Below the pieces are notes generated by a model that made no database searches, was not told the DNA's origin, and worked only from the letters and a program-made list of their open reading frames with translations. Positions 1-32,000 of a DNA stretch of 32,000 nucleotides are shown one piece after another. Numbering within the stretch: position 1 is the first letter of the stretch; each line of letters starts with the position of its first letter. The stretch spans positions 2,850,001 to 2,882,000 of the forward strand of contig JALDRA010000001.1 of NCBI GenBank assembly GCA_031316235.1, read 5' to 3'. The position numbers were made by a program, and so were the translations under genes. Origin of the DNA: Candidatus Scalindua sp. (GTDB taxonomy: Bacteria; Planctomycetota; Brocadiia; Brocadiales; Scalinduaceae).

Positions 1-996
1 TGCAAAATAGCCGTCACTGTCTTCAATCAGAAACCGGGACTGGTTCCTCATCTGTAAATCCTTACCAATAAGGTACGTCTCACCCGACTCTCCCAGGCCC
101 ACACCCTTCCAGTCGTTACCTGATGTCATGACCTGGTTAATCTTATCTATGGGCATCTGGAATAACAGAACACCGACCTTCCTGGAACCATCATATATGG
201 GTGATGCGATAAAGCTTGCTGCACCCTCATAGGATGGCGGATACGGTTCGAAATCTTCCAGTTTTACATAATTTGGATTGCTGCTGTTATTCGCTTCACG
301 GAAGACCCTGCCCAGATTGGTCCCCGCATATGGTCCATCCTTCAAAGAGGTGGTAAAGTCTAATTCTTTATATACGCTATAGACGATGTCACCACTATCA
401 GGGTCGACGAGAAATATGTCATAATACCCGAACTGTTCAAGGAAGTCCCTTATGACAGGATGATATTCTGCGTGAATCCTGCTATAGGTTGACCTGTCAT
501 CTGCATAATCGAGTTTGTGTTTCTCTCCGAGTTGATTATGGTTCTCCTTTATGTACACATACTGCAGTGCTATTGAATCGTCATCAAGTTGATTGAGATA
601 GCTGGCTGTCTGGGGGACCTTGCCGTTATTCTGGTTTCTGTATTCTGCAGCAAAATCTCCTGTGTAATAGGACTTCAGGGATGAACGATACTCTTTTAAC
701 TGAGAGTCAGTAAGTTCATTTTCCTTCTGGAACTCTTTAAAGGCGACCTTGAACTCCTTCATCGCATCAACGACCATCTTGTTTCCGGAAAAGGTGTGCA
801 CCTGTTTCCTTATGGTAGTAAAGTAGTCTTCTATCTGTTTTTTTTTTGTTTCCCGTACCGAAACAAGCTGGTTAAATGCCTGCTTCTGCAGAGATGTACT
901 TGCGCTTCTGTTCCCGAGGATTCCCATAACGACAAAGGGTATTATCCCTGCCACGAGAAACAGGGTAATAATCTTTATTCCCATTCCCATTTTCAT
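1..996 (-). CDS. Transmembrane sensor, N-terminal part (signal anchor plus periplasmic double-Cache-like ligand-binding domain). Probably a methyl-accepting chemotaxis protein whose C-terminus lies left of the window.
   Basis: Not in the ORF track because it runs off the window. The reverse strand is open for 332 codons from ATG (996-994) to base 1, with AAGGAG about 11 nt upstream. The translation MKMGMGIKIITLFLVAGIIPFVVMGILGNRS...QLVSVRETKKKQIEDYF...YDIFLVDPDSGDIVYSVYKELDF...GESGETYLIGKDLQMRNQSRF has the pattern of Cache_3-Cache_2/dCache receptor heads. It is the last gene of the che operon, directly after cheW. Confidence 0.75.
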   Translation of the reverse strand, partial: MKMGMGIKIITLFLVAGIIPFVVMGILGNRSASTSLQKQAFNQLVSVRETKKKQIEDYFTTIRKQVHTFSGNKMVVDAMKEFKVAFKEFQKENELTDSQLKEYRSSLKSYYTGDFAAEYRNQNNGKVPQTASYLNQLDDDSIALQYVYIKENHNQLGEKHKLDYADDRSTYSRIHAEYHPVIRDFLEQFGYYDIFLVDPDSGDIVYSVYKELDFTTSLKDGPYAGTNLGRVFREANNSSNPNYVKLEDFEPYPPSYEGAASFIASPIYDGSRKVGVLLFQMPIDKINQVMTSGNDWKGVGLGESGETYLIGKDLQMRNQSRFLIEDSDGYFA

Positions 997-1078
997 AGTT
1001 TACTTTTCTCCTTCTTGGTAGAACCACTGCAAAAATAAAATTAGATGATAAAAACCAGAATACCTGACTGAGATGTTA

Positions 1079-1558
1079 TTACGCTAACTGCTCAACCATC
1101 TCCAACTCATCAGTCGATAGTATCTCGTTGATATCGAGTAGAATGATAATCTTATTTTTTGCCTTACCCAGCCCCATAATAAAGCTCGTATCTATACCGT
1201 GTCCGAATTGCGGAGTATCTTCTACCTCTCCATTCTTGATATCAAGCACCTCAGAGACATTGTCAACCACGACGCCAATCGGCGCATTATTCACCTCAAC
1301 GACGATTATACAGGTCTCTTGTGTATGCTCTACTTCCGGCATCGAGAACTTGAGCCGCAGATCTATTATGGGGATAACCTTACCCCGTAGATTAATGACC
1401 CCTCTCAGGTAATCCGGGGTCTGTGGTACCGGCGTAATGCCGATAACGCCAATGATCTCTCTTACCTTGAGGATCTCGATACCGTACTCTTCTTTGCTGA
1501 GGATAAAAGTCAGAAATTTACCTTCATCAACTATATTTTTTTGTACCGCTGCTTCCAT
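1079..1558 (-). CDS. cheW: Chemotaxis coupling protein CheW
   Basis: 159-aa single CheW-like domain: KFLTFILSKEEYGIEILKVREIIG...PDYLRGVINLRGKVIPIIDLRLKF...IIVVEVNNAPIGVVVDNVSEVLDI. Lies immediately downstream of cheA. Confidence 0.95.
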   Translation of the reverse strand: MEAAVQKNIVDEGKFLTFILSKEEYGIEILKVREIIGVIGITPVPQTPDYLRGVINLRGKVIPIIDLRLKFSMPEVEHTQETCIIVVEVNNAPIGVVVDNVSEVLDIKNGEVEDTPQFGHGIDTSFIMGLGKAKNKIIILLDINEILSTDELEMVEQLA

Positions 1559-1683
1559 TTCTTTCCCCCTTCTTTTTATGTATGATTTCGTGTATTACAA
1601 AGAATGTCAGGTACATCATTCGCATTAAAGGTTCCAGCCGTTCAAAGGTAAGATGGAGAATAAAAAGTTTTCTATCAGATTTG

Positions 1684-3711
1684 TTACGCTGCAAGCGCTG
1701 CCTCTTTGATTCCACTTACGTCCAATATTAATCCGACCTTTCCATCACCCAGTATTGCACCACCTGAAATACCTTTGACGCCTTTAAATGTGTCCCCGAG
1801 ACTTTTTATGACAACCTGCTGCTGGCCTAACAGTTCGTCAACCAGTATGCTGAATTTCCCTTCTTCAGTTTCCACAATTACAACGATAGCTTCCCATGGA
1901 TTTGTCTTTTTCGTATCAATATTGTAAAGCTTATGGAGACGAACAAGAGGAAAGAGATTCCCTCTCATATTCACGACTTCCCCCTGATTCTTTATGGTAC
2001 TGATTTCTTCCTTTCTGGGACGTAACGATTCTGAGATGGAAATAGTTGGTATAATGTATTTGGTGCTGCCTACGTTGACTACTATTCCATCAATGATTGC
2101 AAGGGTGAGCGGGAGTTTGATGGTAAATGTGGAGCCCTTCCCCTCTTCTGATGTTACGTCGATCTTACCACGAAGTTTTTCGATGTTCTTCTTCACTACA
2201 TCCATGCCTACTCCACGGCCTGAAATATTAGTGATCTTTTCTGCTGTAGACAGACCCGGTGAGAAGATTAGATTGTATATCTGGTTGTCACTCATTACAG
2301 AATGTTCTTTAACGAGGCCTTTATCTATGGCTTTATTAAGTATCTTCTCCTTCTGCAGCCCTGTGCCATCGTCCTCTATTTGTATTATAATATTTCCTCC
2401 CTTGTGATAGGCGCTCAGCTTAACTGCTCCTTTTTTTCTCTTACCACTGGCAATCCTCTTCTCTTCCGATTCAATTCCGTGATCTACCGAGTTTCTTAAG
2501 ATGTGAACGAGTGGGTCTGCGATTACTTCAATGACGTTCTTGTCAAGTTCAGTATCCTCACCTGAGATTATGAGCTCTACCTCTTTATTCGCATGCATGG
2601 ATACATCTCTAACCAGTCTCGACATCTTCTGAAATGTCTGTTTTAGTGAAACCATTCTCATAGACATTACCTGATCTTGAATATCCTTGGTTATCTTACT
2701 CAGGTGAGAGAGATTTTTGTTCGACCCATTCTCATTGTTACAGCCGTACTTCAGATCTCCTGATATCAAGGTGTTTGCTATTACCAGTTCACCCACGAGA
2801 TCAAACAGGTTGTCGAGTTTGTCTGTATCAACTTTAACGGTTCTCGATTGTTCTTTTCTGGCCTGTCGAGTTTTCAGTGCATCTTCTATATTTTCTTGCG
2901 TTGTAACTCCATTATCTACTAATATCTCCCCGACTTTACGTTTTTGTTCTTTTATGGCCTCTTGGAGTTGTTGCTCTGTAAGAGTGCCGTTTTTGACAAG
3001 AATTTCTCCTACAGGCTTCCACAGACTCCTTTTTTGCTCTTCGATAGCCTTGTCGATAAAATCCTGGGATACTGTTCCATTTTCTATGAGGATCTCACCC
3101 AGCTTTCTGCCTTTTTCTTTGAGAGCCGTATCAAGTTGTTCCTGAGTGATAATGGAATTTCTTACCAAGAATTCACCAATATGTTCATTCTCAGTGATAT
3201 GGTCTTCTCTTTTATATTGTGCGGACTGTGGTTGAGTATCTGTTTCTCCATTAAGCATGGTTAATATGCGGTTAATGATTGGTTGTATGTCTACTGATTG
3301 CTCATGTGTGGAAGACGCTGCATCGTCTTTTCCTCTTAATGTCATATCTACTTTGACAGAAAGAGTATCTCTGAGTGTCCTGAGAATATCAATTGAGTCG
3401 AGACATAAGGTTGTTATTTTCTTGGTAAATGGTATTTCACCCTTCCTTGCCTTATCAAGCAGTGTTTCAAGTTCATGACTGAGTCTCTGAATATCGGTGA
3501 GCCCCAGGAATCCAGCACTTCCCTTTATGCTGTGGATGCTTCTGAATATGGCATTGATCAGTTCATAGTCCAGGTTCTCATTGTCAATACTGAGAATATT
3601 GCTTTCTGACTCTTCAAGATGGTCTTGTACCTCAGACAGAAACTCCAGGAATATCTCCGAATCATCCTTAATATCAAGTGTAAATTCATTGGTCTCCGGG
3701 TTGCCGTTCAT
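1684..3711 (-). CDS. cheA: Chemotaxis histidine kinase CheA with an atypical insert of T2SSE_N/MshEN-like repeats between P1 and P3
   Basis: HPt P1 with phospho-His (IHSIKGSAGFLGL). P3 dimerisation segment (VKVDTDKLDNLFDLVGELVI). HATPase N box (HILRNSVDHGIE), G1 (DDGTGL) and G2 (GRGVGMDVV). C-terminal CheW-like P5. Residues 177-283 are four LGEILxxNG-type repeats instead of a recognisable P2. Confidence 0.95.
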   Translation of the reverse strand: MNGNPETNEFTLDIKDDSEIFLEFLSEVQDHLEESESNILSIDNENLDYELINAIFRSIHSIKGSAGFLGLTDIQRLSHELETLLDKARKGEIPFTKKITTLCLDSIDILRTLRDTLSVKVDMTLRGKDDAASSTHEQSVDIQPIINRILTMLNGETDTQPQSAQYKREDHITENEHIGEFLVRNSIITQEQLDTALKEKGRKLGEILIENGTVSQDFIDKAIEEQKRSLWKPVGEILVKNGTLTEQQLQEAIKEQKRKVGEILVDNGVTTQENIEDALKTRQARKEQSRTVKVDTDKLDNLFDLVGELVIANTLISGDLKYGCNNENGSNKNLSHLSKITKDIQDQVMSMRMVSLKQTFQKMSRLVRDVSMHANKEVELIISGEDTELDKNVIEVIADPLVHILRNSVDHGIESEEKRIASGKRKKGAVKLSAYHKGGNIIIQIEDDGTGLQKEKILNKAIDKGLVKEHSVMSDNQIYNLIFSPGLSTAEKITNISGRGVGMDVVKKNIEKLRGKIDVTSEEGKGSTFTIKLPLTLAIIDGIVVNVGSTKYIIPTISISESLRPRKEEISTIKNQGEVVNMRGNLFPLVRLHKLYNIDTKKTNPWEAIVVIVETEEGKFSILVDELLGQQQVVIKSLGDTFKGVKGISGGAILGDGKVGLILDVSGIKEAALAA

Positions 3712-3728
3712 TTGATCTGGCTCCTTCC

Positions 3729-5924
3729 TTAAAAGTCTCTGAAATTCTCATCATATTCTTTGAAAGTATCTTCTCCCATTGGTATTACTGAAGTTTCATC
3801 TTCATAGCGATATCCGTTCTTTTCCTGAGTTTGTAACGGTGATTTATGTTCTGTTGATGACAGATTATTGGTGTGGGAGAGGTTTCTTTTAGGCCTATAT
3901 TGCCTTTTGTGTCTCTTTATACTTATATTATGATCAGGTATTCTCTTTTGTATTCGTTTCCGGTACTCGGTGTTGGAATTATCACAACCTCCAACCTGTT
4001 CTGATAATATCTTGACCTGGTCAAGCAGTGTTTGTGACTGTGCAGACATCTCTTCACTTGCCGCAGCAGTCTCTTCAGCATTGGCTGCATTCTGCTGGGT
4101 TACCTGGTCCATCTGGTTAATGGCTTGACTCACCTGGTCTATTCCACCAGCCTGTTCGTCAGATGCCGTAGCGATCTCTTCTATGAGGATGGTTACCTTC
4201 TTTACGTTGGTCACGATGTTGGCTAACACCTCCTTACACTTACCAGATAACTCTGTACCCGCATTTGCCTTTCCAACACAATCTTCAATCAATTCCGTAG
4301 TATCTTTTGCCGCAGCAGAACTCCTCTGTGCAAGATTTCTGACCTCTTCAGCCACTACGGCAAACCCTTTGCCATGCTCTCCAGCCCTGGCAGCCTCTAC
4401 TGCGGCGTTCAAGGCAAGGAGGTTGGTCTGGAATGCTATGCCGTCTATTACCTTGATGATATCGCTGATCTTTTTACTGCTATTGTTAATGTCGAGCATC
4501 GCATCGTTCATCTCGTGCACAGACTTGCTCCCTGACTCTGCCGTATTGTTGCATAGAGAGGCGAGTTGGGAGGCCTCTTTTGCATTATTGGCATTTTGTT
4601 TTGTTGTTGATGACATCTCTTCCATGGTTGCCGAGGTCTCCTCGATAGCAGAGGCCTGTTCTGATGCCCCTTGTGCCAGACTCTGGCTTGAGGATGATAT
4701 CTGACCCGATGCAGACGCAACCTGTTCAGCTCCTTCTCCGAGTTTGGCACTCAGTTCTCGCAGGAATGTGAGTAATGGACGTGCAAAGAAAAACCATCCG
4801 AGCCCTATCACCAGGCAGACAAGCCCCAATGATCCACCTTGAACCCACATCAGCATTATCGTTTTATCCGCTGAACTGACCTGGTACATATTAACTGCCT
4901 CATCTATTCCATTCATGGTTGCATTGGCACTGTCATAGGCAATACCATAAGCAGCGATATACTCTGCAGAATTCGGCTCTACCTTTGTCAGTGTGCCAAA
5001 ATTTTCTTGTGTCTTCTCCCACAACTGCTTCACTTCGTTGAGCTTGCTGCGGATTGTACCGTCTTCTGCGGGAGAGAGTGTCGCAAAGCTTGTCATTTCG
5101 AGATCAAGCGGTGCCTCCCCGCCATTGATGAGCGCGGAAAGGGTTGTATCAAACACTCTTTTTGTCTTGAGAAAAGATCCTGCACCAAACTCTTTCTCTC
5201 CGGAATCCGCAAAGAACGCCTCTGTTTCCGCACTTACCGTACCTATAGGGATGTTGACCACAAGTATCCCCATAACCTCTCCTAATTTAAAGTCTTTCTT
5301 GGGACTCTCTTCATGTGCATTATGGCAACTTACGCAACCATTAGCTGACGCGACATCAGCGGTTGCGTAACGAAGGGTGTAGATGCCATCGTGGACCATG
5401 AAACGGGAGAATGATTTGCCATTTTTAGAATAGAGATAGTCAAATGCCTCCTTCTCAAAATCAGTTTTGAGCCCTTTTTCTCTGTTTATATTCCACTTGC
5501 TCAGGAGGTTATAACTGTAGACACCTTTCTCATTTATACTGGCGGAAACTTCCTGAACAAAGGTTGCGGGGAGGGGAATGCCTCCATCAATCCTGGCGTA
5601 ATCCCTTTCTGGATGGACGTCTAGAACGCCGTCCTTTTTCAGCTTTGAGATGATGTTATCTGTATATTGTTTCCGATCTTCCACAATCTGGAGTGTTGCG
5701 ATTTCAGCAGTCTTCAGGGTGCTGTGGCGGACCTGCCGTGGAATCAGTTCATCAAGGTATTCTTTCGTAAATTTCTGAGTCAGCATGCTCTGCCTGCCAG
5801 CCAGATTGACCGTCTGTCTATCTTTTTGCTGACCGCGGATAGTCTTGAATACAAAAAATGCACCAGTCAATACGGTGACAAAGAATATTGAAAAAACTAA
5901 TGCAAACTTTCTTCCTATCGTCAT
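3729..5924 (-). CDS. Methyl-accepting chemotaxis protein with a periplasmic c-type-heme sensor domain (DUF3365/Tll0287-like) nested in a PilJ-type helical module
   Basis: N-terminal TM segment. [13 protein letters not shown] (PilJ/NarX-like P-box signature). CVSCH heme-c attachment motif at residues 197-201 (nt 5322-5336) within ...[47 protein letters not shown]. Second TM near residues 357-381. Conserved MCP hairpin [37 protein letters not shown]. Confidence 0.93.
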
Positions 5925-5970
5925 CTGTTTTTCTCCTTCAATTAAATGGTATTAGGTGGTGGATTTCGAT

Positions 5971-6008
5971 AACCAGTTACTCCAGATAATAATCTGCAGT
6001 AACTGGTT
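5971..6008. other. Perfect 11-bp inverted repeat (AACCAGTTACT / AGTAACTGGTT, 16-nt loop) between the CheC-like/REC gene and the MCP gene
   Basis: Read directly: 5971-5981 is the exact reverse complement of 5998-6008. A T-run (GTTTTT) follows on the plus strand only, so it is not a canonical intrinsic terminator for the minus-strand operon. Confidence 0.6.
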
Positions 6009-6086
6009 GTTTTTCACAATAAGTTAAAATGATACTATATGTACAATCGATGTGACGGGTAATAAGACGAACTCACCTGTTCTTTA

Positions 6087-7082
6087 TCAAAATAAAACAT
6101 CCTGTTTTTTTCTGAATTTATATCTGTTCATTTTCTGTAAGAGTGTTGCCTTTGTAAATGGTTTTACCAAGAAATTCTTTGCTCCAGCTTCTAATGAAGT
6201 GATTACCGCACTTTCAGTTGGTTTGGAAGATGTCATGATGATGGGGATGCTTTTCGTATATGGTGTTTTTTTTATCTTTTTGCATATTTCTATGCCACTT
6301 TGTTCCGGCAAGGTTAGATTCATCAGTATCAGGTGTATTTTTTCCTTGTGCAGAAGGGTGAAGGTTTCGTTTGCATTATTCGTAACAAGTGGTTTGAATT
6401 CAGTATTGGCCAGATATCTTCTTATTATTTTGATATCGGTAACAGAGTCGTCTAGTATTAAGACATTCGTGGTTTTGTCATGTATCTGTTCTCCAAAGAA
6501 ATCTTCAACCAAATCTATCTGCATGAATATATTGAAATTTCCGGTTTCAAAGCCCTTTATCAACAGGAGAGAGGAGAGTTGCAGATAATCGTCACTGGAC
6601 AGGTCTGGAAAAATATCTTTTGCGGTTTCTCCGTTTATCGATGTACAGGTAGAGAGCTTTATGTGAACAGGTTTTGGCAATTTATTTCTAAACACGTTGT
6701 CAATTATTCCTGTGAACTGGTTTCCGAACTCTTTCAGACCGTCAGTGCAATCTTCATCGATTTCTTCTTTTTCTATTTTCTCCTTTATCTGAGTGTCATC
6801 GTATCCCAGAAGTGAACCTCCTATCTTGATACCGTCTTTTATCTGCATGAGAGTGCAGATGTATCCGGTGTAGGAGTCCTCAATTTCTGATTTAATTAAA
6901 AAAAATTGACCTGTATTGGCGGTAAAAAATTTTTCAAGAGTTATGATGTTGAAATTTGGTTTAGAGATACCGATATTTCTGCCAATAAGTTTAGTACAAT
7001 CTTCATTTAATTTGCTTAATGTATGATCTATCAGAGATTTCATTCTTGGAGGACAAATGATCGATTCAGTAGATGTGTTCAT
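6087..7082 (-). CDS. CheC/CheX-like domain fused to a C-terminal receiver domain that has Asn at the phospho-acceptor position
   Basis: N-terminal ~200 aa carries one D-x3-E-x2-N motif (DGLKEFGN, residues 114-121), as in CheC/CheX/FliY active sites. The C-terminal REC has the acidic pair (ILDD), T/S (IIMTSS) and Lys (LVKPF). However, beta3 reads HLILMNLTLPEQSG, with N255 (nt 6318-6320) where Asp is expected. Confidence 0.8.
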   Translation of the reverse strand: MNTSTESIICPPRMKSLIDHTLSKLNEDCTKLIGRNIGISKPNFNIITLEKFFTANTGQFFLIKSEIEDSYTGYICTLMQIKDGIKIGGSLLGYDDTQIKEKIEKEEIDEDCTDGLKEFGNQFTGIIDNVFRNKLPKPVHIKLSTCTSINGETAKDIFPDLSSDDYLQLSSLLLIKGFETGNFNIFMQIDLVEDFFGEQIHDKTTNVLILDDSVTDIKIIRRYLANTEFKPLVTNNANETFTLLHKEKIHLILMNLTLPEQSGIEICKKIKKTPYTKSIPIIMTSSKPTESAVITSLEAGAKNFLVKPFTKATLLQKMNRYKFRKKQDVLF

Positions 7083-7145
7083 ATCTTTTTCAATAACGAT
7101 AAACCTGAAATATTTGGTTTAATTTGAGTTGTCTTTTATCAGCTT

Positions 7146-7688
7146 TTAACTTTTTTCGTGGTTTATTTTCATGCCGACATGAAAAGTACCTTCCGCTGAT
7201 GAAAAAGGAAATATCACCCACATGTTCTGATTATTAGCAGGTTTCACGTACAAAGGGGAGTGCGTGCACTCTCCATTTTCTCTGCTTGAAGATGAAATGG
7301 TCATATCGGTTCCTGCAACTACTAAAGGGACCGCTAAATGCATTGTCCCAAGATCGGTGTAAACTCTATTTTTCAAATTGCCCGCAATCATATTTGTTAC
7401 TTCTCCAATGGCATCTTTGGTGTCATGGTCTAGTTCAAAAGTATCAATTCCCAACATGAGAGACGTGATCTTGAGTGCGATTTTCCTGCTGCAGAACAGA
7501 GCGATAATGCCGGAATGTTCACCCGAAAAACTGACCAGAGACATGACCTCTTCCTGAATATCTTTTTCCTCGCGGTTAAACACTTTTCCAGACTTTATTT
7601 CCAAAGGTATCATTGTAGAAAATATTTCATACGTGGAATCTATAATTTCTTTTTCAACCGTCTCAAATAATGTTGATGTCGTTTTCAT
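7146..7688 (-). CDS. cheX: CheY-P phosphatase CheX
   Basis: 180 aa. Single CheC-family active-site motif DAIGEVTNMIAGN (D92-x3-E96-x2-N99) followed by Pro about 22 residues later (HLAVPLVV). Size and single-site layout fit CheX. Lies between cheY and the CheC-like fusion. Confidence 0.85.
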   Translation of the reverse strand: MKTTSTLFETVEKEIIDSTYEIFSTMIPLEIKSGKVFNREEKDIQEEVMSLVSFSGEHSGIIALFCSRKIALKITSLMLGIDTFELDHDTKDAIGEVTNMIAGNLKNRVYTDLGTMHLAVPLVVAGTDMTISSSSRENGECTHSPLYVKPANNQNMWVIFPFSSAEGTFHVGMKINHEKS

Positions 7689-7815
7689 TTAATATCTCCG
7701 CTGTATCGCCGAATAGCAGTAAGTATTTTTTATAATAACGTATGAACAAGCAGATTTATACTGTTAGAGAGTACGGACGTTGTCTTTTTTGGAAAAAACA
7801 GAAAATATGTATTAA

Positions 7816-8193
7816 TCAGTTTATCATGAGATATTTACCAAGTGTATCTCTTAGCTGTGCAGCAGTAAATGGTTTGGTAATATAATCGTTGGCTCCACTA
7901 TCCTTTGCTTCTGTCTTTTTTGCATCTGATCCTTCGGTAGTCACCATAACAACTGGTATCTTCCTGGGAAGATTTAATGACCGCAGTGTCTTTACAAATT
8001 CTATACCCGACATAGTAGGCATGTTCCAATCGCATAAAATTAAATCCAATTCATTTGCAGAGACTTTTTCCAGGGCCTGTGCCCCATCTCCGGCTTCTAC
8101 AAATTCATTAACAATTAAGCCTGATTCTTTTATGTTCCTTTGTATTATCTTTCTCATTACAGCTGAATCGTCAACCAATAGGACTTTTGACAT
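7816..8193 (-). CDS. cheY: Chemotaxis response regulator CheY
   Basis: 125-aa stand-alone receiver: VLLVDDSAVMRK, DLILCDWNMPTMSG (acceptor Asp), VVMVTTEG, YITKPF. Confidence 0.95.
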   Translation of the reverse strand: MSKVLLVDDSAVMRKIIQRNIKESGLIVNEFVEAGDGAQALEKVSANELDLILCDWNMPTMSGIEFVKTLRSLNLPRKIPVVMVTTEGSDAKKTEAKDSGANDYITKPFTAAQLRDTLGKYLMIN

Positions 8194-8282
8194 TGTTGAT
8201 CCCTTACCTTTCTTATAAAAAAGTTTAAAATTTTTCGTATGTGTCGCTCAATTAGTTCTTGTACCTTCACACGGTTTTTTTA

Positions 8283-8310
8283 TCTTCGGAATATGTCTTT
8301 GAAAACTTTA
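8283..8310 (-). promoter_or_regulatory. Candidate sigma28 (FliA)-type promoter for the cheY operon
   Basis: The reverse strand reads TAAAGTTT-N12-TCCGAAGA. The -35 half matches TAAAGTTT exactly. The -10 half matches GCCGATAA at 5/8, with a spacer one nt longer than consensus. It lies ~90 nt upstream of the cheY ATG. Such an 8-mer is expected roughly once by chance in an AT-rich 32-kb window, so this is weak. Confidence 0.35.
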
Positions 8311-8678
8311 ATGATATGTTTCATTCGAATTTTCAACAGGGAGCATTTGTTTGCTAAGTGTTATTTTGAAAGTTAGTAATAAGCAAAATATTTGCCGTTT
8401 TCAACGGTAAGAAAGTAAGTTGCCAATGAATCATCTTAAGATACAGAACCTGTTGACTATGAGTATTTGCCTTTGGGTAAATGAAAAAAAGAATTTGTCA
8501 GTTTCCTGGGGTGTATGTTTTTTGCTGGGGTTGGAGGGGACGAAAAGTTACAGGAAGAACTTTTCTGCCAGTTAATAGACCATCACAGCTGTTATTTTCT
8601 CCATAATGTTGAATTGTTAGACAAGAGTATTTCCATGAGACAGAACTGGATAATAAGTTAACAAAAGAGATAAGTTGA

Positions 8679-8765
8679 TATACTGAAACCGGACCAGGCG
8701 CCGAGGACTTTACTCGCTCAAATGTATCTCGGATTTTATCCGAAAATCATTATGAGATGAGTATA
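8679..8765 (+). repeat. Bipartite palindromic element, copy 1 (module A truncated to its first ~10 nt, carries the extra CCGGAC...GAGGACTTTA segment, module B complete)
   Basis: TATACTGAAA-CCGGACCAGGCGCCGAGGACTTTA-CTCGCTCAAATGTATCTCGGATTTTATCCGAAAATCATTATGAGATGAGTATA. Module B is near-identical to copies 2-6. Confidence 0.85.
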
Positions 8766-8803
8766 TTTTCATAATTACGTTAGAAACAGGTAAATATTAA
8801 TTT

Positions 8804-8818
8804 TGGCCAACTTTTTGC
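8804..8818 (+). promoter_or_regulatory. Candidate sigma54 (-24/-12) promoter with no obvious gene directly downstream
   Basis: TGGCCA-ACTTT-TTGCG, with exact GG-N10-GC spacing. The next convincing CDS (flgM) starts 450 nt downstream. Confidence 0.3.
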
Positions 8819-9184
8819 GTTTAAATACACCATCTTCTGGTACAACCTGATGCAACGGTTGCGCATCTTTTTGATTTTTTGCTAAAGTATTTGTAGTGAG
8901 TGACGATAGTAAAGAGAAAAGCTGTTGTAACTTTTGTGTAAGGAGTTTAGAATTGAAAGGGTTAGAGTATGAGTATTTTGATGATATTTATCCATCAATT
9001 TTAAAAAAACATCCGTCATTCTTTAAAAGTATGGTATTACATGTAGCAGGATTCTTTGTCTGCCTGTGGCGTAGAGTATATTAAATTTCAGGAATCTGAG
9101 ATGACGGTTGGATGAGATATTGTCATGAGTGAGTTTTGCCTGACAGAGAGCTCTCTTGAGGTTACAATAGATGGATTTATTTGT

Positions 9185-9211
9185 TAAACTGAAAAGAAAA
9201 GTGGGTGATAA
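9185..9211 (+). promoter_or_regulatory. Candidate sigma28 (FliA)-type promoter for flgM
   Basis: TAAACTGA-N11-GGTGATAA. It matches TAAAGTTT at 5/8 and GCCGATAA at 6/8 with consensus spacing, and ends 57 nt upstream of the flgM ATG. flgM is a classical FliA-dependent gene in characterised systems. Confidence 0.45.
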
Positions 9212-9267
9212 TTGTGTGTGGTTCAGTTATTCATTTCTTACTATTTGCTGAATAGGAGGTGTTTATA

Positions 9268-9597
9268 ATGCCAATAGAAAGTGTTTCTCATGTAGGTCAT
9301 GGGTTGATTGACAGTATTAAGGGTGACAATGCTCTTAAAAAAAATGAAGGAATTAAACCTGTTTCTGGAGTATCTAAGGAGGGACATAACCTTAATGTAG
9401 TCGATAAAGTTGAAATTTCTGAAGAAGTGCAAGGATTACAAAATATGTTGTCGAAGCTTAAGGCTGATCTGGAAAAAGTACCAGATGTGCGTCCTGGAAA
9501 GGTTGAACACGCAAGGAAACGTATGGAAAGCGGATTTTACGATAAACAGGATGTGATTGCCAAGGTTGCTGGAGACATAAAGAAGCTGACAATTTAA
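9268..9597 (+). CDS. flgM: Anti-sigma-28 factor FlgM
   Basis: AGGAGG lies 7 nt upstream of the ATG at 9268; the ORF-track start at 9259 has no RBS. Small, Gly/Lys-rich N-terminus. C-terminal FlgM signature: VDKVEISEE...LEKVPDVRPGKVEHARKRMESGFYDKQDVIAKVAGDI. Confidence 0.8.
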   Translation: MPIESVSHVGHGLIDSIKGDNALKKNEGIKPVSGVSKEGHNLNVVDKVEISEEVQGLQNMLSKLKADLEKVPDVRPGKVEHARKRMESGFYDKQDVIAKVAGDIKKLTI

Positions 9598-10014
9598 AGT
9601 TTCTGGAGAATCCTCTTTTTGTATCCGGAACCGTCATAACCATTTCGTTTGGTGGTAAACGAGGTTTCGCTAGAATACAGCAAAAATTTTTGATGATCGG
9701 CAAAATATCGATCTATTTTTCCACTGGCCCTTAAATAAGGTTCCCGGGCAGTAAAATCATTTGCTGACTGGGAACCTCTTTTTGTTTTCAGGCTGCAATG
9801 TTTTACCCCTTTTGTTTCACACACCAGAAAATATTTCGTTTCTTATCCTCCTCGGTATTTTAAATCTAAATAAGCTTGCCATTAATTCATTATAAGACGA
9901 GTATAAAACTTCCTTTCAGATGTATGACTCCATCCTGAGCTGACTTCAATGTCTCATTTTAGCCTTAAAAAAGGATACCGCAGGACAACGGGATAGTATC
10001 AATAGCTGCTGTTT

Positions 10015-10029
10015 TGGCATTAAATATGC
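10015..10029 (+). promoter_or_regulatory. Candidate sigma54 promoter for the TPR gene at 10082
   Basis: TGGCAT-TAAAT-ATGCT with exact GG-N10-GC spacing. The predicted start site near 10041 is downstream of the ORF-track ATG at 10037 and upstream of the in-frame ATGs at 10082 and 10094. Confidence 0.45.
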
Positions 10030-10081
10030 TGAGTGTATGCTAGTCAAGAATGGAAGTTTTACAGTTTTACCTGATAGGGAA

Positions 10082-11335
10082 ATGGAGACAGTAATGGAAA
10101 ATACGGGAAAGATTCTCTCTCTGTTTGGCATAATCCGGAGTTTTTGCATTGTTGTAACGGTTGTTCCTGTTTTCCTGTTTCCTGTTTCTTCTGAATGTGA
10201 AGCAGGAAAGAAATATAAGATGGTTGTCTTACCATTCCGAGATAATACCTCCATGGATTTCGGGGAGATGGTTTCTGATGTTTTGAGGAGTATGGTAACT
10301 CAAACAAAGTATTTTGAATCTGTGGAGAGAGACAAGATGTATGAGACCATAATCACCGTGTTGCCTAGTAACTTGATAAAAGTGGATAATATAACGAGGA
10401 TAGGGGGTGAATTTACTGCAAACCAGATAGATGTGATTTCCCGTTTGGAGAGAAAAAAGATTCAGAAGGTTTGCAAGAAATTGAGAGCTGACTACGTCAT
10501 AAAGGGTAGTATCTCTCAGGTTGCTGATGTGTTGAGGGTTGATGTTGAGATTATAGATGTCAAGGAAAACGAACTGTTAGGATTTGTTGATGTAGAAGGG
10601 ATGCCTGAAAAATTGTTAACGGGTATGTTGGAAGAGTTGACTGGCAAAATATCACTCTTCTGTAAAAACATAAATTCTTATAATGATGCGCTGTACATTT
10701 TGGGGCAATATAACCAGGGACTGTATACCCTTGATGTGGCGGAAAAAAAACTTAAAGAACTCCTTTCGGGTATTCAAAATTCAATTGGAATACGGGCAGT
10801 ACTCATGACGCTCTATCTGTCGGAAAATTCAAAAATACAATTCCGATCACTACAACAGGATAGCTTTTCTGAAATAGGTGACAAGATAACGGGAGAGGGG
10901 GAAGAAATTTTGAAACTTTTACAGAACAGGTATGATGAAAAAGTTCTTGAAGTATTTCTCTCTATGGGTCTTGATCCTTTTAAAGAAGTTGCAAATATTT
11001 ATGTAAAGAGAGGTGATACCAAAAAAGCCATTGACATATACCGCAAGGCAATTAGAGTCTACCCGATAAATCTCGCTGAACACTATACAGAAATTGGGAG
11101 GTTGTATAACAGACAAGGTATGGACAGTGAGGCTATACAGGCTTTTGAAATGGCATTGGAAATAAATAGTAGTAATAATGAATTACGCTTAGTCTTGGCA
11201 GGATTATTAAAGAAAAACAGATTTCCAGAAAGAGCACGGAATCATCTTGAAGTGTGCATGAAATATGCAAGGAATGCTGAGGAAATTGAGCATGTCAGGG
11301 AAGAGATTAGCAAATTGCCGGTTTCCGTTCAGTAG
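10082..11335 (+). CDS. Exported protein: N-terminal alpha/beta domain resembling the TolB_N/CsgG/LpoB/FlgO-type fold, plus C-terminal TPR repeats
   Basis: Signal-peptide-like N-terminus (ILSLFGIIRSFCIVVTVVPVFLFPV). KMVVLPFRDNTS...GEMVSDVLRSMV...YFESVERDKM...ADYVIKGSISQVADVLRVDVEIIDVKENELLG is the pattern of that periplasmic domain class. The C-terminus is TPR-like (KAIDIYRKAIRVYPINLAEHYTEIGRLYNRQGMDSEAIQAFEMALEIN). Start chosen at 10082 (AGGGA RBS); 10094 is also possible. Confidence 0.8.
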   Translation: METVMENTGKILSLFGIIRSFCIVVTVVPVFLFPVSSECEAGKKYKMVVLPFRDNTSMDFGEMVSDVLRSMVTQTKYFESVERDKMYETIITVLPSNLIKVDNITRIGGEFTANQIDVISRLERKKIQKVCKKLRADYVIKGSISQVADVLRVDVEIIDVKENELLGFVDVEGMPEKLLTGMLEELTGKISLFCKNINSYNDALYILGQYNQGLYTLDVAEKKLKELLSGIQNSIGIRAVLMTLYLSENSKIQFRSLQQDSFSEIGDKITGEGEEILKLLQNRYDEKVLEVFLSMGLDPFKEVANIYVKRGDTKKAIDIYRKAIRVYPINLAEHYTEIGRLYNRQGMDSEAIQAFEMALEINSSNNELRLVLAGLLKKNRFPERARNHLEVCMKYARNAEEIEHVREEISKLPVSVQ

Positions 11336-11619
11336 GAATATTTCCTTACTTTGCAGTATAAGATTCACCATTTATATAATAAAATCAGAAATAAATTGTT
11401 TATTTTTTAAACATTTTGTGTAGAATGCTACCACGCCAAAAAAGATGTTTCTTTATAGCCCCAGAAGATTTAATGAAATAACAGATATCTATAAGGGAAT
11501 TTTAGGTTTTCATATGAGTATTCTGGCAGGGACTCTTTTTTTTATAGATATACGCAGAGATATCTTACCAATAGATAAAAAATCTTTTTTGTATCCAGAA
11601 ATTTGGAGGAATCTGGGAA

Positions 11620-13017
11620 ATGAGTGACAGTAAGAGCGGTCATGAGACTGGAAGTCAGGCAGGAGTAAAGCCAGTAATCCTTGTAGTTGATGATGAGGAA
11701 ACCATCAGGTCCTGTTTAAAAGAGGCTCTGGAGGGAGAGGGTTATAAGGTCTATATCGAAGAGAATGGGAAAAATTCCTTAAGTTTAATAAAGAGGGTGG
11801 TTCCTGATTTAGTTTTGGTGGATTTAAAAATGCCGGGTATGAATGGTATTGATCTGTTGAGAGAGGTAAAATCTCTTGATCGGAATATCCTCGTAATTCT
11901 TTTAACCGGGCATGGTTCTGTTGATACAGCGGTAACTGCTATTAAGGCGGGCGCCTTTGATTATTTGGAGAAACCCTTTAAAATCGAGCATATCAAGGTC
12001 GTTGTCGGTAAGGCCTTAAGTACTCAATCTTTAATGAGGGAAGTGATAAGGCTCAGGGAAAAAGCTGGTGTTATTGGGATTGAAAATGTAATTGCTGTCA
12101 GTAAAGAGATGAAGAAGGTCTTTGAACATGTCAAAATAATAGCGGAAAGCCCATCAAGCACGGTATTGATCCAGGGGGAGAGTGGAACAGGAAAAGAATT
12201 GATTGCGAATTATATCCATACGATGAGTTCTCGGAGTAATTACAGATTTGTTGATATAAATTGTGCTGCTTTGACAGAAAATTTGCTTGAAGCTGAGTTG
12301 TTTGGTTATGAAAAAGGAGCTTTTACGGGTGCTTCTTCAACAGGTAAGTCCGGTTTGTTTGAGGTCGCACAAAGGGGATCTATATTTCTTGATGAGATAG
12401 GTGAAATGAGTATGCCCTTACAGGCTAAATTATTAAGGGCATTACAGGAAAAGAGGTTCAAAAGGGTGGGGGGCATAGATGATATAGATGTGGATGTGAG
12501 GATAATAGCCTCAACCAATAGAAATTTGGAAGAAGAAGTGGATAAAGGTCAATTTAGAAAGGATCTCTACTATCGCTTAAAAGTTTTACCCGTGTATTTA
12601 TATCCTCTGAGGGAGAGGAAGGATGATATTGTTCCTCTTGCAAAATCCTTTGTGCACAAGTTTAATAACGAATTTAAAAAGAAGGTCAATACTATAACCT
12701 CGGAAATAGAAGGAATCCTGGTGAATTATGATTGGCCTGGTAATGTCAGAGAATTAAAAAACGTGGTAGAACGGGCAGTTCTCCTTTCAAGCACAAACAC
12801 GCTTTCTGCTGAGCATATATTATTAGGGAATGTATTTAGTAAGAAAAATGAGGCTGAAGATACGATAACAGATCTCTCTATTTCTGCTGTCGAGCAGAAA
12901 CATATAACGAAAATCCTTAAGGAAACATCATGGAGAATGACAAAAGCTGCTAAAATTCTGGGTATCAACCGTACCACTTTATACAACAAGATTAAGCAAT
13001 ATAATTTAAAACAGTGA
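11620..13017 (+). CDS. Sigma54-dependent response regulator (NtrC family: REC + AAA+ + Fis-type HTH)
   Basis: REC with DLVLVDLKMPGMNG. Walker A GESGTGKE. Sigma54-contact loop EKGAFTGAS. WPGNVRELKN. C-terminal HTH MTKAAKILGINRTTLYNKIKQY. GGAGG lies 10 nt upstream. Confidence 0.95.
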   Translation: MSDSKSGHETGSQAGVKPVILVVDDEETIRSCLKEALEGEGYKVYIEENGKNSLSLIKRVVPDLVLVDLKMPGMNGIDLLREVKSLDRNILVILLTGHGSVDTAVTAIKAGAFDYLEKPFKIEHIKVVVGKALSTQSLMREVIRLREKAGVIGIENVIAVSKEMKKVFEHVKIIAESPSSTVLIQGESGTGKELIANYIHTMSSRSNYRFVDINCAALTENLLEAELFGYEKGAFTGASSTGKSGLFEVAQRGSIFLDEIGEMSMPLQAKLLRALQEKRFKRVGGIDDIDVDVRIIASTNRNLEEEVDKGQFRKDLYYRLKVLPVYLYPLRERKDDIVPLAKSFVHKFNNEFKKKVNTITSEIEGILVNYDWPGNVRELKNVVERAVLLSSTNTLSAEHILLGNVFSKKNEAEDTITDLSISAVEQKHITKILKETSWRMTKAAKILGINRTTLYNKIKQYNLKQ

Positions 13018-13073
13018 CTTCAGGTGAGCAGCAAAGAAGTATAAGTTGAAAATCTTCTCTGCAGAATGAAGTG

Positions 13074-13185
13074 TATACTAAAACCGATCTGGTTTTCGGT
13101 TTTACCGGAAACCAGATCTTGGTGAAGGTATACTCGCTCAAATTTATCTCGGATTTTATCCGAAATCCATTATGAGATGAGTATA
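13074..13185 (+). repeat. Bipartite palindromic element, copy 2 (reference copy, 112 bp: 59-bp module A + 53-bp module B)
   Basis: Module A: TATACTAAAACC-GATCTGGTTTTCGG-TTTTA-CCGGAAACCAGATC-TTGGTGAAGGTATA. Module B: CTCGCTCAAATTTATCTCGGATTTTATCCGAAATCCATTATGAGATGAGTATA. The copy ends 11 nt before the RBS of the gene at 13208. Confidence 0.9.
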
Positions 13186-13207
13186 CAAGCCCACAAAAGG
13201 AGATGAT

Positions 13208-13690
13208 GTGGAGGTATTTGAAAAAAAACTGGGAGAGATCTTGATTGATGAAGGGAAAGTCTGTTTGGAGGATGTGAAATCTGCTTTATCAATCCAAAAA
13301 AAAAGTTCTCAGCATAAACTTTTAGGTGGAATCTTAATCGAGCTAAGTTTGATTTCAAAGGATGATTTGGCTCTTGCGTTGAATAGGCAGCTTCTGTATA
13401 CATCAGAAACAAATGCGTTGGGTCTGGATTTAAGTGATGATGATAGAATTAAGAAAATTGCAGATAAATATCGGGGATCTGAATATTTTGAAGAGTTAAA
13501 CGAGTTGATTGGTGTGATAACTCACAAGATACGCAATCCATTGTCCGGTATTTCTGCTGCCGTTGAGGTTCTTCGAGAAAAAGTTGGGGTCAGCGATGTA
13601 AATGAAAAGTTCTTTAAGATGATTTTTAAAGAAATAGATAGTTTGGAAAAAGTAGCAAAAAATCTTTTCAGGGAATTTTCTCACAAGTAA
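13208..13690 (+). CDS. Small signalling protein: N-terminal T2SSE_N/MshEN-like domain plus a HisKA (DHp) module with H-box, no ATPase domain
   Basis: GTG start 5 nt after AAAGGAG. KLGEILIDEGKVCLEDVKSALSIQ and LLGGILIELSLISKDDLALALNRQ fit the 24-residue MshEN motif. LIGVITHKIRNPLSGISAAVEVL is a HisKA H-box. The protein ends at 160 aa with no N, G1 or G2 boxes. Confidence 0.8.
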   Translation: MEVFEKKLGEILIDEGKVCLEDVKSALSIQKKSSQHKLLGGILIELSLISKDDLALALNRQLLYTSETNALGLDLSDDDRIKKIADKYRGSEYFEELNELIGVITHKIRNPLSGISAAVEVLREKVGVSDVNEKFFKMIFKEIDSLEKVAKNLFREFSHK

Positions 13691-13715
13691 TATTTGGTAA
13701 TTGGGAAACCGGTAC

Positions 13716-14855
13716 ATGAACTTCAGAATTCTGTTGGTGGATGACGAGGAAACGCTCAGGTCTGTTTTACAAGAGACCCTGGCTGGAGAAGGCTATAGTG
13801 TTGATGTCGCAAATGATGGCTTTCAGGCTCTGGAACGTTTCAAGATCACATCATATGATTTACTTATTACCGATGTAAGGATGCAAGGCATGGATGGTTT
13901 ACAACTTATCCGTGAGATTAAGAAAAATGGCCTGCCGGTAAATGTTATTATGATTACCGCATACGGTTCTGGAGAGGCTATAAAAGAAGCAATGCGGCTG
14001 GGTGTTGTGGAATTATTTAATAAACCATTTAAACTGCAGGAAATAAAAGACGCAATAACGAGAATACTGAACCGTATTTTGCATGAAAAAGGAAAGAATT
14101 CCATTTCTTCAAGAGCAGAAAACCGTGAAGAACTATCCATAGCAGATTCTCTTTTGGTACCTGCAGGTTTGTCGTATTATGTAGGAGTACCGGGAAATCA
14201 ACAATGGAATACAGCAGTTTTTGATTTTGTTGCCAGAAACAGTAAAAAGGCTTTGGCCATATTTGGAAATATTCATAGCAGGGCTGAAAGGCCTGGTGAA
14301 TGGTGGGATAACAGGCAGATAACAATAATGATTCAGACTCTCTTTAGGTCTAATATGAAGAGTACTCCAAGAAAAATTGTATCGGTAATTAATGATTTTC
14401 TGTCGAGAAATATTTTTCCGCATGTTGAGGTTTCAATACTCTGTCTTCTGGTAGATGTGAAAAAGAGTGAGATCCGGTATGTACATTATGGAAGCAATCT
14501 GGTGTGTTCTGTTTTTTCTCCCGGTGGGAAGATTGAAATCTTGGAATCCTGTCCTGTTTTGCTGGGTGTATCTCCAGGGGTTGAAATATGCGAGAGTTCG
14601 ATGACATATGGTGATGAAAACCAACTGATGTTGCTGGGTTGCAATTCGATAACAAGTGTTGCAGAAAGAGAGTCGCTTTTGAGACAAGCAGTTGATGTCG
14701 TTTTGTTGTCAACGAGATATAATCAAAGAATACAATTGAATAAGGAAGCCTTCAGATCACGGATTGCGAATAAGAAAGAGGCAGACTTTGATGATGAAAC
14801 GTACGTATTGATGAATCTTGATTGGGATGATACCGTGAGTTTCGCACAAAACTAA
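13716..14855 (+). CDS. Response-regulator receiver fused to a degenerate SpoIIE/PP2C-like domain
   Basis: REC: ILLVDDEETLR, DLLITDVRMQGMDG, VIMITAYG, LFNKPF. The C-terminal half aligns by eye to SpoIIE blocks: VFDFV...LAIFGNIHSR; VSILCLLVDVKKSEIRYVHYGSN; PVLLGVSPG...GDENQLMLLGCNS. The usual DVSGHG and TDG Asp residues are absent. Start taken at ATG 13716; the ORF-track TTG at 13701 is possible. Confidence 0.8.
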   Translation: MNFRILLVDDEETLRSVLQETLAGEGYSVDVANDGFQALERFKITSYDLLITDVRMQGMDGLQLIREIKKNGLPVNVIMITAYGSGEAIKEAMRLGVVELFNKPFKLQEIKDAITRILNRILHEKGKNSISSRAENREELSIADSLLVPAGLSYYVGVPGNQQWNTAVFDFVARNSKKALAIFGNIHSRAERPGEWWDNRQITIMIQTLFRSNMKSTPRKIVSVINDFLSRNIFPHVEVSILCLLVDVKKSEIRYVHYGSNLVCSVFSPGGKIEILESCPVLLGVSPGVEICESSMTYGDENQLMLLGCNSITSVAERESLLRQAVDVVLLSTRYNQRIQLNKEAFRSRIANKKEADFDDETYVLMNLDWDDTVSFAQN

Positions 14856-14984
14856 AAGAAAAGATACACTCAAAAGTGATAGATAAAGGTGCAGGATTCA
14901 GTATTGCATTCCTTTGAAGATTTACCCTCAATGCCTCAATTTGGGTTTGGTTTGATGTTGTGAGTGGAAAAGAGGAATTACGGG

Positions 14985-15755
14985 ATGCTTAAATTCATAC
15001 CTGAAAGACTTCGGCGTATACCAGGAAAGTGCAAATCTGTTCCGGGAAGGTTGGATTCCTTTATACAGGGTACCGGTGGATATAAGGTATTTGTCTACAT
15101 AAATCTTGCAATCTTATCATTGATCGTTGTGCTTATCTTGCTGCAACAGAGTTGGATTAATAAAGAAAAGAAGGCCATAACGGATATAGTAAATGTGCAC
15201 AATATTGACAATGTTCAGAAGAAAGATGAAGCTGCAGAGATGTCGAGTGGATCGCACAGTGGTATCGCGCAAGAAGAACTGCATTCCATCGATGAATTAC
15301 AGCTTACCATAAAGAAAAAGATAAAAGAAGCTGATCTCTATTTTGTCTATGAGCAGTATGATAAGGCTGCACCGATTTATGAAGAGTTATCTGCAGCAAA
15401 GAATTTTTTTGATGAAAAGGATAAGGTGCTTAACAATCTTGCCGAAAGTTATTTTTGTTTGGGTAATTTTGAACTTGCTATGGAAACATATCGGAAGCTA
15501 TTGAACGATTATTTTAATACACCTTACAGGTTGAATGCTCAATTAGGAGAAGGGAAGTGCCTGATTCATTTAAGTAAATTTGGTGAAGCACGTAGAGTTT
15601 TATACCTACTGGTTGCCAAGGAGGCAGATTATGATGGGGAAGATGATAAAGCGAAGATTATAGAAGCGTATTATAACATTGCAGAAAGTTATATAGCACA
15701 AGCAATGGAACATAAGGATAAAGGCCGGGTAATTAGTAATCATGAAAATTTGTAA
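14985..15755 (+). CDS. Membrane-anchored TPR-like protein
   Basis: ATG lies 8 nt after AGAGGA; the ORF-track GTG at 14964 is less likely. One TM segment (VFVYINLAILSLIVVLILL), then TPR-like helices (ADLYFVYEQYDKAAPIYEEL, NLAESYFCLGNFELAMETYRKLL). Lies 12 nt from the next gene. Confidence 0.75.
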   Translation: MLKFIPERLRRIPGKCKSVPGRLDSFIQGTGGYKVFVYINLAILSLIVVLILLQQSWINKEKKAITDIVNVHNIDNVQKKDEAAEMSSGSHSGIAQEELHSIDELQLTIKKKIKEADLYFVYEQYDKAAPIYEELSAAKNFFDEKDKVLNNLAESYFCLGNFELAMETYRKLLNDYFNTPYRLNAQLGEGKCLIHLSKFGEARRVLYLLVAKEADYDGEDDKAKIIEAYYNIAESYIAQAMEHKDKGRVISNHENL

Positions 15756-15766
15756 AGAATAAGTAC

Positions 15767-17485
15767 ATGAAAATAGAAAACGCATCTCCTTTTTTTGTGT
15801 TGTTGATTTTTATTCTCTTTATAGGATTTGGGAAAGATTGCGGTGCAGGTGTTCGAAACGAAAAAAGGGATCATTTGTCAACACCTGTCGGAAATGTGGA
15901 TGAAAAAAGATTAGTGTTTGAAAAGAAACTCTTGGAAGGATTGATGAAGTTGTTAGACTTGAAACAGCACGAGATTGTTCCTGATAAGCAAAAGACAGCT
16001 GAACGAATTATTAAAAATGAAAATCTGTTCGTTAAGAGAGAAGTCAATGATAGAGGAATAGTGCTTTATACCGTGAATGCACAATTTGTACCCATCAATG
16101 ATATATTAGAGGCAATTGCTTCCTATAGCGGGAGAAAGATTTTCATAGATGAGGATATTGGGGAGAAGACAATGACTACCGTTGTTTCTGTCTCTTTAGA
16201 GAATACCCCGTTTTCAGACATAATGGAGATCATTATCGGATCAAGCGGTCTTGAGTCGATAGTAAGCGATGACATTGTCATTGTCACATTACCAGCCAAA
16301 CTGGATGTCGTTTCTGCTTATGATTATTATAAGGAAAAGGCCGTACAGGTCTATCAGATGGCAATGATTAAATATCCAGATTATGAGAACATTGCAGATG
16401 CGTATTTTGAGCTTGGAGATTTTTATCTGGCTGCAGGCCTTCCAACGATTGCATTACAAGAGTTCCAAATCATTCTGGAAAAATACAAAGGGTATCCGAA
16501 AGGAAACATATCGATGTATAACATCGCTAAATGTTATGAATTGCTTGGCGATACTGAAAATGCATTAAAAAGTTACCTGATGTATGCAAAAAAATATCCG
16601 AGAGATGCTAATGTTGGTGATGCCTATCTTAAAGCCGGTGATTTGTGGAGAAAACAAAATGAGTATCAAAAGGCTATTGAAATCTTTAAATATATCATTT
16701 CTGAGTTTCAAGGGAAAGATATTGCAAGGGTTGCAGAGTTGCGTTTAGGATATACGTACATTGACAATGAAGACTATGTTTCTGCATTGAAGTTATTCAC
16801 GGAGATGAAAGAGAGAGAATTGTTTCGTGACTTTCACAATGAGATCGAATATCAAATGGGGAACTGCTGCTATCTGATGGGTGAGTATTCCAAAGCAATT
16901 GACATATTAAATAAATTTATCATGTATAATGAAGGAAATGAGCTTCTCGTTGATGCGTATTATAAACTGGCGGATTGTTTTTTTAAACTTGAGGAATATC
17001 TAGCGGCATTTCAATTATATAAAGGTGCTCTCTCGGAATTTAATGAAAGCAGTTTAGCACCCTATGGTTACCTGCATTGTGGAATATCCCTGCGCAAGTT
17101 GAAGATGTTTGAAAATGCTGCAAAAATTCTTAGAGAAGGATTCCGCCTCTATCCGGACAATGTATACACGGGAAGTATGAAATTTGAGATGGCCCTATGT
17201 TATTACGAGGATGGAAATTTCAAGCGTGCTTTTGATGTTTTCGAAAGCATTACCCAGGACACATCAAACAGCTCTTTTGCTGTTGAGGCTAATATGTATG
17301 CTGGTATCTGCCTTAGCGGGGAAAAGCAGTATCAGAGAGCATTGGAATTCTATCAAAAGGCACTCGATGCAGCACCCGCCATGGAAGAGAGGGAGTGGAT
17401 ATTTAGTTTAATAGGCGATTGTTATACTGAACTTGGTGAATTGGCCAATGCGGTAAAGGCATATCAACAAGAGTTTCCTCGATAA
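15767..17485 (+). CDS. Exported protein with an STN/secretin-N0-like domain followed by a long TPR array
   Basis: N-terminal hydrophobic segment (FFVLLIFILFIGFG). VNAQFVPINDILEAIASYSGRKIFIDEDI...VSVSLENTPFSDIMEIIIGSSGLESIVSDDIVIVT matches the STN/secretin N-terminal pattern. Then at least 8 TPR/YbgF-like repeats (e.g. ADAYFELGDFYLAAGLPTIALQEFQIILEKYKGYP). Confidence 0.8.
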   Translation: MKIENASPFFVLLIFILFIGFGKDCGAGVRNEKRDHLSTPVGNVDEKRLVFEKKLLEGLMKLLDLKQHEIVPDKQKTAERIIKNENLFVKREVNDRGIVLYTVNAQFVPINDILEAIASYSGRKIFIDEDIGEKTMTTVVSVSLENTPFSDIMEIIIGSSGLESIVSDDIVIVTLPAKLDVVSAYDYYKEKAVQVYQMAMIKYPDYENIADAYFELGDFYLAAGLPTIALQEFQIILEKYKGYPKGNISMYNIAKCYELLGDTENALKSYLMYAKKYPRDANVGDAYLKAGDLWRKQNEYQKAIEIFKYIISEFQGKDIARVAELRLGYTYIDNEDYVSALKLFTEMKERELFRDFHNEIEYQMGNCCYLMGEYSKAIDILNKFIMYNEGNELLVDAYYKLADCFFKLEEYLAAFQLYKGALSEFNESSLAPYGYLHCGISLRKLKMFENAAKILREGFRLYPDNVYTGSMKFEMALCYYEDGNFKRAFDVFESITQDTSNSSFAVEANMYAGICLSGEKQYQRALEFYQKALDAAPAMEEREWIFSLIGDCYTELGELANAVKAYQQEFPR

Positions 17486-17883
17486 GACAAATCCTGAAAT
17501 TTTTCCTGCCCGGTGTGATGAATAGCAGGGTTAACATTTTTTTTCATGATTAGGCAGGTTGTGAATAAAATGAACAGATCGTATAAAAAACCGGCGGGTA
17601 ATTCTCCGTAAACGTACACTTCTTTTTCCTTCCAAATATTTTTGATCAGGAGTACTGCTAACGGTTTCCCGGTTAAAAATGTTGTTTGACGATTGCTACC
17701 ATTTTCTTATTCAGGCCTGCTGTTTTATTACATCCTGTCTGCTTTGTTATTTGCATCATTAACTCGTTCCGTCCAATCTCCATCATCTGCTACGTATCGA
17801 AGGTAATATTTTTCCGTCATGAAGTTTCCGGTATATGTGTATATGCTGATTTGTTTATAGAGGCTGTTCTTCACCCCTGTTAG

Positions 17884-17898
17884 TGGCACTAAGTTTGC
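17884..17898 (+). promoter_or_regulatory. Sigma54 promoter (consensus-perfect core) for the 18079-20093 operon
   Basis: TGGCAC-TAAGT-TTGCG is a full match to TGGCAC-N5-TTGC. A 10-base match is expected well under once by chance in this window. It is intergenic and correctly oriented. The predicted start is near 17910. Confidence 0.6.
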
Positions 17899-17932
17899 GG
17901 GAATATGTTGTCTGTTCTTCTCTTCTGGAAAG

Positions 17933-18046
17933 TATACTCATCTCATAATGGTTTTCGGATAAAATCCGAGAAAAAACTGAGCGAGTATACCTTCACCAAG
18001 ATCTGGTTTCCGGTAAAACCGAAAACCAGATCTTGGTGAAGGTATA
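17933..18046 (-). repeat. Bipartite palindromic element, copy 3 (inverted orientation; module A symmetrised into a 28-bp-arm palindrome)
   Basis: Module B (rc) occupies 17933-17989. Positions 17986-18046 read TATACCTTCACCAAGATCTGGTTTCCGG-TAAAA-CCGAAAACCAGATCTTGGTGAAGGTATA. The arms are complementary at 27 of 28 positions. Confidence 0.9.
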
Positions 18047-18078
18047 TAAAAAACAGTATGTAACTTTTATTTGTTTCC

Positions 18079-18831
18079 ATGAATAGTAAATTACGAATTA
18101 CTGGTATGATTTCTTTTGGCTTGTTTCAGTTTTTTTCGTCTTCATATCTCTTTGGTGAATTTGAGACGAAGAAGAGTGATCAATCTCAGGCGGAGAATGA
18201 AAGCGCTCTGGAAGAAAAATATAGTGAAGAAGAGCTGGAGATAGAGAAGATGGCGAATAGGCTGAAAGAGGAGAAAAAAGAATTAGAAAAGCTCAAGATT
18301 AAGTTTGATAAGGTAAGTAAAAAGGGTAAGCAGAGGAATAGGTCTGAGGGTGAAGCCGGAAAAGATTTCAAGGATGAATCAATGAGTATTGCTGGAGAAA
18401 ATATACCGAGAGATCAGCTAATTTCTCTCTTCGGTCACCGTGAAGAAGAAAAGGTCCCCGATAAAGCTGATCGGAATATGGTTGTTGGAGAAAATAAAAA
18501 AGAAAAAATTATCATAAAGGATAAAGACAAAATCGTACAACCTTTCGAAATCGCCGAAAACCTTTATAAAATGGAAGAGTATCAGTTGTCCCTGGATATT
18601 TATAAATTAATAAAGGTAGAAGAGGCAGAGGAGAACGGATCCTGGATAAAATATCAGATTGCGAATTGTTATAGAAATTTAAAACAATTTGATAAGGCGG
18701 TGGAAATGTACAAAGAGGTCGACAAAGAGTTTGAAGGTTCATATTGGGCGAAACAGTCGCAATGGTATATACAGGATATAGAGTGGCGTAAAGAGATAGA
18801 TGGTAAAATAAAAGCGGTTGTTGAAAAATGA
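18079..18831 (+). CDS. Exported coiled-coil (Lys/Glu-rich) protein with a C-terminal TPR-like motif
   Basis: Signal-like N-terminus (ITGMISFGLFQFFSSSYLFG). EEKYSEEELEIEKMANRLKEEKKELEKLKIKFDK coiled coil. The C-terminus NLYKMEEYQLSLDIYKLI...IANCYRNLKQFDKAVEMYKEV is TPR-like. Its stop overlaps the next ATG (ATGA). Confidence 0.75.
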   Translation: MNSKLRITGMISFGLFQFFSSSYLFGEFETKKSDQSQAENESALEEKYSEEELEIEKMANRLKEEKKELEKLKIKFDKVSKKGKQRNRSEGEAGKDFKDESMSIAGENIPRDQLISLFGHREEEKVPDKADRNMVVGENKKEKIIIKDKDKIVQPFEIAENLYKMEEYQLSLDIYKLIKVEEAEENGSWIKYQIANCYRNLKQFDKAVEMYKEVDKEFEGSYWAKQSQWYIQDIEWRKEIDGKIKAVVEK

Positions 18832-20093
18832 AAAATGTAAATTCTCAAATCGTGAGGAATAAAAAACAGAATAAGATGTCAGATCTTTCAGTAATATTCG
18901 ACAGCTTCAATTCTAATGCGTTGAAGTTGGAGGCATCTTATAAGCAGCTTCAGGGCAGGATAAGAGAAATAGATCGTGAGATGGCTCAAGCAAATGAATG
19001 TCTCAATAAGAAAGTTCAGGAGTTGAATAAATTAACCAGATACCTCAACAGTGTACTTGAAAGTATGTACTGTGGTGTTGTAGCCATAGATATGGATGGT
19101 AGAATTGAAACTTTTAACAAGTCTGCAGAGAAAATTCTACAGGTGAAAGCGAGTAACGTTTTAGGTAAAAGTATTCAAAACGCCTTAGCTCAAACCAATG
19201 GTTTCAACGATCTGCTGCTCAAATCCCTGTCAACGAAAAAAAATGTATTTAATCAGAAAAGAGTCATAGCGTTAAAAGATGGAAACTCAAGATATTTAGA
19301 GAGTAGTGTCACAATCCTGCAGGACAAGTATGGTATTGTTACCGGCCTTGTGGAAATATTTCAGGATTTATCTGAGATTCGCGAATTGAAGGGGCGTTTG
19401 TACAGTGTTAACGATCTCATTTCAGTCGGTACGATGGCTGCAAGTATTGCACATGAAATAAGAAATCCGCTGAATGGTATTGCAGGCTTTGCCTGCTTAC
19501 TACAAAAAGAGTTGAAGGGGAAAAATCTCAAACTTGTAGATTATATTATCCTGGGTACAAAAAACATTAACAAGATCGTGTCAGATCTGTTGCTCCTTGC
19601 CCGGCCAATTACATTAAACTTGAGAAGCTGTCTGCTGTCAGATGTTTTAGATAGAAGTCTGGTTCTTGTATCACAAGAGTCAAGGAAAAGAGAAGATAAA
19701 AATATTCAAATCAAGAAAAAATACATGCTTAGAAACAACAATATTGTCTGTGATCCCGAACGTTTGCAGCAAGCATTTCTCAACATAATTCTTAATGCTA
19801 TTCAAGCAATGCATGAAGGTGGAGAGCTCACGGTATTTACTCAGGAATTATCAGAGGATGGTTTTTGTGGAGTACAGATTGGCTTTTCAGATACGGGTGA
19901 AGGTATCAGTAATGATTCTATGAAAAATGTATTCGAACCATTTTTTACTACGAAGACCGATGGAACAGGTCTTGGTTTAATGGTAGTTCGCAAGATTATC
20001 GAACTCCATGGAGGTGAAATTTCTATTGAGAGTGAAAAGGAAAAAGGTTCTACCATATTGCTGACATTACCCGAAATCCCAAATGAAATGTAA
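18828..20093 (+). CDS. Cytoplasmic PAS sensor histidine kinase (FlrB/FleS-like)
   Basis: No TM segment. PAS (LESMYCGVVAIDMDGRIETFNKSAEKIL). H-box AHEIRNPLNGIAGF. N box LNIILNAIQAM. G1 FSDTGEGI. G2 GTGLGLMVVRKIIELHGG. Confidence 0.93.
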   Translation: MKNVNSQIVRNKKQNKMSDLSVIFDSFNSNALKLEASYKQLQGRIREIDREMAQANECLNKKVQELNKLTRYLNSVLESMYCGVVAIDMDGRIETFNKSAEKILQVKASNVLGKSIQNALAQTNGFNDLLLKSLSTKKNVFNQKRVIALKDGNSRYLESSVTILQDKYGIVTGLVEIFQDLSEIRELKGRLYSVNDLISVGTMAASIAHEIRNPLNGIAGFACLLQKELKGKNLKLVDYIILGTKNINKIVSDLLLLARPITLNLRSCLLSDVLDRSLVLVSQESRKREDKNIQIKKKYMLRNNNIVCDPERLQQAFLNIILNAIQAMHEGGELTVFTQELSEDGFCGVQIGFSDTGEGISNDSMKNVFEPFFTTKTDGTGLGLMVVRKIIELHGGEISIESEKEKGSTILLTLPEIPNEM

Positions 20094-20120
20094 AAGGATG
20101 TCTATGGGGAACAGATTAAG

Positions 20121-20232
20121 TATACTCATCAGATAATAGTTTTCGGATAAAATCCGAGATAAAATTGAGCGAGTATACCTTCACCAAGATTTTGTTTCCG
20201 GTAAAACCGAAAACAAAATCAGTTTTAGTATA
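20121..20232 (-). repeat. Bipartite palindromic element, copy 4 (inverted orientation) between the histidine kinase and its presumed response regulator
   Basis: TATACTCATCAGATAATAGTTTTCGGATAAAATCCGAGATAAAATTGAGCGAGTATA + CCTTCACCAAGATTTTGTTTCCGGTAAAACCGAAAACAAAATCAGTTTTAGTATA. The stem is GATTTTG/CAAAATC instead of GATCTGG/CCAGATC. Confidence 0.9.
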
Positions 20233-20346
20233 TTCCGGAAGTATTTTATCTCGATTTACTGTTCATATTTGAATTCACACTTTGAGTTCTGGTTACCAGG
20301 GGATTGAAATGGATGATGGGAATTTTTATTGCTGGAGGAAAAACAA

Positions 20347-21771
20347 TTGAGGATTGAAAAAATTCTGATAGTAGATGATGATGATTTAAGCAGAAGCTAT
20401 ATAAGTGAGGTTCTGGTGAGGAATGGTTATACGGTAGAAAATGCTGATGACGGCCATAAGGCCATATCCATGATTACTAATACCAGTTATGACATAATTT
20501 TTCTCGATCTGAAGATGCCTGGACTGAGTGGATTGGATGTCCTGAAAAAGATTAAAATGAACAGCAAGGAAGAAACTATTGTTGTCATGATGACAGCATA
20601 TGGCAGCATTGAATCAGCTGTTGAGGCGATGAGAATCGGTGCTTATGATTATGTTATAAAACCATTTTCACTTGATCAGATTGAATTGCTCTTAAAGAGA
20701 GTTCAGGAACGTCAGGATTTGATAGATGAAAACAAGTATTGGCGATCAAGGGTTGATGGCAATGAGGTTCTTTATAAAACGGTAATGAATGAAAGTTCCA
20801 AGATGTATAAGATCTATCAAAATGTAAAGAAGATAGCTCAAAGTAAGGCTAGTGTACTTATTCAGGGTGAAAGTGGAACGGGGAAAGAGTTGATAGCACA
20901 AGCCATTTATTTACAAAGCAACAGATGTAAAGGGCCATTTATAAAGGTTAATTGTGCAGCCTTGTCTGAAAGCCTGCTTGAGAGTGAATTGTTCGGGCAT
21001 GAAAGAGGATCTTTTACAGGGGCTGATGCAAAGAGACTCGGCCGTTTTGAGCTTGCTAACAATGGTACTTTGTTACTTGATGAGATTAGTGAAATCTCTC
21101 AAAAAATTCAATCGAAGCTGTTAAGGGTTTTGGAGGAAGAAGAGTTCGAGAGGGTTGGTGGATCCAAGACTATCAAAGTTGATGTTAGGATTATTGCAAC
21201 GACAAATAGAAATATTCCGCTCGAAATTGAAGAAAACAAGTTTCGTCAGGATCTTTACTTCCGATTAAACGTTATTCCCATTATGATGCCTCCCTTACGG
21301 GAACGAAAAGTGGACATACCGGCACTCGTTGATTATTTTTTAAAAAAATACACTTGTGGTTCAAATGCTTCCGTAAAAGGGATTAGCGATGAGGCAAAAG
21401 ATTTGTTAATCAATTACTATTGGCCGGGTAACGTGAGAGAACTTAAGAATCTGATACACAGATGCGTTGTTATGGTAGATTCGGATATGTTACTTCCTGA
21501 ACATTTTAAAAATATGCTGAATGTTAATTGTGTTCCGAAAGAAAAAGATTTTATATCCGGAAAAACCATTGAAGATCTGGAACGAGTCTTAATTTATAAA
21601 ACACTGAAAGAAACGAATGGTAATAAGACCAAGGCGGCGGAAATACTGGATATAACACCACGGACCCTAAGAAATAAATTAAACAAATATAAGAGTGACA
21701 ATTATCATGGAGTAATTGATGAAGATGTTAATAAGGATGATCCTGTCATCGAGGAAAGTTTTTCCTTCTAG
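20347..21771 (+). CDS. Sigma54-dependent response regulator (NtrC family; FlrC/FleR-like)
   Basis: REC DIIFLDLKMPGLSG. Walker A GESGTGKE. ERGSFTGAD (GAFTGA variant). WPGNVRELKN. HTH KTKAAEILDITPRTLRNKLNKY. Start taken at TTG 20347, 7 nt after GGAGGA; the ORF-track TTG at 20329 is in frame and possible. Confidence 0.93.
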   Translation: MRIEKILIVDDDDLSRSYISEVLVRNGYTVENADDGHKAISMITNTSYDIIFLDLKMPGLSGLDVLKKIKMNSKEETIVVMMTAYGSIESAVEAMRIGAYDYVIKPFSLDQIELLLKRVQERQDLIDENKYWRSRVDGNEVLYKTVMNESSKMYKIYQNVKKIAQSKASVLIQGESGTGKELIAQAIYLQSNRCKGPFIKVNCAALSESLLESELFGHERGSFTGADAKRLGRFELANNGTLLLDEISEISQKIQSKLLRVLEEEEFERVGGSKTIKVDVRIIATTNRNIPLEIEENKFRQDLYFRLNVIPIMMPPLRERKVDIPALVDYFLKKYTCGSNASVKGISDEAKDLLINYYWPGNVRELKNLIHRCVVMVDSDMLLPEHFKNMLNVNCVPKEKDFISGKTIEDLERVLIYKTLKETNGNKTKAAEILDITPRTLRNKLNKYKSDNYHGVIDEDVNKDDPVIEESFSF

Positions 21772-21884
21772 GAGTGAATATTTTTCCCCATGCTGGTTTT
21801 CAGCTGGAGCCTGACCATTCAGAATATTTTATAAGAAGTGTTGTGATAAGGAAATAGTACAAATTATTAGAATTGTTCGTGTGC

Positions 21885-21899
21885 TGGTACTTGAGTTGC
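21885..21899 (+). promoter_or_regulatory. Candidate sigma54 promoter upstream of flgB
   Basis: TGGTAC-TTGAG-TTGCG with exact spacing. Caveat: the predicted start site (~21911) lies only ~2 nt before the flgB ATG. Confidence 0.35.
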
Positions 21900-21912
21900 G
21901 TACTTGAAAGTC

Positions 21913-22272
21913 ATGATTACATTCGATAAAAATACAGAGCTCCTCTCAAAGTTATTGGATTTAACTTCGACAAAAAGCAAGGTAATAGCGAACAATATTG
22001 CAAACGTGAATACCCCTGGCTATCAAAAATTGGAAGTTACGTTTGAAAAAGAACTGCAGGATGCTATTGCACAGGGGAGCATTGAGAATATTAAGAGTCT
22101 GAAAGAGAAGATTGAACTTTCTCACGATGCAGGTAACGGAAAAGATGGAAATAGTGTAGATATCGATAAAGAGATGATAGATTTTTTCAAAAGTTCTGAT
22201 AAACACAATATGTATCTCGATATTCTGGTAAAGAAATTCAAGAATCTAATTTATGCTATCGAATCTAAGTAG
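21913..22272 (+). CDS. flgB: Flagellar proximal rod protein FlgB
   Basis: KSKVIANNIANVNTPGYQKLEV rod-protein N-terminal signature. About 120 aa. Followed by flgC. ATG 21913 preferred over the ORF-track TTG at 21904. Confidence 0.9.
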   Translation: MITFDKNTELLSKLLDLTSTKSKVIANNIANVNTPGYQKLEVTFEKELQDAIAQGSIENIKSLKEKIELSHDAGNGKDGNSVDIDKEMIDFFKSSDKHNMYLDILVKKFKNLIYAIESK

Positions 22273-22302
22273 GAAATTCCATAAATAAAGGAGAAAGAAA
22301 AT

Positions 22303-22746
22303 ATGTCTGTATTTGGAAAATCATTTTCAGTATTGGATATTAGTGCATCAGGTCTTACGGCGGAAAGGGCGAGAATGCGCGTTATTGCAAATAATATTGC
22401 AAATGCTCAGGTTACCGAAACAGCAACAGGAGGTCCCTATAAGAGACAGCAGGTTGAATTTGAAAGTATTCTCAAACAATCGATGTTGAGCCGATTCTCA
22501 AAAGCTGCTGAAACGGGTGGTGTAAAAGTAAAGGGGATTATGGAGAGCAATGATTTACCTAATATGGTCTATATACCAGGACACCCAAAAGCAAACAAAG
22601 AAGGTTATGTGGAAATGCCAAATGTAAGTGTCTCAAAAGAGATGGTAGACCTTATTGCGGCATCAAGGTCTTATGAGGCAAATACCGCAGTTGTTACTAC
22701 CTACAGGAAAATGAACGAGAGGGCACTCAACATTATAAGGAGGTAA
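22303..22746 (+). CDS. flgC: Flagellar proximal rod protein FlgC
   Basis: LDISASGLTAERARMRVIANNIANAQVT...YVEMPNVSVSKEMVDLIAASRSYEANTAVV. AAGGAG RBS. Confidence 0.95.
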   Translation: MSVFGKSFSVLDISASGLTAERARMRVIANNIANAQVTETATGGPYKRQQVEFESILKQSMLSRFSKAAETGGVKVKGIMESNDLPNMVYIPGHPKANKEGYVEMPNVSVSKEMVDLIAASRSYEANTAVVTTYRKMNERALNIIRR

Positions 22747-22751
22747 CAGGT

Positions 22752-23051
22752 ATGGATTTGTCTACAGTAAATGCTATTACGAATAAGAATATTGAGAAAA
22801 ATTTCACAAAGAAAATTGCACAGGAGAGTGGAACAAATTTTAAAGGAACCCTGGGAAGTGTTGTTAATGAAGTAAATGATCTTCAGATTAAGGCAGGAGA
22901 ATCAATTGAAAATTTTGCAAGTGGTAAGATTGACAATGTCCATGAGGTTATGATTGCCATGACAAAAGCCGAAGTTAGTTTCAAATTTATGATGGAAACA
23001 CGGAATAAACTTGTGAGTGCGTATAAAGAGATAATGCAAATGCAGGTATAA
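22752..23051 (+). CDS. fliE: Flagellar hook-basal body protein FliE
   Basis: 99 aa. C-terminus VHEVMIAMTKAEVSFKFMMETRNKLVSAYKEIMQMQV is typical of FliE. AGGAGG RBS. Position is after flgC. Confidence 0.9.
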   Translation: MDLSTVNAITNKNIEKNFTKKIAQESGTNFKGTLGSVVNEVNDLQIKAGESIENFASGKIDNVHEVMIAMTKAEVSFKFMMETRNKLVSAYKEIMQMQV

Positions 23052-23452
23052 TCTTTTGTATCACCATATCAAAATGTGAACAACCGTTCATTGCCCGAGA
23101 GTGAAATCGCGGAGCATCTTTCGTCTTTGTTTTAGAAGTAACATGTTATTACAAAATAGTTCAAGCGAGAGACAGCTTTAAAGTGCAGTGTTTAAACAGC
23201 CGTTGTGGATCAATCTCAATGATTACGTTCCGGTACGGAACAGTCAATTTACTCGTCATTTCATTCACCGTATACAAAATTACTAGGCAGCAAGGAACAA
23301 ATGGCTTGAAATTCTATCCTGTTCCGGAAAGAATTCTTCATGCGTGTCCAGCCGGTAACCCTTACCAGACTTCAACATGCAGGCTGGCTGAATTGGGATT
23401 GCAGGCGGCATTACCCGGGGAGGACACTTCCGAACGGTTTCCTACAGGTAGG

Positions 23453-23590
23453 TATACTAAAACTATTTGGTTTTCGGTTTTACCGGAAACCAAATCTTGG
23501 TGAAGGTATCTCCGGACAAAAAGCGTCGAGGACTTTACACGCTCAAATTTATCTCGGATTTTATCCGAAAACCATTATGAGATGAGTATA
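23453..23590 (+). repeat. Bipartite palindromic element, copy 5 (138 bp; ~27-nt extra segment between modules)
   Basis: TATACTAAAACTATTTGGTTTTCGGTTTTACCGGAAACCAAATCTTGGTGAAGGTAT + CTCCGGACAAAAAGCGTCGAGGACTTTA + CACGCTCAAATTTATCTCGGATTTTATCCGAAAACCATTATGAGATGAGTATA. Confidence 0.9.
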
Positions 23591-23747
23591 TCTCGTTATC
23601 AGATCATCTTCGACTGCTCTTCACTCACCGGATCCGTTGTCCAACTCAGATTACTCCTGCAGTATAACTCGATCAGGTTGACCAGTCCAGACCTGAAACT
23701 GAGTGTGATAGCATGCCAAAATTTCTAGTCCTGAACCCTGAATAAGA

Positions 23748-23859
23748 TATACTAAAACCGATCTGGTTTTCGGTCTTTCTGAAAACCAAATCTTGGTTAA
23801 GGTATACTCGCTGCATTTTATCTCGGATTTTAACCGAAAACCATTATGAAATGAGTATA
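23748..23859 (+). repeat. Bipartite palindromic element, copy 6 (112 bp, slightly degenerate stem)
   Basis: TATACTAAAACCGATCTGGTTTTCGGTCTTTCTGAAAACCAAATCTTGGTTAAGGTATA + CTCGCTGCATTTTATCTCGGATTTTAACCGAAAACCATTATGAAATGAGTATA. Confidence 0.9.
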
Positions 23860-24039
23860 TTACATGAGACAGTAATGCTGGAGAATATCGATGTATAAAA
23901 TATGCACGCCAGGTCTAAAAAGACTACTAAAGTAAAGCGGTATCGTATCCACAAATGGTTTAAAGATTTATCTATGGAGAGATACGGCATAAGCTCTTAC
24001 TTCGAGCAGCTGAGTATTAAAGCAGCAAATAAGGATGTG

Positions 24040-24055
24040 TGGTATATTATTTGCA
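24040..24055 (+). promoter_or_regulatory. Candidate sigma54 promoter for the fliF operon
   Basis: TGGTAT-ATTAT-TTGCA with exact GG-N10-GC spacing and a full -12 TTGCA. Predicted start is ~24066, 43 nt before the fliF ATG, which has a GGAG RBS. Confidence 0.5.
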
Positions 24056-24108
24056 ATTTTATGATATGCATTTTTCTATTTGATTAATTTGTCTATGGAG
24101 CACCGAAC

Positions 24109-25671
24109 ATGAATCAATTGTTGGAACAGGTTAGCAGCATATGGAAGGGAACAAGTTTTGTACAACGGTTGACTTTTTTTGCTCTGTTCATGGGATTTAT
24201 CTCAGGTTTTCTCGGAGTCGTATATTGGGTAAGAAAACCGGAATTTCAGTTATTATATGCAAACCTGGACCAAATGGAGGCAGGGGAAATAATCGAAGAT
24301 CTTAAAGAGAAAAACATACCATACGAGATAAGGAACAGAGGTGGGTCAATATTTGTACCTTCAAATATGGTATATGAGCTAAGGATGAATCTTGCCAAAA
24401 ATGGTATGCCAAAGGGAGATGTAGGATTTGAATTGTTTGAACAGATGAAGTTTGGTTTGTCTGATATGGCACAGAAAGTTAACTATAGAAGGGCTCTTCA
24501 GGGAGAATTAACAAAAACTATTTCAAATCTCGAATGGGTGGAATGGGCACGAGTCCAGATTGTGATACCGGAACCCTCACTGTTTATTGAAGAAGAAAAA
24601 CCTTCTACAGCTTCTGTTATCATTAAAGCGAAAAAGAATCAACGCTTAAGATCCGAGCAAATCTCAGGTATAACGCATCTTGTCAGTTCAAGTGTTGAAG
24701 GGCTGAATCCTGAAAAAGTGATAATTACTGACAGCCTGGGTAATTTATTGTCGAAAATCGAAGATTCCACTGTATCAGGAATGATAACAAATCAGCTGGA
24801 TTTGAAGAAAAAGATAGAAGATTATCACATGTCAAAGGCTCTCAGTGTTGTAGAGAAAATGACGGGAGAAGGAAAGTCGATTGTAAAGATAAGTGCTGAC
24901 CTGGACTTTAAACATGTTGATGAAAAGCAGATAGAATATGATCAGGACAGGAAGGTTCCTATCAGCCAGACAATTACAACACAATTATCTGAAATACCTC
25001 AAATGATGAATGTTGATAAAGGCGACCAGCAGCTGAAAAACTCGAAAGAGACAGAGGAAAAAGAAACAACACAATACGCGTTAAGCAAAACAGAGCGAGC
25101 CGTATCAGATCATGTAGTAAAGATCAAAAGATTGACCGTCGCGGTTCTGGTAGACGGTACTTATGAGGAAGTGAAAACAGAGGATGGTGTGGTGAAGAGA
25201 AACTTCATTAAAAGATCAGATGAGGAATTAGGGCAGATTTCAGCTATTGTGAAACAATCAATCGGAATTGATGAAAAACCTCCAAGAAACGACTCATTTG
25301 AAATACAGTGTGTTCAATTTAAAGGAGATGCACCACTATTTATTGATGAAACTCTCATTGAAAAGGAAAATAAAAGGGTCTTTATTGTAGAGATTGTGAA
25401 AAATAGCTCTCTGGTTATTGCTGTCCTTGCTTTTCTCCTGTTTGCATTGAAGTCATTAAAAAAATTATTGTCCAACAAATCACCGTATGCCACGTACTCT
25501 CCGCATGAATTGCCGGGAGGAGAACAGGAGTTCAGTCTTGAGGAAGCAGGCAGGAAGAAATTAAAAGAAAAACGTATTCAGCTCAGGGATGGAATTATCC
25601 GAAGCGCGAAGGAAGATCCGAGGACAACAAGTAATCTTGTAAGAAAGTGGATGAAGGAGGATGAATCATGA
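24109..25671 (+). CDS. fliF: Flagellar MS-ring protein FliF
   Basis: 520 aa. N-terminal TM (FFALFMGFISGFLGVVYWV). LYANLDQMEAGEIIEDLKEKNIPYEI, RRALQGELTKTISNLEWVEWARVQI, KIKRLTVAVLVDG. Second TM near the C-terminus. Stop overlaps the fliG ATG. Confidence 0.95.
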   Translation: MNQLLEQVSSIWKGTSFVQRLTFFALFMGFISGFLGVVYWVRKPEFQLLYANLDQMEAGEIIEDLKEKNIPYEIRNRGGSIFVPSNMVYELRMNLAKNGMPKGDVGFELFEQMKFGLSDMAQKVNYRRALQGELTKTISNLEWVEWARVQIVIPEPSLFIEEEKPSTASVIIKAKKNQRLRSEQISGITHLVSSSVEGLNPEKVIITDSLGNLLSKIEDSTVSGMITNQLDLKKKIEDYHMSKALSVVEKMTGEGKSIVKISADLDFKHVDEKQIEYDQDRKVPISQTITTQLSEIPQMMNVDKGDQQLKNSKETEEKETTQYALSKTERAVSDHVVKIKRLTVAVLVDGTYEEVKTEDGVVKRNFIKRSDEELGQISAIVKQSIGIDEKPPRNDSFEIQCVQFKGDAPLFIDETLIEKENKRVFIVEIVKNSSLVIAVLAFLLFALKSLKKLLSNKSPYATYSPHELPGGEQEFSLEEAGRKKLKEKRIQLRDGIIRSAKEDPRTTSNLVRKWMKEDES

Positions 25672-26615
25672 AGGGTAATCTCACAACAAAAGAAAAGGTT
25701 GGTGTACTCCTGTTAAACCTCGGTGCTGAAGCGGCAGGAGAAGTATTACAGAACTTTGGAGAGAATGAAATTGCTGAAATTGGTGAAATCATCGGGAGGA
25801 TGAGAAATATAGATGAAGATACCTCGGCAATGGTGATGAATGAGTTTGTCGGTCAGTTTGATTCCTGGAGAGATAGTGAGAAAATAATAGACGTAATCAA
25901 AGACCACAGGCCAAATATAATGCCATTTGTCTATTTCAAGAATCTGATAACTGATGAAATTGTATCAATTATTTGTGGTGAGCATCCACAGTTAATTTCA
26001 TTGGTACTCTCTTATCTGGATGCAAAACAATCGGCTGAAGTTGTTGCCCTAATGCCGGAGGAATCCCGGTCTGATATTATCAATAGAATGGCTACATCTT
26101 CATCGCCCCCAATACAGATTATTAAACAAATAGATGAGTTGCTGGAAGCAAAAGTTCTCTCTTTGGGAGACAGGCTTGACACCCCAAATGAAAGGAAATA
26201 TAGAACTATTGCAGAGATATTAAATAAGGCAGATTCCATGACTGAGAAGACAATAATGCAGCGCATAAAGGAAGAAAATCCAGAAATTGCAAAGGAAATA
26301 AAATCACTCATGTTTGTTTTTGAGGATGTTGCCCATGTCGAAGACAAGGCATTAAGGAAAGTGTTAAGCGAAACGAACAGCACTACGATAGCAATGTGTC
26401 TGAAGACGGCAAGTGAGGAAGTACGCGGGAAAATTTATAAAAACATGTCTAAACGTATGGGTGATATGGTGAAGGAAGAGCAGGAGTTATTGGGACCAAA
26501 ACCCCTTGCTGAGGTAGAAGCGGCACAGAAAGAGATCGTTGATAGTTTAAGCAAGATGGAAGCTGAAGGTGAAACGGTAAGAGGTAGCGGGACAGATGGC
26601 GGGCCATTAGTATGA
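25668..26615 (+). CDS. fliG: Flagellar rotor/switch protein FliG
   Basis: KVGVLLLNLGAEAAGEVLQNFGENEIAEIGEII...; MFVFEDVAHVEDKALRKVLSE...IAMCLKTASEEVRGKIYKNMSKRMGDMVKEE. Confidence 0.95.
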   Translation: MKGNLTTKEKVGVLLLNLGAEAAGEVLQNFGENEIAEIGEIIGRMRNIDEDTSAMVMNEFVGQFDSWRDSEKIIDVIKDHRPNIMPFVYFKNLITDEIVSIICGEHPQLISLVLSYLDAKQSAEVVALMPEESRSDIINRMATSSSPPIQIIKQIDELLEAKVLSLGDRLDTPNERKYRTIAEILNKADSMTEKTIMQRIKEENPEIAKEIKSLMFVFEDVAHVEDKALRKVLSETNSTTIAMCLKTASEEVRGKIYKNMSKRMGDMVKEEQELLGPKPLAEVEAAQKEIVDSLSKMEAEGETVRGSGTDGGPLV

Positions 26616-27262
26616 GCAGGAAAATTGTTTATAAGTTACCCGTAATAGAGAAAACAGTGGTGTTGGAAACTAAATTACCATCCTTATTGAAGAAACCACC
26701 GGAAGATGAAAAGATTGAAGCTGAAAACAGGCAGAAACAGTTGGAGGATATCACGCGTGAATCATATCAAAGAGGTTGGAATGATGCTGAGAAAAAGATG
26801 AAGAGTCAGATCGTGGAAGAGAATAATCTCTTGTGTAAAGGGTTAAAAAAGGCAGCAGAAGAGTTTAGAAACGAGAGAAACAGTATCTGGGAAAATTGTG
26901 AAAAAGAGATTCTACATCTAGCACTTACCATAGCAGAAAAAGTAACAAGTGCTGAAATCTCGAAATATAATAGAGAAATAACTGAACGTATTGCTGCTGA
27001 AGCGGTCTGCAAGGTAAAAGGTAAAAAAATTGCAAAAATTTGTATGAATGAAAAGGACTTGGAAGGGTTTAAGTTGAAGAAAATATCCGGTATTAATGAG
27101 GTGAGCGGAGAATGTGAGATAATCGCTGACAATGACATCTCTCCTGGTGGGTGTGTGGTTGTTACAGATTACGGATCAGTTGATGCGAGGCTTGAGACTC
27201 GATGGGATGAGATTATGACAACATTAGGGGTAGATGATAATACAGGTGAGAGAAAAAAATGA
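26612..27262 (+). CDS. fliH: Flagellar export apparatus protein FliH
   Basis: Position between fliG and fliI with overlapping stop/start codons. ESYQRGWNDAEKK...LHLALTIAEKV...ADNDISPGGCVVVTDYGSVDARLETRWDEI matches the FliH C-terminal pattern. Confidence 0.8.
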   Translation: MSRKIVYKLPVIEKTVVLETKLPSLLKKPPEDEKIEAENRQKQLEDITRESYQRGWNDAEKKMKSQIVEENNLLCKGLKKAAEEFRNERNSIWENCEKEILHLALTIAEKVTSAEISKYNREITERIAAEAVCKVKGKKIAKICMNEKDLEGFKLKKISGINEVSGECEIIADNDISPGGCVVVTDYGSVDARLETRWDEIMTTLGVDDNTGERKK

Positions 27263-28623
27263 ATAAAGATGTGCGTTTTCTGGAAAAGTATTTTCAAAGA
27301 CTTTCAAGTATCGATACTATTAAACTTGTGGGAACGGTTTCAAGAGCAACAAGTATGCTGATAGAATCTCTGGGACCCGAAGCTTCGGTGGGAGAGTTGT
27401 GTAGTATGACAACACAATCAAAGAAAAAATCGGTTCTTGCAGAAGTTGTGGGATTTAAAGACTCTAGAACACTGCTGATGCCAATAGGGGACACCGAGGG
27501 GATAAGCCCGAAAAGTCAGGTTGTTGCTACCGGTCATCCACTTCATATCAAGGTTGGTTCATCACTGATAGGAAGGATACTTGATGGATTAGGGAACCCG
27601 ATAGATAACAGGGGGCCAATTAAATACGATGAGTTGAGACCTGTGTATAATGAACCGCCGGATCCATTGAATCGTCAGCTTATAACGGAACCTATCAGTA
27701 CAGGTATTCGGGCAATAGATGGGTTACTAACCTGTGGAAAGGGACAGAGGATGGGTATTTTTGCCGGTAGTGGAGTCGGGAAAAGTACACTCCTCGGAAA
27801 GATTGCAAGATCATCGAAAGCAGATGTAAATGTAATTGCCTTGATTGGAGAAAGAGGAAGGGAAGTAAGAGAGTTTGTGGAATATAATTTAGGTGATGAA
27901 GGGCTCAAAAAATCTGTTGTTGTTGTCGTTACTTCGGACAAACCAGTTATTGTAAGGTTAAAAGGAGGGTTTGTTGCCACCACAATTGCTGAATACCTGA
28001 GAGATAAAGGTATGGATGTGATGCTTATGATGGATTCTGTTACGAGACTTGCCAATGCTCAACGAGAAATTGGGTTGTCTATTGGAGAACCTCCGACATC
28101 AAGAGGGTATACACCTTCTGTATTCTCACTGCTCCCTAAATTATTAGAAAGACCTGGAACAACGAGTGAAGGAAGCATAACAGCATTATATACAGTACTC
28201 GTCGAAGGGGATGATTTTAACGAACCAGTTTCAGATACAGTACGGGGTATATTAGATGGACATATAATCCTTTCAAGAAAGATTGCAGCTCAGAATTGCT
28301 ACCCGGCGATAGATATACTCAATAGTGTCAGCAGATGCATGATCGATGTCGTATCATCAGGGCATATGATTGCAGCCCGGAAGATGAGGGCAACTTACGC
28401 CATTTATAAGGATGCTGAGGATATGATAAACGTTGGAGCTTATGTAGAAGGAAGAAATCCTAAAATTGACTATTCAGTAAAGATGTACGAGTTGATAACC
28501 GGTTATCTTCAGCAAGGTGTGACAGAGCAGAGTAGGTTTACTGAGGATATCTCAAGGCTGGAGGAGATGATGTCTGATTCTGTAAAAGGAAAAAAGCAGG
28601 ATCTGGTACATACCATAAAGTAG
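27259..28623 (+). CDS. fliI: Flagellum-specific ATPase FliI
   Basis: Walker A GIFAGSGVGKSTLLG. Walker B VMLMMDSVTRLANAQREIGL. ITALYTVLVEGDDFNEPVSD. F1/T3SS ATPase family. Confidence 0.97.
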   Translation: MNKDVRFLEKYFQRLSSIDTIKLVGTVSRATSMLIESLGPEASVGELCSMTTQSKKKSVLAEVVGFKDSRTLLMPIGDTEGISPKSQVVATGHPLHIKVGSSLIGRILDGLGNPIDNRGPIKYDELRPVYNEPPDPLNRQLITEPISTGIRAIDGLLTCGKGQRMGIFAGSGVGKSTLLGKIARSSKADVNVIALIGERGREVREFVEYNLGDEGLKKSVVVVVTSDKPVIVRLKGGFVATTIAEYLRDKGMDVMLMMDSVTRLANAQREIGLSIGEPPTSRGYTPSVFSLLPKLLERPGTTSEGSITALYTVLVEGDDFNEPVSDTVRGILDGHIILSRKIAAQNCYPAIDILNSVSRCMIDVVSSGHMIAARKMRATYAIYKDAEDMINVGAYVEGRNPKIDYSVKMYELITGYLQQGVTEQSRFTEDISRLEEMMSDSVKGKKQDLVHTIK

Positions 28624-28705
28624 AGGAGGCTTTTTTATTTTGAAAAGATTTACTGTTATTGCAGTTAAATGAAGAGAGATGTGTTCATGTCAGTAGGAGG
28701 TGAAG

Positions 28706-29146
28706 GTGAGATATCATTTTAGACTTCAACCATTGCTGGAGAAAGAACAAATTCATGAAGGTGAGTTTGTGAGAGGCCTGAAGGTTCTTAAGGATATATT
28801 CCGAGAGGAAGAAGACAAATTAGCAGAAATTAAAAAGAAAAGAGATGATACTCAAAAGAGGCTGGGAGAGAGAAAACAGATTTATATTGATGGGTTAGAG
28901 CTGAGATTATATGAAGATTATTTTGTTAAGATTGATAATGATGAAAAGGACTCGATGTGCCTGCTTAAAGAGATAGAGATTAAAATAGAAATTGTGCAAA
29001 GAGAGCTTACAAAGATAATGAAACGGAGAAAGGCTCTTGAGAAACTTAAAGAGAAAGGCAAGAGTGAGCATCTCAATAATCTACAGATGTCCTTGAATAA
29101 GGAAATGGATGATATTGCCATAATGAACTTCTCAAAGAGGCATTAA
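28706..29146 (+). CDS. fliJ: Flagellar export chaperone FliJ
   Basis: About 146-aa all-coiled-coil protein (FRLQPLLEKEQIHEGEF...RELTKIMKRRKALEKLKEKG) directly after fliI. GTG at 28706 lies 5 nt after AGGAGG; the ORF-track GTG at 28700 overlaps the RBS. Confidence 0.75.
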   Translation: MRYHFRLQPLLEKEQIHEGEFVRGLKVLKDIFREEEDKLAEIKKKRDDTQKRLGERKQIYIDGLELRLYEDYFVKIDNDEKDSMCLLKEIEIKIEIVQRELTKIMKRRKALEKLKEKGKSEHLNNLQMSLNKEMDDIAIMNFSKRH

Positions 29147-29149
29147 GAT

Positions 29150-30094
29150 ATGTTGAAGTTTAAGATGAAAATTAATCTAAAGAAGATAGTGCCGTTTGCT
29201 GTTATATTCCTGACAGTATTTTTTGTGTCTGTACTTATAATGGGTACTTTTAAAAAGAAAGTTGAAAAAGAGCAGCAGAGAATATATTTGGAAAAACTTG
29301 AGGATTTGAGAATAAAAGATTCTGTGGAAGTGGAGTCAAAAGAACAGCGGAGGATTTTAAAATTACTGTCACCTGAGGATACAGATGAACTTCTGGAGGA
29401 ACTGAAGCAGAGAGTGGACTTGTACGTAAAAAAAACTGGATTGCTTGATAAAAGAGAGAAAGAGCTGGGATCATTTAAAAATGATCTGGAAAACCAGAAG
29501 TTACAACTTGTTTCGATGAGAGAAAAGTATTCAGAGACATTAGATCTGATAGGCATGGAACGGGTTGAACTTGACAAAGACCTTCTTGTTTTTAAAGGAA
29601 TTGAACGGAAAAACATAAAAAATTTAGCTGTTGTCTACGCCTCGATGGATGCTTTAAAATCAGCAAATGCGTTACGTCAGTTAAGCAGCCAGACAGGTGC
29701 GAAGGTCCTGGCAAGTATGCCAGCGAAGAAGTGTGCGAAAATCCTTGAAGAAATTGGTCCTGATGTGGCAGCAGAACTCAGTGAGCAGATGAAAAAACTG
29801 GAGATGGTTAAAAATCTGGATGACGAGGTGCTGAAACAGAAAAATCTTAAAGCCCTGGCAGGTGTCTATCAAAGAATGGAACCCGGCAAAACCTTAGCAG
29901 TCTTAAAAGAACTTGACGATAAAACTGCCGTGAATATCCTTTCATATATGGAAGAAAAGAAATTGGCAAAAATCCTTGAGTTGATGGGATCAGGAGAGGC
30001 TTCTGAGTTAACGGAGAAGATAAGGAAAAAGACTGAGTTGAATAGCAATATCAAGAAGATACAGGACAATAGTACAGATTCGGAAGGAGTGTGA
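29150..30094 (+). CDS. Membrane-anchored MgtE_N-domain flagellar protein (YlxF-like)
   Basis: N-terminal TM (IVPFAVIFLTVFFVSVLIMG), a coiled coil, then two MgtE_N-type repeats (LAVVYASMDALKSANALRQLSSQTGAKVLASMPAKKCAKILEEI and LAGVYQRMEPGKTLAVLKELDDKTAVNILSYMEEKKLAKILELM). Same position as ylxF after fliJ in the B. subtilis fla/che operon. Confidence 0.7.
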   Translation: MLKFKMKINLKKIVPFAVIFLTVFFVSVLIMGTFKKKVEKEQQRIYLEKLEDLRIKDSVEVESKEQRRILKLLSPEDTDELLEELKQRVDLYVKKTGLLDKREKELGSFKNDLENQKLQLVSMREKYSETLDLIGMERVELDKDLLVFKGIERKNIKNLAVVYASMDALKSANALRQLSSQTGAKVLASMPAKKCAKILEEIGPDVAAELSEQMKKLEMVKNLDDEVLKQKNLKALAGVYQRMEPGKTLAVLKELDDKTAVNILSYMEEKKLAKILELMGSGEASELTEKIRKKTELNSNIKKIQDNSTDSEGV

Positions 30095-30097
30095 GGT

Positions 30098-30904
30098 ATG
30101 GATATAGCAACACCTGCAGGTATGTTGTTAGGTATGATATTGCTTATCGTATCAATTGTTTTGGCAGGAGGAGTATCTGGCATTGGATCATTTATCGATG
30201 TTCCTTCCGGCATGATTGTTGTTGGTGGAACTCTTGCGGCAACACTTGTCCGATATCCATTGGCTAATGTTATCGGGTTGATAGGTATTATTATGAAGAC
30301 TATTTTTATTAAATTGAGTTCACCACAAGAGGAAATGAACAGGCTTGTAGAATTTGCCAGGGTTGCACGCAGAGAAGGGTTGCTTGCTCTTGAAAACAAG
30401 GTTGCAGATGTCAAAGACGCATTTCTTGCAAAGGGAATACAATTATTAGTAGATGGAACTGATGCTGACGGTCTTCGCTCAATACTTGGTTCAGAGATAG
30501 ACATGGTTCGCCAGAGACACTCTGTGGGTAAGGGTATCCTTGAGTCAATGGGGGCAGCATCTCCTGCCTTTGGTATGTTAGGGACCCTTATAGGACTGGT
30601 GCTAATGCTGCAGTCTCTGGATGACCCGTCAAAGATTGGAGGTGGTATGGCTACAGCGCTCATAACAACATTTTATGGAGTTTTGTTAGCTAACCTCTTC
30701 TGCTTGCCAATGGGTGGAAAGCTTGGTTTAAGGTCAAAGGAAGAAACGCTTGTGAAAGAGCTCGTGCTGGAAGGCATTGTTGCTATACAGTCCGGAGATG
30801 CTCCTAATCTGGTCGAAGAAAAACTGAAAAGTTTTCTGGCCCCGAAAGAAAGGAAAGAAAAGAAGCTTGAAGACCTGAAAGACAAGATAAGGGAAAAACA
30901 GTAA
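30098..30904 (+). CDS. motA: Flagellar stator protein MotA
   Basis: MotA/TolQ/ExbB family: four TM segments, ARREGLLALE, ASPAFGMLGTLIGLVLML, MATALITTFYGVLLANLFCLP. Stop overlaps the motB ATG (TAATG). Confidence 0.93.
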   Translation: MDIATPAGMLLGMILLIVSIVLAGGVSGIGSFIDVPSGMIVVGGTLAATLVRYPLANVIGLIGIIMKTIFIKLSSPQEEMNRLVEFARVARREGLLALENKVADVKDAFLAKGIQLLVDGTDADGLRSILGSEIDMVRQRHSVGKGILESMGAASPAFGMLGTLIGLVLMLQSLDDPSKIGGGMATALITTFYGVLLANLFCLPMGGKLGLRSKEETLVKELVLEGIVAIQSGDAPNLVEEKLKSFLAPKERKEKKLEDLKDKIREKQ

Positions 30905-31623
30905 TGGAAGAAGAAAAAGGGGCAGATGCGAATGCATGGGTAGCTTCTTTCGGTGATCTGATTACTCTCCTGATGACATTTTTTGTGCTGATCATTTCAA
31001 TGAGTGTTATCAAAATGGATGAGATTGTCGAAGCCATTAATAAGAATGATGGTCTGGGTGACAATCTGGTCAGCGCAGATCTGAAGGAAACAGGAATTTT
31101 TGAAAAGCAAACTATGAGTAAGATACAACTCTTGATGGAAGGAGATGGCCTTCCTCCTCCGCTGGAAGACATTGAATTTCTGCATGACTCTGTCGTTGTA
31201 TTTGTAAGTGAGAATAGTCTTGATAATGTGATAGATTTAGAGAAAACCAGGAACGGATTCATAATTCGAATCAGGGCGGATATCCTGTTCGATCCGGGTA
31301 ATACAAAACCAAAAGATCAATACCTGTATTTGTTAGATGAGATAGCGGAATTGTTGGGTGCGGTATCAAACGATGTGAGAATAGAGGGACATACGGATGA
31401 TCGTTACTCCGAAGATGTATATGAAGATATCAGATTGTCTGTTTCCCGGGCAACAAGTATTTGCGGGTATTTTGTAGACAGGTGGAATATGGATCCTTCT
31501 CGTATTGGAGTTGCAGGTTACGGTAAACATCGCCCTCTTTTTCCAAACATTGATGAAGAGAACCGTGCAATGAACAGGCGGGTTGAAATTATAGTAAAAG
31601 AACAGGGGCAGGAAGATGGCTAA
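30904..31623 (+). CDS. motB: Flagellar stator protein MotB
   Basis: WVASFGDLITLLMTFFVLI, a TM segment with the conserved channel Asp. C-terminal OmpA-like peptidoglycan-binding domain (IEGHTDD...LSVSRATSICGYF...NRAMNRRVEIIV). Confidence 0.93.
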   Translation: MEEEKGADANAWVASFGDLITLLMTFFVLIISMSVIKMDEIVEAINKNDGLGDNLVSADLKETGIFEKQTMSKIQLLMEGDGLPPPLEDIEFLHDSVVVFVSENSLDNVIDLEKTRNGFIIRIRADILFDPGNTKPKDQYLYLLDEIAELLGAVSNDVRIEGHTDDRYSEDVYEDIRLSVSRATSICGYFVDRWNMDPSRIGVAGYGKHRPLFPNIDEENRAMNRRVEIIVKEQGQEDG

Positions 31624-32000
31624 CGAGGGAAACGCAGAAACCAATGATGACCAATCTGTTATTGGCAAGGCTTCACAATCTTTCAGCAGGTTATTGAAAA
31701 AGAAGCCTGCTGATGATGCAGCTCCAGAGATGGATATGATGGCATTTGCATCAATGATGACCATCCTGCTTGCATTCTTTATTATGCTGTCCAGCTTTGC
31801 CGGTAAACCGAACGATGAAAAAGCAAAAGAGGCGATTGAATCATTTAAGGAGGCATTAGAGAATTTTGGTCTCAGCAGAATGTCAATGGCTAAGAGCGAT
31901 TCTATTGACAATTTGACCCTGGTTTTAAAGAAACTAGGAGTGAAATCAAATGATGATGAGTCTATTGTCGTCGGGAAAAAGGCCTTTAATATAGTTGATG
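31616..32000 (+). CDS. Second MotB-like protein (N-terminal part; continues beyond the window) lacking the conserved TM Asp
   Basis: Not in the ORF track (no stop in the window). ATG 31616 overlaps the motB stop by 8 nt, and the frame is open for 128 codons to base 32000. MDMMAFASMMTILLAFFIMLSSF aligns with the MotB TM helix (FGDLITLLMTFFVL), with Ser where Asp is expected. The antisense ORF 31366..31911 is therefore spurious. Confidence 0.7.
   Translation, partial: MANEGNAETNDDQSVIGKASQSFSRLLKKKPADDAAPEMDMMAFASMMTILLAFFIMLSSFAGKPNDEKAKEAIESFKEALENFGLSRMSMAKSDSIDNLTLVLKKLGVKSNDDESIVVGKKAFNIVD

Follow-up and report, generated by a model that had tools for sequence, protein, structure and literature searches.

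CheA proteins carrying MshEN-type modules were catalogued in 2016 (Wang et al., Nat Commun 7:12481, Suppl. Tables 4 and 6), and the CheA fusion was classed there under "MshEN_N only, no T2SSE_N1 domain." In the same work, the MshEN_N fragment 261-390 of Aeromonas veronii CheA was found by ITC to bind c-di-GMP with a KD of 2.6 µM. That protein holds a single module, its two motifs ~9 residues apart, directly upstream of P3, keeps its P2 domain, and has Met or Lys rather than Arg at motif position 1. The N-terminal domain of Vibrio cholerae MshE (PDB 5HTL) is built from two tandem 24-residue motifs folded into a four-helix bundle, with Arg at position 1, a 5-residue spacer, and a C-terminal alpha/beta MshEN_C, and its fusion partner is a T2SS/T4P ATPase rather than a histidine kinase. 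Several MshEN modules occur in tandem in the Thermus thermophilus pilus ATPase PilF, as full GSPII domains (8PDK, 6F8L) more than 100 residues apart, with Lys at position 1. Tandem MshEN_N without MshEN_C is found in (MshEN_N)2-CheX of Geobacter lovleyi (Glov_2742), where the partner is itself a chemotaxis component, and in (MshEN_N)2-REC-ACyc (MXAN_7396); no biochemical characterisation of such fusions was found. CdgR was considered as a further (MshEN_N)2 protein and rejected for its unrelated fold.

Known c-di-GMP inputs are PilZ adaptors, which act on the motor, the receptors or CheR. Those that reach chemotaxis (MapZ-CheR1; PilZ chemoreceptors such as Cbp1, PMC6454048) follow the same logic as that proposed below, with c-di-GMP modulating chemotactic signalling, but they have the unrelated PilZ fold, and their target is a methyltransferase or a receptor, not the kinase. 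Beyond Wang et al. 2016, the literature yielded no functional study of c-di-GMP acting on CheA via MshEN. No study of its effect on the kinase activity of any CheA was found either, nor, in the searchable literature, a test of a short-spacer MshEN module.

The CheA described here is encoded in the window, a 32,000-nucleotide stretch of DNA from the anammox bacterium Candidatus Scalindua sp. It is a fresh example of the known design in a duplicated, short-spacer, P2-less version, and the novelty implied by the preliminary description was therefore overstated. As in the published architecture, MshEN_N lies between the phosphotransfer part and H-kinase_dim and, as in Aeromonas, position 1 is not Arg. 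Whereas the published architecture has a single module preceded by P2, the window CheA lacks P2 and has two modules, in which the four motifs are set 2, 6 and 2 residues apart. It shares tandem modules with PilF and the lack of MshEN_C with both (MshEN_N)2 fusions, although the partners of the latter are different. Its host phylum, Planctomycetota, is not listed for the published CheA-MshEN_N architecture (Wang et al. 2016).

Operon and domain layout of the window CheA

The cheA gene, whose product is 100% identical to a CheA of a Candidatus Scalindua sp., belongs to an operon with the order cheY-cheX-REC-mcp-cheA-cheW, which adjoins fliF/G/H/I and motA/B. An Rfam scan of the window found no RNA family. 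The genes and the recognised CheA domains were located as follows.

1079..1558 (-): cheW, downstream of cheA in the same operon
1684..3711 (-): cheA, 675 aa, P1(HPt)-4xMshEN motif-P3-P4-P5
1708..2088 (-): P5 CheW-like domain, aa 542-668 (Pfam)
2104..2517 (-): P4 ATP-binding kinase domain (HATPase_c), aa 399-536 (Pfam)
2659..2847 (-): P3 dimerisation domain (H-kinase_dim), aa 289-351 (Pfam)
3418..3651 (-): HPt/P1 core, aa 21-98 (Pfam PF01627, E 1.5e-14)
3729..5924 (-): methyl-accepting chemotaxis protein with a Tll0287-like sensor domain, directly upstream of cheA
6087..7082 (-): 331-aa protein with a C-terminal receiver domain after an N-terminal 200 aa
7146..7688 (-): CheX-type CheY-P phosphatase
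7816..8193 (-): single-domain CheY response regulator

Hpt, H-kinase_dim, HATPase_c and CheW were all matched over the Pfam threshold, and the translation places the phospho-accepting His of P1 at H60, within H60-S-I-K-G, in agreement with the H-x-x-K-G phosphorylation site. The NF007835 CheA model covered aa 18-669 (E 1.6e-141) with 473 bits, below its equivalog cutoff of 793. No P2 or CheY-binding domain was matched in Pfam at E<=1, and the sole extra match in the scan for PF05157, P2 and CheY-binding domains was a sub-threshold DUF4388. A PDB search with aa 100-176 found no relative, and only ~50 residues separate the end of the P1 bundle from the first MshEN motif. Hence no P2 domain is detectable in the window CheA, as the preliminary description had noted in recognising no canonical CheY-docking fold, and the MshEN motifs occupy its usual place.

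Four MshEN-type motifs between P1 and P3

The preliminary description had placed four MshEN-type motifs at 2863-3183, between HPt (P1) and P3, and this range corresponds exactly to aa 177-283. The repeats and the residues between them were read as it had quoted them, the spacers between the 24-residue motifs being GR (2), KRSLWK (6) and KR (2).

3112..3183 (-): MshEN motif R1, aa 177-200, HIGEFLVRNSIITQEQLDTALKEK
3034..3105 (-): MshEN motif R2, aa 203-226, KLGEILIENGTVSQDFIDKAIEEQ
2944..3015 (-): MshEN motif R3, aa 233-256, PVGEILVKNGTLTEQQLQEAIKEQ
2866..2937 (-): MshEN motif R4, aa 259-282, KVGEILVDNGVTTQENIEDALKTR

Against the strict motif RLGxx[LVI][LVI]xxG[LVI][LVI]xxxx[LVI]xxx[LVI]xxQ, with 11 fixed positions, R1 and R4 each matched at 7/11, R2 at 9/11 and R3 at 8/11. 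The misses were K1 and T11 in R2 and P1, V2 and T11 in R3. R2 also has 13/24 residues in common with motif 2 of Aeromonas CheA, KLGEILIAQGAVSEAVVDAALKKQ (hand count). Under the relaxed form with which Wang et al. 2016 made their database counts, each of R1 to R4 reached 10/11; none of the four passes this expression outright because each carries one deviation. In 2,000 shuffles of CheA, 0.02 segments at >=10/11 of the relaxed motif were expected per shuffled protein, against 4 observed. Chance or a low-complexity coiled coil as the source of the motifs was ruled out by this test together with the E-values given below. The 5-residue spacer of the 53-residue domain was not reproduced: its counterparts measure 2, 6 and 2 residues in the window CheA and 1-2 in most orthologues.

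The curated NCBIfam model NF053729 ("c-di-GMP_motif, MshE-related") matched the segment twice, at aa 178-226 and ~234-281, scoring 94.7 bits where the cutoff is 38 (E 2.1e-27). In a phmmer search of the PDB, Thermus PilF was the best match (E 1.2e-16), and a family profile reached E 6e-25, also with PilF; the PDB sequence matches were the c-di-GMP domains of PilF, PilB and MshE. PF05157 describes the full T2SSE_N domain, composed of MshEN_N and the alpha/beta MshEN_C. It gave no Pfam match at E<=1 with either the whole protein or the segment, an outcome that the preliminary description would have counted as a refutation. The result itself was thus as that description had specified, but the criterion was not valid: the lack of a match was judged uninformative because PF05157 needs MshEN_C, for which the window CheA has no room, R4 ending at aa 282, 6 residues ahead of P3 (Pfam start aa 289).

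Single-sequence AlphaFold prediction of the whole CheA (pLDDT 36) was unusable, and an AF2 model of aa 167-294 based on a 43-sequence MSA (pLDDT 75) was used instead. By DSSP it contains eight helices, short and long in alternation, and the long helix of R4 is predicted to extend to aa 289, where the Pfam match to P3 starts. The top PDB matches of the model in Foldseek were all c-di-GMP-bound MshE (5HTL) or PilF-GSPIIB (8PDK), and the predicted four-helix unit superimposed on these structures with an rmsd of 0.8 Å over 55-58 columns at a probability of 1.00. The first of them, 5HTL, aligned over 55 columns with 33% identity; the Foldseek E value was only ~0.06 because the unit is short. A four-helix bundle of two helix-turn-helix units, as in MshE, is therefore present in the predicted structure. 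Together, the curated HMM, the PDB sequence search and the predicted fold support homology of aa 177-282 to the MshEN_N c-di-GMP-binding module.

The similarity of R1 to R3 ("IT.EQL") and of R2 to R4 ("TT...I") suggests that a two-motif module was duplicated. At the DNA level, only short matches, likely due to chance, were found under the motifs; a recent slippage artefact was ruled out on this basis, and with no DNA-level repeat left the duplication is an old one that has been maintained since. Four motifs were present in 87 of the 120 closest homologues and two in 27. Representative MshEN-array proteins were classified by phmmer with the HPt, P3-P4, P5, CheX and REC sequences of the window. 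Of the best 80 genome loci that were kept, 32 encode a CheA with the module embedded in it, in several phyla and both with and without P2. In these 32 CheAs the module has the same placement between P1 and P3 as in the window CheA and ends 6-45 residues before P3. The embedded module is widespread, occurring in Brocadiales, Desulfobacterota, Spirochaetes, Deferribacter, Bdellovibrionota and others, and in the other phyla the motifs are spaced 25-26 or 30-31 residues from start to start. Maridesulfovibrio or Desulfovibrio is an example of a relative whose CheA-MshEN_N has short spacers.

Conservation was assessed in 43 orthologues of <88% identity. The ligand-contacting Gly at position 3 was found in 43/43 in all four motifs, and positions 2, 17 and 21 were aliphatic in at least 41/43 in every motif. 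Gln at position 24 was present in 39-42/43 in R2, R3 and R4 and was variable in R1, which is without the conserved residues at positions 1 and 24. The substitutions G11L and G40I are reported to abolish binding while the variants remain stable (Wang et al. 2016, Nat Commun 7:12481), and folding therefore does not simply explain the Gly3 conservation.

A candidate c-di-GMP input and its alternatives

Building on the homology, predicted fold, conservation and genomic context documented above, aa 177-282 probably represent a duplicated MshEN_N module, made up of four helix-turn-helix motifs of 24 residues, that forms four-helix c-di-GMP-binding units in place of P2 and couples c-di-GMP to CheA. 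An adjacent motif pair would clamp one c-di-GMP, with the guanines contacted by the backbone amides at Gly3 and by the aliphatic positions 2, 17 and 21, and the ribose and phosphate by Gln24; each CheA monomer would carry one or two ligands. The ligand may order the helical tether and so alter the access of P1 to the ATP site of P4, the geometry of the P3 dimer, or both. Cellular c-di-GMP would thereby feed straight into the kinase output of a chemotaxis pathway linked to the flagellum. That the short-spacer version binds c-di-GMP is inferred by analogy with a different CheA, whose MshEN_N fragment does so (Wang et al. 2016), and any effect of c-di-GMP on the kinase activity of the window CheA would be a further step of inference. 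The caution voiced in the preliminary description about spacers of 2, 6 and 2 residues in place of 5 was justified, and spacer length remains the main uncertainty.

More tentatively, the short-spacer tandem array, standing in for P2, may work as a functional c-di-GMP sensor with several sites, possibly cooperative ones, and exert direct control over either CheA autophosphorylation or the delivery of P1. Such a sensor, if real, would provide the first demonstration that a second messenger can act on the chemotaxis kinase itself, and it would link a c-di-GMP-driven switch between aggregation and motility in anammox bacteria to flagellar chemotaxis; c-di-GMP-dependent aggregation is of applied interest in these organisms (review PMC13188143). 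Confirmation of binding would place c-di-GMP directly at the central kinase of a flagellar chemotaxis pathway. The P2-less, duplicated, short-spacer form is also a natural test of the spacer length needed by the 53-residue domain and of whether an MshEN module can take over the P1-P3 linker.

Other identities of the ligand and other functions of the segment were weighed against this reading. Another cyclic dinucleotide, such as 3'3'-cGAMP, is a very improbable ligand: VcMshEN does bind cGAMP, with a weak affinity of 0.33 mM (Wang et al. 2016, Nat Commun 7:12481), but this is ~600-fold lower than for c-di-GMP in the characterised domain (Wang et al. 2016), the backbone contacts of Gly3 recognise guanine O6 and N7 in each half of the ligand, and no sign of cGAMP signalling was seen here. 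The segment could also be a degenerate MshEN_N-like helical unit without nucleotide binding that replaces P2 as a structured tether, or as a surface for protein docking, between P1 and P3, comparable to the N-domain of XpsE/GspE, although this was considered unlikely. Loss of binding has probably occurred in many MshEN domains, among them that of XpsE (Wang et al. 2016, Nat Commun 7:12481), and a similar loss would be consistent with spacers cut to 1-2 residues, with the replacement of Arg at position 1 in all four motifs, with Thr at core position 11 or 12, with 0/4 motifs passing the relaxed expression, and with the siting of the module in place of a docking domain. However, binding in XpsE was lost through G11V, G40L, L54H, L58C and Q61V, at positions that are conserved here: Gly3 is invariant in every motif, and conservation extends to positions 17, 21 and 24. 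The proven binder from Aeromonas CheA is likewise without Arg at position 1, and PilF-GSPIIB, with Lys at this position, was still crystallised in the bound state as the K167L mutant.

A further arrangement, to which a low likelihood was assigned, is that the central pair R2+R3 alone (aa 203-256, with the 6-residue spacer) forms a canonical MshEN_N site holding one c-di-GMP per monomer, flanked by R1 and R4 as helical hairpins. It agrees with the phmmer alignment of 5HTL and PilF-GSPIIB to aa 199-258, with the Foldseek alignment to 8PDK (40% identity over 58 columns; by hand count R2+R3 accounts for ~23 identities and either other pair for ~17), and with positions 1 (K, P) and 24 (Q, Q) being best conserved in R2 and R3. 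In most four-motif orthologues, however, just one Lys separates R2 from R3, a gap that does not exceed those between the other motifs, and in two-motif orthologues (Brocadia and others) an R1-type motif has to pair with one of R2/R4 type over a spacer of 2-4 residues. The NCBIfam HMM moreover calls two domains, R1R2 and R3R4, and the family profile aligns the PDB proteins to either R1R2 or R2R3.

With respect to motif pairing as such, sequence and Foldseek identities favoured R2+R3 in the window CheA, and the comparative data favoured R1+R2 and R3+R4.

The segment between P1 and P3 of CheA

The preliminary description placed four MshEN-type motifs (R1 to R4) at 2863..3183; this interval corresponds exactly to aa 177-283 of CheA, with the four units and their spacers (in order, GR, KRSLWK, and KR) as quoted there. 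The layout of the protein is as follows.

Features of cheA and its product (aa, residues of CheA)
1684..3711, minus strand, cheA ORF, 675 aa
aa 21-98, Hpt (Pfam), P1
aa 177-200, MshEN motif R1
aa 203-226, MshEN motif R2
aa 233-256, MshEN motif R3
aa 259-282, MshEN motif R4
aa 289-351, H-kinase_dim (Pfam), P3
aa 399-536, HATPase_c (Pfam), P4
aa 542-668, CheW domain (Pfam), P5

Compared with the strict published motif, R1, R2, R3, and R4 matched 7, 9, 8, and 7 of the 11 constrained positions, so that R2 and R3 were rightly described as the best-fitting repeats, with Arg replaced by K or P. Further departures were Thr at position 11 in both and Val at position 2 in R3. Wang et al. (2016, Nat Commun 7:12481) applied a relaxed motif in their genome counts; each repeat matched it at 10/11 positions, and CheA contained 4 such windows versus 0.02 expected per shuffled CheA.

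The Pfam model PF05157 (T2SSE_N) did not match CheA, even at E<=1. The NCBIfam model NF053729 (53 positions) matched twice (94.7 bits versus a cutoff of 38, E 2.1e-27), and the model of the NfrB C-terminal c-di-GMP domain matched more weakly. Searching PDB sequences with phmmer returned Thermus PilF (E 1.2e-16), PilB, PilF-GSPIIB, and Vibrio cholerae MshE, improving to E 6e-25 with a profile built from 43 orthologous segments. A single-sequence AlphaFold model of full-length CheA was useless (pLDDT 36). When aa 167-294 were modeled with the 43-sequence alignment, pLDDT reached 75 and eight helices of alternating short and long length were predicted, as expected for four helix-turn-helix motifs, with the long helix of R4 extending to aa 289, the start of the Pfam P3 match. 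The 11 best Foldseek matches in the PDB were all c-di-GMP-bound MshE (5HTL) or Thermus thermophilus PilF-GSPIIB (8PDK and mutants), with an rmsd of 0.7-1.0 Å over 55-59 columns and a probability of 1.00; the E-values were only about 0.06-0.3 because the MshEN unit is so short. By its sequence and predicted fold, aa 177-282 is thus an MshEN_N-type module, bearing out the earlier assignment.

The CheY-docking P2 domain is apparently absent, as first described: no P2 or CheY-binding domain was matched by Pfam, aa 100-176 had no relative in the PDB, and the stretch from the P1 bundle to the first motif is only ~50 residues long.

Conservation, pairing, and a possible c-di-GMP input

A CheA from Candidatus Scalindua sp. 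matched at 100% identity, and the relatives of the protein were from Scalindua and other Brocadiales (anammox Planctomycetota). Among the 120 closest homologues, four motifs were found in 87, two in 27 (for example, Brocadia and Loosdrechtia), three in five, and seven in one. R1 and R3 share the signature G.IT.EQL, and R2 and R4 share G.TT...I; in orthologues with two motifs, one of each type is present, immediately N-terminal to P3. The four-motif state therefore appeared to be a duplicated two-motif module. No DNA-level repeat is left under the motifs, indicating that the duplication is old and was kept by selection.

In the main rival explanation, the module would have degenerated and would serve as a helical tether or for docking, with no ligand binding. 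Across 43 orthologues below 88% identity, R2 and R4 have Lys at position 1, whereas this residue is mostly Pro in R3 and mostly aromatic in R1. The aligned Aeromonas CheA motifs start with Met and Lys, and the corresponding fragment (residues 261-390) binds c-di-GMP with a KD of 2.6 µM (Wang et al. 2016, Supplementary Table 6); Arg at position 1 is therefore dispensable there. In the same 43 orthologues, Gly at position 3 was invariant in R1 to R4, positions 2, 17, and 21 were aliphatic in at least 41/43 in every motif, and Gln24 was present in 39-42/43 in R2, R3, and R4. In the MshE structure, guanine O6/N7 is read by the Gly3 backbone amide; the G11L and G40I variants lost binding and were still stable, and in the non-binding XpsE exactly the conserved ligand positions are lost (Wang et al.). 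We read the conservation pattern as evidence that the ligand site is retained and that the segment is more than a spacer of helices.

The two NF053729 domains fall on R1R2 and R3R4, with which the comparative data agree. In the subclade of this CheA, the R2-R3 spacer is 6 residues, near the canonical 5; MshE and PilF-GSPIIB were aligned by phmmer onto R2+R3, and Foldseek identity to 8PDK was 40%, with the best fit at R2+R3 by hand count from the phmmer-aligned sequences. The family profile aligned PDB proteins to R1R2 or to R2R3. Given this conflict, either one or two c-di-GMP sites per CheA monomer would be possible.

Homology supports, as a hypothesis, the c-di-GMP input into CheA proposed in the preliminary description; its effect on the kinase we infer. 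On binding, c-di-GMP would hold the helical hairpins together as rigid four-helix units. P1 would then reach P4 differently or be oriented differently toward it, or the P3 dimer would change, and CheA output would be tuned according to c-di-GMP.

Distribution of CheA-MshEN fusions

Fusions of this architecture had been catalogued before, with biochemical precedent: Wang et al. (2016) listed a CheA fusion under "MshEN_N only, no T2SSE_N1 domain." Literature searches found no later paper testing an effect of c-di-GMP on any CheA. The present form, from its sequence, is duplicated, short-spacer, P2-less, and in Planctomycetota.

In GTDB species genomes, a scan with the family alignment yielded 333 confirmed relatives, and the best 80 loci were classified by phmmer with this CheA's own P1, P3-P4, and P5. 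Among these best 80, 32 were CheAs with an embedded module, from Desulfobacterota (Desulfobacterales, Desulfovibrionales, Desulfuromonadales, and Syntrophobacteraceae), Brocadiales, Spirochaetes, Deferribacter abyssi, a Pseudobdellovibrionaceae MAG, Dissulfurispiraceae, an actinomycete MAG, and more. In the 32, the module ended 6-45 residues before P3 (mostly 6-22), motif starts were 25-26 (spacers 1-2) or 30-31 residues (canonical spacers) apart, and both short and P2-sized P1-to-module gaps were found. Several have gaps of ~140-156 residues that could house P2, and one Desulfovibrionales CheA gave a weak CheY-binding match. Of 1.84 billion representative proteins, 2668 matched the 107-residue segment (E<=0.001), and many of them carry 4-10 motifs. 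This CheA is thus one member of a large, mostly uncharacterised set, and its particular features are not unique.

Five CheAs from Desulfovibrionales, Dissulfurispiraceae, and others (loci L053, L071, L075, L044, and L050) combine a P2-sized gap with a two-motif module of single-residue spacer (...Q-K-P-[LI]-G...), which would make them tractable relatives regarding c-di-GMP binding by short-spacer MshEN_N. Repeated HPt domains, each followed by 2-4 MshEN motifs (7-10 total), were seen in a 901-aa ORF of a Hydrogenedentota MAG (L013) and in proteins of 782-1184 aa (P0122-P0125, P0130, and P0135); no CheA kinase core (P3-P4-P5) was detectable in these, and the architecture was not found in the table of Wang et al.

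Operon and neighborhood

The operon order is cheY-cheX-REC protein-mcp-cheA-cheW. Since fliF, fliG, fliH, fliI, motA, and motB lie 16-28 kb away on the opposite strand, the operon likely serves flagellar chemotaxis. The sensor domain of the MCP directly upstream of cheA (3729-5924, minus) is Tll0287-like (PF11845, E 5e-16); given the CxxCH motif (CVSCH) in this MCP, the pathway may receive input from a c-type haem sensor of redox state or gas. Also within the operon, the 331-aa protein at 6087-7082 (minus) has a C-terminal receiver domain, and its N-terminal 200 residues matched no Pfam or NCBIfam family.

A 160-aa ORF at 13208-13690 (plus) carries a second MshEN_N module, KKLGEILIDEGKVCLEDVKSALSIQ-KKSSQHK-LLGGILIELSLISKDDLALALNRQ (NF053729, 41 bits versus a cutoff of 38), followed by a DHp/HisKA-like H-box (ITHKIRNPLSGI), without an ATPase domain. 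Its neighbors are a sigma54-activator response regulator (11620-13017) on one side and a REC-PP2C/SpoIIE phosphatase (13701-14855) on the other, and it possibly gives the cheA neighborhood a second c-di-GMP input.

Downstream of cheW, positions 1-1078 (~1.08 kb) held no convincing ORF and no Rfam match, the longest frame being an 80-aa low-complexity GTG frame. GC skew was negative to 6 kb and near zero between 6 and 8 kb; beyond 8 kb, it was strongly positive (maximum +0.30). The change falls where che genes on the minus strand give way to regulatory and flagellar genes on the plus strand, and it may reflect transcription strand bias or a replication-related skew boundary.

Follow-up and report, generated by a model that had tools for sequence, protein, structure and literature searches.

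Dispersed intergenic repeats of Candidatus Scalindua probably constitute a new IS630-type MITE family

What is the repeat that occurs six times among the flagellar genes of a 32-kb stretch of Candidatus Scalindua DNA (the whole stretch is hereafter called the window)? The six copies, originally predicted from the sequence, were all recovered at the same coordinates by a repeat search, by reading of the sequence and by alignment, and are 86-96% alike (Table 1). The repeat search gave a direct repeat D1 (13074-13185, 23479-23590, and 23748-23859), a direct repeat D2 corresponding to module B (8698-8766, 13118-13186, 23523-23591, and 23792-23860), and the inverted pairs I1-I4, in which 13074-13186 and 23747-23859 match 17932-18032 and 20120-20232 over 100-113 nt with 86-96% complementarity. 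Since these matches are at least 100 nt long at 86-96%, chance is ruled out. Both orientations occur, two of the copies being inverted. An extra linker module of 25-27 nt lies between modules A and B in copies 1 and 5.

Table 1. Positions and forms of the six copies in the window, with the parts of copy 2.
Feature	Position	Strand	Description
Copy 1	8679..8765	+	Deletion derivative; hairpin A lost by internal deletion; left terminus TATACTGAAACC, linker-module variant (GGACCAGGCGCCGAGGAC), intact module B and right TIR retained
Copy 2	13074..13185	+	Full 112-nt basic element; TA at either end
Copy 2, left TIR	13074..13099	+	TATACTAAAACCGATCTGGTTTTCGG
Copy 2, hairpin A	13086..13118	+	14-bp stem GATCTGGTTTTCGG / CCGGAAACCAGATC, loop TTTTA; from the fold
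Copy 2, core hairpin B	13149..13163	+	TCGGA-TTTTA-TCCGA; from sequence and fold
Copy 2, right TIR	13160..13185	-	Inward reading TATACTCATCTCATAATGGATTTCGG
Copy 3	17933..18046	-	Inverted; module A perfectly palindromic, 29/29 (I12)
Copy 4	20121..20232	-	Inverted; from repeat search and alignment
Copy 5	23453..23590	+	138-nt form: module A, linker module TCTCCGGACAAAAAGCGTCGAGGACTT, module B
Copy 6	23748..23859	+	Basic 112-nt element

Copy 2 sits between a sigma-54 activator gene (end 13017) and a HisKA gene (start 13208), and copy 4 between a histidine kinase gene (end 20093) and a sigma-54 activator gene (start 20329). For copy 3, the flanking features are a sigma-54 promoter-like site (17884-17899), which is conserved, and a start codon at 18079; ~30 nt downstream of copy 6 are a conserved block and the conserved sigma-54 promoter of fliF. 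The expected lack of a convincing overlapping CDS was borne out: the only overlapping ORFs are mechanical ones (23183-23503, 23340-23585, and 13170-13412 on the minus strand), the loci of three relatives have no corresponding called genes, and a Pfam search with the ORF at 23183-23503 gave no match. It also holds that the 32-kb window contains no transposase.

The predicted two-hairpin build is real. Each element contains four instances of GGTTTTCGG or a near match to it, arranged as two inverted pairs, each around a TTTTA spacer, and the two hairpins result from this arrangement. Whichever strand is taken, the folding energy of the 113-nt unit is -41 to -46.5 kcal/mol (z-scores relative to shuffled sequences, -5.6 to -8.6), and TATAC/GTATA was found at the start, the junction, and the end of the element as described. 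Among 122 distinct copies, 1405 of the 1649 pair cells of hairpin A are Watson-Crick, 149 are G.T, and 27 are A.C; for hairpin B, 574 of 586 are Watson-Crick. The hairpin B extension has a C.A in 112 copies, which corresponds to G.T on the opposite strand. The element is AT-rich, has no coding capacity, and is basically 112-113 nt in length, with derivatives from 57 to 248 nt. In the copies detected with nhmmer, module A is always upstream of module B in the same orientation, and of 126 elements elsewhere, 54 have the linker module of copy 5 at the corresponding position. The hairpins need not have a cellular function. Their strong conservation and the discrete internal modules are not accounted for by transposition alone.

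Is the element confined to this locus? A 19-mer probe from module B, TCTCGGATTTTAWCCGAAA, matched more than 120 stretches, nearly all of them from Candidatus Scalindua or Scalinduaceae MAGs. The main sources were Ca. Scalindua sp. SCAELEC01, RBC_AMX3, and a Scalinduaceae MAG, and there were also matches in Anammoxibacter and two bins. Thus, the family is dispersed genome-wide, which favours mobility. A search with nhmmer of ~965 kb of fetched sequence detected 182 module-B and 161 module-A copies, a density biased upward because the loci had been chosen for containing the element. Only 6 of 126 complete elements lie inside ORFs, which served as a proxy for gene calls and cover 70% of the fetched DNA. 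Of the elements in spacers, 54 are in tandem, 28 in divergent, and 16 in convergent ones, in proportion to spacer length, and a mild orientation bias was seen in the tandem spacers (35 antisense versus 19 sense).

Comparison between relatives, the check suggested with the original prediction, revealed a clear presence/absence polymorphism, which also favours mobility. All six window copies are absent from three orthologous flagellar loci (L121, L122, and L123) whose histidine kinase is 82-88% identical; L122 and L123 have one copy each, at other sites. The spacer that holds copy 2 measures 190 nt in the window, as against 70 nt for its L122 counterpart and 79 nt for that in L123, where the empty site reads GGTATACAATCCCAC. 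The spacer of copy 4 is 235 nt long, as against 105-151 nt without the element in the relatives, and copy 3 is absent from L121, L122, and L123. With every window copy missing from these loci and the family dispersed over whole genomes, the supposed link to the flagellar regulon is not supported. The view of the element as a dispersed, mobile, intergenic, and non-coding repeat is supported by the dispersal and the polymorphism.

The empty sites have a single TA, and the filled sites have a TA on both sides. Inside another repeat family, the empty sequence ccttgTAcctggg corresponds to the filled sequence ccttgTA[TACT...GAGTG]TAcctggg (L007/L015). The empty sequence cacagaaTAttattg (L036) is the counterpart of the filled L080, and L108 is that of the filled L042. 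In addition to these three clear comparisons, there are two supporting ones with the same TA pattern, namely copy 2 against L123 and copy 3 against L121. The left flank beyond the TA is variable, with no further conserved target. The two TAs may represent a true target duplication or an element that starts or ends in TA inserted beside a TA, as two bases are too few to discriminate the two. The termini themselves are near-invariant; 115 of 126 elements begin with TATACTA and 109 of 126 finish with GAGTATA.

These ends form an imperfect 26-nt inverted repeat of the form TATACT-N11-GGTTTTCGG. The left end TATACTAAAACCGATTTGGTTTTCGG and the right end read inward, TATACTCATCTCATAATGGTTTTCGG, match at 18 of 26 positions, mostly in TATACT and GGTTTTCGG. 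Four contigs of SCAELEC01 begin ~125 nt inside an IS, with the IS end TATACTCATTACGAAATGGTTTTAGG and the sequence encoding the C-terminus of a transposase whose relatives have the Pfam domains HTH_33, HTH_29, and DDE_3. Three TA-flanked IS copies (L130-L132), all identical, in a Scalinduaceae genome that also contains the MITE code for a 343-residue transposase (P0220), which is full length for the family and shows the D, D, and E motifs in alignment. The right ends of the IS are identical to the MITE right end at 20-22 of 26 positions and only moderately similar to the MITE left end, at 17-19 (19 for the left-end consensus). The similarity of the MITE ends to the left end of the IS is poor, at 13-15 of 26 (13 for the MITE left end), and the two ends of the IS themselves agree at only 15 of 26. 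The right ends of copies 1, 2, and 6 have 6, 6, and 4 mismatches, respectively, in 26 positions to the IS630 right end. When the window was scanned with the right end of the IS, allowing up to 8 mismatches, there were 8 matches, all of them element termini, as against 0-2 in shuffled sequences. Another IS630-family transposase, P0245, is 81% identical to P0220, with the last ~40 residues divergent, and is recorded on a contig of 4,149,782 bp, as is the histidine kinase of the window (P0001). By these records, this putative transposase is on the window's own 4.15-Mb contig.

It is highly probable that the element is a non-coding MITE of ~113 bp representing a new family of the IS630/Tc1-mariner type, moved in trans by an IS630-type transposase. 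The transposase is most likely the one suggested by the similarity of the ends and the co-occurrence in the same genomes. In the proposed mechanism, the IS transposase, supplied in trans, would bind the element ends through its N-terminal helix-turn-helix domains and then excise the element, which would insert at a TA dinucleotide and leave one copy of the duplicated TA on each side. Selection would remove insertions in genes, so that the surviving copies would be intergenic in either orientation. I infer from the sequences the mobilisation by an IS630 transposase, the cut-and-paste transposition, and any effects on neighbouring genes alike. No named family was found for the element. In Rfam, no match to the window reached the gathering score, the best sub-threshold one being the greA leader (17.4 bits, E = 0.8; cut-off, 60), and no account of repeats, MITEs, or IS630 in Scalindua was found in the literature searched. 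The family is apparently undescribed, while the kind of element is ordinary.

The original prediction had placed the element among REP/REPIN- or MITE-like repeats, and had proposed a RAYT or an IS200/IS605-type Y1 HUH transposase as a possible mobiliser. The MITE-like part stands. REPs are short, GC-rich, imperfect palindromes with a conserved 5′ tetranucleotide and without TIRs or target duplication, and the spread of REPINs would depend on a RAYT, a domesticated Y1 HUH transposase with single-stranded hairpins as its substrate. The two strong hairpins of each element, the intergenic copies in both orientations, and the mosaic organisation reminiscent of BIMEs would suit such an origin. It is nevertheless very improbable, as the 113-nt unit is AT-rich, lacks the GC-rich palindrome of 20-40 nt and the GTAG-type head, has 26-nt TIRs and a TA on both sides in place of a single TA at the empty site, and matches an IS630 DDE element at its ends; in addition, no Y1 transposase or RAYT gene was noticed among the minority of ORFs screened in the fetched DNA. 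Derivation from an IS200/IS605 element, whose TnpA recognises subterminal hairpins on one strand and inserts, with no duplication, on the 3′ side of a short fixed target, is extremely improbable. The TTTTA loop is common to both hairpins on the same strand, and the excess of G.T over A.C in hairpin A (149 versus 27) hints at a strand asymmetry. However, the asymmetry is reversed in the C.A of the hairpin B extension, the termini are inverted repeats, the TA is on both sides with no further conserved target on the left, and the similarity of the ends points to IS630. Thus, a Y1 HUH transposase of either kind does not fit the TIRs, the duplicated TA, and the IS630-like ends.

A role in the host was also considered. 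The genes around the six copies encode sigma-54 activators, kinases, and flagellar proteins, with copies 3 and 6 lying next to conserved regulatory sequences, and GGTTTTCGG-TTTTA-CCGGAAACC resembles a palindromic operator, so that the element might be a cis-regulatory site of the flagellar/chemotaxis regulon (for a sigma-54 enhancer-binding protein or IHF) or a structured leader RNA. Against this, the three relatives retain the gene order and the promoters with none of the six copies, the family occupies hundreds of unrelated loci in either orientation relative to the neighbouring genes, and Rfam gave nothing above noise; I consider this reading very unlikely. It is less far-fetched, while still unlikely, that an element of IS630-MITE origin has been retained for host use as an mRNA stabiliser, a processing site, or an attenuator, which is compatible with the MITE reading. 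Correia and REP elements have been reported to act in mRNA stabilisation, processing, or attenuation. Co-transcription with the flanking genes is probable for copies 2 and 3, and a co-transcribed copy would introduce a very stable structure into the mRNA. The stability on both strands, the conserved Watson-Crick pairing of stems A and B, and the mild bias in the tandem spacers are consistent with such a use. However, the stem conservation may reflect just young copies and transposase-binding motifs, the distribution tracks spacer length with no preference for the 3′ ends of genes, and simple scans gave no enrichment of promoters or terminators.

As an IS630-type MITE, the element has close parallels. 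RUP of Streptococcus pneumoniae is a non-coding intergenic repeat of ~107 bp with more than 100 copies, whose TIRs resemble those of IS630-Spn1, an IS of that genome. Its insertion target is TA, its mobilisation in trans has been proposed, and it enters other mobile elements (PMC2229807). Each of these features has a counterpart in Scalindua. In contrast to RUP, which has ~9 contiguous paired TIR bases, the Scalindua element has an imperfect 26-nt repeat, is a two-hairpin mosaic with optional discrete modules and a length ladder, and resides in another phylum (Scalindua are marine anammox bacteria of the Planctomycetota); by informal comparison, no sequence resemblance was seen. The Correia/NEMIS elements of Neisseria are TA-flanked MITEs with TIRs of ~24-26 bp, hundreds of copies, size classes of ~107 and ~155 bp due to an internal block, and highly base-paired transcripts (PMC2229807). 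The Scalindua element is similar in TA flanks, TIR size, size classes, copy number, and predicted base-paired transcripts, with no sequence resemblance seen. I know of no cognate transposase identified for the Correia elements, whereas the Scalindua element has a candidate IS630 partner; both IHF sites and processing by RNase III have been documented in the Correia elements. The BOX elements of S. pneumoniae and the BIMEs of E. coli are also modular mosaics, having terminal modules, variable internal units, and discrete length classes. The mosaic modules and the length classes are shared, but the Scalindua element is bounded by IS630-like TIRs with TA, which BOX and BIME units lack, the BIMEs being composed of REP units linked to RAYTs. 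As to the proposed driver, the transposase of ISY100, an IS630-family element, is described as binding the TIRs through two HTH motifs (PMC2170065). The 343-aa transposase with its HTH_29, HTH_33, and DDE_3 domains and D/D/E motifs, and the TA-flanked IS copies with imperfect TIRs, resemble ISY100 and other bacterial IS630 elements. In contrast, the window element codes for nothing and would be a passenger of such an IS rather than a member of the IS family.

Other sequences were observed nested within the element. GC-rich hairpins of 27-33 nt with the ends CCYGTC...GGCRGG were counted 51 times, at least 34 of them directly following the TTTTA loop of one of the two hairpins (A or B), and such hairpins are also seen in a few unrelated contexts. 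They stack to produce a length ladder with steps of ~27 nt (113, 140, 166, 194, 221, and 248 nt). These hairpins could result from structure-specific insertion into single-stranded hairpin loops by a REP/RAYT-like or undescribed system. At two loci, another internal module is interrupted by an IS of the IS110 family, the insertion point being the same in both. It is conceivable, although rather unlikely, that the MITE is the base layer of a nested mobile-DNA system. If so, the MITE would be a landing pad that steers other mobile DNA away from genes.

To my knowledge, the only available genomes of anammox Scalindua are assemblies from enrichments or metagenomes. Such assemblies are broken by a high-copy MITE and its IS630 partner, as seen in the four SCAELEC01 contigs that end inside the IS, and the copies of both create spurious ORFs and inflate intergenic regions; thus, a defined family improves annotation. 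Since the insertions are lineage-specific, they are usable as markers for strain tracking and divergence dating. The broader interest is that of a further example of a well-known class. For Scalindua itself, copies that lie within operons, or that separate a gene from its conserved sigma-54 promoter, may alter the expression of motility regulators.

The six copies in the window form a genuine repeat family: a repeat search returned all of them, some as direct families and some as inverted pairs, over 100-113 nt with 86-96% identity, the originally predicted copy boundaries proved exact both on reading the sequence and in a six-way alignment, and within the window, profiles of modules A and B matched these six sites only. 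On either strand, the unit is predicted to fold into the two hairpins first described (-41 to -46.5 kcal/mol, z-scores -5.6 to -8.6); copy 1, without hairpin A, departs from that description. Each element has four occurrences of the motif GGTTTTCGG or a close variant, arranged as two inverted pairs with TTTTA between the members of each, and both hairpins result from these paired motifs. Copies 1 and 5 have an extra module of 25-27 nt between A and B. In copy 3, the left arm of module A has TATACCTTCACCAAG in place of TATACTAAAACCG, and the module is thereby fully palindromic (29/29), as if one arm had been duplicated from the other.

Is the element confined to this locus? It was found that an exact 19-mer of module B occurs in more than 120 stretches among the matches listed, so the element is not limited to the window. 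Nearly all of these listed matches come from Candidatus Scalindua sp. SCAELEC01, Scalindua sp. RBC_AMX3, and a Scalinduaceae MAG with Mb-sized contigs, and a further few from Anammoxibacter, an uncultured Planctomycetota bin, and one more bin. Matches in Erysipelothrix, Parcubacteria, Emergencia, Syntrophaceae, and Oscillospiraceae (Firmicutes included) were set aside as chance, the similarity being limited to the seed. The family is genome-wide and lineage-restricted. Using nhmmer, I found 182 copies of module B and 161 of module A in about 965 kb (the window and 120 loci), a density biased upward because the loci were picked for containing the seed. Where both modules occur, they share one orientation and A always precedes B. 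The expected intergenic placement was borne out, since only 6 of 126 complete elements lie mostly inside ORF proxies, which occupy 70% of the DNA. The numbers of elements in tandem (54), divergent (28), and convergent (16) spacers are proportional to the amount of DNA that each type makes up, and those in tandem spacers are antisense in 35 cases and sense in 19. This intergenic distribution is what random insertion and subsequent loss of gene-disrupting copies would give. The IS630-type MITE class is well known; for this Scalindua family, Rfam gave nothing credible, whether the window was scanned in full at gathering thresholds or the surroundings of copy 2 by E-value, and the literature searched on Scalindua and other anammox bacteria has no description of such repeats, of a MITE, or of IS630.

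Mobility was assessed by presence or absence between relatives, as the original prediction had proposed, at the orthologous flagellar loci L121, L122, and L123, whose histidine kinase is 82-88% identical and whose gene order is that of the window. The histidine kinase of the window itself (18828-20093) is 100% identical to a protein from a Candidatus Scalindua sp. MAG, which marks the organism as a marine anammox planctomycete. None of the six window copies is present at these loci, and the spacer lengths are concordant: the activator-HisKA spacer is 190 nt in the window versus 70 and 79 nt in relatives, and the kinase-activator spacer is 235 nt versus 105-151 nt. L122 has its own copy between the hemerythrin gene and the TPR gene, and L123 has its own between the response-regulator/SpoIIE gene and the TPR gene, the matching window site being empty.

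Four independent filled/empty comparisons were concordant. In the fetched loci L007 and L015, the copies lie inside a second, unrelated repeat family with dozens of uninterrupted members, which serve as clean empty-site controls; the empty site ccttgTAcctggg becomes ccttgTA[TACT...GAGTG]TAcctggg when filled. The same TA pattern was found for L080 (filled) and L036 (empty, cacagaaTAttattg) and for L042 (filled) and L108 (empty). Comparing copy 2 with L123 and copy 3 with L121 gave results in keeping with it. Thus, the element lies between two TA dinucleotides, and the empty site has a single TA. The element starts with TATACTA in 115 of 126 cases and ends with GAGTATA in 109. Read inward, the ends are TATACTAAAACCGATTTGGTTTTCGG and TATACTCATCTCATAATGGTTTTCGG, which pair imperfectly as a 26-nt inverted repeat in which the blocks TATACT and GGTTTTCGG are conserved; I infer that GGTTTTCGG is a putative inner transposase-binding part of the end. 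The members of the second family, dozens in number and 82-96% identical, are about 155 bp long and bounded by inverted repeats, (TA)GTGTTTGAACGAAAAC.

Four SCAELEC01 contigs (L008, L048, L099, and L105, positions 1-125) begin about 125 nt inside a repeated sequence, which ends with TATACTCATTACGAAATGGTTTTAGG and encodes a protein C-terminus ...KACKSFFRRSKKYKEEISSLLTENFQIIGTNT*. Since all four start at about the same point of an IS630-family sequence, the assembly breaks at this multi-copy IS. Common repeats were also seen at other contig ends (L015 and L090, L044 and L086, L008 and L098). Scanning a metagenome collection with an exact 23-mer of this repeated sequence gave two decayed copies, which belong to the IS630 family because their ORF fragments have Pfam HTH_33, HTH_29, and DDE_3 domains. 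A tandem array (GAGCTAAA)n breaks the transposase frame in a decayed IS630 copy on a JGI metagenome contig (L124). Protein searches yielded many full-length relatives of 343 aa, and the transposase alignment has the catalytic motifs DG.HPQHN, CDNARYY, and PYSPNLNLIE. In the Scalinduaceae genome CBDCUS, where the MITE occurs too, the IS630-family transposase P0220 (343 aa) is encoded by three identical copies. A three-locus alignment defined a left IS end, (TA)TACCGGTCGCGAAAAAGAATTCGAG, and a right IS end, CCTAAAACCATTTCGTAATGAGTA(TA), with unrelated flanks directly beyond the TA. The right end of the MITE matches the IS right ends in 20-22 of 26 residues and its left end in 17-19, and the left and right ends of the IS match each other in 15 of 26. 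With up to 8 mismatches allowed, the IS right end matched the window at 8 places, each an element terminus, versus 0-2 matches in shuffles. Another IS630 transposase, P0245 (326 aa, 81% identical to P0220), is recorded on a contig of 4,149,782 bp, equal in length to the contig of the window; its last 40 or so residues diverge completely from the intact P0220, so its gene may have a frameshift or an insertion close to the 3' end. It is likely that an IS630-family IS is the driver of the element. No autonomous copy was found when element-type ends 300-3500 bp apart were paired in the fetched loci: the pairs were all neighbouring MITEs, apart from two elements that an IS110-family IS had split. 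This IS was rejected as a driver, being a passenger that splits these two elements, and the long repeats common to loci turned out to be an unrelated DDE_Tnp_1 transposase fragment and ordinary paralogues. I also found a third MITE family of about 180 bp, with ends TATACCCATCACAAATTGGTTTTCGG and TATACCCATTGCAAAATGGTTTTAGG of the same type as those of the element and the IS630 right end. Judging from these ends, the same transposase probably moves this family as well, and thus one IS apparently has several passengers.

The elements are mosaics. Their length classes are 57 nt (3 copies), 112-113 (43), 139-140 (25), 166 (8), 194-196, 221-223, and 248 nt, which differ by discrete modules. A 27-nt linker, TCCCCGGACAAAAGGCGCCGAGGACTT, is present at GGTA|TACTCG in 54 of 126 elements, including copy 5; copy 1 has a variant of it. 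The A/B junction has two versions, GGTGAAGG or GGTTGCAGT. L044 and L105, both short SCAELEC01 contigs, have an identical left flank and different internal modules, a pattern that suggests exchange between copies. There are also REP-like GC-rich hairpins, 27-33 nt long, whose ends read CCYGTC...GGCRGG. Of their 51 occurrences, at least 34 directly follow the TTTTA loop of hairpin A or hairpin B; stacks of them reach 85 nt, a few lie in unrelated contexts, and the window has none. I consider it rather improbable that these loop-targeted hairpins reflect a structure-specific insertion process. The IS110-family IS (about 1.7 kb, Pfam DEDD_Tnp_IS110 and Transposase_20, ORF split in two) lies in the 27-nt linker at the identical point ..GGACAAAAG | GCGCCGAGGAC in two different loci. 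The linker variant GGACCAGGCGCC of copy 1 and several loci may be a footprint or a preferred target core of this IS, because it resembles the right junction AACCAG|GCGCC.

Positions of the features in the window and in the fetched loci
Feature	Source	Position	Strand	Remark
Chemotaxis cluster (CheA, MCP, CheX, CheY-like proteins)	window		minus	
FlgM, two sigma-54 activators, histidine kinases, TPR proteins, FlgB/FlgC/FliE, FliF, downstream flagellar genes	window		plus	
Histidine kinase gene	window	18828-20093	plus	
Copy 1	window	8679-8765		hairpin A gone via internal deletion
Linker variant	window	8696-8710		in copy 1
Copy 2	window	13074-13185		
Copy 3	window	17933-18046	minus	start codon of the gene at 18079
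Module A of copy 3	window	17986-18046		
Promoter-like site TGGCACTAAGTTTGCG	window	17884-17899		conserved
Promoter-like site TGGTATATTATTTGCA	window	24040-24055		
Block TGTATAAAATATGCACGCC..GTCTAAAAAGACTAC	window	23891-23930		
Extra FliE-FliF sequence	window	23090-23450		
Mechanical ORF	window	23183-23503		
Second family (~155 bp), many more	L001, L098, L054, L083	~314-481, 4157-4313, 4427-4582, 1047-1204		
Third family (~180 bp)	L012, L013, L054, L058, L114	4156-4337, 3193-3373, 6545-6726, 5114-5295, 6093-6274		
GC-rich hairpins in the MITE, examples	L032, L035, L043, L056	3536, 6604 and 6894(-), 7642(-), 4765		
GC-rich hairpins outside the MITE	L008, L044, L064, L092, L121	2966, 4029, 466, 237, 1970(-)		
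IS110-family IS	L074, L119	4440-6277, 3148-5009		Scalindua sp. RBC_AMX3
Tandem array	L124	~4105-4190		

The sigma-54 promoter-like sites of the window are kept in all three relatives, as is a possible activator-binding site, a block that precedes the fliF promoter-like site by about 110-150 nt. In consensus scans of window 8500-24200, neither promoter-like nor terminator-like sites were in excess over shuffles. The FliE-FliF spacer is 1057 nt in the window versus 428-564 nt in relatives and is still several hundred nt longer without its two MITE copies; the extra sequence aligns to none of the three relatives and includes a 106-aa mechanical ORF with no Pfam match.

The best-supported reading is that the element is a DNA transposon, non-autonomous and dependent on an IS630-family DDE transposase acting in trans. 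A derivative of REP/RAYT or of IS200/IS605, toward which the original prediction had leaned in part, does not fit an element whose ends are inverted repeats, match IS630, and have TA on either side. Could the copies serve the regulon as specific cis-elements? This is contradicted by the relatives, which keep the conserved sigma-54 promoters without any copy, and by the presence of the family at hundreds of unrelated sites. For a strand-specific function of the hairpins as single strands, the evidence is mixed: G.T pairs exceed A.C pairs (149 versus 27) on the top strand of hairpin A, but in the hairpin B extension it is the bottom strand that is favoured. Transcribed copies might have a secondary use for the host. 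About 7 nt separate the end of copy 2 from the Shine-Dalgarno sequence of the HisKA gene, and copy 3 lies between the conserved promoter-like site at 17884-17899 and the start codon at 18079.

Under the transposon reading, the IS630-family transposase would move the element in trans, insertion would take place at TA, and selection would then filter the copies into intergenic DNA. RUP of pneumococcus has IS630-Spn1 as its proposed mobiliser on the grounds of end similarity and TA targets (PMC2229807), the same two grounds on which the driver is argued here. Similarly, the TA-flanked terminal-inverted-repeat design of the Correia elements (PMC2229807) is common to the Scalindua element. The ISY100 transposase is reported to bind its terminal inverted repeats via two HTH motifs (PMC2170065). 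If the IS630-family IS is indeed the driver, an intact IS with TATAC...GGTTTTAGG ends would be expected in the window genome.

Follow-up and report, generated by a model that had tools for sequence, protein, structure and literature searches.

A gene of Candidatus Scalindua sp. codes for a 160-aa protein in which an MshEN-type module is joined to the DHp hairpin of a histidine kinase and no ATP-binding domain follows, a domain architecture that is new and built from known modules. The gene lies at positions 13208-13690 of the window (the whole 32,000-nt stretch of DNA that was analysed), next to a σ54-dependent activator and within a locus of flagellar genes. Our preferred, still tentative explanation is that of a c-di-GMP-gated, kinase-dead DHp protein that would dephosphorylate receivers of the flagellar cascade.

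The gene and its integrity

The gene and its parts are the following.

13195..13202, + strand: ribosome-binding site AAAAGGAG, 5 nt 5' of the GTG at 13208
13208..13690, + strand: gene for the protein with an MshEN_N module and a DHp only, 160 aa, GTG start, TAA stop at 13688-13690
13226..13297, + strand: MshEN motif I, residues 7-30, KLGEILIDEGKVCLEDVKSALSIQ (inside the NF053729 match to residues 7-61)
13298..13318, + strand: 7-residue spacer KKSSQHK between motifs I and II (gapless against PilF GSPII-C)
13319..13390, + strand: MshEN motif II, residues 38-61, LLGGILIELSLISKDDLALALNRQ (NF053729; PilF alignment)
13391..13486, + strand: linker, residues 62-93, variable at 67-73 and then a conserved helix at 77-88 (IKKIADKY...)
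13487..13678, + strand: DHp (HisKA) helical hairpin, residues 94-157 (PF00512; AF2; Foldseek)
13517..13552, + strand: H-box ITHKIRNPLSGI, residues 104-115, with His106, Lys107 (H+1) and Asn110 (H+4)

This gene is real and under purifying selection. In the sequence, a GGAG (13199-13202) can be read 5 bases 5' of the GTG start; three close relatives (L010, L026 and L011) have the GTG and the ribosome-binding site in common with it and keep AAAGGAGATGGTGTG, the remainder of the spacer 5' of the gene not being kept. In comparisons with three relatives, dN/dS was 0.13-0.15 (about 0.14) for the whole gene, 0.11-0.15 for the MshEN part, 0.06-0.12 for the DHp and 0.17-0.53 for the linker, which is the highest part of the protein in two of the three comparisons. 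The initial annotation had asked whether the stop at 13688-13690 might hide a frameshifted longer kinase, and the stop has proved to be genuine: the C-terminus ...FSxK is common to all 54 distinct relatives, the most distant of which are about 50% identical. A truncation or a sequencing artefact was rejected, since the same end is found in 26 of 26 clusters at 90% identity, genome-derived copies and 50% representatives end identically, and dN/dS is about 0.14. The possibility that read-through or a frameshift joins the gene to the downstream REC gene was also rejected, because the latter lies in another frame and the spacers between the two vary from about 20 to 180 nt among loci. So was a relic CA domain 3' of the stop, since the next start codon follows after only 25 nt. 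Full-length kinase orthologues, which the initial annotation had named as the sign of a truncated copy, were searched for among the relatives and not found.

The two modules of the protein

The tandem pair of MshEN motifs with a 7-residue spacer, first read by eye, was recovered by the NCBIfam model NF053729 (c-di-GMP_motif, MshE-related), which matches residues 7-61 over its positions 1-53 of 53 with 41.0 bits (E 1.2e-10), 3 bits over the curated cut-off of 38. The profile comparison proposed in the initial annotation held only for its HisKA half; Pfam PF05157 has no match to the protein at E<=1, and support for the N-terminal module comes instead from NF053729, the PDB and the fold. The MshEN_C subdomain is absent, residues 62-93 being a linker after which the DHp takes its place. 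With phmmer against the PDB, residues 6-61 align without gaps to residues 303-358 (GSPII-C) of T. thermophilus PilF (E 2.2e-11), and V. cholerae MshE (5HTL) is also matched (E 2.8e-3), with a 2-residue gap. The AF2 model of residues 1-70 (pLDDT 88.5) has the four-helix bundle of MshEN_N, and its best PDB matches, 5HTL and 8PDK, both c-di-GMP complexes, superpose with an rmsd of 1.0-1.1 Å over 55 columns (36-38% identity, probability 1.00). The top nine PDB matches of this model are MshE or PilF GSPII domains only, with an rmsd of 1.0-1.7 Å and a TM(query) of 0.66-0.72.

The module thus resembles those of MshE and of PilF GSPII-B and GSPII-C, four-helix bundles made of two tandem 24-residue (R/K/L)LGxxhhxxGhhxxxxLxxxLxxQ motifs (Wang et al. 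2016, PMC5013675; PMC11731258), at about 1 Å rmsd; unlike them, it comes without the MshEN_C subdomain and the ATPase and is fused to a DHp hairpin. Both motifs keep the ligand-contact positions (1 R/K/L, L2, G3, L17, L21 and Q24), motif I with the pattern K-L-G...V...L..Q and motif II with L-L-G...L...L..Q, the L, G and Q being at or near 100% throughout the family. In motif I, L8, G9 and Q30 occur in all family members having the region, with K (36) or R (9) at position 1; in motif II, L39, G40, L54 and L58 hardly ever vary, Q61 is found in 47 of 51 members and position 1 is Leu. The (R/K/L)LG start belongs to the extended MshEN consensus, and the first residues K/L are the same pair as K167/L196 of PilF GSPII-B, which binds c-di-GMP at 6 nM (PMC11731258). 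The deviations from the MshE/PilF consensus fall at non-contact positions, namely a Lys at position 11 of motif I, where a hydrophobic residue is the consensus, and N/S/D in place of the turn Gly at position 10 of motif II. In addition, the spacer has 7 residues, against 5 in the canonical 53-residue unit of MshE; by analogy, this length is probably tolerated for c-di-GMP binding, because GSPII-C of PilF has the same spacing and binds c-di-GMP with an affinity similar to the 500 nM of MshEN (PMC11731258). From the residue pattern and the model, we infer that the N-terminal module binds c-di-GMP.

An alternative, which we consider unlikely, is that the bundle has lost c-di-GMP binding and mediates dimerisation or protein-protein contacts, like the N-terminal domains of GspE/XpsE, so that the protein would be a constitutive DHp-type phosphatase or a scaffold, regulated by expression only. 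The Lys of motif I would fit such a loss, since the equivalent I19R is one of the eight changes listed for the non-binding XpsE (PMC5013675), and so would the altered turn of motif II, the long spacer, the narrow NF053729 margin and the missing PF05157 match. However, PilF GSPII-C combines the same Lys (EGKL) with the same spacing and yet binds c-di-GMP (PMC11731258); the contact residues (L-G, the Leu triads and both Gln) are kept across about 50% divergence, the MshEN part is under purifying selection, and c-di-GMP enzymes flank the locus in relatives, REC-GGDEF or REC-GGDEF-HD_5 genes being found there in L014, L020 and L023.

The C-terminal module is matched by Pfam HisKA (PF00512) over residues 97-153 (39.3 bits, E 6.8e-10), well over the gathering score of 26.9. 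AF2 gives two helices, 94-125 and 130-157, preceded by a linker with pLDDT below 50 at residues 67-73 and a helix at 77-88, in which I81, K82 and K87 are conserved. A Foldseek search with the whole protein returned DHp matches only, with weak E-values, the DHp of ZraS, of CpxA and of GacS ranking at the top; the MshEN part was matched with the separate model of residues 1-70. The protein ends at residue 160, 3 residues past the second DHp helix, and HATPase_c has no match in it among Pfam and NCBIfam profiles. The N, G1, F and G2 boxes of a functional sensor histidine kinase are therefore lacking, and the initial description of a HisKA H-box module with no catalytic ATPase domain has been upheld.

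The H-box of the family reads H-K-[IV]-R-N-P-L. The counterpart of the phospho-acceptor His106 is His in 53 of 54 members; H+1 is Lys in 53 and Arg in one, and never Glu or Asp; and H+4 is Asn (Asn110 here) in 53 of 54. This Asn is kept even where the His has been lost, to Tyr in one relative (P0026) and to Leu in the first DHp of another (P0027). In HisKA proteins, Glu or Asp at H+1 is needed only for kinase activity, and Thr or Asn at H+4 only for phosphatase activity (PMC3510030). Therefore, the protein cannot autophosphorylate, as it has no ATP-binding domain and the acidic residue at H+1 is replaced by Lys. Among the three functions put forward in the initial annotation, namely phosphotransfer, phosphatase and heterodimerisation with a full kinase, the H-box residues favour the phosphatase, because H+1 is Lys and not Glu/Asp and the Asn at H+4 is kept.

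The flagellar locus and possible roles

The neighbours that matter for the function of the gene are listed below.

1684..3711, - strand: CheA gene, carrying two NF053729 stretches
2851..3180, - strand: tandem MshEN-type modules in CheA, residues ~178-287 (NF053729, two stretches, 94.7 bits in total)
11620..13017, + strand: EBP1, NtrC-type σ54 activator, REC-AAA+-HTH (Pfam), a candidate target receiver
13716..14855, + strand: downstream response regulator, REC and a weak SpoIIE/PP2C-like domain (Pfam), a candidate target receiver
18828..20093, + strand: PAS-HisKA-HATPase_c kinase (Pfam), sole complete non-CheA kinase in the locus
20329..21771, + strand: EBP2, second NtrC-type σ54 activator (Pfam), just 5' of flgB

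The gene stands where the initial annotation had placed it, directly 5' of a receiver gene (ATG at 13716, in another frame) and between two σ54 activators, and the MshEN-like modules noticed in CheA were also recovered; MshEN-CheA fusions have been reported (PMC5013675). Further along the locus are flgB/C, fliF/G/H/I/J and motA/B. EBP1 is found immediately 5' of the gene in every related locus with enough flank, and a REC gene directly 3' in 21 of 23, being absent from L021 and L023; in L014 and L020 the downstream REC-PP2C-like gene is replaced by a stand-alone REC. Of the two neighbours, only the upstream σ54 activator is thus invariant. Two loci have kept the gene without the downstream receiver, so that this receiver cannot be its only partner. 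The downstream regulator scores 100.8 bits for REC and 26.7 bits for SpoIIE in Pfam, and a PDB sequence search with its PP2C-like half returned receiver matches only. The phospho-acceptor Asp is conserved in EBP1 and in the downstream receivers. Between these two proteins the α1 docking helix is identical at 13-17 of 21 positions (20 genomes), against about 39% for the whole domain; the α1 helix of EBP2 is distinct, sharing only 8-11 of 21 positions, and 9-10 of 21 with EBP1. The likeness of the α1 helices of EBP1 and the downstream REC could in part be due to shared ancestry. A search for σ54 promoters found none 5' of the gene; in the window there are 23 σ54-like sites against 17.7 expected, which is not above chance, one perfect site, at 17884, lying before the PAS-kinase operon. 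Inverted repeats in the 190-nt upstream spacer are not kept in close relatives and were not counted as part of the system.

In the mechanism that we tentatively propose, the MshEN_N bundle would bind c-di-GMP and the linker of about 30 residues would connect it to the DHp hairpin, which would dimerise and dock receiver domains. By virtue of the retained Asn at H+4, the hairpin would act as a dedicated phosphatase, or phosphate drain, on the aspartyl-phosphate of the putative targets; these would be the receiver of EBP1 and, in the loci that have it, the REC(-PP2C) protein encoded downstream. The phosphatase activity would depend on whether c-di-GMP occupies the MshEN module, and in this way the second messenger would be coupled to the σ54 flagellar gene cascade at its top; as to the predicted direction, c-di-GMP would most likely switch the receivers that control flagellar genes off and not on. 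The more specific proposition, a stand-alone DHp phosphatase switched on or off by c-di-GMP and acting against the receiver of the σ54 flagellar master activator, appears to us possible and somewhat doubtful. If it were true, the protein would be a third kind of two-component player, neither a kinase nor a phosphatase of the CheZ/CheX/Rap type, and the motile-sessile decision would be taken by draining phosphate and not by binding of c-di-GMP to the activator directly. One point against it is that the analysis turned up no kinase that might phosphorylate EBP1 or the downstream REC and so provide the phosphatase with substrate.

Also weighing against the phosphatase is the conservation of His106 itself, which a pure phosphatase could strictly do without and which would suit phosphotransfer just as well. 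In that case we would have a histidine phosphotransferase, its DHp dimer relaying phosphoryl groups through His106 between receivers in the manner of Spo0B or ChpT, with c-di-GMP as the gate; the downstream REC protein and the σ54 activator could be one such pair of receivers. In Spo0B and ChpT, an acidic residue still follows the His, and the C-terminus carries a pseudo-CA domain. The 160-aa protein has neither, no sequence being left after the DHp hairpin for an α/β domain of this sort. The position of the gene, flanked on both sides by genes for receiver proteins whose docking helices are alike, is in agreement with a relay, and so is the hybrid REC-PAS-HisKA-HATPase_c-REC kinase encoded a few kb upstream in the freshwater relatives L014 and L020, the kind of enzyme that needs a phosphotransfer step. 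However, there is no such hybrid kinase in the Scalindua window, the downstream REC is missing in two loci, the Asn at H+4 is a phosphatase determinant (PMC3510030), and this Asn survives in the variants devoid of the His; altogether, we regard the relay as improbable.

The option least favoured by the sequence comparison, and to us a very doubtful one, is a heterodimerising modulator, whose DHp would pair under the control of c-di-GMP with that of a full kinase, be it the one with a PAS domain at 18828 or one encoded elsewhere, either poisoning its autophosphorylation, as RetS does on GacS, or being phosphorylated in trans as one half of a split kinase. A DHp devoid of CA can in principle form mixed four-helix bundles, there are precedents in RetS-GacS (PMC8498467; PDB 7N0E is among the Foldseek fold matches) and in the ChrS pseudokinase with HrrS (PMC9491836), and the PAS kinase belongs to the conserved locus. 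Yet its DHp, with a canonical AHEIRNPL H-box, shows no more than 30% identity to the DHp of the 160-aa protein and has N/G/F where the latter has S/A/A at H+7, H+11 and H+12, differences that put this pairing last; the DHp of the 160-aa protein is closer to unrelated NtrB-like kinases, the Lys at H+1 argues against a substrate of trans-autophosphorylation (PMC3510030), and about 5 kb and three TPR genes lie between the two genes.

Distribution and comparison with known systems

The 54 distinct relatives of the protein come from Scalindua-type Brocadiales only. With a profile, 5368 matches were obtained among 1.84 billion representatives, and in the best 150 of these no combination of MshEN and DHp was found outside the family, either with the DHp sub-profile or with the H-box pattern. 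Three seemingly N-terminally extended matches from other Planctomycetota (L052, L061 and L070) proved to be GAF kinases of the ordinary type, in which AHEVRNPL and a CA domain are both present, and two verrucomicrobial matches (L027 and L028) are complete 258-aa kinases. The partners reported for MshEN are REC, GAF, HD-GYP, cNMP-binding domains, cyclases, Ser/Thr kinase, glycosyltransferase, CheA and CheX (PMC5013675); neither 'HisKA' nor 'histidine kinase' was found in the text and supplement of that paper, a literature search for MshEN with 'histidine kinase' gave no title pointing to such a fusion, and no direct precedent for natural stand-alone DHp proteins was found in the literature.

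For the DHp, the closest full-length relatives are small NtrB-like kinases (44-47% identity) that adjoin NtrC-type activators, as the 160-aa gene does. With the bifunctional kinases of the NtrB/AtoS/ZraS type the protein has the H-box H-x-[IV]-R-N-P-L-[AS]-G-I-S-A-A in common; it differs from them in having no CA (HATPase_c) and in the replacement of Glu at H+1 by Lys (Arg in 1 of 54), which means that it is not a kinase and that only the phosphatase and docking half of a bifunctional enzyme has been kept. According to PMC3510030, which cites Zhu 2000 and Kramer & Weiss 1999, the isolated DHp of EnvZ or NtrB suffices for receiver dephosphorylation, and a ChrS pseudokinase frameshifted in its CA continues to influence signalling and forms heterodimers with its paralogue (PMC9491836). 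These are, like the 160-aa protein, cases of a DHp without CA, but they are engineered or laboratory-evolved truncations, whereas the 160-aa protein is natural, conserved and provided with its own sensory module. RetS (PMC8498467) likewise uses its DHp as an interaction module that controls another component and not for autophosphorylation; it is, however, a large hybrid kinase-like protein, and the DHp studied here is little like that of the local PAS kinase. Another example is CckA of Caulobacter, in which c-di-GMP pushes a HisKA protein towards phosphatase output (PMC5026420). The logic is alike, a second messenger being linked to receiver dephosphorylation; CckA, in contrast, is a full hybrid kinase in which c-di-GMP acts through noncovalent cross-linking of domains (PMC5026420), in place of a dedicated MshEN module on a kinase-dead DHp. 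The second kinase/activator pair of the Scalindua locus, for its part, resembles FleS/FleR or FlrB/FlrC.

In FleQ and FlrA, c-di-GMP is bound directly on the AAA+ domain and the receiver-like domains are not known to be phosphorylated. EBP1 of Scalindua, on the contrary, keeps its phospho-acceptor Asp, and the predicted c-di-GMP module sits on a separate DHp protein. Nevertheless, FleQ and FlrA provide a c-di-GMP input atop the σ54-dependent flagellar hierarchy (PMC10723142, PMC9303241), as is proposed for this locus. Known routes of c-di-GMP run through full kinases (CckA, PMC5026420) or through direct binding to flagellar σ54 master regulators (FleQ/FlrA), and a sensor fused solely to the receiver-docking and phosphatase half of a kinase would be a compact and separable one; if true, it would prove by a natural example that a regulated signalling enzyme can consist of a DHp alone. 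Marine anammox bacteria gain with it a concrete, testable candidate c-di-GMP effector, and the regulation of motility versus aggregation in this group is of ecological and technical relevance. These bacteria are not genetically tractable, and in vitro predictions are valuable for this reason. Should the mechanism hold, 160 residues with an H-K-x-R-N H-box would also make a candidate c-di-GMP-controlled phosphatase for synthetic circuits. Finally, there is a gap in annotation: the same gene has been deposited as a 149-aa 'hypothetical protein', with an internal start that clips the first MshEN motif, and relatives bear the JGI label 'nitrogen-specific signal transduction histidine kinase'.

The MshEN-DHp gene and its two domains

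The window, part of a Candidatus Scalindua genome, is a motility locus, and its genes are arranged as follows:

1079-8193 (-): cheW, cheA, MCP, 331-aa pseudo-receiver protein, cheX, cheY
9259-9597 (+): flgM
10037-11335 (+): TPR protein
11620-13017 (+): σ54 activator EBP1
13208-13690 (+): MshEN-DHp gene
13716-14855 (+): regulator with REC plus weak SpoIIE/PP2C
14964-18831 (+): three TPR proteins
18828-20093 (+): PAS kinase
20329-21771 (+): σ54 activator EBP2
21904-31623 (+): flgB, flgC, fliF, fliG, fliH, fliI, fliJ, motA, motB

The ORF at 13208-13690 (+), proposed in the initial annotation, is present as a gene coding for 160 aa. Its start codon is GTG, with GGAG five bases before it, and the ribosome-binding motif AAAGGAGATGGTGTG is kept in three close relatives, the remainder of the upstream spacer not being kept. 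The best database match (99% identity) is located on a 4.15-Mb NCBI contig, which also encodes a protein 100% identical to the downstream regulator. The NCBI record for the same gene (P0001; 13208-13240 region) describes a 149-aa "hypothetical protein" with an internal start (MIDEGK...) that drops the K-L-G opening MshEN motif I, and relatives have been named "nitrogen-specific signal transduction histidine kinase" by JGI. The following ORF begins 25 nt downstream in a different frame. The spacer between EBP1 and this gene (13079-13186, +) contains a 15-nt inverted repeat (13086-13100 / 13104-13118), another at 13141-13171 and three GTATAC palindromes; about 100 nt of this repeat-bearing region are missing from the close relatives L010, L026, and L011 or cannot be aligned with them.

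The tandem MshEN-type motifs previously read in the N-terminus are recognized by the NCBIfam profile NF053729 (c-di-GMP_motif, MshE-related), which covers residues 7-61 with 41.0 bits (curated cut-off, 38 bits). The Pfam profile suggested at that time, PF05157, does not match the 160-aa protein; this profile also covers the MshEN_C subdomain, which is absent here. Among PDB sequences, residues 6-61 align without gaps to residues 303-358 of Thermus thermophilus PilF (GSPII-C, E 2.2e-11) and, with a two-residue gap, to Vibrio cholerae MshE (5HTL, E 2.8e-3). The AF2 model of residues 1-70 (pLDDT 88.5) consists of four helices; its nine top PDB fold matches are all MshEN-type domains, and the closest are the c-di-GMP complexes 5HTL (MshE) and 8PDK (PilF GSPII-B), with an rmsd of 1.0-1.1 Å over 55 columns and 36-38% identity. 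The c-di-GMP site of this fold has been described as two 24-residue motifs, RLGxxhhxxGhhxxxxLxxxLxxQ, with a five-residue joint, and the isolated N-subdomain alone binds the nucleotide (Wang et al., PMC5013675). Motifs I and II of the present protein read KLGEILIDEGKVCLEDVKSALSIQ and LLGGILIELSLISKDDLALALNRQ, respectively. L27 and Q30 are essentially invariant among 54 distinct family sequences, as are the L-G of each motif and the LxxxL pair in motif II, and Q61 is present in 47 of 51. The module departs from the MshE consensus in the first residues of the motifs (K and L instead of R and R), in a 7-residue spacer, in a Lys at the hydrophobic position 11 of motif I, and in the turn of motif II, where N/S/D replaces Gly. 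PilF GSPII-C likewise has the 7-residue spacing and the motif I Lys ("EGKL" in the gapless alignment), the change in the motif II turn not being among these likenesses, and GSPII-B has the same K and L as first residues. In fact, the consensus has been widened to (R/K/L)LG on account of K167 and L196 of GSPII-B, whose affinity for c-di-GMP is 6 nM, and the affinity of GSPII-C resembles that of MshE (PMC11731258). Since the spacer and the position-11 Lys are shared with GSPII-C, a reported c-di-GMP binder, binding of c-di-GMP by this module is likely; the rival reading is an MshEN-like bundle in which binding has been lost.

The C-terminal HisKA module was also borne out, with a PF00512 match at residues 97-153 (39.3 bits; gathering score, 26.9), as was the missing catalytic ATPase, no HATPase_c match being obtained with Pfam or NCBIfam profiles. 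The full-length AF2 model (pLDDT 81.6) places helices at 94-125 and 130-157, which Foldseek matches to the DHp domains of ZraS, CpxA, and GacS, and the protein ends three residues past DHp helix 2. The family H-box is T-H-K-[IV]-R-N-P-L. Position H+1, counted from His106, is Lys in 53/54 sequences, Arg in one and acidic in none, and H+4 is Asn in 53/54, persisting even where the His has been lost (P0026 and the first DHp of P0027). In four HisKA kinases, the E/D beside the His was needed only for autophosphorylation and the T/N at H+4 only for phosphatase activity (Willett and Kirby, PMC3510030), and in EnvZ and NtrB the DHp domain on its own is enough for receiver dephosphorylation (PMC3510030). 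The family has therefore lost the kinase-specific features (the catalytic ATP-binding domain and the H+1 acid) while strictly conserving the phosphatase-specific Asn, and it is mainly for this reason that a putative receiver phosphatase is the favoured reading.

Completeness and distribution of the family

A truncated or frameshifted longer kinase, against which the initial annotation had cautioned, is ruled out by the common C-terminus among relatives and the low dN/dS. Orthologues end alike, without any full-length kinase version among the relatives: in a word-indexed search, 26/26 clusters are 94-195 aa long and finish in ...FSxK, and comparison with three relatives gives dN/dS values of 0.13-0.15 for the whole gene, 0.11-0.15 in the MshEN part, and 0.06-0.12 in the DHp. 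Searched by profile, 1.84 billion representatives yielded only two full-length 50% clusters plus fragments, other matches covering the MshEN part alone, and the DHp sub-profile and H-box pattern revealed no further DHp protein among the best 150 profile matches. The distribution is narrow: among 185,579 species genomes scanned, full-length copies were confined to Scalindua-type Brocadiales MAGs, and the next-best DHp matches were ordinary complete kinases (AHE[IV]RNPL[AS]GISAA). Variants have been also found. P0027 carries one MshEN followed by two tandem DHp modules, with Leu for His in the first, and the metagenomic P0025, P0026, P0030, and P0038 (about 115 aa) have no MshEN and a decaying H-box, in which Tyr replaces His or Asn and Ser replaces Pro; one of the short forms is in a different gene neighbourhood.

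Many outputs, CheA and REC among them, are fused to MshEN modules (PMC5013675), CckA is described as a HisKA kinase/phosphatase switch under c-di-GMP control (PMC5026420), and the σ54 flagellar master regulators FleQ and FlrA are controlled by c-di-GMP (PMC10723142, PMC9303241). Phosphatase-active DHp-only proteins are known as laboratory constructs, whereas the MshEN-DHp protein is natural and conserved; the literature and sequence searches found no precedent for such a fusion of an MshEN sensor to a kinase-dead DHp. The resulting prediction is sharp and can be tested in vitro.

Gene neighbourhood, receivers, and proposed function

The order EBP1, MshEN-DHp, REC(-PP2C), three TPR proteins, PAS kinase, EBP2, flgB is kept down to about 50% identity, and EBP1 is upstream of the MshEN-DHp gene in all loci with sufficient flank. 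The downstream gene is more variable. In the window, its SpoIIE/PP2C part matches Pfam weakly and over part of the profile (26.7 bits); in the related loci L014 (6606-7001) and L020 (6651-7046) the gene encodes a stand-alone 131-aa REC without PP2C, with FliA (σ28) next, in L011 (6440-6877) a shortened 145-aa REC-only ORF without PP2C, and in L021 and L023 it is absent altogether. REC-GGDEF cyclases flank the locus in L014 (59-958, 8928-9824) and L020 (9159-10052), and genes for REC-GGDEF-HD_5 and HDOD proteins lie near that of L023 (358-1929, 1933-2844).

The acceptor Asp is present in the receivers of EBP1, the downstream regulator, and EBP2. The receiver α1 helix is the main docking surface for DHp domains. 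Between EBP1 and the downstream REC, 13-17 of its 21 residues are identical (20 genomes), the whole domains sharing about 39%; EBP2 shares 8-11/21 with either. The DHp under study is 30% identical to that of the PAS kinase, with S/A/A at H+7, H+11, and H+12 versus N/G/F, and 44-47% identical to those of small NtrB-like kinases adjoining NtrC-type activators. These comparisons point to EBP1 and the downstream REC as likely clients, the PAS kinase and EBP2 probably forming a separate pair.

The analysis shows the architecture, the residue pattern, their conservation, and the synteny. For ligand binding, catalysis, client identity, and the sign of regulation, we infer a mechanism in which the MshEN bundle would take up c-di-GMP and thereby alter dimer geometry or DHp accessibility, the signal passing along the conserved helix 77-88 and the first part of DHp helix 1. 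The DHp would dock the phosphorylated EBP1 receiver, plus the downstream REC where that gene exists, and Asn110 would position the hydrolytic water. Such a phosphatase would not strictly need His106, which is strongly retained, and it presupposes a kinase acting on EBP1. A phosphotransfer protein of the Spo0B/ChpT type is a rival in keeping with the conserved His, with receivers on both sides of the gene, and with the hybrid REC-PAS-HisKA-HATPase-REC kinase upstream in L014 and L020. Lys107 and the limited resemblance of this DHp to that of the local kinase weaken the case for a RetS-like heterodimerising modulator or half of a split kinase.

The TPR/PAS-kinase/EBP2 genes are preceded, at a distance of about 180 nt, by a perfect σ54 -24/-12 site (TGGCACTAAGTTTGC; 17884-17898, +), and sites with one or two mismatches stand before flgB and fliF (21885-21899 and 24040-24054, +). 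Such an arrangement would agree with a tiered σ54 cascade that has EBP1 at its head, the site total across the window showing no excess over chance.

In the chemotaxis cluster, two tandem MshE-type units (NF053729, 94.7 bits; residues ~178-287, ~2851-3180) separate the P1/P2 region of CheA (1684-3711, -) from its dimerisation domain, which makes this kinase a candidate c-di-GMP receptor too. The 331-aa protein (6087-7082, -) is kept in L001 and combines 200 N-terminal residues without Pfam match with a C-terminal receiver that has Asn for the phospho-acceptor Asp (LMNLTLP). Finally, the four TPR-repeat proteins (10037-11335 and 14964-18831, +), at least two of which appear to bear N-terminal hydrophobic segments, are kept at this locus in all relatives examined.
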